DNA of 64,000 bases. Origin: Longimicrobiales bacterium. Its GTDB lineage: Bacteria; Gemmatimonadota; Gemmatimonadetes; Longimicrobiales; Gaopeijiaceae. Location of the stretch: assembly GCA_041690395.1 (NCBI GenBank), contig JAWLHJ010000005.1, positions 448,001-512,000 on the forward strand, in the 5' to 3' direction. Made by a program: the position numbers and the translations under genes. Shown here one piece after another: positions 1-64,000 of the stretch. How positions within the stretch are numbered: position 1 is the first letter of the stretch; every line of letters begins with the position of its first letter. Below the pieces are notes generated by a model, which had not been told where the DNA came from, did no database searches, and was given only the letters and a program-made list of their open reading frames with translations.

Positions 1-1238
1 TGATGCTCCTCCTCGCGGCTTCGCTGTCCCGCGGCCACTCCGGCGCGCGCCCCGGCCTCGCCCAGGCGCTCGTCGACCTGCTCGAGGCCGGCATCACGCC
101 GGTGGTGCCGGAGACGGGGTCGGTGGGCGCTTCCGGCGATCTGGCTCCGCTCGCGCACGCTTCGTTGGCCCTCATCGGCGAGGGCCGGGTCGACTTCGAC
201 GGGGAGCGTATGGACGCGGCCGACGCGCTCGCCCGCGCCGGCCTGCGTCCGGTGGAGCTGACCGCCAAGGAGGGGCTGGCGCTCATCAACGGCACGCACC
301 TGATGGCGGCCCGGGCGGCTCTGCTGCTCCACGACATCGACCATCTCCTCGGCGCGTGCGTGACCGCATGCGCGATGTCGATCGACGCGTGTCGGGCGTC
401 GCACGTGTTCCTCGACCCCAGGGTGCACGAGGTGCGCAGGCAGAGGGGGCAGATCCGGGTCGCGGCGGCGCTCCGGGACCTCCTCTTCGGGAGCGAGATC
501 CGGGACTCCCATCGTACGGACGATCCGCGGGTTCAGGATCCGTATTCGCTGCGGTGCGCCCCGCAGGTGCTGGGGGCCGCGCTCGACGCGATCGGCGGGG
601 TCCGTCGGGCCGTGGTCCTCGAGCTGGACGCGGTCACCGACAACCCGCTCGTCTTCGAGGGGACGGACGGTCGTGACGTCGATGTCCTCTCGGCCGGCAA
701 CTTCCACGGGATGCCTCTCGCGATTCCGCTCGATGCGCTCGCGGTCGCGATCGCGCACGTGGCCGGCATCAGCGAGCGGCGCATCTACCTCATGCTGGCG
801 GCCCAGGACCCGGAGGCCCACCTCACGGCGTATCTGAGCCCGAAGCCCGGGCTCCACTCCGGGTACATGATCGCGCAGTACACGGCCGCCGCCTGTTGCA
901 ACGAGATCATTCAGCTCGCGGGGCCGGCCAGCGTGGCGAACATCCCGACGAGCGCCGGCATGGAGGACTACAACTCCTTCGGTCCGGCGTCCGCGAAGAA
1001 GGCGCGTCGCGCGCTCGACCTCGCGGAGAGCGTCGTGGCCATCGAGCTGATGTGCGCGACGCAGGCGCTCGAGGCACACCGTCCGCTGAAGTCCGGGGCG
1101 GGTGTGGAGGCGGCCCGGGCCGCGGTGCGTAGCGTGGTCGAGCCGCTCCTGGCCGACCGGTCGCCGTCGCCCGACATCGCGGCCGTGACCGAGCTCATCC
1201 GCGCAGGCACGTTCACCCCGATTCCCATCGAGCCATGA
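1..1238 (+). CDS. hutH: Histidine ammonia-lyase (5' end outside window)
   Basis: MIO-forming [31 protein letters not shown] and GNFHG motifs; first gene of a hut cluster; shorter than a full HutH because it is cut by the window edge. Confidence 0.95.
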
Positions 1239-2974
1239 GCGAAGGTTCCCGCACCGTGCGCGCGCCGCGCGGCCCCGAGCGCGTCTGCTCCACGTGGCAG
1301 GCCGAGGCCGCCATGCGGATGCTGATGAACAATCTAGACCCCGAGGTCGCGGAGATCCCCGAAAAGCTGGTCGTGTACGGGGGACGCGGACAGGCCGCGA
1401 GGAACTGGGCCTGCTTCGACGCCATCGTCCGGACGCTCCGGCGCCTCGAGCCCGACGAGACACTGCTCGTCCAGTCGGGCAAGCCGGTGGGTGTCGTCCG
1501 CACCCACGCCGACGCCCCGCGCGTGCTCATCGCGAACAGCAATCTCGTGCCGCACTGGGCGACCCAGGAGCACTTCGACGAGCTGTGCGCCCGGGGACTC
1601 ATGATGTACGGCCAGATGACCGCCGGCTCCTGGATCTACATCGGGACGCAGGGCATCCTGCAGGGCACCTTCGAGACGTTCGCGGAGTGCGCCCGCCAGC
1701 ACTTCGGGGGATCGCTGGCGGGTACGCTGAGCGTGACGGCGGGATGCGGCGGCATGGGCGGCGCCCAGCCGCTCTCTGTGACGATGAACGGGGGCGTCTG
1801 CCTCATCGCGGACGTGGACCCGGGGCGGCTCGACCGGCGCGTGCGTGAGCGGTATCTGCACGAGGTCGTGGACGGGGTGGGGACCGCCGCGATCGACGCG
1901 GCGATCGACCGGGCCCTCGAGTGCAAGGCGGCGCGGGAGGCGCGCTCCATCGGGGTCTGCTGCAACGCCACCGAGCTGCTCGCGCGGCTTCTCGAGCGCG
2001 ACGTCGTCCCCGACATCCTGACCGACCAGACGTCGGCGCACGACCCGAGGAGCTACGTCCCGGACGGATTGACGCTCGAGGCGGCGGCCAGGCTGCTCAC
2101 CGACGATCCCCGGGGGTACGAGACGAGGGCCCGGGACACCATGCGCCGCCACGTGGAGCTCATGGTCCGTCTCCAGGGGCGCGGGGCGGTCACCTTCGAT
2201 TACGGCAACAACATCCGCCAGGTCGCGCTCGAGGAGGGCTTCGCCGACGCGTTCGCCTTTCCTGGCTTCGTGCCGGCGTACATCCGGCCGCAATTCTGCG
2301 TGGGACGCGGACCGTTCCGGTGGGTGGCGCTCTCCGGCGATCCGACGGACATCTACCGCACGGACCTGGAGCTGCTCCGCCGCTTTCCGGCCGATGCGGG
2401 TGGGTACAACGAGCGGCTCCACCGCTGGATCCTGAGCTGTCACGCCCGGCCCGAGGCGCTCCTGGCCGGGGACTTCGAGGCGTGCGAGCCGGCCTTCGCG
2501 TTCCAGGGACTCCCGGCGCGAATCTGCTGGTTCGGCCTCGGCGAGCGCCACCGCGCGGGGCTGCTGTTCAACGACATGGTGGCGTCCGGGGAGCTCCGGG
2601 CGCCGATCGTGATCGGGCGCGACCACCTCGATTGCGGCTCCGTCGCGTCGCCCAACCGTGAGACCGAGGGGATGAAGGACGGCACCGACGCCGTGAGCGA
2701 CTGGGCGCTCCTCAACGCCATGGTCAACGTGGCCAGCGGTGCGAGCTGGGTGAGCTTCCACCACGGCGGTGGGGTGGGCATCGGATACTCGCAGCACGCG
2801 GGCCAGGTCGTGGTCGCGGACGGGACGCCCGAAGCCGCACGCCGTCTCGAGCGTGTGCTGACGAACGATCCGACCACGGGTGTGTTCCGCCACGTCGACG
2901 CGGGCTATGAGGAGGCGGTCGCCTGCGCGAGGGAGCGGGGCGTGGACGTGCCCATGGGGGGCGACTCCACGTGA
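1235..2974 (+). CDS. hutU: Urocanate hydratase
   Basis: [59 protein letters not shown] motifs; ATGA overlap with hutH. Confidence 0.97.
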
Positions 2975-3954
2975 GCGCGATCCCCCACACCGTTGCCGGA
3001 GTCTGGCCGCCGCTCAGCGACAGGCGCTTCGCGTCGAGGATCGAGCGGGACGTCGAGGCGTTCCTCGCGGGGCGAGGTCACGGAGCGGTGTCCTCGCTCG
3101 CCGTCATGGGACTCCCCGACGACACCGGGGTCGCGCTGAACCACGGACGGGTGGGCGCCGCGGCCGGGCCGGGTGCGTTCCGGGCCGCGCTGGCGCGCTA
3201 CGGTGGAAGCTACGATCTGGAACGCGGTGCGGAGACGACGGTGCCCGTGGTCGACGCCGGAGACGTCCTGCCGGTGCACGGCGAGGGGGAGGAGGCGCTG
3301 CTCGAGACGCACGAACGGGTCCGGGAGGCCGCGGCCGCGCTCTATGCGGCGGGGCTGACGCCGGTCTTCATCGGCGGCGGGCACGACCTGACGCTGCCGA
3401 CCGTCCGCGCGTTCGCCGAGGCGTCGGGTGGGCCGGTGGGCGGCATCAACGTCGACGCGCACCTCGACGTCCGGGAGCGCGTGGGTTCGGGCATGGCGTT
3501 TCGTCGTCTGTTGGACGAAGGGCGAATCGATGCACGGCGGTTCGTGACGTTCGGAGCCGCTCGCTTCGTCCACGAGGCCGAGCACGTGCGATGGCTGGAG
3601 GGCCTCGGAGCGACCCTGGTCGGTATGGAGCGGGCGCTCGCCGGCGAGGAGGAGATCGCCCGGGCGTTCGAGCTGGCCACGGGACGCGGAGACGAGGCGC
3701 CGCGATGCTTCGTGACGCTCGATCTCGACGCGATCGACGTGACGCACGCCCCCGGGGTGAGCGCCACGAACCCGGCCGGGCTCGACGTCCGGACCGTCAC
3801 GGCGATCGCCGAGCGTGCCGGACGCTCGCCGGCCGTGGGACACTTCGATCTGATGGAGCTGAGCCCTCCGCACGACACGGACGGACGGACCGCGCGCCTC
3901 GCCGCTCTACTGTTCCTGCACTTCGTGGCCGGCTTCGCCGAGCGGCCGGCGTGA
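2971..3954 (+). CDS. hutG: Formimidoylglutamase (arginase/ureohydrolase family)
   Basis: [20 protein letters not shown] and APGVSA motifs; GTGA overlap inside the hut operon. Confidence 0.88.
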
Positions 3955-5180
3955 GCGGAGGCGGAGCCGCACCCCTGTTCGTTCGGGACGCCCGCGTGGT
4001 CACCCTCACGGAGCGGGGGACGCTGGAGCGCGCGTCGGTGCTCGTGCGGGGCGACCGGATCGTGTCGGTCGGCCCTGACCTGACCGCGCCCGCCGACGCG
4101 CGGGTGATCGAGGCGGGCGGGCGCGTGCTGCTCCCCGGCTTCGTCGACGCCCACACGCACGCGTTGTGGGCCGGCGACCGACTGGACGAGTTCGAGGCGC
4201 AGCTCGCGGGCGCATCGTACCTGGACGTGCTCGAGGCGGGTGGCGGCATCATGTCGACGGTGCGCGCGGTCCGCGGCGCCTCGAGAGCCGAGCTCACGGG
4301 TCTTCTCGAGGGGAGACTGGCTCGTATGCTGCGGGCTGGCACCACGACGGTCGAGGTGAAGTCCGGCTACGGCCTGTCTACCGAGCACGAGCTCGAGTCA
4401 CTCGCCGCGATCGGCGACGCGGCTTCGCGCTTCCCTGGCTCCGTCGTCCGCACGGCGCTCCTGGGGCACGCGCTCGATCCCGACGTGGCCGCCTTCGTGG
4501 ACCGCACCATCGAGGAGACGCTGCCCGCCGTGAGTGAGGCGTTCCCGGGCGTGACGGTGGACGCGTACTGCGAGCGCTCGGCGTGGTCGCTCGAGGCGTG
4601 TGTCCGGCTCTTCGAGGCGGCCGTGGCCCGGGGCCATCCGTACCGGGTACACGCCGACCAGTTCAACCCCCTCGGCATGACCGAATGGGCCGCCGCTCAC
4701 GGGGCCCTCAGCGTCGACCATCTCGAGGCGAGCACGTCGGAGGGGCTGGAGCGGCTCGCCCGGTCGGACACGTACGCCGTCATGCTCCCCGCGTGTGGAC
4801 TACACCTGGACGACCGGTACGCGAACGGGCGGGGCTTCGTGGACGCCGCGGGCGGCGCGGACCGGCTGGTGATCGCCACGAACTACAACCCCGGGTCGGC
4901 GCCTACCTTCTCGATGCCGTTGATCGTCGCGCTCGCGGTCCGGAAGCTGGGCCTGACGGTGGACGAGGCGCTCCGTGCCTGCACCGTGAACGCCGCGAGG
5001 CTGCTCGGATTCGACGACCGTGGGACCGTCGAGGCGGGAATGCGCGCGGATATGCTACTCACGAGCGCACGGGACGAGCGAATACTCGCCTACGAGATGG
5101 GGGGCGATCCCGTGGAGGTCGTGGTGTGCGGCGGGCGCGTGGTGCGGGGGGCGGAGCCGCGCGGGCCCGTCAGCGGGTGA
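3951..5180 (+). CDS. hutI: Imidazolonepropionase
   Basis: LPGFVDAHTH, GGGIMSTV, GTTTVEVKSGYGL, HADQ, SVDHLE, NPGS motifs; GTG at 3951 overlaps the hutG stop (the ORF-track start at 2880 is spurious). Confidence 0.93.
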   Translation: MSGGGAAPLFVRDARVVTLTERGTLERASVLVRGDRIVSVGPDLTAPADARVIEAGGRVLLPGFVDAHTHALWAGDRLDEFEAQLAGASYLDVLEAGGGIMSTVRAVRGASRAELTGLLEGRLARMLRAGTTTVEVKSGYGLSTEHELESLAAIGDAASRFPGSVVRTALLGHALDPDVAAFVDRTIEETLPAVSEAFPGVTVDAYCERSAWSLEACVRLFEAAVARGHPYRVHADQFNPLGMTEWAAAHGALSVDHLEASTSEGLERLARSDTYAVMLPACGLHLDDRYANGRGFVDAAGGADRLVIATNYNPGSAPTFSMPLIVALAVRKLGLTVDEALRACTVNAARLLGFDDRGTVEAGMRADMLLTSARDERILAYEMGGDPVEVVVCGGRVVRGAEPRGPVSG

Positions 5181-5433
5181 CTTCCCTGCGCTCCTGAAGC
5201 ACTTCCGCCAGGGTCTCGACGCGATCCTGGATGGCGTCTCGCAGGGCGTCGAGGGAGAGGGACTTGCCGCCGACCTTCACCGTCTCCTGCTCGAGCTCTT
5301 CCTTGCGGGCCTTGGCCAGCTTTTCGCGCGCCGTTTCGGCCTTCCCAAGCGCGAAGAGCGCCTTCTGCATCCAGCGGGACTCGCTCTGCACGAGACGACG
5401 TTCTTTCCTGAGCTGGCGCTTGTCCTTGGCCAC
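5170..5433 (-). CDS. Small basic coiled-coil hypothetical protein (87 aa)
   Basis: GTG start with GGGAGG SD, near-consensus promoter upstream, K/R/E-rich helical sequence; overlaps the 3' end of hutI by 11 bp. Confidence 0.75.
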   Translation of the reverse strand: MAKDKRQLRKERRLVQSESRWMQKALFALGKAETAREKLAKARKEELEQETVKVGGKSLSLDALRDAIQDRVETLAEVLQERREVTR

Positions 5434-5470
5434 GTATACCTCCCAAACTAGAAACCCGTAATCGTAAACT

Positions 5471-5499
5471 ATTATATGTCAACAGGTTAAATCGATCAA
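5471..5499 (-). promoter_or_regulatory. Sigma70-type promoter TTGATC-N17-TATAAT with overlapping IHF-like site
   Basis: Minus strand reads ttgatc gatttaacctgttgaca tataat; plus-strand TGTCAACAGGTTA (5477-5489) is one mismatch from the IHF consensus WATCAANNNNTTR. Confidence 0.65.
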
Positions 5500-5620
5500 G
5501 GCGCGGCCGGAGCCCGGCGTGGCGCCCGAGCGGCCTCGCACGACCCGCTCCGATGGTACCCGGAGCCCCTTCCGGTGTATCTTTTGGCCGTAGTCCGTTC
5601 CAGTGCATCCGGAGATGATC

Positions 5621-6355
5621 GTGACCCCTCTTTGCAACCGACGCGCCGCGGGACTCGCTTCCGTCGCCGCGCTGCTATCCGTCGCCGCGTGCGGGGGATC
5701 GTCCGCCCCTGCGTCCGCCCCCGCTCCTGCCGCCGAGTCCGGCCCGCTGGTCGTGCAGGCCGGCGCCCCCGGCGAGGCGACCCGGGGCTACGAGGGCGGC
5801 TCGCTGAGCGACCTCCAGGGCGCGGCCCACACCGAGGCCGACGTGGCCTTCATGCAGGGCATGATCCACCATCACGCCCAGGCGCTGGAGATGACGGCGC
5901 TGATCTCCGACCGCACCACGAACCCGGCCATCCGCCAGATGGGTCTCCGCATGGAGATCTCCCAGGGCGACGAGATCGCCATCATGGAGCGGTGGCTGCG
6001 GGAGCGGGGGCTCGACGTTCCGGAGTGGCGCCCGACGGCGTCGGGCGAGCACGCGGGCCACGCCGGCATGGATCACGCCGCCATGGGCCACGACATGGGC
6101 GAGGGCATGATGCCCGGCATGCTGACCCCCGAGCAGATGGCCCAGCTCGGGGCGGCCGAGGGACCGGCGTTCGACAGGCTCTTCCTCGAGCTCATGATCC
6201 AGCATCACGAGGGGGCCCTCGCGATGGTGCGGGACCTCTACAACTCGCCCGGAGCCGCTCAGGAGTCCATCGTGTACCACTTCGCGAGCGAGGTCGACGC
6301 CGACCAGGACATCGAGATCCGCCGCATGAGGCAGATCCTCGAAACCTTGCGCTGA
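5621..6355 (+). CDS. DUF305-domain lipoprotein (CopM-like helical, His/Met-rich)
   Basis: ADVAFMQGMIHHHAQALEM and FDRLFLELMIQHHEGA half-repeats; lipobox-like LLSVAAC; start uncertain (5615 or 5621). Confidence 0.85.
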   Translation: MTPLCNRRAAGLASVAALLSVAACGGSSAPASAPAPAAESGPLVVQAGAPGEATRGYEGGSLSDLQGAAHTEADVAFMQGMIHHHAQALEMTALISDRTTNPAIRQMGLRMEISQGDEIAIMERWLRERGLDVPEWRPTASGEHAGHAGMDHAAMGHDMGEGMMPGMLTPEQMAQLGAAEGPAFDRLFLELMIQHHEGALAMVRDLYNSPGAAQESIVYHFASEVDADQDIEIRRMRQILETLR

Positions 6356-6417
6356 CACCGGCTCCGATGAGCTTCACCACCATAGACGTACCCACGCGTA
6401 CCCTGGAGATGTTCGAG

Positions 6418-8238
6418 ATGACGAGATCCGCTACGACCCCCCGCCGCCGCCACGGCCTGGCGAGCCTGCTGGTGCGGGCGGCGATGCTGTCCCTTCTGCT
6501 GGTCCTGCCGGTCGCGACCGTCGAGGCCCAGATGCAGTCGGAAGAGCCTCAGATGACCTGGGACCCGAACGATCCTCGGATCGACCTCGCGGCCGGCTGG
6601 ACGGACGCCGAGGAGGCGATCTGGAACCTCCGGCTCCTGACCAGCCTCGAGCGCCCGGAAGGCTTCCTCAACCCCGAAACCCCGGGCGACGGGCGCTTCA
6701 ACAACACGGACGTGGCGTTCAGCGGTGACCGCCTCTTCCAGGGCAACTACAACGGCTTCCAGGTCTACGACATCTCCGATCCCGCGAATCCGCGGCTCGA
6801 AGTCGGCGTCGTCTGCCCGGGTGGTCAGGGCGACGTGTCCGTGTACGGCAACCTCCTGGTCATGTCCGCGCAGGAGAACCGAGGGCGTCTCGACTGCGGC
6901 ATCCAGGGCGTCGAGGAGACGGTGAGCGACGTGCGGCTGCTCGGCGTGCGCATCTTCGACATCTCCGACCTCACGAATCCCCGCCAGGTGGCCGCGGTAC
7001 AGTCCTGCCGCGGATCGCACACGCACACGTTGGTCGAGGACCCGACGGATCCGGACCACGTCTACATCTACATCCAGGGCACGGGCGGCGTCCGTCCTGC
7101 GGAGGAGCTGGCGGGCTGCTCGGGAGCCGATCCCGAGGAGGACGAGAACACCGCGCTCTTCCGCATCGAGGTCGTGCGCGTACCGCTGGCCAACCCGGAG
7201 CTCGCCGAGGTCGTGAACATGCCGCGCATCTTCGCGGACGCCGAGACGGGCGAGATCGCCGGTCTCTGGGGCGGTGGTGACCACGGCCCCGGCACGCAGG
7301 CGTCGCGCCGCACGACTCAGTGCCACGACATCACGGCGTATCCGGAGATCGGACTCGCCGCGGGTGCGTGCGCCGGCAACGGCATCCTTCTCGACATCAC
7401 GGACCCGGTGAACCCGACCCGTGTCGAAGAGGTCATCGACCCGAACTTCGCCTACTGGCACTCCGCGACCTTCAACAACGACGCGACCAAGATCCTCTTC
7501 ACGGACGAGTGGGGCGGTGGTTCCGCTCCGCGCTGCCGGGCGACGGATCCCGATACCTGGGGCGCGAACGCGATCTTCCGCCTCGTGGACGGTCACCTCG
7601 AGCTGGCCGGCTACTACAAGCTTCCCGTGCCGCAGGGCGAGACCGAGAACTGCGTGGCGCACAACGGCTCGATGATCCCGGTGCCGGGCCGTGACATCAT
7701 GGTCCAGGCGTGGTACCAGGGCGGCGTGTCGATCCTCGACTTCACCGACCCGGCGAACGCCTACGAGATCGCCTACTTCGACCGCGGTCCGCTGAGCGAC
7801 ACCGAGCTCTACACCGGCGGTTACTGGTCGACCTACTGGTACAACGGCGCGATCTACGGCGCCGAGATCTCCCGAGGGATCGACGTGTTCGAGCTCACGC
7901 CGAGCGAGCACTTGTCCGAGGCCGAGATCGAGGCCGCGAAGCTCGCCACCCTGGACGAGTTCAACGCGCAGATGCAGCCGCGCTTCACGTGGCCGGCCGC
8001 CGTGCCGGTGGCGCGCGCGTACCTGGAGCAGCTGGTGCGTGAGCGACGCATTCTGGACGAGCGGGCGCAGGAGGTCGAGCGCGTGCTGAACGGCCGCGCA
8101 TCGGCCGACCAGCTCAACGACGTGGCGCTGGCCCTCGAGGCCGACGTCATCCAGATCCGGTCTGCTCAGCTGGGGGGTGACCCCGACAAGCTGGCCGCGT
8201 TGGCCCGGACGCTGCGCGGGCTGGCCGCCCAGCAGTAG
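6418..8238 (+). CDS. Secreted LVIVD-repeat beta-propeller-like protein
   Basis: Signal peptide ending VEA-Q; repeated VYDISDP/IFDISD/LLDITDP/ILDFTDP units; GSHTHT, CHDI, YWHSA, CVAHNG; the usual partner of DUF305. Start could be 6367, 6409 or 6418. Confidence 0.85.
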   Translation: MTRSATTPRRRHGLASLLVRAAMLSLLLVLPVATVEAQMQSEEPQMTWDPNDPRIDLAAGWTDAEEAIWNLRLLTSLERPEGFLNPETPGDGRFNNTDVAFSGDRLFQGNYNGFQVYDISDPANPRLEVGVVCPGGQGDVSVYGNLLVMSAQENRGRLDCGIQGVEETVSDVRLLGVRIFDISDLTNPRQVAAVQSCRGSHTHTLVEDPTDPDHVYIYIQGTGGVRPAEELAGCSGADPEEDENTALFRIEVVRVPLANPELAEVVNMPRIFADAETGEIAGLWGGGDHGPGTQASRRTTQCHDITAYPEIGLAAGACAGNGILLDITDPVNPTRVEEVIDPNFAYWHSATFNNDATKILFTDEWGGGSAPRCRATDPDTWGANAIFRLVDGHLELAGYYKLPVPQGETENCVAHNGSMIPVPGRDIMVQAWYQGGVSILDFTDPANAYEIAYFDRGPLSDTELYTGGYWSTYWYNGAIYGAEISRGIDVFELTPSEHLSEAEIEAAKLATLDEFNAQMQPRFTWPAAVPVARAYLEQLVRERRILDERAQEVERVLNGRASADQLNDVALALEADVIQIRSAQLGGDPDKLAALARTLRGLAAQQ

Positions 8239-8246
8239 ACGACGGT

Positions 8247-8318
8247 CGGCGCGGCGAACGCCGCGCCGGATTGAAGCACGACGAGGGGGCGCACCGGGTG
8301 GTGTGCCCCCTCCGTCGT
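8247..8318 (+). terminator. Two GC-rich hairpins after the LVIVD gene (probable terminator)
   Basis: cggcgcggcg-aa-cgccgcgccg (8247-8268) and acgacgagggggcgcacc-gggt-ggtgtgccccctccgtcgt (8278-8318); no strong U-tract. Confidence 0.5.
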
Positions 8319-8368
8319 TCCAAGCGGCTCCGTGCAGTGCGGCCGGCTCGGTGCGTCTCGATCTCTTT

Positions 8369-8537
8369 TTCGCCTCCTCGAAAGTCGTTCGACTCTCGAA
8401 CGATCGCTCACGCCGTGTCATGATCACGCAGGCTTCGACAGGCCTGCTGTGGCACGGGGATTCGCCCGGGTGTCACCACCGGAGCTCTGCTCGATGTCGT
8501 TCGACTTTCGAACGACTTTCGAGGCTCTTGCGGAAGG
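8369..8537. repeat. Copy 1 of a ~170-bp element with palindromic ends (MITE/REPIN-like)
   Basis: GTCGTTCGA-CTY-TCGAACGAY hairpins at 8384 and 8496; ends match the copy at 27897-28065. Confidence 0.85.
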
Positions 8538-8592
8538 GCTCGCGCCCTGGATCTTGCTTGCGGTAGATCACTCGGGACCGGTACGATCAAGG

Positions 8593-9339
8593 ATGGTCAG
8601 GGTGACGAAGGCCGCGCTCCTCGCGGGCGTGGCGATCTGGGGCTGGGGCGGCGAGCTCTCTGCGCAGACGACCGGCTCACTCATCGGCGTGGTGGTCGAC
8701 GACGTGACGCTGGCTCCCATCGAGGGCGCGGACGTGTCGCTCGGCGACTTCTCCGACCGAACCCGTACCGACGAGAGCGGCGAGTTCACGCTCGAGGGCG
8801 TTCCGGCCGGGACCGCCTACCTGCGCATCGAGCGTGAGGGGTACGTCACTTCGGTCGAGAGCCTGGAGGTGCATCCCCTGGAGACGTCGCTCCTCCAGTT
8901 CCGGATGCAGCGGCTCGGGGCGGTGCTCGGACGGCTGTTCGTCGGCGTCGACGACGGGCGCAGCCGCGGCCATACGGAGTCGTCGCTGGTTGCCGACGAC
9001 GGGATGAGCACGGCCAGCGACATCCTGATGCGGAGAGTGCCGGGGCTCTCCGTGTCGCGGGTGACCGGAGGCGCGGGATCGGGCCTGTCGGTACGGTTGC
9101 GGGGCGTGAGCACCATCGAGCTCACGACGCAGCCGGCCATCTACCTCGACGGAGTCCGCATCGACGGCGGCGGGACCGGGGAGGCGATGAAGGCGCTCGA
9201 CCAGATCCCGGCGGCCGCGGTGAGGCGCATTCGCATCCTCCGGGGACCCGCCTCGACGTCACGCTACCCGGACGGCGCCTCGGGCGTGATCCTGATCGAG
9301 ACGGTGGAGTCCGGTCAGTCGAACCCCGGCGGTCCCTGA
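8593..9339 (+). CDS. Carboxypeptidase-regulatory-like domain + TonB-dependent receptor plug domain protein, no beta-barrel
   Basis: Signal peptide (LSA-Q); GVVVDDVTLAPIEGADV...TDESGEF; plug motifs VPGL, VRLRG, PAIYLDGVRI, IRILRGPAS...YP...GVILIET followed directly by a stop. Confidence 0.8.
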   Translation: MVRVTKAALLAGVAIWGWGGELSAQTTGSLIGVVVDDVTLAPIEGADVSLGDFSDRTRTDESGEFTLEGVPAGTAYLRIEREGYVTSVESLEVHPLETSLLQFRMQRLGAVLGRLFVGVDDGRSRGHTESSLVADDGMSTASDILMRRVPGLSVSRVTGGAGSGLSVRLRGVSTIELTTQPAIYLDGVRIDGGGTGEAMKALDQIPAAAVRRIRILRGPASTSRYPDGASGVILIETVESGQSNPGGP

Positions 9340-9791
9340 CGCTCTTCGACGCGCTTCCGGGCCTCCGCGAGGTACCCCGGCTTGATGTGGAGGAGGTGCG
9401 AGATCTTGCGCATGAGGTAGTGCTCCTTCTCGAGGAGCTCCCCGTCCGAGTACACGAGTCCCCACATGATCTCGGCGAGCAGCGTCTTCTGCGCGAGCGA
9501 GTAGTGCCGGTCGATCAGGCTCGTGAACTGCCAGAAGTCGACGGCCTGACGCCGCTCCGCTTCGGCGAGGCGGAGGAGCTCCTCCGCCTGGTCCGGATCG
9601 ACGCCGAAGTGGCGCCGGACCGCGGCCTCGACGTGCTCCCGTTCCTCCTCGGAAAACTCGTCGTCGGCGTGGGCGAGCTCGAGCAGGAGCGCGCATGCCG
9701 CCAGCTTGAGGTCCGGGGGCGGGCCGCCGGCATCGACTGGCTCCTCGGGATCCATGGAGCGTCGGAAGAAGCGTGTGATGGCGTCGAGCAT
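9315..9791 (-). CDS. TerB family tellurite-resistance-like protein
   Basis: LAACALLLELAHADDEFSEEE...DFWQFTSLI...VYSDGEL..KEHYLMRKISHLL; AGGAG SD; 11 bp downstream of permease A. Confidence 0.85.
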   Translation of the reverse strand: MLDAITRFFRRSMDPEEPVDAGGPPPDLKLAACALLLELAHADDEFSEEEREHVEAAVRRHFGVDPDQAEELLRLAEAERRQAVDFWQFTSLIDRHYSLAQKTLLAEIMWGLVYSDGELLEKEHYLMRKISHLLHIKPGYLAEARKRVEERQGPPGFD

Positions 9792-9802
9792 GGTGTCTCC
9801 TG

Positions 9803-12460
9803 TCAGCGTCCGGTGAGCGCCTCCACCGGGTCGACCCGCGCGGCCCGGCGCGCGGGCACGTACGACGCTATCGCCACCACGACGCCGAGTACAGCCGTGG
9901 CGATCAGGAGCGCGGCGGCATCGAGCGGTTCCACACCCATCGTGAAGGCTCCGGCGTTCGGTGCCACGACCGCGACGGCCAGGGCGCCCAGCGCGAATCC
10001 GACCGCCACCGTCGCGAGAACACGGCCGGTGACGAGCCGGATGACGCGCCCCGGCTCGGCGCCCAGCGCGATGCGGAGCCCGATCTCGGAGCGGCGCCCC
10101 GCCACCGTCAGCGAGACGATCGTGTAGATGCCGATGCTGGCCAGAATCAGGGCGAGCAGCGAGAAGAGGCCGAGCACCCCGGTCGCCAGCCGCGGCCCCG
10201 CGAGCGCCGCTGTCAGGTGGCCCCGCATGGTGTCGAGACGGTCCACGGGCAGCCGGGGGTTCAGCTCGCGAAGCGTCGAGCGCATGACGGGCAGGAGCGA
10301 GGCGGGATCCACGTCAGCGCTCACCACGAAGGTGGGCGCATCGACGGCGGACTCGGGCATGGCATAGTAGAGCATGGGAAGGTCGGGACCGCCCAGGTCG
10401 CCCACCGTGACGTCGGAGACGACGCCCACGACCTGGACCCATGCGTCGGGCGCTCCCTGCGGCCGGACGCGCCCCCCGATCGCCGCGTCGGGGTCGCCCC
10501 AGAAGCGGCGGGCGGCCGTCTCGTTCACGATGACCGACTGGCGCGGGCCGATGCGGTCGTTGGGTCCGTAGCCTCGTCCGGTGACGACCGACATGCCGAC
10601 GGTCTCGAAGTAGCCGGGACTGACGTACGCGAACGGGAGCTCTACGGACCCGGTGCCCACCTGCGGGTCGTACCCTTCCACGACCGTCGTCGTGCTGCCG
10701 CCCCCCGACACCGGGATCCGCGTGGTGAGCGCCACGGACGACACGCCCGGGATCGCCTCGAGCCGCTCGATCAGGGTGGCGGCCGTGGCCTGGCGGCTCT
10801 CTGGCTCGATTCCGGCCTGCGAGAACGTGGTCCTCAGCAGGGCGAGGCGGTCGACCTCCACTCCCGTGTCGATCTGTTGATAGCGGGCCAGCCCGCTCAC
10901 CATGAGGCTCGCCCCCACGACCAGCACTACGGACGCCGCGACCTGGACAGCCACCATGCCGTCGCGGAAGAGGAACGCGCGTCGGTTGCCAGAGACGGCG
11001 GTCTCGTCCCGGAGCGCCCCGGCCACGTCCGTACGTAGCGACTGCAGCGCCGGCGCCCATCCGAAAAACACGCCGGTACCGACCATGAGTGCGACAGCGA
11101 ACAGCCCGACCTGCGGGTCGAGGCTCACGTCGAGGGCGCCGCCTCCGGCCGGGCTCGGGATGGTGCGCATGACGGAGATCAGCCACCCGGCGAGCACCAA
11201 CCCGACCCCGCCCCCGAGCAGGGAGAGGAGCAGCCCTTCGGACACGAACAGGCCGGCGACCCGCCCCTGGCCCGCGCCGAGCGCGCGCCGCACCGCGATC
11301 TCCGGCCCGCGCGCCATCCCGCGGACGAGGAGGAGGCTGCCCAGGTTCGTGGCCGCCAGCACCAGCACCAACCCGACGATGCCCATGATCGCCGCGGCGA
11401 CGGCCCGGATGTTGGCGTCCTCCGAGGGATGGACCCGCACGTCGGTGGCCGGGAAGACCGTGATGCCGCGCCCCTCGTTGAGCTCCGGGAACCCTTCGGC
11501 CAGCCGCAGGGCGAGCGCGTCCATGGCCTCCCGGGCCCGCGTGAGGGTGACCCCGTCGGCGAGGCGGGCCCGGACGTCGTACCAGTGGTCCTGCCTTCGC
11601 TCGAGATTCGTGACGCGGTAGCTGCCGCCGACGGGCGTGCTCGAGATCGAGAGCCAGAAGTCCGTGACCGCGAAGCCGAAAACGCCGTTGAAGTCCCGCG
11701 GCCCGACCCCGATCACCTCGACCGGCTGCCCGTTGAGCTCGATTGTCCGCCCGATCAAGCCGGCGTCCGAGCCGAACCGGCGTTCCCAAGCGGCGTGGCT
11801 CACCACCGCGAAGTGACCGGCGCCGACCTCGTCCATTCCCGTGTCGAACCAGCGACCCCGGTGGGGCGTGAGTCCGAGCGTGGGCAGCAGCGTCGACGTC
11901 GTGTACTCGATGGCTACGGACTGCGTGCCCTCTCCGACCGTGAGGTTGGCGGATTCGGGGGACGTGGCTCCGACCGCCGCGAAGACGTCCGTCGTGGCCA
12001 GCATGTCGAGGTACGCCGGGTACGAGGTCGATGCCGGCTCGCCGTCGTCGGAGTCCTGGTAGACGTGGACTACCCGCTCGACGTCGGCGTAGGGCGGCCG
12101 CTCGAAGAGCGCAGCGTGGACCAGCGCGAACATCGCCGTGTTGGCGCCGATGGCGACCGCGACGATCGCCACGGCGCCCAGCGTGAAGAGCGGCGTCGCG
12201 CGTAGTCTCCGCAGCGCGTATCCCATGTCCTGAACCCATCCACGCATGCCACCCCTCCCGCTCCGGTTCTCGATCAGCCCACTCGTGGTCCAGGTCCGGG
12301 CCACGTCCCACAGCGTCGCGGCCACCACGACGGCAAGACTCATCGCGCTCCCGGACCGTGCTCGTTCCAACCGCGCCGCGACGAGCGCCTCCATCTCGGC
12401 GCCGTGCTCGTGACGGAGCCCTGCCGGGTACAGCGAGCAGAGGACCCGCGCGAGCCTCAT
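9803..12460 (-). CDS. ADOP-type duplicated FtsX/MacB ABC permease (cassette A)
   Basis: AIGANTAMF, EIAVRRALGA, EIGLRIALGA, PARRAARVDPVEAL; start MRLARVLCSLYP overlaps the padR stop (ATGA). Confidence 0.92.
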   Translation of the reverse strand: MRLARVLCSLYPAGLRHEHGAEMEALVAARLERARSGSAMSLAVVVAATLWDVARTWTTSGLIENRSGRGGMRGWVQDMGYALRRLRATPLFTLGAVAIVAVAIGANTAMFALVHAALFERPPYADVERVVHVYQDSDDGEPASTSYPAYLDMLATTDVFAAVGATSPESANLTVGEGTQSVAIEYTTSTLLPTLGLTPHRGRWFDTGMDEVGAGHFAVVSHAAWERRFGSDAGLIGRTIELNGQPVEVIGVGPRDFNGVFGFAVTDFWLSISSTPVGGSYRVTNLERRQDHWYDVRARLADGVTLTRAREAMDALALRLAEGFPELNEGRGITVFPATDVRVHPSEDANIRAVAAAIMGIVGLVLVLAATNLGSLLLVRGMARGPEIAVRRALGAGQGRVAGLFVSEGLLLSLLGGGVGLVLAGWLISVMRTIPSPAGGGALDVSLDPQVGLFAVALMVGTGVFFGWAPALQSLRTDVAGALRDETAVSGNRRAFLFRDGMVAVQVAASVVLVVGASLMVSGLARYQQIDTGVEVDRLALLRTTFSQAGIEPESRQATAATLIERLEAIPGVSSVALTTRIPVSGGGSTTTVVEGYDPQVGTGSVELPFAYVSPGYFETVGMSVVTGRGYGPNDRIGPRQSVIVNETAARRFWGDPDAAIGGRVRPQGAPDAWVQVVGVVSDVTVGDLGGPDLPMLYYAMPESAVDAPTFVVSADVDPASLLPVMRSTLRELNPRLPVDRLDTMRGHLTAALAGPRLATGVLGLFSLLALILASIGIYTIVSLTVAGRRSEIGLRIALGAEPGRVIRLVTGRVLATVAVGFALGALAVAVVAPNAGAFTMGVEPLDAAALLIATAVLGVVVAIASYVPARRAARVDPVEALTGR

Positions 12461-12795
12461 GCGCGCTCCCCGGCCACCCTCACCTTGGCCAGGTCCACCA
12501 GCCGCCCCAGCCGCGCCACCTCCGCTTCGAGCAGCGCGCGCCCCGACTCCGTGAGCCGGTAGTACTTGCGCCTGGGGTCCGCGTCCTCGTCCGGTGGTGA
12601 CGCGGGCGCCACCAGTCCGCCGTCCCGCATCTCGTCGAGCGAGCGGTACAGCGTGCCCGGGCCGAGCGTGACCGCACCCTCGGAGGCGGCCTCGACCTCG
12701 TCGGCGATGCCGAGCCCGTGCCGCGCCGCCGTCGAGAGCGCGAGTAGGATGTGGAAGACCGGGGGACGCAGGGGCAGATCCATCGTGTCGGGCAT
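12457..12795 (-). CDS. PadR family transcriptional regulator (cassette A)
   Basis: FHILLAL, GPGTLYRSL, RRKYYRLTESGR winged-helix motifs; GGAG SD. Confidence 0.92.
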   Translation of the reverse strand: MPDTMDLPLRPPVFHILLALSTAARHGLGIADEVEAASEGAVTLGPGTLYRSLDEMRDGGLVAPASPPDEDADPRRKYYRLTESGRALLEAEVARLGRLVDLAKVRVAGERA

Positions 12796-12812
12796 CGAGG
12801 CTCCGTGTTGAA

Positions 12813-12853
12813 GTATCCGCAACAGATATATCTACAGCGGATACATATGTCAA
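12813..12853 (-). promoter_or_regulatory. Palindromic operator overlapping the padR-A promoter
   Basis: gtatccgc-aac-agatatatct-aca-gcggatac (12813-12844) inverted repeat; TTGACA on the minus strand at 12848-12853. Confidence 0.7.
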
Positions 12854-12953
12854 ACGAGGCGTCTGGCCCTGGAGCGTCACGCGAGACGTTGCCCGGCGCC
12901 CCGACCGTGGCCCATGATGCGGTACCGTGCCCGCAGCCATCAGAGGAGTCGTC

Positions 12954-14168
12954 GTGTCCCAGCCGCTCACCGTTCTTCCATCCCGCCGGCGGCACTCCCG
13001 CCGCCGCCTTGCCGCGCTTGGCGTCACCGTTCTGGCGCTCGCCGCGTGTGGCCCCGAGGCCGACCCGGCGGCACGCAACGCCGAGAGCTCGGCCGCCGTC
13101 GCGGATGCACCCGTGGCCGAGCCCGACCACGTGGTCGAGGCCGTGCCCGAGAACCTGCACTGGGGGTGGTTCCCGACGGACGCCGAGCCGGTGCTTCGGA
13201 TGACCTCGGGTGAGACCGTGCGGATCGAGACCATCACGCACGCCGGCGCCACGCAGGACGAGCATCCTGTCGCGTATCTGGAGGCGCTCGGCGTGCCGCG
13301 CGATCAGGTCCTCGATCAGGTCATCGCGTTCTGGGAGGATCGGGAGGGACGGGCGCGCGAGGGCCGGAGCGGTCACGTGATCACCGGTCCCGTCTACGTG
13401 GAGGGAGCCCGTCCGGGCGACGTCCTCGAGATCCAGATCCTCGACGTCGAGACCCGCGTCCCCTGGGGGATCAACAACACGAGCTCGCGCGGAGGCGTCT
13501 TCTCGGCCTCGTATCCCGGCTACCGCGACGGTGACCCGGAGCTCGACATCCCGCCGGGCACCCGGCACCTGATCCGGACCGGTATGTCGGGCGGGCGCGA
13601 AGTCGCGTTCTACCCGAACGGCATCGAGGTCCCGCTGGAGCCCTTCATGGGCATCCTGGCCGTCGCGCCCGACCCGGTCGTGGGCCAGCCCGGCGTGACC
13701 GTGCCCGGCGTCCAGAGCTCGAGGCCTCCGGGACCGTTCGGCGGCAACCTCGACGTGAAGGACCTCGCCGCGGGGACCACGCTGTACCTACCGGTCTTCC
13801 AGGAGGGCGCGCTCTTCTACGTCGGGGACGGGCACGGGGCCCAGGGCGACGGAGAGGTGAGCGGTACCGCCGTGGAGCAGTCTCTCACCGGCACGTTCCG
13901 GCTGGTGCTCCACCAGGATCGCTCCCTGACGCTCCCGCGTGCCGAGAACGCCACGCATCACATGCTCATGGGCATCGCGCTGGATCTCGACCGCGCAGCG
14001 CGTGACGCCACCTGGGAGGTCGTCGACTTCCTGGTGGAGGAGCACGGGCTCACGCCGGCCGAGGCGCTGTCGCTCGCGAGCGTGGCCGTCGACTTCCGCG
14101 TCAGCGAGGTCGTCGACCTGACGCAGGTCGTCACGGGGTACGTGCCGAAGGCCATCTTCCCGGAGTAA
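12954..14168 (+). CDS. Acetamidase/formamidase family protein with lipoprotein signal
   Basis: GHVITGPVYVEGARPGDVL, PFMG, GGNLD, GDGHGAQGDGEVSGTAVE; LALAAC lipobox; GAGGAG SD before GTG. Confidence 0.88.
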   Translation: MSQPLTVLPSRRRHSRRRLAALGVTVLALAACGPEADPAARNAESSAAVADAPVAEPDHVVEAVPENLHWGWFPTDAEPVLRMTSGETVRIETITHAGATQDEHPVAYLEALGVPRDQVLDQVIAFWEDREGRAREGRSGHVITGPVYVEGARPGDVLEIQILDVETRVPWGINNTSSRGGVFSASYPGYRDGDPELDIPPGTRHLIRTGMSGGREVAFYPNGIEVPLEPFMGILAVAPDPVVGQPGVTVPGVQSSRPPGPFGGNLDVKDLAAGTTLYLPVFQEGALFYVGDGHGAQGDGEVSGTAVEQSLTGTFRLVLHQDRSLTLPRAENATHHMLMGIALDLDRAARDATWEVVDFLVEEHGLTPAEALSLASVAVDFRVSEVVDLTQVVTGYVPKAIFPE

Positions 14169-14221
14169 GGCGCCACGCGGCCGGCCCGGAGCCGAGGTCG
14201 GCTGCCGGCCCGCGTGCCAGA

Positions 14222-15199
14222 TCAGGGGGCGGGCGGGACGGGCACGGCCACGCGCTGGTTGCGCACGAGCCAGCGACCGTCGATTCGCATGGGGAGCGGC
14301 TCGCCGGAGAGTGGCTCGGCGGCCGTTCCCGGAGTCTGCGCATGGATGTGGAGGTGCGGCTCGTCGGTGTTGCCGTTGTTCCCGACCCGGGCGATCTCGC
14401 TCCCGACGCGGACTTCTGCGCCGGGCTCCACCAGGACCGAGCCCTCCATGAGGTGCCCGAGCACGATCCACGCGTCGTCGCATCGGAGAATCACGTGGTT
14501 CCCGGCCATGTGCTCGCGGTCGCGCTCCGGGACGGGTAGGTCCGCGAGGTCGTCCCGGGCCCGGACCACCACGCCCGAGCAAGGAGCCACGACCGGGGTG
14601 CCGAAGATCGCGTAGCTCGCGGGGTCGGCCGGCTGGAGGCCCTCGAGCCGCGAGCCCCAGCCACCCACGGCGACCAGGTCCACCGCGTAGCTCTGGCCAC
14701 GATACTGACGGTACCGGGGGGTCGGGTCGAGCGTGTGGACGTGCGCGTTGACCGTCGTGTTGGCGCCGCCGTTGGCCACAAGGAAGACGCCCGTGGAGAG
14801 CGGGAACGACAGCTCCACCACGCGCGGCTCGTCGATGGGGATGCGCCCCGCCAGCGCGCGTCCCGCTCCAGCGAGCAGCACGACGGCCAGCGCGGCCCGC
14901 GCGTAGACACCGATTCGGGTTGCCCAGGTCCGGGAGGGCCAGGTCCGAGACTCAGGCCCGATGCGTCGCCACCCGACGACCGCCGTGACCACCCAGAGCG
15001 CCGCCCAGATCCACAGCAGCCCGAGCGGGAGCGCGAGCCACAGGCCGGCGAGCCCGGTCGCGAGCAGCAGGGCACCAAGGGCGAGCACGTGGGTGAGCCA
15101 GCCGACACGGGTCGGCCTCGGCCCGACGAGGGTCCATGCCATCCACAGGGGCGGGACGAGCCCCTGGACGATCAGCGGAATCCAGACTTGTGGCGTCAC
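14222..15199 (-). CDS. Membrane-anchored M23 family metallopeptidase
   Basis: Several N-terminal hydrophobic segments; YAVDL, PVVAPCSGVV, GNHV, VGNNGNTDEPHLHIH. Confidence 0.85.
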   Translation of the reverse strand: MTPQVWIPLIVQGLVPPLWMAWTLVGPRPTRVGWLTHVLALGALLLATGLAGLWLALPLGLLWIWAALWVVTAVVGWRRIGPESRTWPSRTWATRIGVYARAALAVVLLAGAGRALAGRIPIDEPRVVELSFPLSTGVFLVANGGANTTVNAHVHTLDPTPRYRQYRGQSYAVDLVAVGGWGSRLEGLQPADPASYAIFGTPVVAPCSGVVVRARDDLADLPVPERDREHMAGNHVILRCDDAWIVLGHLMEGSVLVEPGAEVRVGSEIARVGNNGNTDEPHLHIHAQTPGTAAEPLSGEPLPMRIDGRWLVRNQRVAVPVPPAP

Positions 15200-15420
15200 G
15201 CGGCCCTCCTCGAATGCGGTACATCGAGACTAACGGAGGACACGATTGCCGGGTGTCGGGAATCCTCCTCCGCCTGGTGTAGTGGCTTTCCTGCCGGGCA
15301 CGATGGGCATGCACCTTGCAGCTTCCTGGTGACGCAAGCGTCGAAGCCGGCGCGCGGGCCACACCCCGCTCCGGCACCCCCCTCGTCGCAACTTCTTATC
15401 CAATGCGAGTGAGGTGAGAC

Positions 15421-15858
15421 ATGGGACGCGATCGGGACAGGAGCACACAGGGGTCGACCGAGGCCATCTCCATCGTCGGCCCCGGCATGACGTTCGTCGG
15501 GGACTGCGAGACCGAGGGGACCATCCGCGTGGAGGGTCGCCTGGAGGGCTCCATTCGTGCCGGGCGCACCGTGGTCATCGGTCCGGACGGCATCGTGACC
15601 GGGGACGTGCGGGCCCGTGACGCGACCGTGGCCGGCACGATCAAGGGCACGCTCATCGCGGAGTCCAAGCTCGACCTGCAGGAGACGTGTCGTCTGGACG
15701 GCGAGGTGTACGCCCGCTCGGTGCGCGTCGGCGAGGGCGCGGTCGTCAACGCCGCCGTGCACATGGGCGAGGACGCCGTGGCCAGGGTGACGGGCGGTGA
15801 CAGGGCGAAGGGGCCGAAGCTCCACGACGAAGAGCTCGCGGGCGCTGCGAGCGCGTAG
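15421..15858 (+). CDS. Bactofilin (polymer-forming cytoskeletal protein)
   Basis: SIVGPGMTFVGD...IRVEGRLEGSI...VVIGPDGIVTGDV...VAGTIKG beta-helix pattern; GAGGTG SD. Confidence 0.9.
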   Translation: MGRDRDRSTQGSTEAISIVGPGMTFVGDCETEGTIRVEGRLEGSIRAGRTVVIGPDGIVTGDVRARDATVAGTIKGTLIAESKLDLQETCRLDGEVYARSVRVGEGAVVNAAVHMGEDAVARVTGGDRAKGPKLHDEELAGAASA

Positions 15859-15886
15859 CGGGGGCCAGCCGACCGGGGGCGAATCG

Positions 15887-16129
15887 GTGAGCGACGATCT
15901 CGATGACGACTTCGAAGACGAACTCGGAGAAACTTTCGCGGAGCTCGAAGGGGCGCTCACCGTGTGGTGTCCGTACTGCGGGGAGCCGGTCGAGCTGCTC
16001 GTCGATCCCGGCGGCGGCGCGCACCAGGAGTACGTCGAGGACTGCGAGGTGTGTTGCCGGCCCTGGCGCGTCGAAGTGCGCTTCGGGCGGGACGGCACAC
16101 CGGAAGCCGAAGTGAGCACGCTCGACTGA
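15887..16129 (+). CDS. CPXCG-motif cysteine-rich protein
   Basis: CPYCGE...VDP...QEYVEDCEVCCRPW. Confidence 0.88.
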   Translation: MSDDLDDDFEDELGETFAELEGALTVWCPYCGEPVELLVDPGGGAHQEYVEDCEVCCRPWRVEVRFGRDGTPEAEVSTLD

Positions 16130-16213
16130 GCGGGGCGGGGCGCGTCCGGCGATCGCCGGCCCGCCGGTGACGAGGCACCCCCTGAAACCAACCCTCGGCC
16201 CCGTCCGTAATGC

Positions 16214-16231
16214 TATGTAGAAAACGGCATT
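16214..16231 (+). promoter_or_regulatory. Putative PadR operator of cassette B (ATGT-N8-GCAT)
   Basis: tatgtagaaaacggcatt; 15/18 identical to the motif upstream of padR-G. Confidence 0.65.
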
Positions 16232-16300
16232 CATAGGTCGGGGAGTCGTGGTCGGCGCATGTGCACCGGTCCCCCCCTGGCCGCCTGGTCCGGGGATGGG

Positions 16301-16624
16301 ATGGGGGATCCGAGGATGACGCAGGTGACCGCGCTGGTGCTGCGCGCCGTCGCCGCGGGACACGCGTTCGGCTTCGACGTGATGGAGCGGTGCGGGCTTC
16401 CCAGCGGTACCGTGTACCCTGCGCTTCGACGCCTCGAGCGGGCCGGCTGGCTCGCCGCGGCTTGGGAGGATGCCGACACCGCGCACGCCGAGGGACGCCC
16501 GAGACGGAGGACCTACGCGCTCACCGAGCGCGGCCGCCGGGGCATGCCCGAGGCGGAGGCCAAGATCGCCGAGGTGGAGCGGGTGCTCCGCGACGCACCG
16601 GGGCCGGACGCGCGGGAGGCCTGA
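16301..16624 (+). CDS. PadR family transcriptional regulator (cassette B)
   Basis: FGFDVME..GLPSGTVYPALRRLE, RPRRRTYALTERGR; start 16301 or 16316. Confidence 0.92.
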   Translation: MGDPRMTQVTALVLRAVAAGHAFGFDVMERCGLPSGTVYPALRRLERAGWLAAAWEDADTAHAEGRPRRRTYALTERGRRGMPEAEAKIAEVERVLRDAPGPDAREA

Positions 16625-16627
16625 GCG

Positions 16628-19243
16628 GTGAGAAGGCTCTGGCTCCTGTCCGTCTGCCTGCTCGTCCCCCGGGACGAGCGCGTGGAGTGGGTGGAGGAGT
16701 GGGAAGGGGAGCTCGCCGCCTCCGGGTGGCGTTGGGTCGACGCGTTCGGGGCCCTCCCGGACGCCTGGCACTTGAGACGGGATGGGTGGACGATGGGACG
16801 CATGACGCAGGACGTGAGGCACGCGATCAAGGGACTCTGGCGGAAGCCCTTCTTCACCGCGCTCGCGGGGCTGACGCTCGCGATCGGCATCGGCGCGAAC
16901 ACCGCTATCTACAGCGTGGTCGACAGCGTGCTGCTCGACCCTCTGCCGTATCCGGAGAGCGACCGGCTCTACACGGTGAACCACACGGCCCCGGGTCTCG
17001 GCGTGCCGATCCTCCCCTACTCCGAGGGGATGTACCTGATGTACGCCGACGCCCTGGCCAGCCTGGACGGCCTCGCCGTCTTCCAGATGGACAACGTGAA
17101 CCTCGTGTTGGGGTCCGAGCCCGAGCGACTGTCTTCGGCCCGGGTCACGCAGCGCTTCTTCGACGTGCTCGGGGTACCTCCCACGCTCGGACGCACCTTC
17201 GTGGCGGGCGAGGACCGGGAGGGCGCGGAGCCGCTCGCGGTGCTCGGCTACGGTCTCTGGCGGCAGACGTTCGGCGGTGACCCTTCGGTGGTCGGCCGGA
17301 CGGTCGAGATGGACGGCGTCATGAGGCGGGTGATCGGCGTCATGCCCGAAGGCTTCCAGTTTCCCCAGGACGCCGAGATGTGGACGCAGCTCGAGGTCGA
17401 TCCGGCGGACGCCGACCAGGGGTCGTTCAGCTACATGGGGATAGGGCGGCTGACCGCGGGGGCCACGCCCGAGGCGCTCAACCAGGAGATGGACCAGCTC
17501 CTCCTCCGGTTCGCGGACGTGAACGGCGACGACCTGCCGCGCACGGTCCTGGAGCAGGGACAGATCCGCGGCGACGCCAAGCCCCTGAAGGAGATGTACG
17601 TCGAGGACATCCGGCAGGCGCTGTGGGTCGTGCTCGGAACGGTGGGCTTCGTGCTCCTGATCGCCTGCGCCAACGTCGCCAACCTCTTCCTCGTGCGCGC
17701 GGAGGCGAGGCAGCGGGAGCAGGCGGTACGGACCGCCATGGGCGCGACCCGCGGCGACATGATCCGGCACTATCTCACCGAGAGCGTGACGCTGGGTCTC
17801 GGTGCCGGCGTCATCGGCCTCGGGCTCGCCAGCCTCGGCGTGCGGGGCCTGTTGGCGATGGCTCCGGTGGCGCTCCCCCGGGCGGCCGAAGTCGGGATCG
17901 ACGGGAGTGTGCTCGCGTACACGGCGGTGATCTCCATCCTCTCCGGCCTGCTTTTCGGGCTCTTCCCGGTGTTCGGATACGCCAACCGTGACCTGTCGGG
18001 GGCCTTGAAGGAGGGCGGGCGGTCGTCGACCACCGGCAGGGGGCGGAGCCGGGTCCAGAGTGGGCTCGTCGTCGCCCAGGTCGCGCTGGCGCTCATGCTG
18101 CTGGTCGGCTCGGGGCTGATGGCCCGCAGCTTCGCGGCGATCCGCTCGGTCGATCCGGGCTTCGAGGAGGAGGGCAGACTGACGTTCCGGATCTCGCTTC
18201 CCTCCGCCGAGTACCCGGAGGTCGAGGACGCAAGCGCGTTCTACCGAGCGTTCCGGGATCGTCTCGAGGCCGAGCCGGGCGTGACCCGGGCGGCGCTCGC
18301 GTCGTCCATGCCGCTCACGGGATCGCGGGCCCAGAGCTCGTTCCGACCCGACGACCAGCCCCTCCCCGAGGGAGAGCTCGGTCCGCTCGTGAACCTGCAC
18401 TGGGCCGGGCCTGGATACTTCGAGGCCATGGGGATCGAGATCGTGGAGGGCCGTGGGCTCGGGGAGGACGACGCGGCCGGCGGACTCCGGTCCGTCGTGG
18501 TGAGTGAGCGGATGGCCCGCCAGCTCTGGCCCGGCGAGGGGTCCGTGCTCGGACGTCGTATCGTGGGCATGGGCGACACCGACGAGAGCTGGGAGATCGT
18601 CGGCGTGGTGCGGGACGTGCACTTCGAGAGCCTGTCCGAGGAGCCCGGGCTGATGGCGTATTTCCCACTGGTGTCGGGGGACTCGGACGCCGCGTTCGCC
18701 CAACGGGCCCTCTCCGTGGTGGTGCATGGAAGGGGGGACCCGCTCGCGCTCGTCGACGGCGCGCGGCAGGCGCTCCGCGAGGTGGACGGACGGCTGCCGA
18801 TGGTCGATCCCCGACCGCTGGCCCGGGTCGTGAGTGAGGCGAGCGCCGCGACGTCGTTCACCGTCGTGCTCCTCGGCATCGCGGCGAGCATCGCGCTCCT
18901 GCTCGGGGCGGTCGGGATCTACGGCGTCATCTCGTACGTGGTGGGGCGGCGCACCCAGGAGATCGGCGTGCGGATGGCCCTCGGCGCACCGGCGGGGCTC
19001 GTGCTGCGGAACGTCATCGGGCAGGGGATGGCCCTCGCCGGAACCGGGGTGGTGGTCGGCCTGGTCGGCGCGTGGGGCGCGAGCCGGGTGCTCGCGTCGC
19101 TCCTGTACGGGGTGAGCGCGACGGATCCCACGACCTATGCGGTCACCGCGGGCGCGCTGGCGTTCGTGGCGCTGGTGGCGTCGTGGCTCCCGGCCCGCCG
19201 GGCAGCCGGACTCGACCCGGTGAGGGCGTTGAAGGCGGAGTAG
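16628..19243 (+). CDS. ADOP-type duplicated permease (cassette B)
   Basis: LAIGIGANTAIYSVV, LLIACANVANL, RRTQEIGVRMALGA, PARRAAGLDPVRALKAE. Confidence 0.95.
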   Translation: MRRLWLLSVCLLVPRDERVEWVEEWEGELAASGWRWVDAFGALPDAWHLRRDGWTMGRMTQDVRHAIKGLWRKPFFTALAGLTLAIGIGANTAIYSVVDSVLLDPLPYPESDRLYTVNHTAPGLGVPILPYSEGMYLMYADALASLDGLAVFQMDNVNLVLGSEPERLSSARVTQRFFDVLGVPPTLGRTFVAGEDREGAEPLAVLGYGLWRQTFGGDPSVVGRTVEMDGVMRRVIGVMPEGFQFPQDAEMWTQLEVDPADADQGSFSYMGIGRLTAGATPEALNQEMDQLLLRFADVNGDDLPRTVLEQGQIRGDAKPLKEMYVEDIRQALWVVLGTVGFVLLIACANVANLFLVRAEARQREQAVRTAMGATRGDMIRHYLTESVTLGLGAGVIGLGLASLGVRGLLAMAPVALPRAAEVGIDGSVLAYTAVISILSGLLFGLFPVFGYANRDLSGALKEGGRSSTTGRGRSRVQSGLVVAQVALALMLLVGSGLMARSFAAIRSVDPGFEEEGRLTFRISLPSAEYPEVEDASAFYRAFRDRLEAEPGVTRAALASSMPLTGSRAQSSFRPDDQPLPEGELGPLVNLHWAGPGYFEAMGIEIVEGRGLGEDDAAGGLRSVVVSERMARQLWPGEGSVLGRRIVGMGDTDESWEIVGVVRDVHFESLSEEPGLMAYFPLVSGDSDAAFAQRALSVVVHGRGDPLALVDGARQALREVDGRLPMVDPRPLARVVSEASAATSFTVVLLGIAASIALLLGAVGIYGVISYVVGRRTQEIGVRMALGAPAGLVLRNVIGQGMALAGTGVVVGLVGAWGASRVLASLLYGVSATDPTTYAVTAGALAFVALVASWLPARRAAGLDPVRALKAE

Positions 19244-19314
19244 CGCACCGATCTGGCCGGTCGCTCGGCCGCGCTCGTATGTTGGCCTTCCACTCACCTC
19301 GGGGAGGCTCGTCG

Positions 19315-21597
19315 ATGCGGTCGATCACACGGTGGAAGGGACTCTCGGTCGCGGCGGCCGGACGGATGGCGGCCGCCGTGGCCGGGCTGGTCACGGCACA
19401 GGTGGCCGCGGCCGTCGCGCCCGTCACGGCCGGCGCTCAGGCGGTGTCCGAGCCTCTCACCTGCGACCTGGCCGGCTACCGGCACCATCCCGATCTGACC
19501 GCCCGCGTCTCCGGCGACGTCCTCGCGGTCGAGTGGGCCGGCGCGGGTGACGAGCGGGTGAGTCTCCGCTTCGCCATCCGGGACGGCGTGCCCGTCATCG
19601 ACGAGCTCGCGCTCCGAGCCGGTGAGGGCACCGCCTGGGTCCCTCTCGCGACCGACGCCCGCGTCGAGTACTCCATCGTCGAGGGACTCCGGCGCATCAG
19701 CAACCAGCAGCTCGTGCCGCTCCGGGGCCTCGGGGTCGAGCTGACCTCCGAGGTCGTCGATCGGTACAAGTGGGACGTGTTCTGGGACGCTCCCCTCGAC
19801 CTGCGGGACGAGCCGGGCGGCAACAACCCGCCGCCGCCCGAGGGCGTGGCCCACCAGCCCGGCCTCCCGCGCGACCCGGGCGAGATCCGGCGGGCGACCG
19901 CGGCCCACGCCGCGACCGGGTGCTCGGTCACGACCGACGGGAGCCATCTAGGCGTGTCGTTCGACGGCATGCGCCTCGGCTCGTTCGACGGCGAGCTCGT
20001 GTTCACGGTCTACCGGGGCACCAACCTCGTCCGCGTGGAGGCCGTGGGCGCCACCGAGCTACCGTCGGTGGCCTACAAGTACGACGTCGGGATCACCGGC
20101 CTGGACGCGACCGCCGGAGGGCGGGTCGTCTGGCGGGACATCGCCAACCGGCTCCAGTCGTACCGGCCCGCCGGGCTGCCGAACGACGCCTACGTGCCGG
20201 TCCGGGCGGCGAACCGCCTGGTCGCGGCCGAGACCCGCGGGGGCGCCATCGCGGCGTTCCCGCCGCCCCATACGTTCTTCTGGGCCCGGGAGGTCGAGAT
20301 CAACGTGGGGAACAACTGGTACCGGACGGACGACGACGGATCGTTCGCCGTCGGCATCCGGCAGGGCGAGCAGGAGGTGGTCGACCGGTATCTGGCGAAC
20401 TGGTCGCTCTACAGCGCCCCGCCCGGGTCGGAGCAGCGAATGGCCGGCTACTTCTATCCGACGCTGGGCGATGCCGGCGCCGCCCTGGACGCCGCCCTGG
20501 CCTTCACGAACGGAGACGTGTACCGGCCGCTGGAAGGCTACCGCGTCATGGGCAGCCACTACCACACGGACGTCGGGCGGAACCTCATCGCGTCCGGCAG
20601 CCTGGACACCCGCCTTCCGGACTTCGAGGCGCTGCGCGCTACGGGCATGGACATCGTCGGTCCGGTCGACCGGCCCAGGGACCCGACACAGCTCGAGGAG
20701 CAGCACGCGCTCTTCGAGGGGGCCCGGCGGCACTCCGATTCGGACTTCGTGGTCATGCCGCAGATGGAGAACAGCAACCTGCTCGGCGGCCACTGGGACC
20801 TGCTCTTCAGCCACCCCGTCTACTACGTGGACGAGCGCGCGCCCGGCACGCCCCTCGTGACGGAGCATCCCGAGTACGGGCGCATGTACAACATCGGTAG
20901 CGCCGAAGACATGATGGCTATGGTCGAGGCCGAGGACATGCTCATCTACATGCCCCATCCCCGCACCAAGGGATCCACCGGATACCCGGATGCGGTGCGC
21001 GAGACGCCTCAGTTCCTGAGCGACCGGTACCGGGGCGTCGGATGGCGATGGGGGATGGGGTCCGACCTGTCCGAGCAGCGGCTGTCGGACTTCCGGGTCA
21101 TCCCGCTCTTCGACGAGATGAACAACTGGATGGTCGGGACGGGGGCCGCGCCGAAGGGGCTCCTGGCCATCACCGAGACGTACCGGAAGCAGCCCGGGGA
21201 CGACGTCTACGCGAACGGCCCGGTCACGTACCTGAAGCTCGACGAGCTCCCGGAGTCCGGCGACTACGCGCCCATCGTGGACGTGCTCGAGCGGGGCGAC
21301 TACTTCGTGACGTCCGGGGAGGTTCTCGTCCCGTCCGTGCGCTACGAGGGGACGGGCGCCGACGCTCGGGTCGTGGCCGACGTCACCTGGACGTTCCCGC
21401 TCTCGTTCGTGGAGGTCGTCATGGGCGACGGCGAGCGGACCACGACGCGCAGGCTGTCGGCGACGGACCATCCGGCGTTCGGGTCACGCACCTTCACCAT
21501 CCCCGTCGACGTGACGGGCCAGCGCTGGATCCGGTTCGCCGCGTGGGATACGGCGGGGAACGGGGCGATGACGATGCCGGTGCGGCTCGGGGGGTAG
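19315..21597 (+). CDS. Large secreted hypothetical protein, possible C-terminal PHP-like metallohydrolase domain
   Basis: GGGGAGG SD; signal peptide (AGA-Q); His motifs GSHYH, GGHW, MPHP; strong coding-like composition. Confidence 0.7.
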   Translation: MRSITRWKGLSVAAAGRMAAAVAGLVTAQVAAAVAPVTAGAQAVSEPLTCDLAGYRHHPDLTARVSGDVLAVEWAGAGDERVSLRFAIRDGVPVIDELALRAGEGTAWVPLATDARVEYSIVEGLRRISNQQLVPLRGLGVELTSEVVDRYKWDVFWDAPLDLRDEPGGNNPPPPEGVAHQPGLPRDPGEIRRATAAHAATGCSVTTDGSHLGVSFDGMRLGSFDGELVFTVYRGTNLVRVEAVGATELPSVAYKYDVGITGLDATAGGRVVWRDIANRLQSYRPAGLPNDAYVPVRAANRLVAAETRGGAIAAFPPPHTFFWAREVEINVGNNWYRTDDDGSFAVGIRQGEQEVVDRYLANWSLYSAPPGSEQRMAGYFYPTLGDAGAALDAALAFTNGDVYRPLEGYRVMGSHYHTDVGRNLIASGSLDTRLPDFEALRATGMDIVGPVDRPRDPTQLEEQHALFEGARRHSDSDFVVMPQMENSNLLGGHWDLLFSHPVYYVDERAPGTPLVTEHPEYGRMYNIGSAEDMMAMVEAEDMLIYMPHPRTKGSTGYPDAVRETPQFLSDRYRGVGWRWGMGSDLSEQRLSDFRVIPLFDEMNNWMVGTGAAPKGLLAITETYRKQPGDDVYANGPVTYLKLDELPESGDYAPIVDVLERGDYFVTSGEVLVPSVRYEGTGADARVVADVTWTFPLSFVEVVMGDGERTTTRRLSATDHPAFGSRTFTIPVDVTGQRWIRFAAWDTAGNGAMTMPVRLGG

Positions 21598-21673
21598 CCA
21601 CGAGAGCGGCCGACGCCGCGGAAGCGAGCCGGTCCGTGACCCCGTTCCAACCCTGACGGCCTCTTGCGGGTCT

Positions 21674-21711
21674 ATACAGGCACGCGGATATATATAGCAT
21701 CGTGCATGTAT
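21674..21711 (+). promoter_or_regulatory. Palindromic operator upstream of padR-C
   Basis: atacaggcacg-cggatatatatagcat-cgtgcatgtat (10/11 inverted repeat around an AT-rich core). Confidence 0.65.
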
Positions 21712-21728
21712 GACCACCCGGAGCCGCC

Positions 21729-22082
21729 ATGCCTTCCGACAGCCTGCTCACGCCCCTGGAGTTCCACGTGCTGATCGCCCTCGCCCGGGGCGACGCGTAC
21801 GGCTACGCCCTCATGACCGCGGTCGAGGAGGAGTCGTCCGGGCGGGTCGCGCCGGATGTGGGCAGCCTGTACCGGGTCCTGGCGCGGCTGATGGCGCGCG
21901 GGCTCGTCGAGGAGCGGCCGACGCCGAAGGACGCCGACCAGGACCACCCTGGAAAGGCTCGCCGGTACTACGGCCTCACGGACGAAGGTCGCGCGACCGC
22001 GGCCGATGAGGCCCGCCGGATGGCCGAGCTGGTCGATCTCGCTCAGGCCCGGCGCCTCTTCGCCGCCGGAGACTCGTCGTGA
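21729..22082 (+). CDS. PadR family transcriptional regulator (cassette C)
   Basis: LTPLEFHVLIAL...YGY...GSLYRVL...RRYYGLTDEGR; GGAG SD. Confidence 0.92.
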   Translation: MPSDSLLTPLEFHVLIALARGDAYGYALMTAVEEESSGRVAPDVGSLYRVLARLMARGLVEERPTPKDADQDHPGKARRYYGLTDEGRATAADEARRMAELVDLAQARRLFAAGDSS

Positions 22083-24739
22083 GGGTTGCGCGCCTGCTGG
22101 TTGCCGCTGCCCTCCGCACGCTCCCAGCCCCCTTCCGCCGGAGGTTCGGCGAGGCGATGGCCGACACGGTCGACGCCGGCCTGAGCGCACGGCGGGGGCT
22201 CACGCGTCTCGCCTTCCTCGTTCGCTCGCTGGCCGGGATCGTCCTGGTCGGGATTCGCGAGCGGATCTCGCCGACTCCGCACCCGGCGGAGCGGCCGTCA
22301 CACTCCGGTCGCGCACCCCTCATGGATTCCGTTCTGCAAGAGTTCCGGTTCGCCGTGCGAGCCCTCCGCCGCCGGCCCGCGTTCACGTTCGTCGCCGTCC
22401 TTACGCTGGCGCTCGGGATCGGGTCCACGACCGCGGTCTTCAGCGTCGTGAACGGCGTCCTGCTCCGGCCGCTTCCGTATCCGGAGGCGGACCGGGTGAT
22501 GGCCGTCTCGACGTACCAGACGCCGGACGGACCGGGCGAGCGCCGCTGGAACATGTCCCAGCCCGACCTCGAGAGCGTGCGGGCGAGCGCGAGCTTCGCC
22601 GCGGTGGAAGGATGGTCCAGCAGCACGATGACGCTCACCGGAGACGGCGACCCCCGGCTCGTCGTGGGCACTCGGGTCACCGGGGGGCTCCTGCACGTGT
22701 TCGGGCTCTCGCCGCACCTGGGCCGGGACCTCGAGCATGACGAGAACATGCCCGGCGCCGCACCCACGGTCGTCGTGTCGCACGCCTTCTGGCGGACGCA
22801 GCTCGGCGGGAGCCCGGACGTGCTGGGCTCGACCCTGGAGATCGCCGAGGAGTCGTACGAGATCGTCGGCGTCGCCCCCGCCGGATTCGACTACCCGCGG
22901 GAGGCCGAGCTCTGGATCCCCCGGCGACTCGACACGGAGGGGTGCGGGCGGGGGTGCCATACGTTTCAGACCGTCGCGAGGCTGGCCGAAGGGGTCGGCT
23001 TCGAACAGGCGAGACAGGAGCTGTCCGCGCTCGCTGCCTCGTTGGCCGACGCGTTCCCGGACTCGAACTTCCAGAAGGGGATGCGCGTGGAGCGCCTCGT
23101 CGACTACCTGGTCGGCGACGTTCGACGGGGTCTCTGGATGCTGCTGGGCGCCGTGGGCGTCGTGCTGCTCATCGCCTGCGTGAATGTCGCCAACCTCCTG
23201 CTCGTCCGCGGCTCGAGTCGCACATCGGAGGTGGCCGTCCGCTCGGCCCTCGGTGCGGGTCCGACGCGGGTCGTGGGAGCGGTGCTCGTCGAGAGCGCGG
23301 TGCTCGCCGGGGCGGGCGCCTTGTTGGGCCTCTTGGTGGCGTGGGGCGCGGTGGGTGCGCTCGATCTCGTTCCACCCGGAGCGGTGCCGCGCCTCGACGC
23401 CGTCTCCCTCGACGGGACCGTGTTGCTCTTCGCCTCGAGCGTGACGGTGGCCGTCACGCTCCTGTTCGGTCTCTGGCCGGCCCTCAGGCTCGCACGCACG
23501 GCGCCCGCCGGTGACCTCGGTGGAGCCGCACGCTCCGGCGGGAATCGGACGGACGCGCGCAGCCGCTCGACGCTTCTTGCGGCCGAGGTCGCGCTGTCGG
23601 TGGTTCTGCTCGCCGGGGCAGGCCTTTTCGTGCGCAGCTTGTCCGAGCTGACCACCGTCGACCTGGGATTCCAGGAGCGGGAGATCGTCCGGTTCTCTCT
23701 GAGCCTCCCGTCCGCGCGGTACGACGAGCTTCCCGAGATCGCCGGACACTACCAGGAGCTGGAGGCCCGGCTTCTCGCGCTGCCCGAGGTCGAGGCCGTC
23801 GGCTCCACGTACGATGCTCCGCTCGGCTTCGTGAGCATCTCCGGGGAGGTCCGGGTGCAGGGGCGGCCCATTCCAGGCCCGGGCGAAGGCAACGAGGCGT
23901 ATCTGCGGCCGTCGACGCCCGGCTTCTTCGAGGCGATCGGCCTTCCGGTGCTTCGGGGGAGGGGAATCGAGCCGAGCGACCGTGCGGAGTCGGAAGCGGT
24001 CGTCGTGGTGAACGAGGAGTTCGTGCGGCAGAACTTCCCCGACGAGGAGGTGCTCGGCCAGCGGATCGGCGTGACCGCGGGGTGGCGCTACCAGCGCGAC
24101 AGCCTTTACACGGTCGTCGGCGTCGTGCCCGACACCCGGTCGCGGCTCTCGGACCCTCCCGTGCCCGCCGTGTATCTGCCCCACGCTCAGTTCGGCCCCG
24201 GAAATCTGACGGTGCACATGCGTGGCCGGACCGGCGCCACGGGGCTCATCGAGCGCGCACGAGAGGAAGTGCGCGCCCTCGATCCGGGTCTGCCGCTCGC
24301 CCGTGTGGAGACCCTCGGCGAGGCCGTCCGGCGCGGCACCGCGACCACGCGCTTCTACCTCTCGATCGTCGCGATCTTCGCGGGACTCGCCGTGGTGATG
24401 GCGGCGGTTGGGCTCTACGGCGTCGTGTCGTACCTGGTGTCGCGCAGGACACGGGAGATCGGCATTCGCGTCGCTCTCGGGGCCGGCACGGAGCGGGTGA
24501 GGCGGATGGTCGTGATGGAGGGGCTCCGGCCGGCGCTCGCCGGTCTGGTGCTCGGGATCGGCGGGGCGCTCCTCGCGGGCCGGGTCCTCGACGGGCTCCT
24601 GTTCCAGGTCCAACCCGGGGATCCGTCGGTGTTGGGGGCGGTCGCGCTGATCCTGCTCGCGGTGGCGACCGTCGCGACCATCGTTCCCGCGGCGCGCGCG
24701 ACCCGAGTCGACCCCGTGACGGCGCTTCGGGCGGACTGA
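22079..24739 (+). CDS. ADOP-type duplicated permease (cassette C)
   Basis: LALGIGSTTAVFSVV, LLIACVNVANLLL, RRTREIGIRVALGA, PAARATRVDPVTALRAD; GTGA overlap with padR. Confidence 0.95.
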   Translation: MRVARLLVAAALRTLPAPFRRRFGEAMADTVDAGLSARRGLTRLAFLVRSLAGIVLVGIRERISPTPHPAERPSHSGRAPLMDSVLQEFRFAVRALRRRPAFTFVAVLTLALGIGSTTAVFSVVNGVLLRPLPYPEADRVMAVSTYQTPDGPGERRWNMSQPDLESVRASASFAAVEGWSSSTMTLTGDGDPRLVVGTRVTGGLLHVFGLSPHLGRDLEHDENMPGAAPTVVVSHAFWRTQLGGSPDVLGSTLEIAEESYEIVGVAPAGFDYPREAELWIPRRLDTEGCGRGCHTFQTVARLAEGVGFEQARQELSALAASLADAFPDSNFQKGMRVERLVDYLVGDVRRGLWMLLGAVGVVLLIACVNVANLLLVRGSSRTSEVAVRSALGAGPTRVVGAVLVESAVLAGAGALLGLLVAWGAVGALDLVPPGAVPRLDAVSLDGTVLLFASSVTVAVTLLFGLWPALRLARTAPAGDLGGAARSGGNRTDARSRSTLLAAEVALSVVLLAGAGLFVRSLSELTTVDLGFQEREIVRFSLSLPSARYDELPEIAGHYQELEARLLALPEVEAVGSTYDAPLGFVSISGEVRVQGRPIPGPGEGNEAYLRPSTPGFFEAIGLPVLRGRGIEPSDRAESEAVVVVNEEFVRQNFPDEEVLGQRIGVTAGWRYQRDSLYTVVGVVPDTRSRLSDPPVPAVYLPHAQFGPGNLTVHMRGRTGATGLIERAREEVRALDPGLPLARVETLGEAVRRGTATTRFYLSIVAIFAGLAVVMAAVGLYGVVSYLVSRRTREIGIRVALGAGTERVRRMVVMEGLRPALAGLVLGIGGALLAGRVLDGLLFQVQPGDPSVLGAVALILLAVATVATIVPAARATRVDPVTALRAD

Positions 24740-24770
24740 GGGGGAGGCAACAGGCGACCTTCGGGGTCAT

Positions 24771-24833
24771 CCCATTGACAGCTTAGGGGTGCTGGTGACA
24801 TCCTCCATGTGCGTCCCCTGGACATCTTAGGGG
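24771..24833 (+). promoter_or_regulatory. padR-D promoter with two 19-bp operator-like repeats
   Basis: cccattgacagcttagggg (24771-24789, containing TTGACA) and cccctggacatcttagggg (24815-24833); possible -10 CATCCT at 24799-24804. Confidence 0.7.
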
Positions 24834-24882
24834 GCGCCTCCCACGGATTCCACCGTGGACTCCACACCGGACCCGGCATCCT

Positions 24883-25221
24883 ATGGAACTGCTCCAGGGC
24901 ACCCTCGACGTCATGATCCTGAAGGCCCTGGAGTGGGGGCCGCGCCACGGCTATGCCGTGAGCCGGTGGATCAAGAGCACCACCCGGGATGTCCTGACGG
25001 TCGAGGAGGGGGCGCTCTATCCGGCGCTCCACCGCTTGCGGCGCAAGGGGCTGGTCGAGTCGGAGTGGGGCGTATCCGAGAACAACCGGCGGGCGAAGTT
25101 CTACGCGCTCACGCCGAAGGGGCGCCAGGCGTTGGCCGAGGAGGCCGACAGTTGGGACGCCTACGCGAGGGCCGTCGACCGGGTCCTCAAGGCGGAGTCG
25201 CCGGGAGGCGCGAACGGATGA
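24883..25221 (+). CDS. PadR family regulator, acidobacterial (TIGR03433-like) type (cassette D)
   Basis: ELLQGTLDVMILKAL...HGY...VEEGALYPALHRL...WGVSENNRRAKFYALT. Confidence 0.95.
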   Translation: MELLQGTLDVMILKALEWGPRHGYAVSRWIKSTTRDVLTVEEGALYPALHRLRRKGLVESEWGVSENNRRAKFYALTPKGRQALAEEADSWDAYARAVDRVLKAESPGGANG

Positions 25222-27887
25222 GGCTTCCGGACGGCTTCCGGCGGACCACGCCGCCCGAGCTATCCGGCGGCGGCAGCGAGGTCGAGGAGGAGATCCGCTT
25301 CCATATCGAGTCGCGCGTCGACGAGCTCGTGGCCGAGGGGGTGCCGGAGGCCGAGGCGCGCCGGCGAGCGGAGCGGGAGTTCGGGGACCGGGCGCACATG
25401 GTGCGTCGCACGGAGCGGGAATCACGAGGTGGAGGGGAGGCGACGATGCGGGTGATGCGGTGGATGGGCGAAGCGGGGCGCGACGTGCGGCTGGCCATGC
25501 GACAGGTGCGCCGGAATCCGGGACTCTGGGCGGCGGCGCTGGTGACGCTGGCCCTCGGCGTCGGCGGCACGACGTCCGTCTACTCGGTGGTCCAGGGCGT
25601 GCTCCTGCGGGCGCTCCCGTATCCGGACGAGGAGCGCGTCGTGCGCATCTGGCCGGCCGCCCCGGACGACGTGGACGGTGGCCGGCAGTCCTGGTCGGTG
25701 CCCGACCTCGACGACTGGCGGGAGCGGTCGGAGTCCCTCGCGGCGATCGGCGGGTACACCTCGACCCTCGCGGGACTCGTCATTCCCACCGAATCGGGAG
25801 CGCCGGAGGAGGTCCGGACCGCATACGTGACGTCCGGTTTCTTCGAGGCGCTCGGCACCGCTCCGGTCGTGGGTGGCACGCTCCCCCCCGAGGCGGAGGA
25901 AGGCGATCCCCGGGTGGTGGTCCTGTCGCAGGGGTTCTGGCAGCGACGGTTCGGGGGCGATCCCGACGTGGTCGGGCAGGTGCTGGACGCGCAGCAGGGC
26001 GCCTACCGGATCGTCGGCGTGATGCCGGACGGCTTCGGGTTCCCCGATCCCGACACGGAGCTCTGGACGTTCCTGGCGAACGTCGACCAGACGTCCGTGC
26101 CGTGGCTCCTCCGGCAGGTCCGGGTGTTCGACGCCGTTGCACGGATCGCGCCGCGGACGGGCGCGGCCGACGAGGACCTCGCCACCGCCGAGCAGGAGCT
26201 GGCCGAGGTGGCCCGCGGCATCGCCGCCGATGTGCCCGAGACGAACGCCGGCATCACGTCGGTCGAGTTGATACCGATCCGGACGGCTGTCGTCGGCGAT
26301 GTACGGACGCCACTCCTCATCGTGCTGGCCGCGGTGGCGCTCACACTGCTCATCGCGTGCGCCAACGTCGCCAACCTCCTGCTGGCGCGCGGGGCGGGCC
26401 GCCAGCGCGAGTTCGCGGTGCGGGCCTCGCTGGGGGCGGGTCGGGGCCGCCTCGTCCGGCAGGTGCTGGCCGAAGGGCTGCTGCTCGGGGTGCTCGGCGG
26501 GGTCGCGGGCATGCTGCTGGCGGCGTTCGCGGTTCCGGCGCTGCTGTCCCGCGCCGGAGCGCTGATCCCGCGCAGCCAGGCCGTGACCGTCGACGCCGGC
26601 GTCCTCCTGGCGGCGCTCGCGGTCTCGGTCGGGACGGGGCTGCTCGTCGGCCTTCTTCCCGCGCTGCGGGTGGGCCGGAGATCGCTCGGGGCGGCCGGCC
26701 GCGGCGGAGGCGGGAGCGGTGACGGCGTCGAGGCGCGGGGGCTGCTCGACGGGCTGGTGTTCGCGGAGGTGGGCCTGGCGGTCGTGCTCCTCGTGGCGGG
26801 CGGGCTGCTCATGCGGAGCTTCATCGAGCTGCGGACCGTCGATCCGGGCTTCGAGCCCGAGGGTCTGCTCGTGGCGGACATGGTCGTGTCCGGCTACGAG
26901 GACGCGGAAGACTACATCGGATTCCGGGACCGCTTCCTCCAGCGCCTCGAAGCGCTGCCCGGTGTGCTCGGGGCGACCACGGCCAAGGAGTTCCCCACGC
27001 GCGGCATGGGGGAGCAGTGGGCATGGCGCCTGCGGGGTGAGCCGGAGCCGCTGCCGGGCGAGGCCCGCACGGCGCAGGCCCTCCACGTCCACCGGGACTT
27101 CTTCGAGGTCATGCGGATCCCGCTCGTGCGGGGGACGTTGCCGGGCACCGATCCCGAGCTGTCGGTGATCATCAACGAGCGCCTGGCCCGCTCCGCGTTC
27201 GGCTCGGCGGACGACGCGGTGGGCTCGGTCATGGTCGTGAGCGGCATGGAGATCCCGGTGCGAGCCGTCGTGGGCGACGTGCTCCACGCCGATCCGGCCG
27301 CCGAGCCGCCCCCGATGATCTACGTGGACGACCGCATCAACACCCGCCGGGTCTTCGCCTTCGTGGTCCGCACGGACGGTGATCCGCTGGCGCTGGCCGA
27401 GCCGTTCCAGCGGACCCTCACCGAGCTCGACGACCGCCAGCCCATCCGCACCCTGTACACCGGCGAGTCGGCGTACGCCGAGGCCGTCGGCCGGCCCCGC
27501 TTCTTCGCGCTCGTCATGTCGATCTTCGCGGCGGCGGCGGCGCTGCTGGCGGCCGTGGGGATCTACGGCGTCGTGGCGTATACCGTGCGGCGGCGGACCC
27601 GCGAGATCGGGCTGCGACTGGCGCTCGGGGCGAATCAGGCCGGCGTGCGGCGCCTGGTCATCGGCGGTGCGCTCCGGCCGGTGCTGGGCGGGCTCGTGCT
27701 GGGCCTCCTCGTGGCCGCGGGGCTTTCGTCGGTGGTCCGGCGCCTCCTGTTCGGCATCCCCTCCATCGACCCGGTGACATACGGCGGCGTGGCGGCCGTT
27801 TTCCTCGCGGTCGCCCTCCTCGCGGCGTGGGTACCCGCCCGCGAGGCGAGCCGGGTCGATCCACGGGAGGCGCTCAGGGCGGAGTAG
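25218..27887 (+). CDS. ADOP-type duplicated permease with 'permease prefix domain 1'-like N-terminus (cassette D)
   Basis: EVEEEIRFHIE...EARRRAEREFGD; LLIACANVANLLLARG; RRTREIGLRLALGA; ATGA overlap with padR. Confidence 0.95.
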   Translation: MRLPDGFRRTTPPELSGGGSEVEEEIRFHIESRVDELVAEGVPEAEARRRAEREFGDRAHMVRRTERESRGGGEATMRVMRWMGEAGRDVRLAMRQVRRNPGLWAAALVTLALGVGGTTSVYSVVQGVLLRALPYPDEERVVRIWPAAPDDVDGGRQSWSVPDLDDWRERSESLAAIGGYTSTLAGLVIPTESGAPEEVRTAYVTSGFFEALGTAPVVGGTLPPEAEEGDPRVVVLSQGFWQRRFGGDPDVVGQVLDAQQGAYRIVGVMPDGFGFPDPDTELWTFLANVDQTSVPWLLRQVRVFDAVARIAPRTGAADEDLATAEQELAEVARGIAADVPETNAGITSVELIPIRTAVVGDVRTPLLIVLAAVALTLLIACANVANLLLARGAGRQREFAVRASLGAGRGRLVRQVLAEGLLLGVLGGVAGMLLAAFAVPALLSRAGALIPRSQAVTVDAGVLLAALAVSVGTGLLVGLLPALRVGRRSLGAAGRGGGGSGDGVEARGLLDGLVFAEVGLAVVLLVAGGLLMRSFIELRTVDPGFEPEGLLVADMVVSGYEDAEDYIGFRDRFLQRLEALPGVLGATTAKEFPTRGMGEQWAWRLRGEPEPLPGEARTAQALHVHRDFFEVMRIPLVRGTLPGTDPELSVIINERLARSAFGSADDAVGSVMVVSGMEIPVRAVVGDVLHADPAAEPPPMIYVDDRINTRRVFAFVVRTDGDPLALAEPFQRTLTELDDRQPIRTLYTGESAYAEAVGRPRFFALVMSIFAAAAALLAAVGIYGVVAYTVRRRTREIGLRLALGANQAGVRRLVIGGALRPVLGGLVLGLLVAAGLSSVVRRLLFGIPSIDPVTYGGVAAVFLAVALLAAWVPAREASRVDPREALRAE

Positions 27888-27896
27888 GTGTTCCGA

Positions 27897-28065
27897 TTCG
27901 CCTTCTCGGAAGTCGTTCGACTTTCGAACGATCTCTTCCCGGCACGACCACGACTGGCCCGGCTTTCGGATCGCGGAACGGCGCGGAGGGGCGACCGGCG
28001 CTCATCAGCGCAGCCCGCGCGCGAATCATTCGACTTTCGAACGACTTTCGAAGCTCTGCGGAAGG
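27897..28065. repeat. Copy 2 of the ~170-bp element with palindromic ends
   Basis: Hairpin motifs at 27912 and 28025; left 40 bp match copy 1 at 36/40, right end at about 38/42. Confidence 0.85.
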
Positions 28066-28091
28066 AGCCGAAGCCCGTTCGGCGGCGACAT

Positions 28092-28151
28092 ACTACGAGT
28101 ATAGTTGACATCGGGCCCACCTCGTCGTATCCTGGCTACTAAGATACTAGT
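28092..28151 (+). promoter_or_regulatory. Sigma70 promoter TTGACA-N17-TATCCT flanked by two ACTA-N6-TAGT operators
   Basis: -35 at 28105-28110, -10 at 28128-28133; actacgagtatagt (28092-28105) and actaagatactagt (28138-28151). Confidence 0.8.
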
Positions 28152-28170
28152 ACATCAGCCAGGAGGCCCG

Positions 28171-28545
28171 ATGGACGTCCGCTTCACCGAGCGAGAGCTC
28201 GACCTGATGAACGTGCTCTGGGACCGGGGCCCGTCGACCGTGACCGAGGTGCGCGAGGCCCTGCAGGACGACCTCGCGTATACCACGGTCCTGACGGTGT
28301 TGCGGGTCCTCGAAGAGAAAGGGCACGTGACCCACGCCACCGAGGGCCGGGCGCATCGGTACCGGGCACTGGTGGACCGCGAGGCCGCGGCCGGGAGCGC
28401 CCTGCGGCGGGTCAAGGAGCATCTGTTCTCGGGCTCCTCGGAGCTGCTCCTGACGCGCCTCGTCGAGGACCATCCGATGTCCGGCGACGAGCTCCGCCGT
28501 CTCAAGGACCTCCTCGATCGCCGGTTGGCGGAGGAGGAGCGATGA
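28171..28545 (+). CDS. BlaI/MecI/CopY family repressor
   Basis: FTERELDLMNVLW..GPSTV..V...LAYTTVLTVL..LEEKG...GRAHRY; AGGAGG SD. Confidence 0.95.
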   Translation: MDVRFTERELDLMNVLWDRGPSTVTEVREALQDDLAYTTVLTVLRVLEEKGHVTHATEGRAHRYRALVDREAAAGSALRRVKEHLFSGSSELLLTRLVEDHPMSGDELRRLKDLLDRRLAEEER

Positions 28546-29807
28546 CGATCCCGATCATGGGCTTCCTGCTCCTGGTGTCCGCCATGGCGGCGGCGGCAGC
28601 CTGGACGGCCGAGAAAGGCCTCCGGTTGGCCGGACTCCCCGCTCGGTTTCCCTGGATGGCCGCGATGGTGGCGGGCCCCGCCCTGCTCGTGGCTTACGCG
28701 GTCCTCCCCGCCGGGGGCTTGGCCGCGGGGCCTGCGGGCGTCCCCGCTGGGCTCGTCATCGAGATCCCCGGACTGGAGCTGGGCGGCGCGACGGGCGTGG
28801 GCGTGACGCTGGAGCGGGCCGCGATCGTGCTGTGGCTGCTGTCCGGTCTCACCGTATTCGTGGTGCTCCTCCGAAGCCACCTCGCCCTCCGGAAGGCGCG
28901 CGGCAGCTGGCGGCCGGAGGTGGTGCACGGTCACCCGGTCTTCGTGTCCGCGTCGCTCGGCCCCGCCGTCGCGGGCGTCCTCCGACCCCGGACGGTCCTC
29001 CCCGCCTGGGCGCTCGAGCTGCCCGACGACCAGCTCAGGCTCGTTCTGGCGCACGAGAAGGAGCACGAGCGGGCGCGAGACCCGCAGTGGCTCGCCGCGG
29101 CGCTGCTGGTCGTAGGCGCGACCGCATGGAACCCCTTCGGCTGGTGGGCGCTCCGGCGCCTCAGGAGCGCGGTCGAGATCGATTGCGACCGACGGGTCCT
29201 GCGGCGCATGCCGACCACGAAAACCTACGGGGAGAGCCTGCTCGCGGTCGCGGCACGCATGCCCCGGTCGAGCATGGCTCTGGCCGCGTTCACCGAGTCA
29301 TCCCATTCCCTCGAACGGAGGTTGATCGCCATGACGACGCGCATATCCCGCGGCACGCAGATCACCGGTGTCGCCCTACTGGTGGCCGCCGCGCTCCTCG
29401 CCGTCCAGGCATGCGGGGTCGAGAGTCCGCTCACGGAGGCGGACGGAGCCCAGGAGGGCGCGACCGGCCCGGCCGTCGAGGCGAACCTGGCCTCCGGCCC
29501 CCAGTTCACTCCGTTCACGGACCCGCCGCAGATCACCAACCGGGACGAGGTCATCGAGGCGATGGAGCGTGAGTACCCGCCGCTTCTGCGTGAGGCGGGC
29601 ATCGGCGGCACGGTGCGCGTGTACTTCTTAATCACCGAGACCGGGCGGGTCGGGGAGCGGCGCATCGACCTGAGCAGCGGTCACGAGGCTCTCGACCGGG
29701 CCGCCCTGAACGTCGCCGAGGTCTACCGGTTCTCGCCTGCGCTGAACCGGGAGGACGCCGTCCCGGTCTGGGTCTCCTTCCCGATCACGTTCCAACCCGA
29801 CTCATGA
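28542..29807 (+). CDS. BlaR1-like M56 peptidase fused to a TonB C-terminal domain
   Basis: TM segments, GPAVAG, AHEKEH zinc motif, WNP, EIDCD, LERRL; C-terminal YPPLLREAGIGGTV...SSGHEALDRAAL...FSPA...VWVSFPITF. Confidence 0.9.
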   Translation: MTIPIMGFLLLVSAMAAAAAWTAEKGLRLAGLPARFPWMAAMVAGPALLVAYAVLPAGGLAAGPAGVPAGLVIEIPGLELGGATGVGVTLERAAIVLWLLSGLTVFVVLLRSHLALRKARGSWRPEVVHGHPVFVSASLGPAVAGVLRPRTVLPAWALELPDDQLRLVLAHEKEHERARDPQWLAAALLVVGATAWNPFGWWALRRLRSAVEIDCDRRVLRRMPTTKTYGESLLAVAARMPRSSMALAAFTESSHSLERRLIAMTTRISRGTQITGVALLVAAALLAVQACGVESPLTEADGAQEGATGPAVEANLASGPQFTPFTDPPQITNRDEVIEAMEREYPPLLREAGIGGTVRVYFLITETGRVGERRIDLSSGHEALDRAALNVAEVYRFSPALNREDAVPVWVSFPITFQPDS

Positions 29808-29962
29808 CCCGATGAAAGGTGGGTCCGGGCCACCCCTGGCCCGGGCCTGCCCGCGGACGTCGCTCGACGACCTGTCCGGGGGCTTCGGGACGCGACGCTG
29901 GCACGCTCCCTGCTCCGATACGAGCTTTGGAGCGTGCCCCGTACACCAACTTCGGAGGTTCC

Positions 29963-31141
29963 GTGTCCCGCGCCCGTTTCGTGTTTCCGGTGATCGCGCT
30001 GCTGTCCGTGGCGGCCTGCGGCACCAACGACGTCCCCAGCGGCGTCATCACCGACCGGTTGGCCGCCGAGCTCGAGCTCGTCGTGGACGGACTCGACGCG
30101 CCCGTCTTCGTGACCACCGCGCCGGGGGACTTCGGGGACCGTCTGTTCGTGGTCGAGCAGGGGGGGCTGGTGCGCATCGTCGAGAATGGCACGCTGCTCT
30201 CCGAGCCGTTCCTGGATCTCACGGCGGAGGTGATGGCGGGCGGTGAGCAGGGGCTCCTGGGGCTGGCGTTCGACCCGGCGTACGGGGCCAACGGCTTCTT
30301 CTTCGTGAACTACACGGACCTGAACGGCGACACGCGCATCGTGCGCTACACGGTCTCGGCCGACGAGAACGTGGCGGACGAGAGCTCCGCGCTCGACATC
30401 CTGGTGGTCGAGCAGCCCTACGCCAACCACAACGGCGGCATGTTGGCCTTCGGTCCGTTCGACGACTACCTGTACGTGGGGCTGGGCGACGGCGGGGGCA
30501 CCGGAGATCCGGAGAACAACGCGCAGGATCCGAGCACGCTCCTCGGGTCCATGCTGCGCATCGACGTTCTCGGCGCGGACGCGGACGACCCGTACTTCAT
30601 CCCCTTCGGCAACCCGTTCGTGAACGTGCAGGAGTTCCGGGCCGAGGTCTGGTCGTTCGGCCTCCGCAACCCGTGGCGGTACTCGTTCGATCGCCAGACC
30701 GGGGATCTCTACATCGCCGACGTGGGCCAGAACGCGATGGAGGAGGTCTCGGTGCAACCCGCCTCGAGCGATGGCGGCGAGAACTACGGATGGCGGCGGA
30801 TGGAGGGGACGAGCTGCTACGACCCGTCGACGGGGTGCAACCAGGGCGGCCTGGTGCTCCCGGCCTACGAGTACCCGCATACGGAAGGGTGCTCGATCAC
30901 GGGCGGGTACGTGTACCGGGGCGACGCTATTCCCGAGCTGCAGGGCCGTTACCTGTTCGCCGATTACTGCGAGGGATGGGTCCGGAGCTTCCAGCTCGCC
31001 GGTGGGTCGGCGACCGACGTCCAGGACCACTCGGACGAGCTCGCGCCGGGCGGCAACGTCGTCTCGTTCGGACAGGACAACGAGGGCGAGCTGTACGTGG
31101 TCGAGCAGGGTGGGGCGGTGTACCGGATCGTCCCGAGCTAG
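29963..31141 (+). CDS. PQQ-dependent glucose/sorbosone dehydrogenase family lipoprotein
   Basis: GGAGG SD + GTG; lipobox VAAC; GEQGLLGLAFDP, NHNGG, GDGG, GLRNPWRYSFD, ADVGQ, SITGGYVYRG. Confidence 0.9.
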   Translation: MSRARFVFPVIALLSVAACGTNDVPSGVITDRLAAELELVVDGLDAPVFVTTAPGDFGDRLFVVEQGGLVRIVENGTLLSEPFLDLTAEVMAGGEQGLLGLAFDPAYGANGFFFVNYTDLNGDTRIVRYTVSADENVADESSALDILVVEQPYANHNGGMLAFGPFDDYLYVGLGDGGGTGDPENNAQDPSTLLGSMLRIDVLGADADDPYFIPFGNPFVNVQEFRAEVWSFGLRNPWRYSFDRQTGDLYIADVGQNAMEEVSVQPASSDGGENYGWRRMEGTSCYDPSTGCNQGGLVLPAYEYPHTEGCSITGGYVYRGDAIPELQGRYLFADYCEGWVRSFQLAGGSATDVQDHSDELAPGGNVVSFGQDNEGELYVVEQGGAVYRIVPS

Positions 31142-31159
31142 CGCCGGCCCGCTTTCGCC

Positions 31160-32641
31160 TCAGGGCCTCATGGGCGGAACGACCTCGACCTCGCCGAAGT
31201 CACGCAGCTGGGGGAGCGCCACCTCGGGATCCCCCGTGACCACGAGCAGCATGTCGTCCGGGCGGAAGTAGTCGCGCGCCGTCCGCTGCACGTCCTCCGG
31301 CGTGACCGCCTGGATCCGCTCGACGTAGTCCGTCAGGTACTCCGGCGGCAGCCCGTGGAGGTCGAGGTACGAGAGCTGTCCGACGATCCCGGCCCGGCTC
31401 GAGTTCTGCAGCACGAAGATGCCGCCGAGGTAGTTGCGGATCCCCGCGAGCTCGGCCTCCGGCGGCGCCTCCTCCCTCAGCCGCTCGATCTCGGTCAGGA
31501 TCTCCGTGACGGCGGGGCCGGTCACGTCCGACGCGACGTCGGCCGTCTGGACCCAGTAGGCGGACCGGTATCGGCTCGAGACGAGGCTCTGCGGCGAGTA
31601 GGTGTAGCCTTTGTCCTCGCGGATGTTGCGCGTGATGCGTGAGCCGAAGGCGCCGCCCAGGAGCGCGTTCGTGACCTGGAGGCGCACGTAGTCCTCGTGG
31701 GAGGGGTCGACCACCGGGAGCCCCAGGTAGATCGTCGACTGTGGGGCGTCCGGGCGCTCGACCAGCACCACTCCCGAGGGGGTCGCGGCCGTCACGGGCT
31801 CGGGGGCCGTCGCCGACCCGCCCGACCAGGAATCGAACGCCTCCTCGACCGCGGCTCGGACCTCGCCGGCGTCGAAGCGGCCGTTTACGTACAGGTGGGC
31901 GCCCGCCGGGGCGTACTGCTCCGACCAGAACGACCGGATGGCGTCGAGCGTGAAGCCCTCCACGACGTCGACGGTGGGCAGGGGCCGCCCGTACGGGTGA
32001 TCCGGGTAGATGCGCCGCAGGAACTCGACCTGGGTGAGCGTTCCGGGCTGTTGCAGGGCCACGCTGAGCTGCCGGGTCCGGTTGTTCTTCAGCCGGTCGA
32101 GCTCGGACTCGGGAAGCGCGGGGTTGCGCACCACGTCGGCGACGAGGGCGACGAGGTCCGACGCGAACTCCTGGAGGACGTCGCCGCCCACGCTGGTTCG
32201 GTCCTGGCCCACGCCGAGGGAGAGAGAGCCTCCCATGGACGCTGCCTCGGTGGCGATCTGCTCGGCGGACCGGGTGGTCGTCCCTTCCTGGACGAGGTCG
32301 CCCGTGAGTGCGGCGAGCCAGATCTCGTCGGCCCCCTCGTCCACGCTCCCGGTCGGCAGGACCAGACGCACGGTCGCCTTTGGCGTCGCGCCGTACGGAA
32401 CGAGCGTCACGGTGAGGCCGTTGGCGAGCGTGTAGCGCTCGATCTCCGGGAGTGGGAACGGGCGCGGCTCACCGATCTCCGGGCGGGGCGCTGGCTCCTG
32501 CGCGTGCACGGCGCCCGGTGCGAGCGTCAGGGCGACGGCCGCCGCCACCGCGCGGGCGCTCCGGCGGCACCACCGTGCCCGGCTCGTCACGCGCCTCGCC
32601 GCGGTCCCGCAGGTGGGCGGGGTCTTCCGCCGCGGCCTCAT
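31160..32641 (-). CDS. M16 family peptidase, non-catalytic subunit
   Basis: LANGL, HPYG, LGGAFGSRITRNIREDKGYTY, IQAVTPEDVQ; lacks HxxEH; ATGA-coupled to the upstream gene. Confidence 0.88.
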   Translation of the reverse strand: MRPRRKTPPTCGTAARRVTSRARWCRRSARAVAAAVALTLAPGAVHAQEPAPRPEIGEPRPFPLPEIERYTLANGLTVTLVPYGATPKATVRLVLPTGSVDEGADEIWLAALTGDLVQEGTTTRSAEQIATEAASMGGSLSLGVGQDRTSVGGDVLQEFASDLVALVADVVRNPALPESELDRLKNNRTRQLSVALQQPGTLTQVEFLRRIYPDHPYGRPLPTVDVVEGFTLDAIRSFWSEQYAPAGAHLYVNGRFDAGEVRAAVEEAFDSWSGGSATAPEPVTAATPSGVVLVERPDAPQSTIYLGLPVVDPSHEDYVRLQVTNALLGGAFGSRITRNIREDKGYTYSPQSLVSSRYRSAYWVQTADVASDVTGPAVTEILTEIERLREEAPPEAELAGIRNYLGGIFVLQNSSRAGIVGQLSYLDLHGLPPEYLTDYVERIQAVTPEDVQRTARDYFRPDDMLLVVTGDPEVALPQLRDFGEVEVVPPMRP

Positions 32642-34053
32642 CGTGCACCTCCCTGGCCGGCCGTGGGCTCGAGGACGAGGACCGTTCGGTTCGTCGGTCG
32701 CAGGTATTCCTGTGCCGCCTCCCGGATCTGCTCGGCGGTGACGCCCGCGAACCGGTCCTCGATGCGGTTGATCCCGGACGGGTCGTCGTCGAACAGCGCG
32801 AACGAGGCCAGCAGGTCCGCCCGGCCGAACCCGAACAGGCCCTCGATCTGGTCGTACAGATTCGAGCGCGCCTTCACCCGGGCCCGGGCGAGCGTCGCCG
32901 AGTCCACCACCTCGGTGCGCGCTCGCTCGATCACGGCGTCCACCACGGACTCGATCGAGTCGGCGGCCATGTCCGCGTCGTGGATCAGCGAGAACGACCA
33001 GAGCATCGGGCCGTCGTAGTTGAACAGGTTGCCGAGCGCGTTGACGCCCCCGCTCACGCCGCCGGTCAGCCCCTCCCGCTGAACCAGGGCCTGATGCAGC
33101 CACGAGTCGTCGCCCTGCAGGAGGATCTGGTCGAGGAGGCCCATCGCCCAGTACGCGTCCGAGCCCCGCTCCGGCATGCGGTAGCCGAACGCCACCGCCG
33201 GCCGGTTGGCGAGCGGATCGGTACGGGTGTGGCGCCGCTCGGCGTCCTGGCGGGCTTCCGACACGTCCGGGCGCTCGACGCCCGTGCCCCGTGGGATATC
33301 CCCGAAATACCGCTCGATCCACGCCATCGTGGTCTCGGGCTCGAAGTCGCCGACCATGACGAGGACGGCGTTGTCGGGCGCGTAGTACCGGTCGAAGAAC
33401 GAGCGGACATCCTCGAGCGTCGCGGCGTCGAGATCGGTGAAGTCGCCGTAGAAGTTGTGTGCGTTGTGCCAGTTGTCGAACGCGAGCTGCGGCAGGTCGA
33501 GCCAGGGAAAGCCGCCGTACGGCTGGTTCAGGACGTTCACCCGCACCTCGTTCTTCACGACCTCGCGCTGGTTGACGAGCCGGTCGTCGGTGATGGCGAG
33601 CCCGCGCATGCGGTCGGCCTCGGCCCAGAGGATCGTCTCGAGCGTGTGGGCCGGCACGATCTGGAAGTAGTTCGTGAAGTCGAAGCGGGTGGAACCGTTG
33701 AGCACCCCGCCGTTCTCCTCGACGAGCTGAACGAACTCCATCGTGCCGAGGCTCTCGGAGCCCTGGAACATCATGTGCTCGAAGAGGTGCGCGAAGCCGG
33801 TGCGGCCCTGTGGCTCGACGCGGAAGCCCACCTCGTAGTAGACCGCCACGGTCACGGTCGGTGCCGTGTGGTCCTCGGACAGGACGACCCGGAGACCGTT
33901 GTCGAGCGAGTCGTAGACGACGGGTACCGAGTAGCCTGCGCCTGCCCCCGCGTCGCCTCCCGTGTCGCTTCCGCCACACGCGGTCGCCGCGAGAGCGAGC
34001 AGCACCGCGAGGACTGCGGCCTTGGGGATGTCACGTCTGGGGCTGGTCTCCAT
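32638..34053 (-). CDS. M16 family zinc peptidase, catalytic subunit (lipoprotein)
   Basis: GFAHLFEHMMFQGS (HxxEH), LNGSTRFDFTNYF, VVKNE; lipobox ATAC. Confidence 0.92.
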   Translation of the reverse strand: METSPRRDIPKAAVLAVLLALAATACGGSDTGGDAGAGAGYSVPVVYDSLDNGLRVVLSEDHTAPTVTVAVYYEVGFRVEPQGRTGFAHLFEHMMFQGSESLGTMEFVQLVEENGGVLNGSTRFDFTNYFQIVPAHTLETILWAEADRMRGLAITDDRLVNQREVVKNEVRVNVLNQPYGGFPWLDLPQLAFDNWHNAHNFYGDFTDLDAATLEDVRSFFDRYYAPDNAVLVMVGDFEPETTMAWIERYFGDIPRGTGVERPDVSEARQDAERRHTRTDPLANRPAVAFGYRMPERGSDAYWAMGLLDQILLQGDDSWLHQALVQREGLTGGVSGGVNALGNLFNYDGPMLWSFSLIHDADMAADSIESVVDAVIERARTEVVDSATLARARVKARSNLYDQIEGLFGFGRADLLASFALFDDDPSGINRIEDRFAGVTAEQIREAAQEYLRPTNRTVLVLEPTAGQGGAR

Positions 34054-34228
34054 TTCCACCTCTCCGCTTCGTCGTCCCGGGTGTCCGGCACCGTACGGAC
34101 CGGCGCTCCGCCGCGTTTCGCGGGGGTGGCGTCATCGGCCCGTCCGTACATCTTAAGCTTGACCTGATTCGGACGCACGGGGCGCGGGACGACCCGCCCA
34201 GCGCCACGGAAGACATAGGAGATTCGAC

Positions 34229-35602
34229 GTGACCCGACGCACCCTCGGCTCGACCCTCGGCCTCGCGGCCGCCCTCACCCTGACGCCACTGGCCGTGTCG
34301 GCGCAGGACGCGCCGCCCCCCGAGCTCGACCCGCGCCTCTACGACGTCGCGACCGCGGCTTCGACGGAGCAGGTCGAATCGTACGTCCGGACGCTCGCCG
34401 ACTTCGGCACGCGGAACACGCTGTCCGACACCGTGTCGACCACGCGCGGCATCGGAGCGGCCCGGCGCTGGATCAAGGACGAGTTCGACCGCATCAGCGC
34501 GGCCTGCGGGGGATGCCTGGAGGTCTCGTACCACCGGACGTTCATGGAGGCGGAGGGCCGGATCACCGAGCCCGTCGAGATCGTGAACGTCGTTGCGATC
34601 CTGCGCGGCACCGAGCACCCGAACCGGTACGTCATCATGTCGGGCGACATCGACTCGCGCGCCTCCGACGGATCGGACGGCGTGACCGACGCGCCGGGCG
34701 CCAACGACAACGCGTCGGGGATGGCCGGCACGATCGAGGCCGCGCGGATCCTATCGCAGTACGAGTTCCCGTCGAGCATCGCGTTCATCGGCCTGTCCGG
34801 TGAGGAGCAGGGGCTCTGGGGTGGCCAGTACCTGGCGGCCGACGCGGTCGAGCAGGGGTGGGACATCGCGGCGGTCATCAACAACGACATGATCGGCAAC
34901 ATCGCCGGCATCGACGGCGTCATCGACAACACGATCTTCCGTGTGTTCAGCGAGCCGACCCCCGTGGAGGGACACGGGCCGGACGGGTGGAACTACCGCG
35001 TCTACGGCGGTGAGGTCGACGGACCGTCGCGCCAGATCGCGCGCTACGTGGACCGGGTGGCCGAACGGTTCTTCCCGAACCTCGACGCGATGATGATCTA
35101 CCGGCTCGACCGCTTCGGGCGCGGCGGGCACCACCGGCCGTTCAACGACGCCGGCTTCCCGGGCGTGCGCATCATGGAGGCCCACGAGCACTACGACCGG
35201 CAGCACCAGGACATCCGGGTGGAGAACGGCCGTGAGTACGGGGACGTGATCGACGGCGTCGACTTCGACTTCGCGGCGAAGATGACCAGCCTGAACGCGA
35301 CCGTGCTCGCCGCCATGGCCTGGGGACCGCCGGCGCCGACCAACGTCCAGATCGGCGGCGCAGTGCGGCCGAGTACCACGCTGGCCTGGGACGCGGTCGA
35401 CGACCCGAACCTCGCGGGCTACAAGGTCTACTGGAGGCTCACGACCGAGCCGCAGTGGCAGTGGTCGCGCTGGGTCGGAGCCGTCACCGAGTTCACGATG
35501 GAGAACGTCGTGATCGACAACTACCTCTTCGGTGTGGCGGCCGTGGGTCGGGACGGCAACGAGAGCCCGGTGGCCTTCCCGACGTCGCTGCTGCGCCGGT
35601 AG
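34229..35602 (+). CDS. Secreted M28 family peptidase with C-terminal Fn3-like domain
   Basis: Signal peptide (VSA-Q); APGANDNASG, SGEEQGL, NNDMIG; AGGAG SD. Confidence 0.9.
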   Translation: MTRRTLGSTLGLAAALTLTPLAVSAQDAPPPELDPRLYDVATAASTEQVESYVRTLADFGTRNTLSDTVSTTRGIGAARRWIKDEFDRISAACGGCLEVSYHRTFMEAEGRITEPVEIVNVVAILRGTEHPNRYVIMSGDIDSRASDGSDGVTDAPGANDNASGMAGTIEAARILSQYEFPSSIAFIGLSGEEQGLWGGQYLAADAVEQGWDIAAVINNDMIGNIAGIDGVIDNTIFRVFSEPTPVEGHGPDGWNYRVYGGEVDGPSRQIARYVDRVAERFFPNLDAMMIYRLDRFGRGGHHRPFNDAGFPGVRIMEAHEHYDRQHQDIRVENGREYGDVIDGVDFDFAAKMTSLNATVLAAMAWGPPAPTNVQIGGAVRPSTTLAWDAVDDPNLAGYKVYWRLTTEPQWQWSRWVGAVTEFTMENVVIDNYLFGVAAVGRDGNESPVAFPTSLLRR

Positions 35603-35644
35603 CGGGCTTCGGGCCCCGACCCGACCCCGCGATCGCCCCCGCCC

Positions 35645-35950
35645 ATGGACCGCACGGACGTCTTCGCACGCGACGGTTACCGGTGTGTGTACTGCGGGCA
35701 GGCCGATCCCGACGTCGAGCTCAGCGTGGATCACGTGGAGCCGCGCATGCGAGGCGGGGACAACAGCCGCGGCAACCTGGTGACGGCCTGCGTCGACTGT
35801 AATCGCCAGAAGGGCGGGCAGCCGGCGTGGGCCTACCTCCAGGACCGTGACGAGGAGCGCCGCTCGTTCCTCGCCCGGGCCGACTACATCTGGCCGCGAT
35901 TGCGGAACGCTGTGGTCGAGGCGGCCGAGAAGGCGGGCCGGCGGGGCTGA
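35645..35950 (+). CDS. Small HNH endonuclease
   Basis: RDGYRCVYCG...SVDHVEP..RGG....NLVTACVDCNRQKG. Confidence 0.9.
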   Translation: MDRTDVFARDGYRCVYCGQADPDVELSVDHVEPRMRGGDNSRGNLVTACVDCNRQKGGQPAWAYLQDRDEERRSFLARADYIWPRLRNAVVEAAEKAGRRG

Positions 35951-36058
35951 GGTGGCGGGCGCGGTTTGAGGCGGCGGGCGCGGCTGAGGCGGGCCGGCGC
36001 GGCCGAGGTGCCCCGGCGCGGTTGAGCCCGCCCGGCGCGGCTGAGCGGCCCGGCGGAG
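35940..36058 (+). repeat. Tandem mini-array, 18-19-bp period, core GGCGCGGYYGAG with 6-7-nt variable linkers
   Basis: Cores start at 35940, 35958, 35977, 35996, 36015, 36034, plus a degenerate one at 36052. Confidence 0.8.
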
Positions 36059-36324
36059 ACCCGGCACAGACCGTGGCCAGGTCGAGCTCCCCGGCGAAAA
36101 TCTGACACGGACGGCGTTCCGGGGCACGGCTGGGCGGATTCACCGCCTCATTCGGCGGAAAACCACCTGGTGATCGTCCAGGTCAACGCCGCCTTTGCAT
36201 TTTTCTGCCGCTCAGCGACGGGAATCCGACATTGGGGTCGTGGGCGCCGCACGAATGTACGGATTTCCCCCTTCGGCCCCGTGCGTGCGCTCACGGGCGC
36301 TTCACCCGGCGGGGCGGCCGCGCG

Positions 36325-37524
36325 CTATCCGCGCGGCGATCCCTCCAACAGCCCCTCGAGCGGCTCCTCGCGCGCACCCCCCTCATCGCACACGCAGAAG
36401 TTCGACTCCCCGGTGCCGTAGAGCGCCACGCCAGCGTAGTCACCCTCCTTGTTCAAGATGAAGAAGCGCACGTCGAAGTTCGGGAGGCCTCGCTCGTTCA
36501 GGAGCCTCGGCTCGACGGTGTTGGCCTGGATGCGGCGCAGCGCGGCCATGCCGGCGTCTTTCGGGCTCATCCCCTGGCGCATCATCTCGACGATGAGGAA
36601 CGACGCGCACGAGTAGATGTTCGCCTCGCCACGCCCGGTCGATCCGGCCGCGCCGACCTCGTTGTCGACGTACTGACCGGCACCCAGCAGCGGCGAGTCG
36701 CCCACCCGCCCGGGGATCTTCCACGCGAGCCCGCTGGTCGTCGTCACACCGCAGAGGTCGCCGTCGGCGTTGACGCCCTCGATGGACGTCGTGCCCCAGA
36801 ACGAGCTCTCGGGGATCAGGCCGTCGTCCACCATGGAGAGCCCGGCCTCGAGCGCGGCATCGGCGAAGCCCGGTCCGGGCGGCGGCCGGCCGATGAGGTC
36901 CGGATCGGTCACCTCTCCGGCCCGGCCCTGTCCGCGGAGTCGCTCCTCCGGGTCCAGCCAGTGGCTCGGGTCGACCCGGCGACGCCACTCGAGCCAGAGC
37001 TCGCGCGACCGATCGGTGTTCAGGTCGTCTTCGACGGTGAAGCCGAGCGAGCGCGCGAACTCTCGTGCGCCCTCTCCCACCAGGAGGTGGTGGTCCGTGA
37101 GCTCCGCGACCGCCTTGGCGATCAGCGACGGAGTCCGGATGCCCTCGATGGAGGCGACGCCGCCCGCCCACTTCCGCGGGCCGTGCATCACGCAGGAGTC
37201 GAGCTGCACGACACCTTCGGCGTTCGGAAGCCCCCCGAACCCGATGCCCGACTCCTCCGGGTCCAACTCGGGGATGTTGGCGCCCGCGACCAGAGCGTCG
37301 AGGACGTCTTCACCCCCGGTGATGCCCCGGTACGCCCGCTCGATGGCGCTCTCCGGTCCACCGTTCCGGTAGCGGATGGCGCTCACGTCGGCCACGCAGC
37401 GGGCGGTGGCGCGGCGGCCCCGCTTCACGAACGGGGCCTCCACCGTTGCGGCGCCGAGCGCTCCGGGCAACGAAACGGTGGCGATACCTGCGGCGGTGGA
37501 CTTCACGAAGTTACGGCGGTCCAT
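36325..37524 (-). CDS. Tat-exported Ntn-hydrolase, glycosylasparaginase/isoaspartyl peptidase family
   Basis: MDRRNFVK twin-arginine signal; GFGGLPN..GVVQLDS.VM.G; G|TT nucleophile site; TTTSG; GRVGDSP; STGRGE. Confidence 0.9.
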   Translation of the reverse strand: MDRRNFVKSTAAGIATVSLPGALGAATVEAPFVKRGRRATARCVADVSAIRYRNGGPESAIERAYRGITGGEDVLDALVAGANIPELDPEESGIGFGGLPNAEGVVQLDSCVMHGPRKWAGGVASIEGIRTPSLIAKAVAELTDHHLLVGEGAREFARSLGFTVEDDLNTDRSRELWLEWRRRVDPSHWLDPEERLRGQGRAGEVTDPDLIGRPPPGPGFADAALEAGLSMVDDGLIPESSFWGTTSIEGVNADGDLCGVTTTSGLAWKIPGRVGDSPLLGAGQYVDNEVGAAGSTGRGEANIYSCASFLIVEMMRQGMSPKDAGMAALRRIQANTVEPRLLNERGLPNFDVRFFILNKEGDYAGVALYGTGESNFCVCDEGGAREEPLEGLLEGSPRG

Positions 37525-37637
37525 AATGATCTCCCGGCGAATTCCCGATTCTTCCGACTCCTGAAGGAGCATAGCGCGTAGGCGCCTCGGTCGCGATGTT
37601 CCGGGGGTGAATCCTCACTCTTCGGTCGGGAGGGATC

Positions 37638-38165
37638 GTGTCTGGGATCAAGCAAGAGCGACCCGGGGTCGTGGCAGGCGTCTTCGAGGACCAGGAAGCC
37701 GCGGCCCAGGCCATCGCGGGGCTCGTCGAGGCTCATTTCGAGCCGAATGACGACATCTCCGTCGTGCTGACGGATGAATGGACGGCCGAGCATGAATCCG
37801 TCCCGATCAGGGACGAGTTGGAGATGATAGAAGGAGCCAAGCTCGGTGGCGGCATCGGGGCAGTCATCGGTGCGACCGGTGCGGCGATGGTGGCCGCCGG
37901 CGTCCTGGCCGGACCGGCGGCCTTGGTCGCGGTCGGACCCGTGATCGCGGCGCTCGAAGGCGGTTTGGCCGTGGGCGCCTTCGGCACCGTCGCCGGATGG
38001 CTGGTCGGCCTCGGGATCATGCGCGAGGAAGCGGACTTCCATGCCGCGCACATCAAGGAAGGCTCGGTGTGGGTGGGCGTGCACGCGACCGGGGAACGGG
38101 CCGAGAGGGCCCACGAGGTGCTCGCCGAGGCCGGGGCGAAGTTCTACGACGAGACGGTGCCTTGA
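37638..38165 (+). CDS. Hypothetical membrane protein (general-stress-protein-like glycine zipper)
   Basis: VAGVFED..AA..AI..L, Gly/Ala-rich hydrophobic core, GLGI..EEA......IKEG.V.V.V; GGAGG SD. Confidence 0.75.
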   Translation: MSGIKQERPGVVAGVFEDQEAAAQAIAGLVEAHFEPNDDISVVLTDEWTAEHESVPIRDELEMIEGAKLGGGIGAVIGATGAAMVAAGVLAGPAALVAVGPVIAALEGGLAVGAFGTVAGWLVGLGIMREEADFHAAHIKEGSVWVGVHATGERAERAHEVLAEAGAKFYDETVP

Positions 38166-38187
38166 GTGGACGGGGCGCAGGTGGGGC

Positions 38188-40869
38188 TCACTCGCCCCGA
38201 AGCACTTCCATGGGGTCGAGTGAGGCCGCCCGCCTCGCGGGAAACACGCTGGCCGCCACGGCCACCGCGGGGACCGTGATCAGAACGCCGAGGAAGACCC
38301 AGGGATCGCGGGGGCTGGCCGTGAAGAGCGCGGACGCCAGGAACGGCGCGACCGCGAACGCGACGGCCAACCCGAGCGTGGTGCCGGCGCCCACGATGAC
38401 CAGGCCGTCCCGGACGACCTTCCGAGCCACCTGTCCGCGCCGAGCGCCAATGGCCATCCGAATCCCGATCTCACCGACACGCTGCCGGACCCCGTACGAC
38501 ACAACGCCGTAGAGCCCCGCCACGGCGAGGAGTAGGGCGGCGCCCGCGAAGCCGAGCATGAGCCACATGCTCGCGCGCCGGGCCCAGAGCGCATCGGCCA
38601 TGACCTCTGCCATGGTCGTGACCCGGAACATTGCCACGCCAGGCGCCTGTTCCGTGAGGGCGGCCCGGAGCGACTCCGTGAGGCGGGTCGGCTCGCCGGC
38701 GCTCCGGACGGCGATGTTCATCGCGCTCGGAGGAAGCTGTGGCAAGGGCACCCAGACCCCGGGGCGCATGGGCTCGTCGAGCCCGTAGTGCTTCGTGTCG
38801 GCGGTGACGGCCACGACCGTCCACCAGTCGCGGCCTCCCGTGCGTACCCGCGCGCCCACGGGCTCCTCGAGGTGGCCCAGGAACTCCCGAGCGAAGGTCT
38901 CGTTGACCACGACGACCCCCGCGCCTTCGTCCCTTCCGTCGGATGCCGTGAGGGCCCGACCCTGGACGATCTGCACACCCATCGTCTCCAGATAGCCCGG
39001 ACTGATGGCCCGAACCAGGACGACGGGGTTCGCCTCGCCGTCGGCACGCTCCGGGGCGCCCTCCGCCTGGAAGAAGTATCCACTGTGGCCCCGGAGCGGC
39101 AGGATCGTGGTCGCGCCGGCCGAGACGACGCCCGGGACGGCCTCGACCCGCTCGAGATGTTCGGTCCAGAAGCGGACCCGCTCCGCGGGCGTGGGATAGC
39201 GCTCGGCCGGGAGCTGCACGGTGTAGGCGAGCACACCCTCCGTCCGGAACCCAGGCTCGACATCCTGAAGGGCCTGCGCGTCCCGGAGGGTGACCCCCGT
39301 CACGACCAGTAACATACACGCGAGGGCGATCTGTCCGGCCACCAACATGCCGGTCGCGCGGACCTGCCGTTGTCCGGCCGTGCCGCGGGAGGTGGTCGTG
39401 CTGAACGACCCCGAGGCTTGCGCGCGTGACAGGCGGAGCGCCGGGAACATCCCGAAGAGCACGGCGGTGGCCGCCGTCGCGATCACGGTGAACAGCACCA
39501 GGCGCCCGTCGATGTCGAAGCGGACCCACGGTGGAAACTGGTCCCCGAGGCGGAACACCATGAGGCCCGACAGCCAGACACCCACACCTGCTCCGGCGAC
39601 CCCTCCCGCGAGCGCGAGCACGAGGCTCTCGGTGAAGAGATGACGCACGATGCGACCCCGCCCGGCACCCATTGCCAACCGGATCTCGATCTCCCGCTGT
39701 CGGCCCAGCGCTCGAACCAGCGTGAGTCCCGCGATGTTCGCACACGCCAGGAGAAGGATCACGCCCACCGCGCCGACGAGCACATGGAGGCCGGTGCGTG
39801 CGTCGCCGAGATACCGTTCCCTGAGGGAGCTCACGACCGGGAAGGTCACCTCGTTGACGGACCATCGATCCACGAGGCTTTTGTGCACGCGCGTCAGGTC
39901 CTCCTCCGCTCCGCTCAGGGTCACGCCGGGCAGGAGGCGCCCGACACCCTGATAGGAGAACGCATCGTGCGTGCCGGGGTCCTCCTGCAGGGGGACCCAG
40001 AGATCGGCATCCTCGACGAAGGAGGCCTCCGGCGGGATTACGCCCAGGACCTGGAACACGCGATCGTCCAAGGTCACCGTCCCACCGACGACCGACGGGT
40101 CCCGACCGTAGGCCTGTACCCAAAGCCCATGGCCGAGCAACGCCACGAGCGGACCATCCGGCACGTCCTCGCTCTCGTTGAACAGTCGGCCCTCGACGGG
40201 CTCGATGCCCAGCGTCGTCGCCAGATCGTGGGAGGCCCGTACGAGGCTCACACGGGTTGCGCCGTCCACGCCCTGCAGACTCGCGCCCCCCACGTCGTAG
40301 ACGGCCATGGACTCGAAGGTCCGGTTGCCGTCCCGCCACGCCGCGAAGTCCGCGTACGCCATCCCGGTGAAGTCAAGATTCCACTGGGGCGCCCGCGTAT
40401 CCAGATCGACGAGGCGCCCGGCATCCTCGAAAGGAAGGGATCGGACGAAGAGCCCATCGTAGACGCGAAACACCGCGGTGTTGGCCGCGACCGCCATCAT
40501 CATGATCGCCACCACGGTGATCGCGTACGCCGGCTGCCTGGACAGGGACCGGACCGCGTAACGGATATCGTAGACCAGAGCACGCATCGAAGACTCCCCC
40601 TCGTCGGTTCTCCCCCGCCGGGCACCGGCCCGGACCCCCACCCTCTCCAGCACCGCGTGGCGCGCCGTATCGAACGCCAACGCACCCCAGAACCCGATCC
40701 CCGTCGAGCGCCCCGATCTGCTCCGGTCGGCCAGCATATCGGCCACGAGGCGCTCGGCCGCCCTACCGTGCTCACGCCTCCAGGCGGGCGGCATCAGGAG
40801 CAGAAGCGCCCGATACCAGAGCGGAGCACGCCGATCGCGACTCGGTGGTGGGACGTCGGGATCGGTCAC
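38188..40869 (-). CDS. ADOP-type duplicated permease (cassette E)
   Basis: AANTAVF, LLLACANIAGL, EIEIRLAMGA, EIGIRMAIGA, PARRAASLDPMEVLRGE; GTGA overlap with padR. Confidence 0.93.
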   Translation of the reverse strand: MTDPDVPPPSRDRRAPLWYRALLLLMPPAWRREHGRAAERLVADMLADRSRSGRSTGIGFWGALAFDTARHAVLERVGVRAGARRGRTDEGESSMRALVYDIRYAVRSLSRQPAYAITVVAIMMMAVAANTAVFRVYDGLFVRSLPFEDAGRLVDLDTRAPQWNLDFTGMAYADFAAWRDGNRTFESMAVYDVGGASLQGVDGATRVSLVRASHDLATTLGIEPVEGRLFNESEDVPDGPLVALLGHGLWVQAYGRDPSVVGGTVTLDDRVFQVLGVIPPEASFVEDADLWVPLQEDPGTHDAFSYQGVGRLLPGVTLSGAEEDLTRVHKSLVDRWSVNEVTFPVVSSLRERYLGDARTGLHVLVGAVGVILLLACANIAGLTLVRALGRQREIEIRLAMGAGRGRIVRHLFTESLVLALAGGVAGAGVGVWLSGLMVFRLGDQFPPWVRFDIDGRLVLFTVIATAATAVLFGMFPALRLSRAQASGSFSTTTSRGTAGQRQVRATGMLVAGQIALACMLLVVTGVTLRDAQALQDVEPGFRTEGVLAYTVQLPAERYPTPAERVRFWTEHLERVEAVPGVVSAGATTILPLRGHSGYFFQAEGAPERADGEANPVVLVRAISPGYLETMGVQIVQGRALTASDGRDEGAGVVVVNETFAREFLGHLEEPVGARVRTGGRDWWTVVAVTADTKHYGLDEPMRPGVWVPLPQLPPSAMNIAVRSAGEPTRLTESLRAALTEQAPGVAMFRVTTMAEVMADALWARRASMWLMLGFAGAALLLAVAGLYGVVSYGVRQRVGEIGIRMAIGARRGQVARKVVRDGLVIVGAGTTLGLAVAFAVAPFLASALFTASPRDPWVFLGVLITVPAVAVAASVFPARRAASLDPMEVLRGE

Positions 40870-41171
40870 GTGACCGCGTTCCTCGCCGCACGGACCCATT
40901 CAGCCAGCATGTCGGTCTCTTCCTTGAGGCGAGCCCGCCCCGGACCCGTCAGCGCGTAGTACTGGCGACGCTCGTCCTCCGCCTCGCCCGGCGGCGTCCC
41001 GACCTGCTCGACCATGCCCTCGTCCTCGAGCGTGGCCAACGATCGGTAGAGCATGGCCGGCCACAAGGTCATATGCCCCGCCGTGGCGTCCAGGACCGCG
41101 CGTTGGATGCCGAAGCCGTGCAGCGGCTTGTCCGCCAGTGCGAGGAGGATGTGGTACCACTGGGGCTTCAT
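40866..41171 (-). CDS. PadR family transcriptional regulator (cassette E)
   Basis: WYHILLALAD..LHGFGI...LWPAMLYRSL...RRQYYALTGPGR; start 41171 or 41186. Confidence 0.92.
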   Translation of the reverse strand: MKPQWYHILLALADKPLHGFGIQRAVLDATAGHMTLWPAMLYRSLATLEDEGMVEQVGTPPGEAEDERRQYYALTGPGRARLKEETDMLAEWVRAARNAVT

Positions 41172-41228
41172 TGGACGACCGATCATCGAGACCTCGACGG
41201 AAGGACGCGCCGGCTCGGCGGCAATTGC

Positions 41229-41270
41229 ATCACATAAGACTAGTATTGTGTGATATCAATATGTGCGCAA
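41229..41270 (-). promoter_or_regulatory. AT-rich palindromic operator upstream of padR-E
   Basis: atcacataa-g-actagt-a-ttgtgtgat (41229-41254) followed by atcaatatgtg. Confidence 0.65.
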
Positions 41271-41434
41271 GAGGCTCTGCTCGGGGCGTCAGCGCGCGCC
41301 GACGCGTCTCAGTCGCCCGGGCGAGAGGCTGCGACCACCCCGCCGGCTCAGGAGCGTTGGTCGGCGGCCACACCGGGACGAACCGGGGCGCGCGGGGACG
41401 GGAGGAGGATCGGCGAAGGGATCCTCCAGCGAGG

Positions 41435-41980
41435 TCAGGCCGGCTCCAGCCTCCACGTCCCTTCCGCAGGCCCGGCGCCGTCTTCGTCAAGCACCAGTGC
41501 GCCGCACGTCCACGTTCCCTCGGCGGTTCCGGGCCCCGTGACACGACCCGTCATGCGGCCGATGCCTTCGTAGAACGGGATGTCGGTCGCGAGGTTGACG
41601 GGCGTTTCCAGTGCGATGCTGTCGGCCCCGATCAGCCGGACATGATTCTCCTCGCTCAACAGGAAGGGCGTGAAGACGAGACCCGTGCCGTCGGGGCGCT
41701 CGATGGTCCGCTCCACCTCGCCGCCCCCGGAGGTGACGTAGACGCGCCCCGTCTCCAGGCGTTCGAGGCCGTCCCATTCGAACACGAGATCCATCGTGCA
41801 GGACACCGTGAATCCGTCGTTCGTGCCTCCTGCCTCCCCGGTGACGGTGTACTGGGCCGGCAACTCGAAGATCTCCGGCTCCGCGGGGTCGCTGCCGCAG
41901 CCGGCCGTCGCGACGATCGTCGCCATCCACGCCGGCGCCAGCGTCCGCCATCCCCGTCCCATCCCAAGACCCGATCCCAT
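41435..41980 (-). CDS. Hypothetical lipoprotein
   Basis: GGAGG SD; hydrophobic stretch ending ATAGC; beta-rich acidic mature part. Confidence 0.65.
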   Translation of the reverse strand: MGSGLGMGRGWRTLAPAWMATIVATAGCGSDPAEPEIFELPAQYTVTGEAGGTNDGFTVSCTMDLVFEWDGLERLETGRVYVTSGGGEVERTIERPDGTGLVFTPFLLSEENHVRLIGADSIALETPVNLATDIPFYEGIGRMTGRVTGPGTAEGTWTCGALVLDEDGAGPAEGTWRLEPA

Positions 41981-42051
41981 CTCCCCCCCTCCGTCGCAAA
42001 AGCGTCGTCCCCATCAGAACGAGTGGGAACGGCAGGACGCTACACGAAGGC

Positions 42052-42525
42052 TCAGCCGCCCGGGCATCCGCATCCCTTGTCGAAGATCACGCGCCAGCGT
42101 CCGTCGGCCTCCAGGCGCCAGACCGAATTGAAGGTGCCGACTTGCTCACCGGCGGGGTTTCGTACGGGCCCCGAGCTGTGGGCGAGCGTACCGGACGCGA
42201 GGACCACGACCTCTTCGGGCTCCCAGGAAAAGGGAGCCTCCTGACCCTGGAAGTAGACCGCCCATCCCTCTACCACGGCCTCGCGGCCCTGGAGGGGTGC
42301 GGCTCCGAAAAAGACCGCATCTTCCGCGACAAGATCGGCAAAGGCCTCGATGTCCCGGTCCGCCATGGTGCGGGCGAAGGCGCGCTCTGCCGCCTCCACC
42401 TGCGACGGGAGATCCGGGTTGGACTGACCGGAAACGCACGAAGAGATCAGGACGAGAGCGAGGGGGACGGCAAGCAGCGCGACAGCGCATGTCCTAACTC
42501 GCGAACTGGAAATGGGAGGTATCAT
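42052..42525 (-). CDS. NTF2-like (DUF4440/YbH-type) lipoprotein
   Basis: AAERAFA..MADRD..AF......DAVF, GREAVVEGW, FSWEPE, FNSVWR...GRWRVIFDKG; start uncertain. Confidence 0.82.
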   Translation of the reverse strand: MIPPISSSRVRTCAVALLAVPLALVLISSCVSGQSNPDLPSQVEAAERAFARTMADRDIEAFADLVAEDAVFFGAAPLQGREAVVEGWAVYFQGQEAPFSWEPEEVVVLASGTLAHSSGPVRNPAGEQVGTFNSVWRLEADGRWRVIFDKGCGCPGG

Positions 42526-42604
42526 GGGACTCGTAGGAATGGGTGGTGGTGTGAGACGCCCATCATGGGGAACGCGACTCCACCGTAACCGGATAGATTG
42601 AGCG

Positions 42605-43204
42605 ATGACCAAGCAGTCGACACTCGTCTCGGCGTGCCTCGTCGTGGCGATAGCATGCGGCGAGGACCCGGTCGGGGTGGCCGAAGAATGCGGCCCTTTC
42701 CCGGAGTGGTCGACCTCGCCGTATGACCTTCCGTACCCGAAGGGACGCTCCTACGAGCTGCGGCAATCGAACTGCTCCGGGTTCGGGCACGTGGGCTTCT
42801 GGAAGCACGGCTACGATTTCATCATGCCGATCGGGACGGTGGTGACGGCGTCCAGGGCCGGCGTGGTCGGTTGGGCGAGAGACGGCTGCTCCGACGGCGA
42901 TCGGGCATGCACGAACCTGATCACCGTCATCCACGAGGACGAAACCGTTGCACTCTACTCGCACCTCACGCTCGACGGTGTCCTCGTGAGATCCGGCGAT
43001 ACGGTCGCCCAGGGAGACACGATTGGCTTGAGCGGCAACACGGGCTTGTCGACGGAACCTCACCTGCACTTCTCGCTGCATCCCTGCAACGAGCTGCCGG
43101 GGCTTCCAGCCACAGGTCATTGTCCCAGCCTTCCGTTCACGGTGCGGAACACGGACCCGAACCCGGGCGGACTGGAAGCCTTTCGATGGTACGAGGCGCG
43201 GTAA
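42605..43204 (+). CDS. M23 family peptidase lipoprotein
   Basis: Lipobox AIAC; YDFIMPIGTVVTASRAGVV, YSHL, GLSGNTGLSTEPHLHF. Confidence 0.85.
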   Translation: MTKQSTLVSACLVVAIACGEDPVGVAEECGPFPEWSTSPYDLPYPKGRSYELRQSNCSGFGHVGFWKHGYDFIMPIGTVVTASRAGVVGWARDGCSDGDRACTNLITVIHEDETVALYSHLTLDGVLVRSGDTVAQGDTIGLSGNTGLSTEPHLHFSLHPCNELPGLPATGHCPSLPFTVRNTDPNPGGLEAFRWYEAR

Positions 43205-43910
43205 CAACTGCCGGTTCAAGGGAACTCGGCCCCTCGACATCGTCCGACCACGATCCGACGGGCAAGATGAGGTAGTTGAAGATGCGTCCCAGGTGGCTGA
43301 CCATGATCGAGCTCCCCTCGGGGAGGGCCATACCCTCGTTGGAGAAGCCCGGATCGAAGATCATGACGTGCGGCCGCCATGCCCCGATGGCGGGTCCGTC
43401 GGGCGCCGAGTGTAGCCGCTGGTTTCGGGAGAGCATGGTCGTGAACACGGGCCGGGTCGGCTCGGGAAGCACTCCTGCGCGGTAGAGGGCCTCGACAGAG
43501 TCGACGGCCGCCTGGTACGGGAGCCCGCCCGCGCGCAGCCGCTCGATCCGCACGACTCCCGGGACCAGCGTCCGCGTGCCTTCGGGATCGTAGCAGATCG
43601 GCGCCACGCTTTCCGGGTGATCACGATCGACGAGGCACGTCCATCCGTTCGTGCCGGCGGCGTGCAGCCGGTAGCCGTCCTCGTAGAGCACCCACACGTC
43701 CGCATGGTCGGAGATGTCCGAGTCGGCCGCGGACCGGGCCAGGGCCGCCTCCTCGGCCGGCGGCATCAGGACGAGGGGCGTCCGCTGGGCCCGAGAAGGG
43801 ACCGGCAGGGCGATGAGTAGGAGCAGCGCGCTCACCGCGGCCCGTACGCGGGGCCGGGGTGACGCCGGTGGCGGGCGGCGGATCGGGGATGGGTGGGTCG
43901 GGCGTTGCAT
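43137..43910 (-). CDS. Secreted hypothetical protein
   Basis: GGAGGT SD; signal peptide (SRA-Q); LARSAA...GTNGWTCLVDR...APICYD..G...WRPHVMIF; 3' end overlaps the M23 gene. Confidence 0.7.
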   Translation of the reverse strand: MQRPTHPSPIRRPPPASPRPRVRAAVSALLLLIALPVPSRAQRTPLVLMPPAEEAALARSAADSDISDHADVWVLYEDGYRLHAAGTNGWTCLVDRDHPESVAPICYDPEGTRTLVPGVVRIERLRAGGLPYQAAVDSVEALYRAGVLPEPTRPVFTTMLSRNQRLHSAPDGPAIGAWRPHVMIFDPGFSNEGMALPEGSSIMVSHLGRIFNYLILPVGSWSDDVEGPSSLEPAVVTAPRTIERLPVRPGSGPCSAP

Positions 43911-44015
43911 GGGGACCTCCGGTGTCCGAGTGAGCAGGTCTGCCCCCCAGACGCACGAAGTTCTCGAGAATCGACACTGCCCGAATCCCTTTCCAACCTT
44001 TCTCATTTAGGATGC

Positions 44016-44034
44016 GTCGTATACGAAACACGAC
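44016..44034 (+). promoter_or_regulatory. Possible operator upstream of padR-F
   Basis: gtcgt-atacgaaac-acgac, containing the palindrome tcgtatacga. Confidence 0.45.
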
Positions 44035-44052
44035 ACACGAACGGGAGTGGAG

Positions 44053-44373
44053 ATGTCGGTCGGAGAACTGGAGGTGCTGCTGCTACTGGCGGTCCTGCGG
44101 CTCGATGAAGAGGCGTACGGAGTCGCGATTCGCGACGAACTCGATGCGCGCACCGGTCGAAGGCTGACGCGCGGCGCGGTCTACACCGCACTCCGTCGCC
44201 TCGAATCCAAGGGGCTGATCGAAGGCCGTCTCGGGGAGGCCACGCCGGTTCGTGGCGGACGGGCGAAGCGGTACCTGAGCCTCACCCCATCGGGCATTGC
44301 GGCGGTCCGGTCCGCGGCGAACGACCTGGACCGGATGCGTGCCGGCCTCGACCTCTCCACCGAGCCGGGCTGA
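44053..44373 (+). CDS. PadR family transcriptional regulator (cassette F)
   Basis: VGELEVLLLLAV...AYGVAI...GAVYTALRRLE.KG...RGGRAKRY..LT..G. Confidence 0.93.
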   Translation: MSVGELEVLLLLAVLRLDEEAYGVAIRDELDARTGRRLTRGAVYTALRRLESKGLIEGRLGEATPVRGGRAKRYLSLTPSGIAAVRSAANDLDRMRAGLDLSTEPG

Positions 44374-47018
44374 TGCGTCCGTCGATCGCCATGCGCCGGC
44401 TCCTCGACCGCCTGCTCGGTCCTGATGAGCAGCATCATGTCGGTGACCTGGATGAGGAGCTCGCTCGACGCACGGGCGCGCGCACGCCGAACTGGAAGGA
44501 CGAGCTCTGGTACCTCCGAGAGGCCACATCCCTCCTGCTGGCCTACCTGCGCGGCCACCTGTTCCCCCGGCCCACACTGCGCTCCGCCCCAACCCACACC
44601 ACCAGGAGCCCCCGCATGTTCGAAGACCTGTTGCGCGATCTCCGCATGGCGCTGCGCTCCTCGATCCGCACCCCGGGCGTGACGCTGGTAGTCGCCACCA
44701 CTCTGGCGGTGGCAACCGCCGCGACCATCGCGATGTTCGCCGTGGCCGATGCGGCCTTCCTGCGGCCGCTTCCCTGGCCCAATGAGGAGCGGCTCGTGCG
44801 CTTCCATACGGGCTTCGACGGCGGGAGCGGCTCGGTGGACGCGATATCGCCCCTCGACGCCAGAGGGATTGCCTCGGCGACGGGACAGATCGAGGAGGTC
44901 GGGATCTGGACCCTGGGGGAGACCGTGCACCTCACCAGCGTGGTGGAGCCGGTTCGCCTGGAGGCGCCGCGGGCCTCGGTTGGGCTCTTCAGGATCCTGG
45001 GTGCGGAGCCCGTAGCAGGTCGCTTCTTCGTCGCCGACGAGGAGGTCCCCGGCGGGGACCGGGCCGTGGTGCTATCACACCGGCTTTGGACCGATGCATG
45101 GGGTGCGGATCCGGGCGTCGTCGGGACCAGCATCGAGCTCGACGGAGCGGCCTACCAGGTGGTGGGGGTCGCGCCCAAGAACGGGATGCTCCCGGTGGGC
45201 GCGGATCTGTGGCGGGCCCTCGCCCTCGGACCCGAGTGGTACGAGGAGGACCGATGGGGCTGGCAGTTCCTCGCCGCCCTGGGACGGCTGACCCCCGGGA
45301 CGGACGTGGCGACGGCGCAGACCGAGCTGACCCGCCGCTTCGTGGAAGAGACGGCCGGGAGCAGGGAAGGGCAGATGCGCGTCCTCCGACCCCTGAGAGA
45401 GGAACTGGTGGGGAGCGCCCGTGCCGGCATCCTCGTGCTCTCGATCGCGGTGGGTCTGCTTCTGCTCATCGCCTGCCTCAACATCGCTTCGGTCCTCCTG
45501 GCCCGCGCCCAGACGCGGGCTGCGGAGTTCGGGCTGCGGCGGGCGCTCGGCGTGGGGGGGAGTCGGCTGGCCCGTCAGGTGATGCTGGAGACCGGCGTCA
45601 TGGCCACGCTGGGTACCGCGGCCGGCCTCGGGCTCGCCGCCGCAGCGATCCGGTTCCTCTCGCTCTCGCAGCTCGAAGCCCTGTTCGCTCTGGGACCCCT
45701 CTCGATCGACCTCCGGGTCGGGGCCTTCGCCGTAGCGATCGTGCTCATCGCGACGGTCGCCTTCGGAATGGCACCCGTGGCCGCCGCCATCGGCGCCGAC
45801 CCTGCCGGTGCCCTCCAGGGAGGGACGCGGCGAACGGCGGGCGGTCGGAGCGCGACGCGGCTGCGGGCCGGTCTGGTGACGGCACAGATCGCCGTGGCCC
45901 TGGTCCTCCTGGTGGCGGTGAGCGTCTCCACGTCGACCTATCGCGGGATCTCGAGCCGTGATCAGGGCTTCGATCCCGATGGGGTTCTGGCGACATCCGT
46001 CGAGCTGCCTGCCGGAACGGAGGCGGATGAGGCGTTCGCGCTCTATCGAGCGACCCTCGAACGGATGGCTGCGCTCCCGGGGGTGGAGTGGGCGGGGGGC
46101 GGCAGCTACCTCCCGCTCGAAGGTACCGGATGGTCGGCCTCTTTCGCCATCGCCGAACCGGACGACCCGCTGGTCGATCCGGGCGCGAACATGCGCCCGG
46201 TTACGCCGGGATACTTCGAGGCGATGGGAATCCGTGTCCTGGAGGGCAGGGGCCTGACGGAATCCGACGTAGCCGGTGGCGTGCCCGTAGTCGTCATCGA
46301 CCGGACCGTGGCGGAGCGCTTCTGGCCGGAGAGCAGTCCCATCGGGAGCCAGGTCTCGGTGGGAGGCTTGTCGCGGGACCTGGCGACCGTGGTCGGCATC
46401 GTCACGGACGTTCCACATGAGCGGCCGGACCAGACGGACGGAGGGCACGTGTACTTCTCGCTCCTTCAACGGGCACAGCGATCGGTCACCTTCGTAGCGC
46501 GCACGGACGGCGACCCCCTGACCCTCGCCGAGCCCGTGCGGAGCATCCTACGGGAGGTTGCACCACGGGCCGCCGTGACCGACGTGTCCCTGATGGCCAC
46601 CCGCGTGCGCGCGTCGATGGCCGGTCCCCGGCTGAGCCTGACCCTCCTGGCGATCTTCGGGGGCGTAGCCCTCTTCCTGGCTGCCGTCGGAGTGTACGGG
46701 ATCCTGGCCTTCACCGTCGCACGCCGTACCCGCGAGATCGGCACCCGGTTGGCGCTGGGAGCCACGCCCAGGGCGGTCGTGGGGGCGGTGGTCCGGCAGG
46801 CGATGGGCTACTGCTGCGTCGGGATTCTCGTGGGTGGCATCTCCTCCTACCTGCTGCTCCAGTGGCTGACGCGCCTGGTCGTCGAGCTTCAGGGCGCGGA
46901 TGCCACGGCCTATCTCCTGGCGCCCGCCATCCTGGCGGCTTCCTCCGTGCTGGCCGCCCTTGTACCGGCGGTCAATGCTGCGCGGCTGGATCCGAACCTG
47001 GCGTTGCGGGAGGACTGA
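44373..47018 (+). CDS. ADOP-type duplicated permease with 'permease prefix domain 2'-like N-terminus (cassette F)
   Basis: GDLDEE...WYLRE prefix; LLIACLNIASVLLAR; RRTREIGTRLALGA; TGATG overlap with padR. Confidence 0.93.
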   Translation: MRPSIAMRRLLDRLLGPDEQHHVGDLDEELARRTGARTPNWKDELWYLREATSLLLAYLRGHLFPRPTLRSAPTHTTRSPRMFEDLLRDLRMALRSSIRTPGVTLVVATTLAVATAATIAMFAVADAAFLRPLPWPNEERLVRFHTGFDGGSGSVDAISPLDARGIASATGQIEEVGIWTLGETVHLTSVVEPVRLEAPRASVGLFRILGAEPVAGRFFVADEEVPGGDRAVVLSHRLWTDAWGADPGVVGTSIELDGAAYQVVGVAPKNGMLPVGADLWRALALGPEWYEEDRWGWQFLAALGRLTPGTDVATAQTELTRRFVEETAGSREGQMRVLRPLREELVGSARAGILVLSIAVGLLLLIACLNIASVLLARAQTRAAEFGLRRALGVGGSRLARQVMLETGVMATLGTAAGLGLAAAAIRFLSLSQLEALFALGPLSIDLRVGAFAVAIVLIATVAFGMAPVAAAIGADPAGALQGGTRRTAGGRSATRLRAGLVTAQIAVALVLLVAVSVSTSTYRGISSRDQGFDPDGVLATSVELPAGTEADEAFALYRATLERMAALPGVEWAGGGSYLPLEGTGWSASFAIAEPDDPLVDPGANMRPVTPGYFEAMGIRVLEGRGLTESDVAGGVPVVVIDRTVAERFWPESSPIGSQVSVGGLSRDLATVVGIVTDVPHERPDQTDGGHVYFSLLQRAQRSVTFVARTDGDPLTLAEPVRSILREVAPRAAVTDVSLMATRVRASMAGPRLSLTLLAIFGGVALFLAAVGVYGILAFTVARRTREIGTRLALGATPRAVVGAVVRQAMGYCCVGILVGGISSYLLLQWLTRLVVELQGADATAYLLAPAILAASSVLAALVPAVNAARLDPNLALRED

Positions 47019-47059
47019 TTGCCGCCGGGTCCGTGGGCGGAATCGTGTCGCGCGTCCAC

Positions 47060-49750
47060 TCAGCCCGGCCTCAGCGAAACCATCGGATCGACCTTCGCGG
47101 CGCGGCGCGCAGGCAGCCAGGCGGACACGAGTCCGACGACGGTGAGCAGGACCGGCGTCAGCACGAGCGCGACCGGATCCCACGGTTGCACGTGGAAGAG
47201 CAGGGAGCGCGCCGCGAGTCCCGCCACGAATGCTGCTGCGAGACCGACTGCCACTCCGGCGCCGATCCAGCGGAGGGCTTCACCAAGCGCGTGGCGCGTC
47301 AGCTCCGGACCGCGGGCGCCGAGCGCGAGCCTCACGCCGTACTCGCGCCGTCTGCGACGGACGGAGAACCCGACCGCACCCGCGAGCCCGATCGAGGCCA
47401 GCGCGAGAGCAGCACCGCCGAACAGCTGCATCAGCGCACCGCGTAGGCGGAACCCGGCGACGCGCTCGTCACGGTAGTCGGAGAGGGGTCGGATCGATCG
47501 CACCGGCTCCCGGGGATCGGCCTCTTGCACGGTGGCACGCAGAGCCGCCGCCTCGAGACGCGCGTTCGGGGTTCCCCGAACCACGATGCTCAGGCCGCGA
47601 CCAAGGCCGTTCCACGGTTCCTGGGCGGCCGACAAATAGACGTTGGGGTCGGGCTCCACGGCGGGCCCCCGTGCGTGGACGTCCTCGACGATGCCGACCA
47701 CCGCGAACGTGTCACCGTGCACCAGGGCGCGACGGCCGAGCACGTCCCCTTCCGGCCAGAACAGATCGGCTGCCGAACGGGAGATGACCATCGCTCCGGC
47801 CGCGTCGCGGTTGTCCTCCCAGCCCAGGGTCCTTCCGTGGATGAGGGGGACTCCGAGCGCCTCCAGGAATCCGGGTGTCGCGGACCGGACCTCCGCGCAG
47901 AGGGCTTCACCGGGCCCGCGCGGCGGGCCATCGAGAGGCGTGACCCCGTCGCAGGACCGATTGGTCGTGAGGGGCACGATGTCCGCGGCCCCCGCGGCAC
48001 GCACGCCGTCGAGCGCGGAGAGCCGACTGAACACATCGCGGTATACGGATGCGGCCTCATCGTCCGATCGCGCGAACATGCCGAGGCCATGCATTTCGAG
48101 CACGAGGGCGTCTTCCGTGTCGATCCCGAGATCCACGTCATAGAGTCGGGTCACACTTCGTGCCGTGAGGCCGGCTCCGAAAAGGAGCACCACGGTGGCT
48201 GCGATCTGGCCCACCAGAAGACCGCGTCGGAGGGGCCCGCTCAGGCCGGCGGCACCGGCGCGCAGGTCCGCACGGGCCAGACCATCTTCGGGAGTGATAC
48301 GCCCGAGCGGCAGCAGCCCCAGCACGAGGCTGACCCCCAGCACCACAGTGAGAACGAATGCGAGCACCTGCACGTCCAGCGTCAGGTCCTGGATGCCGGG
48401 TAAGCTGGTTGTGGCGAGCTGCCTGACGGCCTCGATGCCGGCGACCGCCAGCCCGATACCAGCCAGGCCGGCCGCGGCGGCGAGCACTGTTCCTTCCGCG
48501 AGGAGCTCGCCGAAGAGCTGGGCGCGGCTGGCTCCGAGGGCACGCCGAACTCGCCAATCGTTCGCGCGATCCACGGTTCGGTTGACGACCAGGCTCGCCG
48601 CGTTCAGGACGGATATCGCCAGGAGTATTCCAACGGACGCAAGCAGGACAATGAGCCCAGAGCGGACCGGACCGACGACGGGCTCCCGAATCGGGCTGAC
48701 GTGGATCGTCTGATCGCGGCTCTCCTCGGGATAGATCTCGCCCAGCGTGGCCATGACGTCCCGCGCTTCCGCTTCCGCGACGCCGATGCCTACACCTCCT
48801 GCGAGCCGCCCGATGCCCCGCCACGAGCGACCGCCCCTGGGCCAATCGGAGACGTCGATCCCCGACGTGCGCCAGATCTCGGGGATGTCGCCGTCGAATG
48901 TGAGAAGGCGCGGATCCTCATACCGCTCCGGGAGGACACCGACGATCTCGTAGCCGGTGCCGCTCATCTGTACGGTGCGTCCGACCACGTCCGCATCTCC
49001 ACCGAAGACGCGGATCCAGAGGTCGTGCGACAGGATAGCCACCGGGGCGCGTCCGGCACCTTCGTCGGCGGCAGTGAAGAGTCGGCCGAGGGCGGGGTCG
49101 ACTCCCAACAACCGGAAGTAGTTCCACGATACCGTCCCTCCCGGCGCGACCGTCGGTGGCCCGTCGCCGGGTTCGATGGCCGGGAGCCACGCGCGTATGG
49201 CTGCGGTCCCCGCGAAGGAACGCGAACGTTCGGCCAGATCTCTGACCTCGGGATAAGAGACCGTTCCGATCGTGATCGGTTCACCGATCCTGCCGCCCTG
49301 AAGGGCGACGAGCCGGTCCTCGTCCGGAAAACCGAGCGGCTGGAGCAGCACATGGTCCGCTACTGCGAAGAGCACGGTCGTACATGCAATCCCGAGGGCC
49401 AAAGTGCTCGCCCCCGCAACGAAGAAGCCGGGGCTCCGCGTCCATGAACGCACCGCCCGACGCACGGATCCCAAGCGCCAAACCTTCATCATGTCACCCA
49501 TCCTCCTCCCCCACACGGTTGATGCTAGATGGAGCGCATCCAGCGGCGCCCCTCGAACCCGCTCTTCCGCCAATGCCGCGGTCCCCTCATCCCAAATGGA
49601 GGACGGCCCGAAGTGTGCGTCCAACTCGCTTTCCCACTCTCGAAGCCAGCGACTGCGGTGCTGCCGCGGCACCATCCGAGCGCAGCGGCGGAGCCTCCTG
49701 CTGATCCTGGACCGGGCGGTCGCATGTCGACGCTCCGACCGAGGGTTCAT
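47060..49750 (-). CDS. ADOP-type duplicated permease (cassette G)
   Basis: TLALGIA, VRRALGA, REYGVRLALGA, PARRAAKVDPMVSLR; ATGA overlap with padR. Confidence 0.92.
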   Translation of the reverse strand: MNPRSERRHATARSRISRRLRRCARMVPRQHRSRWLREWESELDAHFGPSSIWDEGTAALAEERVRGAPLDALHLASTVWGRRMGDMMKVWRLGSVRRAVRSWTRSPGFFVAGASTLALGIACTTVLFAVADHVLLQPLGFPDEDRLVALQGGRIGEPITIGTVSYPEVRDLAERSRSFAGTAAIRAWLPAIEPGDGPPTVAPGGTVSWNYFRLLGVDPALGRLFTAADEGAGRAPVAILSHDLWIRVFGGDADVVGRTVQMSGTGYEIVGVLPERYEDPRLLTFDGDIPEIWRTSGIDVSDWPRGGRSWRGIGRLAGGVGIGVAEAEARDVMATLGEIYPEESRDQTIHVSPIREPVVGPVRSGLIVLLASVGILLAISVLNAASLVVNRTVDRANDWRVRRALGASRAQLFGELLAEGTVLAAAAGLAGIGLAVAGIEAVRQLATTSLPGIQDLTLDVQVLAFVLTVVLGVSLVLGLLPLGRITPEDGLARADLRAGAAGLSGPLRRGLLVGQIAATVVLLFGAGLTARSVTRLYDVDLGIDTEDALVLEMHGLGMFARSDDEAASVYRDVFSRLSALDGVRAAGAADIVPLTTNRSCDGVTPLDGPPRGPGEALCAEVRSATPGFLEALGVPLIHGRTLGWEDNRDAAGAMVISRSAADLFWPEGDVLGRRALVHGDTFAVVGIVEDVHARGPAVEPDPNVYLSAAQEPWNGLGRGLSIVVRGTPNARLEAAALRATVQEADPREPVRSIRPLSDYRDERVAGFRLRGALMQLFGGAALALASIGLAGAVGFSVRRRRREYGVRLALGARGPELTRHALGEALRWIGAGVAVGLAAAFVAGLAARSLLFHVQPWDPVALVLTPVLLTVVGLVSAWLPARRAAKVDPMVSLRPG

Positions 49751-50061
49751 CCGGTGCCCTCCGGCGAGAGGAGATCGCGAGCCGCGCCTTGGGACTCGGA
49801 CACCTTGGCGTGTGCCTCCGCGACACGCTTCTTCCCCGCTTCCGTCAGGGAATAGACACGGCGAGTAGGGCGTCCCGGTCCACGGGCATCGGAGAGGTCC
49901 TCCTCCCAGTGACTCACCACCGACCCTTGCTCTTCGAGGCGACGGAGCGCCGGGTAGACGCTGCCGCTCGCCAGGCCCGTCGCGTCCATGATGTCGAAGC
50001 CGTATACGTGGCCCTTTCGAAGGGCCAGGAGGATCAGGGCGGTCGCGCGGCGAATGCTCAT
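49747..50061 (-). CDS. PadR family transcriptional regulator (cassette G)
   Basis: YGFDIMDATGLASGSVYPALRRLE...RPTRRVYSLTEAG. Confidence 0.92.
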   Translation of the reverse strand: MSIRRATALILLALRKGHVYGFDIMDATGLASGSVYPALRRLEEQGSVVSHWEEDLSDARGPGRPTRRVYSLTEAGKKRVAEAHAKVSESQGAARDLLSPEGTG

Positions 50062-50094
50062 GGAGGCAGTCGTCTCCAGATGGACGGGCTTGTT

Positions 50095-50112
50095 AGTGTC
50101 GTATTCTACATA
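50095..50112 (-). promoter_or_regulatory. Putative PadR operator of cassette G (ATGT-N8-ACAC)
   Basis: Minus strand tatgtagaatacgacact; 15/18 identical to the cassette B motif. Confidence 0.65.
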
Positions 50113-50325
50113 ATTGGATCAGAGTCTGGGCACAAGGGAGACGGAGGTCGCGCTGGTGGTCTCGGTCGGGGTGCCCCAACCGGGGCAGACGAGCCTGGCA
50201 GTGCGGGAGAAGCCTGACGGGGTACCATAAGAGGATAGCGCTCGCGCTTCACCGTCGCGATGTTCGAGACGATAGAGTAGGTAGGCGCGTACGGCGCAGA
50301 ACCGTGTCCCACGAACACCAGATCC

Positions 50326-51228
50326 GTGACGACTGACACCCAAACCCACTGGCTCGTATCGGCGGCCCGCTCGCTCGAGCTCGAGCACGCCGACACCCTG
50401 GAGGCCCGGAGCGGCGAGAAGCTCGCCGACGTCTGGAGCCGGGTGGTGGAGGCCACGGGCGTGTCCGACGCCGAGCTGACCGAGCTCCTGGCGGAGCGCT
50501 ACCTCATGGGCGTCGCCGACCTCGCCTCGGCGGAACAGTACGCGACGCGACTCGTGCCGGCGATCGTGGCGGTCAAGTATCAGGTGCTCCCTCTCCGGTA
50601 TACCGACCGGACGCTCGACGTGGCGACCGCCGATCCGCACGACGTCGATGCCGAGCGCGAGGTATCACGGCTCGCGACCCGCGCCGTCCGGTTCGAGCTG
50701 GCGCCGCCCGCGGCGATCCGGGAGGCGTTGGGCAACGCCTACGTCGGGTCGGGCCAGCCGCGTCCGGCGGGGGAGGCGCGCTTGCCCGAGCGCTCCGGAG
50801 GGGCGACCCCGGCAGCCACGCCGGCCGCTTCGGAGCACGACGACCGTACCCACGTCCTGGTGGTCGACGACGATCCGGAAACGGCCACGCTCCTGGAGTC
50901 GTTCCTGGTCGGTAAAGGGTTCCGGGTGACGCCGGTTCCCGACGGACCGCGTGCGCTGGAGGCGCTGAAGGCGGATCCATCCATCGATGCGGTCTCGCTG
51001 GACTACTACATGCACCCGATGAACGGGCTGAAGGTGCTCCAGGCGATCCGCTCGAAGCCGGCCTTCGACCACTTGCCGGTCGTCGTGCTCACGAGCTCGG
51101 AGGACCGCAACATCGAGATGAGCCTCTTCGAGGCGGGCGCGGACGACTACGTCGTGAAGCCCCTCGATCCTCCGCGGTACTTCCTGCGGCTTCGTGCCGT
51201 GCTGCGGAGGCGGAACGGGGGGAGTTGA
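50326..51228 (+). CDS. GspE/PilB N-terminal-like domain fused to a receiver domain
   Basis: LVP...A.KYQVLPL......L.VATADP.D..AERE......VRFELA.P..I; REC with VVDDD, phospho-acceptor D (SLDYYM), LTS, KP. Confidence 0.8.
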   Translation: MTTDTQTHWLVSAARSLELEHADTLEARSGEKLADVWSRVVEATGVSDAELTELLAERYLMGVADLASAEQYATRLVPAIVAVKYQVLPLRYTDRTLDVATADPHDVDAEREVSRLATRAVRFELAPPAAIREALGNAYVGSGQPRPAGEARLPERSGGATPAATPAASEHDDRTHVLVVDDDPETATLLESFLVGKGFRVTPVPDGPRALEALKADPSIDAVSLDYYMHPMNGLKVLQAIRSKPAFDHLPVVVLTSSEDRNIEMSLFEAGADDYVVKPLDPPRYFLRLRAVLRRRNGGS

Positions 51229-51262
51229 CGGCCGTGCGGACCCGCGAGGCCTCGTAGGACCC

Positions 51263-51667
51263 GTGCCTTACGCGCTGCTGGCGGATCTGGTGCTCGTGGG
51301 GCACCTGGCCTTCATCCTCTTCGTGGTCTTCGGCGGCCTCCTGGTCGTGCGCTGGCCGCGCGCGGCTTGGCTGCACCTGCCGGTCCTCGCCTGGGGTGTC
51401 TGGATCGAGCTGACCGGAGGGGTCTGCCCGCTCACCCCACTCGAGAACCGGTTCAGAAGGGCCGCGGGCGGGGCGGGGTACGAGGCGACCTTCATCGAGC
51501 ACTACATCGTTCCGCTCATCTATCCGCCCGGACTGACCCACGGTGCCCAGCTCGTACTCGGCGTGGCGCTGATCGTGTGGAGCGCGGGGGTGTACGGATG
51601 GGCCATCCACCGATGGAGACGTGGACGGATGTCCGAAGCGCATACCGATGAGGGACCGAGGCGATGA
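51263..51667 (+). CDS. DUF2784 family membrane protein
   Basis: LADLV...HLAFILFVVFGG...WLHLP...WG...CPLTPLEN..R...FIEHYI.PLIYP. Confidence 0.88.
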   Translation: MPYALLADLVLVGHLAFILFVVFGGLLVVRWPRAAWLHLPVLAWGVWIELTGGVCPLTPLENRFRRAAGGAGYEATFIEHYIVPLIYPPGLTHGAQLVLGVALIVWSAGVYGWAIHRWRRGRMSEAHTDEGPRR

Positions 51668-51694
51668 CCAACGAGGCGAGGAGCGACCGAGACC

Positions 51695-52210
51695 ATGGGT
51701 AACCGAGACGGGCGTCGTGCTGGTGTCGACGCGGACCTCTTCCGGGATGCCATGGCTCGCTGGGCATCGACCGTCACGGTGGTCGCCGCGCGGGACCCCG
51801 ACGACGGCCGGGTGCGCGCCACCACCGCGACGTCGTTCGCGCCCGTGTCGGCCGAGCCGCCCGAGGTCGTCGTCTCGCTGAACCCGAGCGCCCAGGTCCT
51901 GCCGTTCATCGAGGAGGGCGGCGTCGTGGGGATCAGCCTGCTCGCGGCCGACCAGCGGCGGTGGGCCCGCCTGTTCGCCGACTCCTACCCGGCGGGGCCG
52001 AGCCCCTGGCCGGCGGAAGGGGTGCCGCTCCTCCCCGGCTCCCTCGCAGGGCTGGCCTGCTCCGTGCAGGCGATCCACCCGACGGAGGGACGGAGCCGCC
52101 TCGTCGTGGCTCGGCTCGAGGACGTCGTGCTGGGCGACGGCGTGGAGCCGCTCCTGTACGCGGACAGGACCTACCGGGTCCTGTCTCCGACGGGCCATGA
52201 GGGCGGGTGA
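51695..52210 (+). CDS. Flavin reductase family protein
   Basis: FRDAMARWASTVTVV, TATSF..VS.EPP, PLLY.DRTY; the usual GDH motif is replaced by GRS. Confidence 0.8.
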   Translation: MGNRDGRRAGVDADLFRDAMARWASTVTVVAARDPDDGRVRATTATSFAPVSAEPPEVVVSLNPSAQVLPFIEEGGVVGISLLAADQRRWARLFADSYPAGPSPWPAEGVPLLPGSLAGLACSVQAIHPTEGRSRLVVARLEDVVLGDGVEPLLYADRTYRVLSPTGHEGG

Positions 52211-52247
52211 GCTCGTAAGGCATTGTCCTGAAACATTTTGCGTGGTC

Positions 52248-52754
52248 ATGGGTAGGATCGGGAGTCGGCATTTCAGCCACACCCACCACTCCGGGAGGAC
52301 CACCATCCCGCACGCATCGAACCGCATCGTCCGATTCGCCGGAGCGCTCGTCGTCCTGGGCGCGGCCCTCGTCCTCTCTCCGGAGGGGTCCAGCGCGCAG
52401 GACGCGATCGATGCCTCCCTGCCCACGGATTCGGTCACCGGGACCGTGGTCGAGCGGTTCGCCGAGGGGTTCCTCCTTCGGAGCGACGAAGGTGAGGAGT
52501 ACGCGTTCGAGATCCTGCCGGACACCGTGCAGGAGCGCCGGGAGCCGCGCGCCGACTCGGCACGGCAGGATGGCCCGGCCGTGCCGCACGCGACCGTCAT
52601 GGAGAGCCGCGAGATCCGCTTCATTCTCCAGCAGCTCGAGGCCTCCGACGAGCGCGACCGGATGCACGTGCACTACGTCACGCTCGGAGACGTGGAGCCG
52701 CGCAGGATCGCCATCTGGGTGTCGATCTCGCAGGACCGGGTGCCGGGAGGCTGA
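52248..52754 (+). CDS. Secreted hypothetical protein (start ambiguous; best SD precedes ATC at 52305)
   Basis: Signal-like FAGALVVLGAALVL...SSA-Q; acidic beta-rich body. Confidence 0.55.
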   Translation: MGRIGSRHFSHTHHSGRTTIPHASNRIVRFAGALVVLGAALVLSPEGSSAQDAIDASLPTDSVTGTVVERFAEGFLLRSDEGEEYAFEILPDTVQERREPRADSARQDGPAVPHATVMESREIRFILQQLEASDERDRMHVHYVTLGDVEPRRIAIWVSISQDRVPGG

Positions 52755-52802
52755 GCCACGCGGCGGTGACCGAGGGCGGCCGGTCCACTAGATTCCGCCC
52801 CC

Positions 52803-54812
52803 ATGATCTCCGTATCCAATCTCGAAAAGTCGTTCGGCGACCGGACCCTGTTCCGCGACGCCTCCTTTCAGCTGAACCCCGGCGAGCGCTACGGTCTCGT
52901 GGGCGCCAACGGGTCGGGCAAGACGACCCTGCTCGGCATCCTGACGGGAGACGGTGACGCGACGTCCGGCCAGGTGTCGATTCCGAAGGCCGCGCGCCTC
53001 GGCGTCCTCCGACAGGACCAGTTCCTATACGAGGACCAGCAGGTGATCGGCGTGGCCCTCATGGGCAACCCCGAGCTGTGGGAAGCGATGCTCGAGAAGG
53101 AGAAGATCCTCGAGAACGCGGGCGAGGACTTCGACGCCGAGCGCTTCAGCGAGCTCGAGGAGACGGTGCAGCGCCACGACGGATACACGGCCGAAGCGCG
53201 CGCCGCCGCGATCCTGGAGGGGCTCGGCCTCCCCGCGGAGGTGCACAGGGATCCGCTCTCGACGCTCTCCGGCGGCTTCAAGCTCCGCGTGCTGCTGGCC
53301 CAGGTGCTCGCGAGCAACCCCGACGTGCTCCTCCTCGACGAGCCGACCAACCACCTCGACATCCTGTCGATCCGGTGGCTGGAGAAGTTCCTGCAGGCCT
53401 TCACCGGGCCCGTCGTGGTCATCTCCCACGACCACCGCTTCCTGGACAACGTCTCGACGCACATCCTCGACGTCGACTATCAGACGGTGACCCTCTACAA
53501 GGGGAATTACACGTCGTTCGTCGAGCAGAAGAAGGAAGACCGCGAGCGGCGCGAGAAGGAGATCGAGGGACGCGAGAAGGAGATCGCGCACCACCAGAAG
53601 TTCGTGGATCGCTTCCGGGCGAAGGCGAGCAAGGCGCGCCAGGCGCAGAGCAAGCTGCGCATGATCGAGAAGAAGGCCGACGAGCTCGACGAGCTCCCGG
53701 GAAGCTCTCGCCGGTACCCGAAGTTCCGCTTCGAGCAGCGCCGTCCGAGCGGCAAGGAGGTCCTCAAGGTCAAGGGGATTCGCAAGTCGTTCGAGGACAA
53801 CGAGGTGCTCCACGGCGTGGACCTGGAGGTCCGGCGCGGCGACCGCCTCGTCATCATGGGCCCGAACGGCATCGGAAAGTCCACGCTCCTCAAGATCGTG
53901 ATGGGAAAGCTCGAGGCCGACGCCGGCGAGGTCGAGTGGGGATACGAGACGCACCCGGGCTACTTCGCCCAGGACCACAAGGAGCAGGTCGAGGAATCCG
54001 ACCGGACCGCGGAGGCGTGGCTCTGGGACTTCTGTCCGGACAAGGACCGGGGCTTCGTGCGCGGGCACATGGGGCTCATGCTCTTCTCCGGAGACGACGG
54101 CGCGAAGCGGCTGAGCAGCCTGTCGGGTGGCGAGGCGGCACGGCTCGTCTTCGCCAAGATCCAGCTCGAGCGCCCGAACGTGCTGGTGCTGGACGAGCCG
54201 ACCAACCACCTGGACCTCGAGTCGATCGAGGCGCTCGTGCATGGGCTGAAGAACTACGACGGCACCCTCATCCTGGTCTCACACGACCGCTGGTTCGTGG
54301 GCGAGTTGGCGACCCGCGTGGTCGAGATCCGGGCGGACGGCATCCGCGACTACCAGGGGACGTACGAGGAGTACGTGCAGGCGTGCGGCGACGACCACCT
54401 CGACGCCGAGAGCGTGGTGCTCAAGGCCAAGAAGGAGGGGCGGGATCGCAGAGCCGGGAAGTCCGAGGGTCAGGGCGGACGATCGGGCCGGGGGAACGGG
54501 GCCTCGGCCGCGGGCGCGTCCAGCGGTCGTCCTGACGAGCGCGCGCGCGTCGATCCGAGAATCGAGCGCGGGCGGCTGGAGCGGCGCCGTGACGAGATCA
54601 CCGCCGAGCTCGAGGAAGCCGAGGGCAGGGTGGCGGAGATCGACGGGGTCTTCTGCCAACCGGGATATTACGAGAGCACGCCGGCCGAGGAGATCGCCGG
54701 GCTCGAGCAGGAGCGCGACGACGTCCAGACGCGGGTGGATGCGCTCATGGCGGAGTGGGAGAAGGTGGAGCGCGGCCTGGAGGCCCTGGTCGAGGAGCCG
54801 GCGCGGCGCTGA
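52803..54812 (+). CDS. ABC-F family ATPase (YbiT-like ribosome-associated factor)
   Basis: Two ABC domains (GANGSGKT/LSGG/LLLDEPTNHLD and GPNGIGKS/LSGGE/LDEPTNHLD), an inter-domain linker, a C-terminal coiled coil and no TM segments. Confidence 0.93.
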   Translation: MISVSNLEKSFGDRTLFRDASFQLNPGERYGLVGANGSGKTTLLGILTGDGDATSGQVSIPKAARLGVLRQDQFLYEDQQVIGVALMGNPELWEAMLEKEKILENAGEDFDAERFSELEETVQRHDGYTAEARAAAILEGLGLPAEVHRDPLSTLSGGFKLRVLLAQVLASNPDVLLLDEPTNHLDILSIRWLEKFLQAFTGPVVVISHDHRFLDNVSTHILDVDYQTVTLYKGNYTSFVEQKKEDRERREKEIEGREKEIAHHQKFVDRFRAKASKARQAQSKLRMIEKKADELDELPGSSRRYPKFRFEQRRPSGKEVLKVKGIRKSFEDNEVLHGVDLEVRRGDRLVIMGPNGIGKSTLLKIVMGKLEADAGEVEWGYETHPGYFAQDHKEQVEESDRTAEAWLWDFCPDKDRGFVRGHMGLMLFSGDDGAKRLSSLSGGEAARLVFAKIQLERPNVLVLDEPTNHLDLESIEALVHGLKNYDGTLILVSHDRWFVGELATRVVEIRADGIRDYQGTYEEYVQACGDDHLDAESVVLKAKKEGRDRRAGKSEGQGGRSGRGNGASAAGASSGRPDERARVDPRIERGRLERRRDEITAELEEAEGRVAEIDGVFCQPGYYESTPAEEIAGLEQERDDVQTRVDALMAEWEKVERGLEALVEEPARR

Positions 54813-54851
54813 CCGATCGGCGGGTGGCTACCGGGGGGAAGGCGCGGAGGG

Positions 54852-57800
54852 CTACGAGGACCCGCTATCGGCCTCGAGCGCGGACCGCACCGAGTCCAGG
54901 AGCTGGTCCCTGGTGAAGGGCTTGCTCAGGTAGTCGGTGATGCCCGAGCGCTGCAGGAGCTCCTCCTGTTCCGATCGCTCCGAGTAGCCGGACATGATCA
55001 AGACGGGGACGGCGGGCAAACGCGCTCCGGCCAGGTCGGCCACGCCCTTCCCGTCTCCGTCGGGCAGGGAGAGATCGGTCAACACGAGATCGAACGGACC
55101 TTCCTGCTCCAGCGCCGTGGCGGCCTCTTCGACATCGCCGGCCACCACGACGTCGAATCCCGCCCGCTCGAGGACCCGACGGGTGACGGCCCGTACGCCC
55201 GGCTCGTCGTCGACCACCAGGATGGTGCTCGGCGCTTTCGGCGCATCGAGCGCTGCTGCAGTTACCGCTTCCGGAGCCCGCGGGTCGGCCGGCGCTTCGA
55301 TGTCTCCCCCTGGTGCGCGGGAGAGAGGGAACCGGAGGGAGAAGGTGCTCCCTTCGCCGAGCCGGGTCTCGACGTGGATGCCTCCGCCGCTCTGCTTCAT
55401 GAACCCGTAGGCCATGGCGAGCCCGAGGCCCGTGCCCTTCCCGGTCGGCTTGGTCGTGAAGAACGGGTCGAAGATCCGTGAGGTCGTCTCCTGGCTGATC
55501 CCGACGCCGGTGTCGGCGACGCGCAGCACCGCGTAACGCCCGGGCGTGAGACCGGGGAGCTCCGTGAGGTCCTCCGGGGCGAGCTCTTCGAGATTCGTCG
55601 AGAGGGTCAACGTGCCTCCGCCGGGCATGGCGTCCCGCGCGTTGAGCACCAGGTTGAGGACGACCTGTTGGAGCTGATCCGGGTCGACATGGACCGGCTC
55701 CACGTCTCTGTCCAGATCGTAACGCACGCGGATCCGCTCGCCTACGACTCGATCGGCCATGGGCGACACGTCCCGGACGACCTCGGCGAGTTTGACGGTA
55801 CGGGGTCGTAGCACCTGTTCTCGGCTGAACGCGAGGAGCTGACTCGTCAGGGTGGCCGCCCGGTCGGCCGCCGTTCGAATGACCTCGAGGTCGGTGGCGA
55901 TGGGCGCGTCCTCGTGCTCGAGCAGGAGGAGCTCCGCCTCCGAGCGGATGACCGTGAGGATGTTGTTGAAGTCGTGCGCGATCCCGCCCGCGAGGCGACC
56001 GACGGCCTCCATCTTCTGGACCTGGCGGAGCCGGCGCTCGAGGACGAGCCGCTCCGTGATGTCACGCGTCGTGACCACGATACCTCGGACGGCGGGGTGG
56101 TCTCGGAGGTTCCGGCCCACGGACTCGACGTCGCGGATCGTTCCGTCCTCGCGCACCAATCGGTACTCGGCCCGTCGGGTCTTCTCCGGTTGTGCCGTGA
56201 GCTCCTGCAGAAGACGCTGCACGCTGTCGACGTCTTCCGGGTGGATCAGGTCGAGGGCGTTGCGGCCGGTGAGGTCGTGCGCGGTGTACCCGGTCAGCCA
56301 CTGCACGGACGGGCTCGCGAACATGACGCGGCCGTCCGGCGCGATGACGATGACCACGTCGGTCATCTCCTCGCCGAGGACCCGGAAGCGCTCCTCGGCC
56401 ATGCGGCGGTCGGTCACGTCTTCGGCGACCCCGACGAGGCGCATGACCTTTCCGGCCTCGTTCCGGACCGGGAACGCGCGGTCGTGAATCCAACGGATCG
56501 AGCCGTCGGGACGGCGAATCCGGTAGTTCACGTCGTACGGGGCATCGGCCTGGCGCGCCGCGGCCTCCACGATGCGCGCACGGTCCTCGGCGAGGATGGC
56601 GTCCGTCCAGGTGGAAGGGTCGTCGTGGAGGCTCCCCACCGAGCGCCCCCAGATCTTCTCGTAGGCAGGGCTCACGTATTCCAGGCGCGTCTTGTCGGGG
56701 GAGGAGACCCAGAAAACGTCGTTGATGTGCTCCGCGAGCTGCCGGAAGCGCTCCTCGCTCTCGCGCAGCGCCGCCTCCGCCGCTTCGCGCCGGGTCACGT
56801 CACGCACGACGGTGACGATGCCACCGTCGAGACCCCGCTGTGGGTCGAGCAACGAGACGGTCTGCTCTGCCTGGAAGATCGTGCCGTCCACGCGGCGGAG
56901 CGTGAAGGTGGCCGAGAAGGAGGCGCCCGTCTCGAGCTGCTCCGCGGCCAGGCGGCCGAACCGCTCGAACGACTCCCGTGACGGATGGAGCGCTTCGGGG
57001 ACAAGGCCGATGAACTCGTTCCAGGAGAGGCCGAACATGCGCTCCGCGGCCGGGTTCACGTAGCGCACGCGCCGGACATCGCTCGGCGAGTCCAGGATCA
57101 CGACCGCCTCCTCCAGGCTCGCGAACGTTTGCGAGAGCATGTGGGTGGCCCGCTCGCGGGCGACGGTCTCCCCGATGGTTCGGGCGAGGTTGGATACGAG
57201 CTCACGCTCCTCGGGGAGGAAGGCATCGGACGCGCCCTCGGGCGGGTCTCCGCGGAGCACGACCTCGAGACGTCCTTCACCCTCGATATCGCCAGCCCGC
57301 ACCACCGCGGCCAGCTCGTGTCCGCCGGAGTTGCCGCCGAATCCCTCCGTCTCGACGAAGCGCTCTCCGAGCATGAGTCTCGCTTCGGTGATCTCGGGCC
57401 AGCGGAACCCGCTGGGTATCGCGTCGACGACTCTGCGTAGTCGCTCACCGAGCGTGACGTCCCGCCGGTTCATCTGGTGCCCGACCGCGTTCAGCGTCCG
57501 CAACTCCTTCACGCGCTCGCGGAGTGCGTCCTCCATGCGGATCCGCTCGCTGATGTCGGAAGTGATGCCGACTGAGCCGATGATGGTCCCGTCCTCGGCC
57601 CGGATCGGCGCGTTCGTGACGAGCGCGGGGAATGTGGAGCCGTCCCTCCGCCGCAGCTCGATCTCGCCGCTCCATCCCTGGCCCCGACTCAGGCCGGTCA
57701 TGAGCCCCTGGGCGTCGGTGCGGGTCCTGCCGGACGGCGTGATCTCGACGATGTCACGCCCGATCACCTCGTCCCGGGTCCAACCGAAGATCTCCTCGGC

Positions 57801-58298
57801 GGCCCGGTTCCAGTAGGTGACGCGCCTATCGAGGTCGGTGGCGATCACGGCCTGGCCCACGGCGTCGAGGAGGCTCGCCTGGAACCGGATCTTCCTCGCG
57901 TCATCGGCGCGCCGGGCGCGCTGGACCGCGTGGTGGATGGCGCGCTCGAGGAGGGAGGCCGTGAGGTCCCGCTTCGTCAGATAATCCGCCGCCCCGGAGC
58001 GCATCGCTTCCATGTCGAGCTCGATGGTGCCCTGGCCGGTCATCAAAATCAGGGGGGTCCCGAACGCCTGGACGGCCCGGTCGTTGAGGAAGTCCATCCC
58101 CGAGCGGGCCCCCAGCTGGTAGTCGACGAGGCACACGTCGAACGCGACCGCCTCGAGCTGCTCCAGTGCCTCCTCGTACGTTTCGGCCCGGGTTATGGAG
58201 AAGCCGGCGAAGGTGGCTTCGGAAAGCAGATCCGCGACGAGATCTGCGTCGTCCGCGTCGTCGTCGACGACCAGGACTCGAATGAGCTCTTGCGTCAC
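54852..58298 (-). CDS. Hybrid sensor histidine kinase (REC-multi-PAS-HisKA-HATPase-REC)
   Basis: N-terminal REC; about four PAS/PAC repeats (DISER, DVTRR, DVTDR, DITER); H-box [34 protein letters not shown]-terminal REC. Confidence 0.93.
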
Positions 58299-58301
58299 CG
58301 G

Positions 58302-58483
58302 CTACTCGGAAGTGGCGTCGCGCGGAAGCTCGAAGACCTCGAGCCAGTACCGGCCCATGGCCCGCACGGCATCGACGAGCCCTTCGAACGTGACGGGCTG
58401 GCGCACGTACGAGTTCGCGCCTGCGTCGTAGCTCCTGGCGATGTCCTCGTCAGAATGACGATGGGCTTCGGCGATGGGGTCAT
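58302..58483 (-). pseudogene. Internally deleted, frameshifted single-domain response regulator
   Basis: ATG at 58483 gives [11 protein letters not shown]; another frame then gives DEDIARSYDAGANSYVRQPVTFEGLVDAVRAMGRYWLEVFELP; the REC core with the phospho-Asp is missing. Confidence 0.8.
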
Positions 58484-58775
58484 GCGGGCTTCCCTGGACT
58501 GTGTGGGAGCGCGAGGGTGAAGCGGCTCCCCTCGCCCGGTACTCCCTCGGCCGTGATCCATCCATTGTGATGCTCGGCGATTCTCCGACACTGCGCCAGC
58601 CCCAACCGCTAGCGGTTCCACCGAGATCTGCGCTCCGGTAGTTGCCATGATACCTGCCGGTGACCTGGCGAAAGAGAAGGGGCCACGTGCGAAACGACCG
58701 CGGATACCCTATGCTACATGAGCCGACGACGTGACCGCGTCAAGCCTGCGGCTGACCGATCCGGAGTCACGCACC

Positions 58776-59243
58776 ATGCCACCGACAAGTCGTTCGACCG
58801 GGCTCGTCCTCGCCTTGGCGGCCGTCCTGGCCTTCGCCGGCACGCTGGGCTTCGTGACCGTGCATTACGCTCAGGGAACGGCCTACCTGTCGGACGACCC
58901 CACGGCCTGTACGCAGTGCCACGTCATGCAGGATCAGTTCGACTCCTGGGTTAAGGGATCGCACCACGGCGTCGCCACGTGCAACGGCTGTCACGTTCCG
59001 AAGGGTCCCGTCATGAAGTGGGTGTCGAAGGCCGACAACGGATTCTTCCACTCGTGGGCCTTCACCTTCCGGAACCATCCGGACCCGATCCGGATCAAGC
59101 CCAGGAACAGGCGCATCGCCGAAGCGAATTGCGTTCGCTGCCATGCCGACCTGACCCACGCGCTCGTCTCGGACGCCCCCGCCGGAGAGGGCGTCTCCTG
59201 CCTCCAATGCCACAAGGACGCCGGTCATGCCGCATTCCGATGA
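58776..59243 (+). CDS. nrfH: Cytochrome c nitrite reductase small subunit (tetraheme, membrane anchored)
   Basis: TM helix, YLSDDP, four CxxCH motifs (CTQCH, CNGCH, CVRCH, CLQCH), KADNGFFHSWAFT. Confidence 0.93.
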   Translation: MPPTSRSTGLVLALAAVLAFAGTLGFVTVHYAQGTAYLSDDPTACTQCHVMQDQFDSWVKGSHHGVATCNGCHVPKGPVMKWVSKADNGFFHSWAFTFRNHPDPIRIKPRNRRIAEANCVRCHADLTHALVSDAPAGEGVSCLQCHKDAGHAAFR

Positions 59244-60729
59244 GCCCTCGACGACCTCCTCCCGTGGGGCGGTGTCCGTCCCGATCGTGCTCGCGCTCGT
59301 CGGGGGAGCGGTGGTGGCGCTCCTGGTCGCCGCGCTCCTCGTCACCATCGGGGAGCGACGGGGGGAGACGCTTCAGCCCTACGATCTGATCGTCGCGGTC
59401 GACGAGGACGTTACGGACCCCGAGGTCTGGGGCATCAACTTCCCGAGCCAGTACGAGAGCTATCTGCGCACGACGGACTGGGAGCGGACCCGGCACGGCG
59501 GGAGCGACGCGATTCCCCGGCAGAAGCTGAACGAGGATCCCTGGCTGCGGGCGATGTGGTCCGGGTATGCGTTCAGCATCGACTACCGGGAGTCGCGCGG
59601 GCACGCCTTCACCCTCCACGATCAGGATCACACGCAGCGTGTCCTCCAGCGATCCCAGCCGGGGGCCTGCCTGCATTGCCACGCCTCGGTCGGTCCGCTG
59701 TACCGGTACCTCGGCGACGGCGACGAGATGGCGGGCTTCGTCGAAGCCAGCGGCATGAGCTGGGAGGAGGCGCGCTTCATGACCGACGACGACGGTCGCC
59801 CGCTCGTGGAGCACCCGGTGAGCTGCGTCGACTGTCACACGCCGGGGACCATGCGGCTGCGTGTCACCCGGCCGGGCTTCATCAACGGGATCCGGGAGCT
59901 CAAGGCCTCCCAGGGCATCGAGGACTTCGACCCGAACCGCGACGCCACGCGGCAGGAGATGCGCACCTTCGTGTGCGGGCAGTGCCACGTCGAGTACTAC
60001 TTCGATCCGGACAACAACAAGGCCGTCACCTACCCGTGGTCAGAAGGGCTGCGGGCGCACGAGATCGAGGCGTACTACGACGAGATCGGCTTCAGCGACT
60101 GGACCCACGGCACCACGGGCGGCGGGATGCTCAAGGCCCAGCACCCCGAGTTCGAGATGTGGAACCAGGGGGTCCACGCGTCGGCCGGCGTGACGTGCGC
60201 CGACTGTCACATGTCTTACGAGCGCGAGGGTGCGCGTAAGGTATCGAACCACCATGTGCGCAGTCCGCTCCTCAACGTGAATCCGGCGTGCCAGACGTGC
60301 CACACGGCCGCCGAGGACGAGCTCCTGGCCCGCGTCGAGCGGATCCAGACCCGGACCGACGACCTGATCGACCGGGCCGCGGAAGCGCTCGTCGATCTCA
60401 TTACGGTGATCGCCGCCGCCCGCGAGATCGGCGCCGCCGACGAAGATCTGGCGGAGGCCCTCCAGCTGCAGCGGCGGGCCCAGTGGCGTCTCGACTTCAT
60501 CTACTCCGAGGGGTCGCGCGGATTCCACGCGCCGCAGGAGGCGGCCAAGGTCCTGGCGGAGTCCATCGACTACGCTCGGCAGGGGGAGCGCGTGGTCGCC
60601 GAGCGCTGGGGGGCTGGACTGGACAGGGGATCCGTGGACATCATGCCGGTCGACGGAGTGACGCCGGACTCGCTCGCGCCCGGAAGGGAGGGGCCGACGG
60701 TGCCGGGTTCCTCCCCGGATCCACGCTGA
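59227..60729 (+). CDS. nrfA: Ammonia-forming cytochrome c nitrite reductase (pentaheme, heme 1 CxxCH variant)
   Basis: GYAFSIDYRESRGH; CLHCH, CVDCH, CGQCHVEYY, CADCH, CQTCH; LKAQHPEFE; GFHAPQE. Confidence 0.95.
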   Translation: MPHSDEPSTTSSRGAVSVPIVLALVGGAVVALLVAALLVTIGERRGETLQPYDLIVAVDEDVTDPEVWGINFPSQYESYLRTTDWERTRHGGSDAIPRQKLNEDPWLRAMWSGYAFSIDYRESRGHAFTLHDQDHTQRVLQRSQPGACLHCHASVGPLYRYLGDGDEMAGFVEASGMSWEEARFMTDDDGRPLVEHPVSCVDCHTPGTMRLRVTRPGFINGIRELKASQGIEDFDPNRDATRQEMRTFVCGQCHVEYYFDPDNNKAVTYPWSEGLRAHEIEAYYDEIGFSDWTHGTTGGGMLKAQHPEFEMWNQGVHASAGVTCADCHMSYEREGARKVSNHHVRSPLLNVNPACQTCHTAAEDELLARVERIQTRTDDLIDRAAEALVDLITVIAAAREIGAADEDLAEALQLQRRAQWRLDFIYSEGSRGFHAPQEAAKVLAESIDYARQGERVVAERWGAGLDRGSVDIMPVDGVTPDSLAPGREGPTVPGSSPDPR

Positions 60730-60787
60730 GACGTCCCGCCGGGGCGCCTCGCCGCACCGACCCCACGCGCTTCCACGGAGCCAGCCG

Positions 60788-61360
60788 GTGACCCTCTACG
60801 CGACCCTGATCACCCTGCTGGCCGGAGCCTCGCTGGTGGCGCTCGCGCTGGCCGTCGCGCTCGCCGTGGCGCTGGCCGTGCCGGGTGCGCGCTCCTCCCT
60901 GGTGGAAGGTTTCGTCGGGCGTGCGGCGCACCCCATCGGGTGGGCCTGGGGCGTAGCGCTGGTCGCCAGCGTCGGCAGCCTGTATCTGTCGGAGGTCGTG
61001 GGGTTCGTGCCCTGCCTGTTCTGCTGGTACCAGCGCATCGCCATGTATCCCCTGGTGTTGGTGCTGGGTGTGGGGATGCTCCGCGGGGACGCGGCCGTGT
61101 GGCGCTACGCGCTACCCCTTCCCGTGGTCGGGGCGCTGATCGCCGCGTACCACGTGACGATCCAGCTGCAGCCCAGCATGGACGTCGGCGTGTGCAGCGC
61201 GGGAGTCTCGTGCTCGGCCCGCTACCTGGCGGTGTTCGGCTTCGTGTCGATTCCCGTGATGGCGGGGGCGGGATTCCTGCTGGTGGGTGTGCTGATGGCG
61301 TGGGTGCGCTCGATCGAGCGCGCGGAAACGTGGTCTGACGAGGAGGAGGCGGGACGATGA
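60788..61360 (+). CDS. Disulfide bond formation protein, DsbB/BdbC family
   Basis: GSLYLSE....PCLFCWYQRIAMYPL; second Cys pair CSAGVSCS; FGFVSIPVMA. Confidence 0.9.
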   Translation: MTLYATLITLLAGASLVALALAVALAVALAVPGARSSLVEGFVGRAAHPIGWAWGVALVASVGSLYLSEVVGFVPCLFCWYQRIAMYPLVLVLGVGMLRGDAAVWRYALPLPVVGALIAAYHVTIQLQPSMDVGVCSAGVSCSARYLAVFGFVSIPVMAGAGFLLVGVLMAWVRSIERAETWSDEEEAGR

Positions 61361-62964
61361 GGAGCCTGACGATGGGGGCCCGGCGGCGCGCCGGCGCCGC
61401 ATGGCTGGTCGTGGTCGTGGCCGGCGCCTGCGGGGGAGGGGATCCCGACCGAGAGGAGGTGCTCGAGGCGCTCCAGACGCGCCCCGAGGCGACCGACTTC
61501 GTCGAGACGAGTCGCTACGCCGACGTGATGGACTTCCTGGAGACGGTCGTGCCCCTCGACGACCGCATGCACCTCACGACCTTCGGGTACACTACCGAAG
61601 GGCGTGCCCTCCCCATGGTGGTCGTCGGCGCGCCGGACGAATCGCCGGACGCGGTGCGTTCGACGGGTAAGCTGCGGGTCTACCTGCAGGGCGGAATCCA
61701 CTCGGGCGAGGTCCCCGGAAAGGAGTCGCTGCAGATGCTCCTCCGGGAGATCGCCCGGGGCCGGCACGACGCGCTGCTCGACGAGATGGTGCTCCTGATC
61801 GCGCCGATCTACAACGTGGACGGAAGCGAGCGGGTGGCGCTCGACAACCGCCCGCTCCAGCACGGACCCATCGGCGGCATGGGACAGCGCCCGAACGCGA
61901 TGGGGCTCGACCTCAACCGCGATCACATGAAGCTCGACGCCCCCGAGTCCAGGGGGCTGACGCGCATGCTGACGGCATATGATCCGCACGTCGGGGTGGA
62001 CCTGCACACGACGAACGGAACGCGGCACGGGTATCACCTGACCTACAGCCCGCCGCTGCATCCGGACACGCCGGAGTCGATCGACGCGCTGCTGCGCGAC
62101 CGCTGGCTCCCCGAGACCACCGAACGGATGCTCCAGCGCACCGGTTGGCACACATACTACTACGGCAACGTCTTCGCGCCGGGTCCGGACGAGGAGCCGG
62201 GGTGGGCCACCTTCGACGCTCGTCCCCGCTTCGGCACCAACTATCTCGGGCTCCGGAACCGCATCGGCATCCTGAGCGAGGCATACTCCTATCTGACGCT
62301 CCGGGACCGGATCGAGGCGACGCGGATCTTCGTCGAGGAGGTCCTCGGCTTCGCCCAACGGAACGCCGACGCCATCGAGGAGGCGGTCGCCGCGGCCGGC
62401 GCGCTGCCCATCGTCGGCCAGGAAGTGGGCGTCCGCTCGGAGATCGAACGTTCGGCCGAGCCCGTCGACATCCTGATGGGCGCCGTGGACACCGTCTATC
62501 ATCCCTACGCGGGCGAGCCGATGCTCCTGAGGCGGGAAGAGACCCGGACCGTCGAAATGTACGAATGGGGCACCTTCGCCGCGGTCCACTCGGTCGTCGC
62601 CCCCGAGGCGTATTACCTGCCTCCGGAGCTCGCCGACGTGGTGGAGCGCCTGCGAGCCCACGGCGTGGTCGTGGAGGACGTCGAGGGCGCCAACTTCGTC
62701 GGCGGAGAGGCGTTCGGCGTCAGGTCAGCGACGTCGGCCGAGCGGCCGTTCCAGGGACGGGTGGAGCGCACGCTGGGAGGCGCCTGGCGGCCGGAGACCG
62801 TGGCCATGCCCGAGGGCACGGTCCGCGTGCCGGTCGACCAGCCGCTCGGCCGGCTGGTCGTCCATCTGCTCGAGCCGGAGGCGGAGGACGGGTTCGCCAA
62901 TTGGGGGCTGCTCGACGCCTGGATTGCGGTCGGTGAGGACTATCCGATCGTGCGGGGGCCGTAG
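61357..62964 (+). CDS. M14 family zinc carboxypeptidase (lipoprotein)
   Basis: Lipobox AGAC; GGIHSGE, NVDG, DLNRD, VDLHTTNG, ILSEAYSY; ATGA overlap with the DsbB gene. Confidence 0.9.
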   Translation: MRSLTMGARRRAGAAWLVVVVAGACGGGDPDREEVLEALQTRPEATDFVETSRYADVMDFLETVVPLDDRMHLTTFGYTTEGRALPMVVVGAPDESPDAVRSTGKLRVYLQGGIHSGEVPGKESLQMLLREIARGRHDALLDEMVLLIAPIYNVDGSERVALDNRPLQHGPIGGMGQRPNAMGLDLNRDHMKLDAPESRGLTRMLTAYDPHVGVDLHTTNGTRHGYHLTYSPPLHPDTPESIDALLRDRWLPETTERMLQRTGWHTYYYGNVFAPGPDEEPGWATFDARPRFGTNYLGLRNRIGILSEAYSYLTLRDRIEATRIFVEEVLGFAQRNADAIEEAVAAAGALPIVGQEVGVRSEIERSAEPVDILMGAVDTVYHPYAGEPMLLRREETRTVEMYEWGTFAAVHSVVAPEAYYLPPELADVVERLRAHGVVVEDVEGANFVGGEAFGVRSATSAERPFQGRVERTLGGAWRPETVAMPEGTVRVPVDQPLGRLVVHLLEPEAEDGFANWGLLDAWIAVGEDYPIVRGP

Positions 62965-63008
62965 GGGTAGCGCCGCGTCCGGGCGGGCCGCCCCGGCGGC
63001 ATCGTGGC

Positions 63009-63047
63009 CCGTGGAGGGGGGCGCGCCCGGCGCGCCCCCCTCCACGG
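63009..63047. terminator. Perfect 19-bp inverted repeat between convergent genes
   Basis: ccgtggaggggggcgcgcc-c-ggcgcgcccccctccacgg. Confidence 0.7.
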
Positions 63048-63059
63048 CGCGGGCGGACC

Positions 63060-64000
63060 TCAGGCGTCCAGCGTGCGCTCCGGCGCGGGGTCGCGGAGGT
63101 TGTAGCGCGACGACATGACGTGCCCGTAGGCGCCGGCATTGGCGATGAGGAGCACGTCGCCCGCTTCGGTCGGGGGCAGCAGCCGGTCGAGCCCCAGCAC
63201 GTCGCCGGTCTCGCAGATCGGCCCGACGACGTTCACCCGCTGGGTCGCGTCCTCCCCGATCCGTGACAGGTTCACGATCTCGTGGTACGCGCCGTAGAGC
63301 GCCGGTCGGATGAGCGAGTTCATGCCGGTCGCGATGCCCACGTAGCGCACGGCGCCCTTGCCCTTGGTCTGGTTCACGCGGGCCACCAGCACGCCCGCTT
63401 CGGCGACCACGTAGCGACCCGGCTCGATCCAGATCTCGACACCGGGAAGCGCGCCCCTCACCTCGACCAGCCCCTCGGCCAGCGCCGAGAGGTCGAGCGG
63501 GTTCTGCGCCAGCTTCTCCGGCACGCCGAGCCCGCCGCCCACGTCGATCACTCCGACATCGGGGAAGCGCTCACGGACTTCGCCAAGGGTGGCGGCCAGC
63601 TCGGACCAGTGGTCGGGGGTCAGGATCCCGCTCCCCGAGTGCGCGTGCAGCCCCACGACACGGCCCCCGGCTTCGTCCGTCAGGCGCGCCAGCTCGTCGA
63701 GCTCGAAGAGCGGCACGCCGAACTTCGCGTGGGTGCCCGCGGTCCGGACCTTTTCGTGATGTCCCTTGCCGACGCCGGGATCCACGCGCACGAAGATCTC
63801 ACGTCCTTCGAAGAGCTCCGGCCACAGGCGGAGAGGCTCGACGGAGTCCAGGGTGGTGCGCACGCCCGCCTCGAGCGCGTCACGGTACTCCTCGCGGGGC
63901 GCGAAGTTGGGCGTGAAGAGGATCTCCGAAGGATCGAGGTCCGGGAAGCGCTCCAGCACCCGGGCGATCTCACCGGGCGACACGCACTCGAAGCCGACGC
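63060..64000 (-). CDS. lysA: Diaminopimelate decarboxylase C-terminal part (5' end outside window; resembles the LysA domain of bifunctional aspartokinase-LysA proteins)
   Basis: FECVSPGE, FTPNFAP, GHHEKVRTAG..AKFG, GLHAHSGSG, DVGGG, EPGRY, GPICETGD, AGAYG..MSSRYN. Confidence 0.9.
   Translation of the reverse strand, partial: VGFECVSPGEIARVLERFPDLDPSEILFTPNFAPREEYRDALEAGVRTTLDSVEPLRLWPELFEGREIFVRVDPGVGKGHHEKVRTAGTHAKFGVPLFELDELARLTDEAGGRVVGLHAHSGSGILTPDHWSELAATLGEVRERFPDVGVIDVGGGLGVPEKLAQNPLDLSALAEGLVEVRGALPGVEIWIEPGRYVVAEAGVLVARVNQTKGKGAVRYVGIATGMNSLIRPALYGAYHEIVNLSRIGEDATQRVNVVGPICETGDVLGLDRLLPPTEAGDVLLIANAGAYGHVMSSRYNLRDPAPERTLDA

Follow-up and report, generated by a model that had tools for sequence, protein, structure and literature searches.

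Class-matched PadR regulators and N-terminal permease heads as candidate kinase-free membrane-to-gene circuits in a Longimicrobiales bacterium

The window, the whole stretch of 64,000 nucleotides that was analysed, carries seven padR genes (A to G), each followed directly by a gene for a permease with MacB_PCD and FtsX domains (Table 1). All seven permeases are members of the NCBIfam ADOP family TIGR03434, exceeding its cut-off of 622.3 bits (667-872 bits), and their bodies share 30-39% identity with one another. PF03551 matches six of the PadRs, and PadR B was identified through other PadR profiles. The two genes of a pair overlap by 4 nt in A, C, D, E and G and by 1 nt in F, and are separated by a 3-nt gap in B, which confirms the first-pass annotation in its description of seven pairs with six overlapping junctions and one gap; the PadR and prefix motifs quoted there were also all found in place. 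The seven cassettes do not form a special cluster but are merely 7 of the 40 padR-ADOP pairs of this genome, among which the 4-nt overlap is the commonest junction (19/40). In Acidobacteriota and Gemmatimonadota, few genes have expanded as much as those for ADOP permeases, to which, to our knowledge, no function has been assigned.

Table 1. Genes, permease heads and candidate regulatory elements of cassettes A to G (positions in the window)
Feature	Position	Strand	Assignment
padR A	12457..12795	-	PF03551; class I, 129 vs 56 bits
ADOP permease A	9803..12460	-	TIGR03434, 710 bits
Head of permease A	12242-12460	-	class I by profile
Inverted repeat upstream of padR A	12813..12844		candidate operator; 16-nt arms, 81% complementary
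padR B	16316..16624	+	class II; alternative start 16301 possible; scores as PadR by profile
ADOP permease B	16628..19243	+	TIGR03434, 872 bits
Head of permease B	16628-16798	+	class II by profile
TATGTAGAA motif upstream of B	16214..16222	+	putative operator/promoter element, common to G
padR C	21729..22082	+	class I; PF03551 and class profile
ADOP permease C	22079..24739	+	TIGR03434
Head of permease C	22079-22327	+	class I; three helices predicted
Inverted repeat upstream of padR C	21674..21711		candidate operator; 22-nt arms, 82%
padR D	24883..25221	+	class III; TIGR03433, 138.5 bits, above cut-off
ADOP permease D	25218..27887	+	TIGR03434
Head of permease D	25218-25469	+	class III; NF038403 perm_prefix_1
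Two 20-nt CCT-n9-AGG palindrome copies upstream of padR D	24770..24833		candidate operators
padR E	40866..41186	-	class I; PF03551 and class profile
ADOP permease E	38188..40869	-	TIGR03434
Head of permease E	40582-40869	-	class I by profile
Inverted repeat upstream of padR E	41229..41254		candidate operator; 13-nt arms, 85%
padR F	44047..44373	+	class IV; PF03551 and class profile
ADOP permease F	44373..47018	+	TIGR03434
Head of permease F	44373-44624	+	class IV; three helices predicted
padR G	49747..50061	-	class II; PF03551 and class profile
ADOP permease G	47060..49750	-	TIGR03434
Head of permease G	49481-49750	-	class II by profile
TATGTAGAA motif upstream of G	50104..50112	-	putative regulatory element, common to B

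PadRs and the N-terminal prefixes of the permeases, here called heads, were classified with profiles trained exclusively on other genomes, and both partners of each cassette received the same class (I in A, C and E; II in B and G; III in D; IV in F). The margins are wide, as in F (126 vs 43 bits for the PadR and 37.6 vs 4.2 for the head), and the earlier sorting into four matched classes was reproduced by these independent profiles. The agreement extends to all pairs of the genome (40/40), with between 3 and 14 members per class. Heads carry class-specific invariant residues, and those of classes I, II and IV do not align with the class III head.

Judged by profile scores, two of the head classes, III and IV, are the NCBIfam prefix domains 1 and 2, and I and II are without a curated model. 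The head of permease D scores 48.5 bits against NF038403 perm_prefix_1 (cut-off 30), and 83/93 class IV heads match NF038404 perm_prefix_2 at E<=0.01, the F head being among those that miss. No relevant NCBIfam model matched the class I (0/49) or class II (0/13) heads, and searches of these two classes against Pfam gave nothing beyond single weak rows. PF22564 matches 3/36 class III heads (best E 0.0014), 1/13 of class II (E 0.0085) and 0/49 of class I. Three helices are predicted for the class IV head (residues 3-14, 17-34 and 41-63; pLDDT 84) and for the class I head (2-12, 17-37 and 41-63; pLDDT 78), helix 2 has a conserved acidic patch, and the linker behind the helices is poorly structured in both models (pLDDT 53-74). 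Fold searches with these two heads returned generic helical bundles only, with best matches at Z 6.9 (rmsd 3.5, 79 aligned) and Z 6.3 (rmsd 3.8, 67 aligned) and no DUF1048 structure among the matches. Bundles of this generic kind are evidence neither for a novel fold nor against kinship with the HAAS domain considered below. Hits in the ESM Atlas were all to unnamed clusters (0.91-0.92).

The class of the head follows the PadR and not the permease body. When PadR, head and body of 39 genome pairs were clustered separately (k=4), the adjusted Rand index (ARI) was 1.0 for PadR and head and 0.04 for either of them with the body, and the Mantel r between PadR and head, 0.77, was the same after body similarity had been removed. 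The permease-body tree requires 20 class changes against a minimum of 4, starred sister bodies differing in class, and AU tests rejected a single clade for each class (p 9e-5, 0.025, 0.005 and 0.004) in an 18-row subset whose p-values are optimistic, eleven bodies having been picked after tree inspection and added to the window's seven. In this genome, all headed ADOPs have a PadR (40/40) and all PadR-less ADOPs are headless (10/10; best head score 1.6 bits). Neither of two outcomes that would have spoken against the original proposal, a prefix class uncorrelated with PadR class or a prefix tracking only the phylogeny of the permease body, was seen.

The same match is found in other genomes. 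With profiles from this genome alone, 69/69 pairs were class-matched, and none of the PadR-preceded ADOPs lacked a head (0/70). Two surveys, spanning Acidobacteriota, Gemmatimonadota, Bacteroidota and others, found a matching head for 37/41 and 78/83 scorable PadRs and no head of another class; downstream of three class I and five class IV PadRs, no head exceeded the threshold. Heads on non-ADOP membrane proteins also retain their PadR class (7 of class I and 25 of class IV). PadR and head travel together, from one permease body to another and to membrane proteins of unrelated kinds. A search for fusions with the class I head (8000 candidates, 203-2000 aa) returned mostly ADOPs, and one apparent PadR-head fusion record, P0037, was dropped because it looks like a frameshifted pair. 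Most heads lie directly behind a PadR (202/226), six have no PadR in the available flanking DNA, and two (loci L006 and L250) are near, yet not immediately behind, a PadR of another class; tandem heads can arise through duplication. Evidence for the match that is free of adjacency comprises one clear event of reversed gene order and two at contig ends. In the former, class IV is kept across the 2.4 kb between PadR and head (C5:312-315 kb of this genome); locus L218 is syntenic with it, and L156 and L218 were counted as one event. The latter two, L133 and L143 (genome G007), stop at contig ends and may begin further cassettes.

The candidate operators also bear on class. The first palindrome copy upstream of padR D overlies a TTGACA hexamer, and its pattern, CCT-n9-AGG, occurs in 15/48 class III promoters against 3.5 after shuffling; CTA-n5-TAG occurs in 20/103 class IV promoters against 3.3. 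A class I palindrome, TAT-n9-ATA (15/54 against 4.8), was unconvincing, 832 patterns having been tried on AT-rich promoters. The repeat finder returned nothing upstream of B, F and G, and a sigma-70 scan of the promoters stayed at chance level. Motifs trained on other genomes assigned the class of 22/40 promoters here (p 3e-4), with 18/40 mis-called and orthologues possibly inflating the result.

The first-pass annotation had proposed that the prefix binds only its cognate PadR class and had put the pairs forward as candidates for orthogonality. A complex of two F PadRs with the F head was predicted with a score of 0.59 (best control 0.04) on a scale on which 18/157 solved complexes, and both of the mismatches that passed (2/215), stayed at <=0.60; the runs share at least 95% of contacts, with partner pLDDT of at least 86. 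The model faintly suggests that the F head contacts the F PadR. Inter-protein column covariation (MI with APC; 93 and 49 pairs) was not above that of permuted pairings, the top z being 6.1 against 4.5-5.8 in class IV and 5.2 against 4.2-7.3 in class I. The model of this one pair weakly favours binding of head to PadR, and exclusive binding of the cognate class receives nothing from covariation. Insulation of all 40 circuits is more than four classes could provide, a class having 3 to 14 members within the same cell; any specificity probably operates between classes, with possible cross-talk inside a class. Since padR and head adjoin on the DNA, block inheritance accounts for a large share of the match itself.

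The reading that we favour, and hold to be moderately likely, is that the cassettes are kinase-free membrane-to-gene circuits, in which the head binds its class-matched PadR and relays a membrane signal to its own operon. Each PadR is predicted to act as a repressor of the two-gene operon that encodes it, a PadR dimer presumably occupying the palindrome over the promoter. A cue sensed by the two periplasmic MacB_PCD domains would alter the permease, whose head, with the acidic patch of helix 2, would capture the PadR as an anti-repressor, lifting repression and yielding more permease. By analogy, capture on signal seems distinctly likelier than release on signal, because the PadRs of such operons repress and Listeria LftS is required for derepression. 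The idea of sequestration or release has been published before, also for HAAS domains fused to FtsX/MacB_PCD permeases.

Every comparative result, together with the weak predicted complex, would also suit a head that binds PadR constantly and so counts permease copies and sets their level with no outside signal. Coupled junctions would fix the PadR:permease ratio for such feedback, and heads sit on very different bodies, some of just 160-220 aa; two large periplasmic MacB_PCD domains and the 30-39% body identity, however, suggest many ligands, and LftS acts in an inducer-dependent manner, and we regard titration alone as unlikely. It is a shade less probable again that padR and head DNA simply recombine together, the head serving assembly, localisation or translational coupling with no PadR contact. 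The two genes adjoin, a swap point at the conserved body start would move both without binding, covariation gave no signal, the within-class Mantel r values (0.42 and 0.54) are those expected from shared descent, and some heads have no PadR nearby. Against inheritance as the whole explanation stand the absence of headless ADOPs behind PadRs (0/70) and of heads on PadR-less ADOPs here (0/10), the class kept in reversed gene order, the class-specific invariant head residues and the weak complex support.

Transport offers another account, which we consider improbable: the permeases would be ordinary ABC exporters with a shared ATPase, and the PadR itself would sense a small molecule like LmrR, the head being an accessory at most. 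This genome encodes eight MacB/LolD-type ATPases that could serve ADOP permeases in trans, three of which did not adjoin an FtsX-type gene in the test applied, and a C-terminal coupling-type motif is retained in 42/50 ADOP bodies; the nearest such ATPase, however, lies 21.6 kb from any of the 50 ADOPs, with one further ABC protein 32 bp from one ADOP. The PadRs resemble LmrR and its relatives, and the last-helix Trp, which in LmrR has a role in the drug pocket, is present in 40/44 class III and 15/20 class IV PadRs, but in 3/29 of class I and 0/6 of class II. Nor would export account for heads that accompany their PadR onto bodies other than transporters. A permease may both transport and signal, as the analogy with BceAB suggests. 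That the head leaves the permease, by release or cleavage, to serve as a soluble anti-repressor or a tag for PadR proteolysis in the manner of BlaR1-BlaI, is very improbable: the poorly structured linker, a Met near the start of most bodies and the stand-alone nature of LftS would suit it, but the permeases have no protease domain, and no conserved cut site was seen in the linkers.

The favoured circuit can be extended to a broader reading, possible but short of an even chance, that the genome runs 40 kinase-free two-component circuits, that two or more head lineages unrelated to each other (perm_prefix_1; and classes I, II and IV, which are related and of which two are uncatalogued) act as class-specific anti-repressors, each for its own PadR type, that PadR, head and operator form a portable output module that recombination can join to any membrane sensor body, and that most ADOPs are receptors, not transporters. 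If heads do hold PadRs, abundant and mostly uncultured bacteria would operate dozens of kinase-free sensing circuits. Four head/PadR classes with candidate operators make a sortable system suited to testing the HAAS-PadR idea, and may supply small modular parts for engineered sensors.

Among the papers within reach of a literature search, which took in few subscription titles, none deals with class-matched heads or with the NCBIfam models named here. Class III here corresponds to TIGR03433 plus NF038403, and six of the seven window PadRs fall below the TIGR03433 cut-off of 101.8 bits (35-52), D alone passing. Kinase-free signalling by contact between head and PadR has been proposed for the dyad of HAAS and PadR-like wHTH proteins (Ravi et al., mSystems 2024, PMC11237479), a proposal repeated in PMC12419801. 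In the accessible text of PMC11237479, the dyad pairs a stand-alone PadR with a neighbouring membrane protein whose N terminus forms a three-helix domain, and FtsX and MacB_PCD fusions, such as ACO32024.1, are among the cases. The cassettes have this layout, the head gene being coupled to a stand-alone PadR in 40/40 pairs here and three helices preceding the multi-TM body in the class I and IV models. That account describes a single HAAS superfamily, marked by a GxP kink in the third helix, and proposes that the factor is released, whereas the kink ([FLM]G.P) occurs in 3/191 heads (1/49, 0/13, 1/36 and 1/93 in classes I to IV), class III heads keeping its Gly; several PadR-matched head classes, body swapping and class-shaped operators, the last of them candidates here, are absent from the account as accessible.

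LftR-LftS and LltR-Lmo0600 of Listeria are similar in that an autorepressing PadR has a DUF1048 or DUF1700 protein encoded alongside it (PMC4517056, PMC6624303), LftS being the DUF1048 protein (PMC4517056). According to the accessible parts of these reports, loss of LltR or LstR derepresses its own operon about 100-150-fold (PMC6624303), and derepression by aurantimycin needs LftS (bioRxiv 10.1101/2023.07.27.550809); direct LftR-LftS sensing is stated there as unsettled. LftS differs from the heads in being soluble, with the controlled transporter encoded elsewhere, and these systems are single copies against a 40-member family here. BceAB-BceRS, as far as accessible descriptions go, likewise has an FtsX-family permease that also does the sensing for its own regulator, but BceAB includes an ATPase of its own and its signal runs via a histidine kinase and a response regulator, whereas the cassettes here have neither a linked ATPase nor a kinase.

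Each PadR in the window and the head (the short cytoplasmic N-terminal prefix) of the permease that follows it belong to one of four matched classes: I (pairs A, C and E), II (B and G), III (D) and IV (F). Seven PadR genes are present, each directly 5′ of one permease gene, as the first-pass annotation had claimed; its quoted motifs lie where it placed them, and its six overlapping junctions (4 nt in five pairs, 1 nt in one) and 3-nt gap (at B) are borne out. The permeases (871–896 aa, with MacB_PCD and FtsX domains) all pass the cut-off of TIGR03434, the model for duplicated orphan permeases (ADOPs). Among the seven window PadRs only that of D passes TIGR03433, and among the seven heads only that of D matches a curated model, NF038403.

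Profiles built from these pairs detected 42 PadRs and 50 ADOP bodies (permease minus head; at least 250 bits) in the window's own genome, G000, where the window spans C5:448001-512000. For one G000 PadR the best-matching named sequences come from Gemmatimonadota, which is thus the likely phylum. Forty bodies are associated with a PadR (38 intact with PadR upstream, one split gene, one with PadR directly downstream), and all 40 carry a head of 57–104 aa (class I, 11; II, 3; III, 12; IV, 14); the head profiles found none on the ten PadR-less ADOPs (best score 1.6 bits). The other two PadRs are class III-like, each 5′ of a non-ADOP membrane protein with a class III-like N-terminus, one scoring 21 bits and the other judged by eye.

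Coordinates of individual loci and neighbouring genes
Location	Feature	Remark
G000:C7:46175-48003	class III-like PadR and non-ADOP membrane protein	no family in Pfam search of membrane protein
G000:C3:459128-460376	class III-like PadR and non-ADOP membrane protein	no family in Pfam search of membrane protein
G000:C3:456045-458659 (L158)	class IV cassette, ADOP split into two frames	frameshift or assembly error
G000:C1:862858-865644 (L157:1386-1715)	PadR-less ADOP with different 110-aa N-terminal domain	domain without match in Pfam search, by eye presumably like a degenerate RelE/ParE-type fold; body sister to class I cassette on body tree
G000:C5:312536-315538 (L156)	headed ADOP, then class IV padR	reversed order
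window 28105-29807	BlaI-type repressor (PF03965) and BlaR1-type M56 peptidase fused to TonB_C	directly 3′ of cassette D; preceded by TTGACA-17-TATCCT promoter; another membrane-linked repressor pair
window 3-5180	aromatic amino acid lyase, urocanase, amidohydrolase	histidine-utilisation-type run
window 59227-61360	cytochrome c552 (NrfA-like), then DsbB-family gene	

When PadRs, heads and bodies of the 39 intact G000 pairs were clustered separately, the PadR and head partitions were identical at k=4 (ARI 1.0), in agreement with the four classes first proposed; ARI was 0.04, 0.54, 0.90 and 0.82 at k=2, 3, 5 and 6, and 0.04 against the body partition. Mantel r was 0.77 for PadR-head, 0.09 for PadR-body and 0.15 for head-body, and that for PadR-head stayed at 0.77 with body similarity removed. 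Head class does not merely follow body phylogeny, a pattern that had been looked for: on a body tree of 49 rows (split gene omitted), the class labels, which are partly clustered (shuffled mean 28.5 changes), require 20 changes where 4 would be the minimum, and starred groups contain mixed classes, such as III, none and I. AU tests on an 18-row subset, picked after tree inspection, rejected one clade per class for every class. Together, these results indicate that PadR and head move jointly, switching bodies.

The matching extends to other genomes. Six relatives contributed their top-scoring ADOP loci, no more than 30 per genome. With profiles trained on G000 only, 147 loci gave 129 usable bodies with enough upstream DNA; 70 have an adjacent PadR, with class match in 70/70 (69/69 held out, one being a G000 locus), 50 have neither PadR nor head, nine have a head without adjacent PadR, and none has a PadR without head. 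Conversely, profiles trained outside G000 matched 40/40 G000 pairs. With PadR class as the starting point, a matching head was seen for 37 of 41 PadRs detected in phylum-wide searches and no head for four. In 80 named loci a matching head accompanies 75/80 class IV PadRs (Acidobacteriota 41, Gemmatimonadota 22, Bacteroidota 7, others 5) and 3/3 class III PadRs; five class IV PadRs lack a head above threshold, three further PadRs lie at locus edges, and no cross-class pair was found.

With profiles made from the same loci, 202 of 226 distinct heads in all loci pooled lie directly behind a PadR, every one class-matched; ten are behind a matching PadR in arrays, four before one, two near a PadR of another class, two at edges, and six without PadR in the locus DNA examined (L017, L023, L105, L109, L118 and L020; five of class III), for which PadR may act in trans. 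Bodies other than ADOPs carry seven heads of class I and 25 of class IV; most of these bodies are small membrane proteins, and a few may be frameshifted. The class I head occurs on small multi-TM proteins of two or more kinds (L169-L195, e.g. L170-L173, L184, L185; P0001, P0020, P0103), for which Pfam has no family and the ESM Atlas holds similar unnamed clusters, Chloroflexota included. In two acidobacterial loci, L227 and L228, one class IV PadR stands ahead of a run of small membrane genes (three in L227, five in L228), all of them class IV-headed: either multiple inputs into a single repressor or recent duplications. With four classes for 40 circuits, and as many as five heads following a single PadR (L228), 'orthogonal', as the pairs had been called, is an overstatement.

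Heads I, II and IV are weakly linked in profile comparison (probabilities 70, 45 and 26; E 4e-5 to 7e-4), and head III is set apart (probability under 1). Class IV heads correspond to NF038404 (83/93 match) and class III heads to NF038403, with faint HAAS matches in 3/36; model searches of the class I and II sets found no curated model. The predicted structures of heads IV and I each have three helices, spaced alike in the two, and gave generic matches only in fold searches, and acidic columns occur in the second helix of all four classes.

Because padR and head are adjacent, an exchange at the conserved body start would carry their coding DNA as one block. The strict joint presence or absence of the two and the conserved residues in heads favour function, but column covariation between PadR and head is not above noise. 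Evidence independent of adjacency is thin: two cases of class I, both located at contig ends, and one syntenic reversed class IV event, in which headed ADOP precedes padR in both genomes (L156 and L218), followed by a gene that we take, from a motif, to be adenylosuccinate synthase-like. Contact between head and PadR, as distinct from specificity, is made slightly more probable by complex prediction for F (PadR dimer plus head; 93-row alignments): the score was 0.59 against 0.04 for the best control, which the prediction tool grades as weak support. In calibration, 18 of the 157 solved complexes fell in this range (0.60 or below), as did the two mismatches, out of 215, that passed, and the complex is dissimilar to that calibration set. 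Runs share at least 95% of contacts, with partner pLDDT of at least 86.

Candidate operators of two classes are class-shaped. Palindromes CCT-n9-AGG (class III) and CTA-n5-TAG (class IV) are well over shuffled level in upstream regions, and motifs trained elsewhere predict the class of 22/40 G000 promoters (p 3e-4). Inverted repeats precede padR in A, C and E, D is preceded by the class III site in duplicate, one copy overlying a TTGACA hexamer, and TATGTAGAA is common to the upstream regions of B and G. These palindromes, with Listeria PadRs described as precedent (PMC6624303), suggest that PadR represses its own operon. In the most likely scheme, a cue at the periplasmic domains would alter the permease, and the head would then capture PadR and lift repression; we infer the cue, the direction and any transport. 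Capture is favoured over release, since LftS, a related Listeria partner protein, is described as required for derepression (PMC4517056; bioRxiv 10.1101/2023.07.27.550809). ADOPs may also transport with a shared ATPase, since 42/50 bodies retain a coupling-type motif and eight MacB/LolD-type ATPases exist, none of them nearer than 21.6 kb.

The pattern is real, and the kind of system has already been proposed: a HAAS-PadR dyad is described by Ravi et al. (2024; PMC11237479), with FtsX/MacB_PCD fusions named and head-PadR signalling suggested. No paper on class-matched heads was found in a library of limited coverage. Unlike HAAS domains, the heads studied here almost lack the GxP motif. To that proposal the window and its genome add four PadR/head classes whose matching is cleanly shown on held-out data, along with body swapping, candidate operators and two heads that are not catalogued.

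Follow-up and report, generated by a model that had tools for sequence, protein, structure and literature searches.

The window, by which we mean the whole stretch of 64,000 nucleotides that was analysed, contained seven two-gene units (A to G). Each consisted of a padR-family regulator gene followed by a gene for a permease of 871-896 aa (Table 1).

All seven permeases exceeded the cut-off of the ADOP model TIGR03434 (622.3), scoring 667-872 bits, and in each the ADOP HMM match began directly past the internal Met marked in Table 1. The body of C, the one tested, contained two MacB_PCD and two FtsX stretches. The definition of ADOPs includes orphan status, i.e. the lack of an adjacent ABC ATPase gene. 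Scanning of the 29 other ORFs in the window gave a sole ABC_tran match, a two-domain ABC-F-like protein at 52803. A shared ATPase was also considered and set aside: a motif search yielded five MacB/LolD-like ATPases, and one of these, examined together with its neighbours, looked like FtsE. Among the regulators, only PadR D passed the cut-off of the acidobacterial PadR model TIGR03433 (101.8), and the other six matched it with E values of 1e-8 to 1e-14.

The N-terminal 55-94 residues of the window permeases, designated the head, had a mass of 6.6-10.5 kDa and did not reach transmembrane-level hydrophobicity. Four head types were distinguished. T1 (in D) corresponded to perm_prefix_1, and T3 partly to perm_prefix_2 (NF038404), to which several T3 heads elsewhere in the genome belonged; the head of F was assigned to T3 by our own HMM only. 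T2 (A, C and E) and T4 (B and G) had no family name. The T2 heads matched none of the 21 NCBIfam head models scanned, and the T2 and T4 heads of the window gave no Pfam match. The T2 profile found 11,811 representatives; in many of these the fusion partner was another membrane protein, and in some it was a domain that appeared to be soluble. The idea of a single head family was abandoned, as profile comparison gave weak links among T2, T3 and T4 (probability 7-21%) and none to T1.

None of the seven window heads passed the cut-off of the Pfam HAAS model (PF22564), and among the other heads scanned the best match was that of a T3 head (E 0.18). The predicted structure of the E head consisted of three helices (pLDDT 71). 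HAAS has three helices in succession, the third being kinked at a GxP motif, and the T2 consensus has no GxP. A Foldseek search with the head fold returned no PDB match. The heads resemble HAAS by context yet fail the Pfam HAAS test.

Table 1. Features of the seven padR-permease units, with positions in the window and anti-SD pairing energies (kcal/mol) of the internal sites
Feature	Position	Strand	Remarks
padR A	12457..12822	-	ORF bounds
Permease A long form, 885 aa, head T2 + ADOP body	9803..12460	-	start overlaps padR stop (ATGA)
A internal SD GGGAGG + ATG 12247	12245..12259	-	-11.1
padR B	16259..16624	+	ORF bounds
Permease B long form, 871 aa, head T4	16628..19243	+	GTG start, own SD
B internal SD-like GGGATGGGTGG + ATG 16793	16779..16795	+	-9.6; kept in orthologs L041 and L032
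padR C	21729..22082	+	ORF bounds
Permease C long form, 886 aa, head T2	22079..24739	+	
C internal ATG, without SD	22322..22324	+	-2.9; low GC3, open predicted structure
padR D	24883..25221	+	TIGR03433 above cut-off
Permease D long form, 889 aa, head T1 (perm_prefix_1, NF038403)	25218..27887	+	
D internal SD GGAGG + ATG 25446	25436..25466	+	-10.5; more in-frame ATGs at 25455 and 25464
Permease E long form, 893 aa from GTG 40869, head T2	38188..40869	-	
E internal SD GAGGGGGAG + ATG 40587	40585..40602	-	-10.4
padR E	40866..41186	-	
padR F	44047..44373	+	
Permease F long form, 881 aa, head T3	44373..47018	+	
F internal SD AGGAG + ATG 44616	44604..44618	+	-6.6; long start without SD (-2.8)
Permease G long form, 896 aa, head T4	47060..49750	-	
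G internal SD GGAGGAGG + ATG 49492	49490..49509	-	-12.4; also ATGs at 49501 and 49489
padR G	49747..50061	-	

The initial annotation had noticed an in-frame Met about 55-95 codons into each permease. All seven ATGs were found at the positions in Table 1, at 71 (A), 55 (B), 81 (C), 76 (D), 94 (E), 81 (F) and 86 (G) codons from the long start, with no stop between head and body. The SD strings and spacers that it had quoted for A, D, E, F and G were exact.

The anti-SD pairing energies of these sites were computed with the 16S tail read from the same genome. Energies as good as those of A, B, D, E or G occurred at just 0.5-3.7% of 3000 sampled internal ATGs. The SD of F was moderate (17% of internal ATGs as good). 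The site of B, previously described as weaker, proved to be strong, and its last 18 nt before the ATG were identical in an ortholog with saturated fourfold sites. The reported lack of an SD in C was borne out by a background energy (64% of the sampled ATGs as good). An SD-like site was thus present at the internal start in six of the seven genes. A set of 218 'true starts' was crude and served as a guide only.

The same arrangement was found in the rest of the genome, which contained about 50 ADOP genes. Among the 37 linked to padR, 23 had an ATG no more than 15 codons ahead of the conserved D/E, and in 20 it was accompanied by an SD of -8 kcal/mol or lower (hereafter, a strong site). Such a combination occurred in 2.3% of 4000 random coding windows of 15 codons and in 2.5% of ADOP-body windows. 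The possibility that SD-like motifs are no more frequent here than at other sites did not hold, and the pattern noticed at the junction is real and far above chance.

The comparison was extended to related organisms. A family search of 30 related genomes covered 150 of 520 matches, and 120 of the best-scoring non-own genes were taken, of which 113 passed the length and score filters; together with 49 genes of this genome they formed a set of 162, which leans toward high-scoring genes. HMMs that we seeded ourselves split this set into 89 genes with a head of one of the four types (headed genes) and 73 that lacked one. The start codon at the junction of head and body was chosen by position, blind to the SD.

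A start codon was present at the junction in 66 of the 89 headed genes (15 genomes), and 48 of the 66 had an SD of -8 or lower. The median SD of the junction starts was -10.45, vs -6.5 at the starts of head-less genes (n=70). At the junction of the 23 headed genes that lacked a start codon the median was -3.9, and it was -3.8 for 2674 Met codons in the bodies. At least one such second start was found in 11 of the 15 related genomes.

The nucleotide sequence around the site was also informative. SD strength peaked at the junction codon, with strong values in 48/66 genes vs 10-14/66 at linker positions 4-24 codons upstream. At codons -5 to -2, arginine was encoded by the rare codon AGG in 29 of 64 cases (45%), with a background of 5% and 15 of 191 cases further up the linker. 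Glycine at the same codons was encoded by GGC in only 3 of 64 cases, the background being 49%. The exact motif GGAGG occurred in all three frames (21, 10 and 15 times), and the observed SD mean of -9.3 exceeded in strength the -6.9 obtained by synonymous resampling.

An independent signature, the codon ramp with a GC3 dip that is typical of the 5' end of genes, lay further on. Downstream of strong internal starts GC3 changed by -0.094, and downstream of stand-alone starts by -0.079. The corresponding changes were +0.007 in headed genes without the start and +0.011 at body Mets. Predicted accessibility followed the same pattern, being higher at the strong internal starts.

The initial annotation had stated that the long forms rely on coupling to the padR stop. 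Six of the seven long starts did overlap the stop, but B, D and G had an SD of their own of about -10, so that reliance on coupling did not apply to all. Of 82 long starts in the larger set, 58 overlapped the padR stop and 36 had their own SD of -8 or lower; the internal SD was the stronger of the two in 45 of 62 genes.

The heads were conserved amid many synonymous changes and always in frame with the body. These features support the view that the long form is under selection and translated, and suggested that both forms are likely made. Separate heads were looked for upstream of 143 head-less genes, and a head or padR lay out of frame in just one (L125). There, a T1 head was put out of frame with the ADOP body by one frameshift, and the locus is either a pseudogene or an assembly error; it had no internal start. 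A head encoded as a separate ORF was accordingly rejected as a regular form.

By our own HMM, a padR gene lay directly upstream of 84 of the 89 typed heads; coupling to a stand-alone PadR gene is a constant trait of HAAS domains. Head type changed three times on the PadR tree, as few as four types allow, against 30 changes on the body tree, and PadR clades were strictly matched to head types. This indicated that padR and head travel as a matched cassette over exchangeable bodies. The match suggests direct binding between PadR and head, although shared inheritance alone could also give it. In one related genome (G015), the paralogs L040 and L049 had bodies 84% identical and PadRs 38% identical, as expected from a recent cassette swap near the junction; the strong internal start was present in one and absent in the other.

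Long imperfect palindromes were seen upstream of padR A (about 12813-12844, TATCCGC...GCGGATA) and padR E (about 41229-41254, ATCACA...TGTGAT). They are candidate PadR operators and are compatible with PadR auto-repression, which has been shown for PadR operons of Listeria, according to the accessible text of that report (PMC6624303).

Three other explanations of the internal site were weighed. The heads might have been fused recently and repeatedly to stand-alone permeases, leaving behind an old SD-ATG that is decaying and either unused or irrelevant. The location of the site agrees with such a history: an offset of -6 was found for 39 of the 66 headed junction starts and for 46 of the 70 head-less gene starts. 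Headed and head-less states were also interleaved on the body tree, with 39 changes, as repeated fusion would give, and tight fusions lacked the site. Mere decay, on the other hand, is hard to reconcile with the 12 co-inherited pairs, defined as those in which the bodies are reciprocal nearest neighbours and the PadR rank is 3 or better. In eight of the 12, both partners had an ATG with an SD of -8 or lower, while identity at fourfold sites was 0.34-0.47 vs 0.36-0.45 expected, i.e. at or near saturation. Linker residues differed in several of these eight (for example DEGESS vs YGWGDR), and the 5' ramp was kept in 14 of their 16 genes. Of the remaining four pairs, two had lost the ATG on one side and two had no strong site on either side. 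Retention of the site in eight saturated pairs makes a mere relic of recent fusion unlikely. The junction SDs were moreover stronger than those of head-less starts, with p 8e-7 uncorrected and p about 0.07 in independent pairs. The phylogenetically independent contrasts ran about 7:1 in the predicted direction (median p 0.07, not significant), from which it follows that the uncorrected p-values overstate the difference. A relic without function therefore appears quite improbable. Relic and function are not mutually exclusive, however, as the site sits at the native start of stand-alone ADOPs; from this shared position, it probably began as the native start of such a gene.

The internal start might instead belong to a second, shorter transcript whose promoter lies within padR or the head, providing a basal supply of permease independent of PadR. 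Such an mRNA would need the same SD, ramp and accessibility, and its ribosomes would face no competition with those elongating from upstream. An unusually strong SD would fit better with competition against upstream ribosomes on a shared mRNA, and we consider a separate transcript improbable. Even less weight was given to the notion that ribosomes pause at the G-rich run, or that a Gly/Arg linker gives rise to it as a by-product, the Met being kept as a structural residue. The linker is indeed G-rich along its length (median about -5), and synonymous resampling of the same residues already reached a mean of -6.9, vs -9.3 observed. However, the SD was gone where the start codon was gone, the 5' ramp was present only where the start was, and GTG stood in for ATG behind strong SDs: among Val codons at -6/-7 with an SD of -8 or lower, nine of 11 were GTG. 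This explanation is very improbable. A working internal start is well supported by the codon bias, the positional SD peak, the 5' ramp, the loss of the SD with the start codon and the retention in saturated pairs, all of them features of the sequence.

Our main reading is that the gene makes two proteins, the shorter from a selected second start at the junction of head and body, to which we assign a probability of roughly 0.65. Initiation at the internal site is in itself highly probable, and derivation of both forms from one transcript is rather likely. A role in feedback is less so. The proposal of two isoforms in the initial annotation was supported in part, namely as to the working internal start and a translated long form; the labels 'sensor' and 'transporter' given to them are interpretations.

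Under the two-protein reading, the long form would carry a soluble head at its N terminus, the predicted binding partner of its own PadR repressor, and the short form, 6.6-10.5 kDa smaller, would have the layout of a stand-alone ADOP permease. PadR would repress its own operon. The long form would be made mostly in step with padR through the overlapping stop and start, and would act as a membrane-tethered partner of PadR. The internal site, usually the stronger, would supply extra headless permease, and the amount of permease could be set without adding PadR-binding heads to the feedback loop. As to origin, stand-alone ADOP genes may have acquired a padR-head cassette time and again by way of what had been their 5' leader. 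Selection would then have preserved the native start where the linker is long, and tight fusions would have lost it.

A more general reading, which we regard as speculative and on the whole unlikely, is that the PadR-binding head is a portable tag, added in frame to an existing gene that keeps its own start. Only a tunable fraction of the protein would then report to the repressor, and in each cell dozens of membrane-sensing loops running in parallel would have their gain set by how the two ribosome-binding sites compare in strength.

The second start was not uniform over the wider family. In a genome-wide sample that was mostly Acidobacteria, a strong internal start was found in 2 of 19 headed genes. 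When metagenomes were scanned for T2 heads, 1 of 87 distinct ADOP fusions had an ATG with an SD of -8 or lower, and 17 reached -6; the metagenomic headed ADOPs were mostly linker-less fusions. Strong internal starts were rare in tight fusions (2 of 80) and frequent in those with a long linker (20 of 28). This showed the second start to be a property of long-linker fusions and not of the whole family. By sequence, it is common among the relatives of this organism and dispensable elsewhere, and the system would work without the short form in most lineages sampled.

The case for extending the second start to the non-ADOP partners of the T2 head was weak. Of 71 proteins, 36 had a Met among the 20 residues that follow the head, the counts in control windows being 25 and 17, and at the DNA level 1 of 10 usable loci had an SD of -8 or lower.

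Much of this system is already catalogued. The bodies (TIGR03434), the head of D (NF038403), several T3 heads (NF038404) and PadR D (TIGR03433) fall under existing family models, which are silent on a second start. The dyad formed by HAAS and a PadR-like wHTH includes HAAS domains fused to FtsX/MacB_PCD permeases, for which signal relay to PadR has been proposed (Ravi et al. 2024, PMC11237479). Our units are like this dyad in that padR lies next to a multi-TM protein bearing a helical domain at its N terminus, and differ from it in the internal start, neither start nor isoforms being mentioned in the accessible text of that paper. The padR-permease pair, the head and the relay between PadR and head having been described or proposed before, the second start is the added element. 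The literature searched, which took in few subscription papers and no supplements, contained no description of a second start in PadR-linked permeases.

In-frame internal initiation is known to produce CheA-S beside CheA-L, CcmM35 beside CcmM58, and a product of SpaO (PMC13515050), as well as ArcB-C (Meydan et al., 10.1101/520783), as far as the accessible text of these reports goes. As in the ADOP genes, an SD and a start at a domain boundary there yield an isoform without the N-terminal interaction or signalling part. Those are single genes with experimentally shown products, whereas the ADOP starts are known from sequence alone and differ in extending over dozens of paralogs with four head types and in lying within a polytopic membrane protein.

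In Listeria, according to the accessible text, the PadR proteins of LltR-Lmo0600 and LstR (PMC6624303) and of LftR/LftS-LieAB (10.1101/2023.07.27.550809) auto-repress operons that contain a DUF1700-type membrane protein. The small co-regulator LftS is needed for induction, and overproduction of the membrane protein is harmful (PMC6624303; 10.1101/2023.07.27.550809). LftS is a co-regulator distinct from LftR, and the accessible text of these reports makes no mention of a two-start arrangement.

ADOP permeases form a large paralog family of unknown function. Internal initiation recurring over a whole paralog family of polytopic membrane proteins would be unusual, and a single annotation per gene would be incomplete, whichever start a pipeline takes. 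The junction start also offers an experimental handle: one silent mutation would separate the headed and headless forms and put the unproven signalling between head and PadR to the test.

The design of a domain joined in frame to an ADOP that keeps its own start was also seen with a different regulator pair. At L322:1104-1750 (G000 C1, about 862,600-863,250), a Phd/YefM antitoxin gene (PF02604) was followed by a domain fused in frame to an ADOP body with an internal SD-ATG. We take this domain, which had no Pfam match, to be RelE-like. Relatives were L051 and L057, and in L057 the internal SD was a run of GGA codons.

Two ADOP genes of the genome appeared to be broken (G000 C3, + strand, 456044-458656, and C5, + strand, 388753-389791), one being split into two ORFs and the other truncated.

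Within the window, the same cluster contained another one-component membrane sensor, a BlaR1/M56 peptidase fused to TonB_C (28542-29807). The ORF upstream of it and overlapping it (28105-28545) may encode a BlaI-type repressor.
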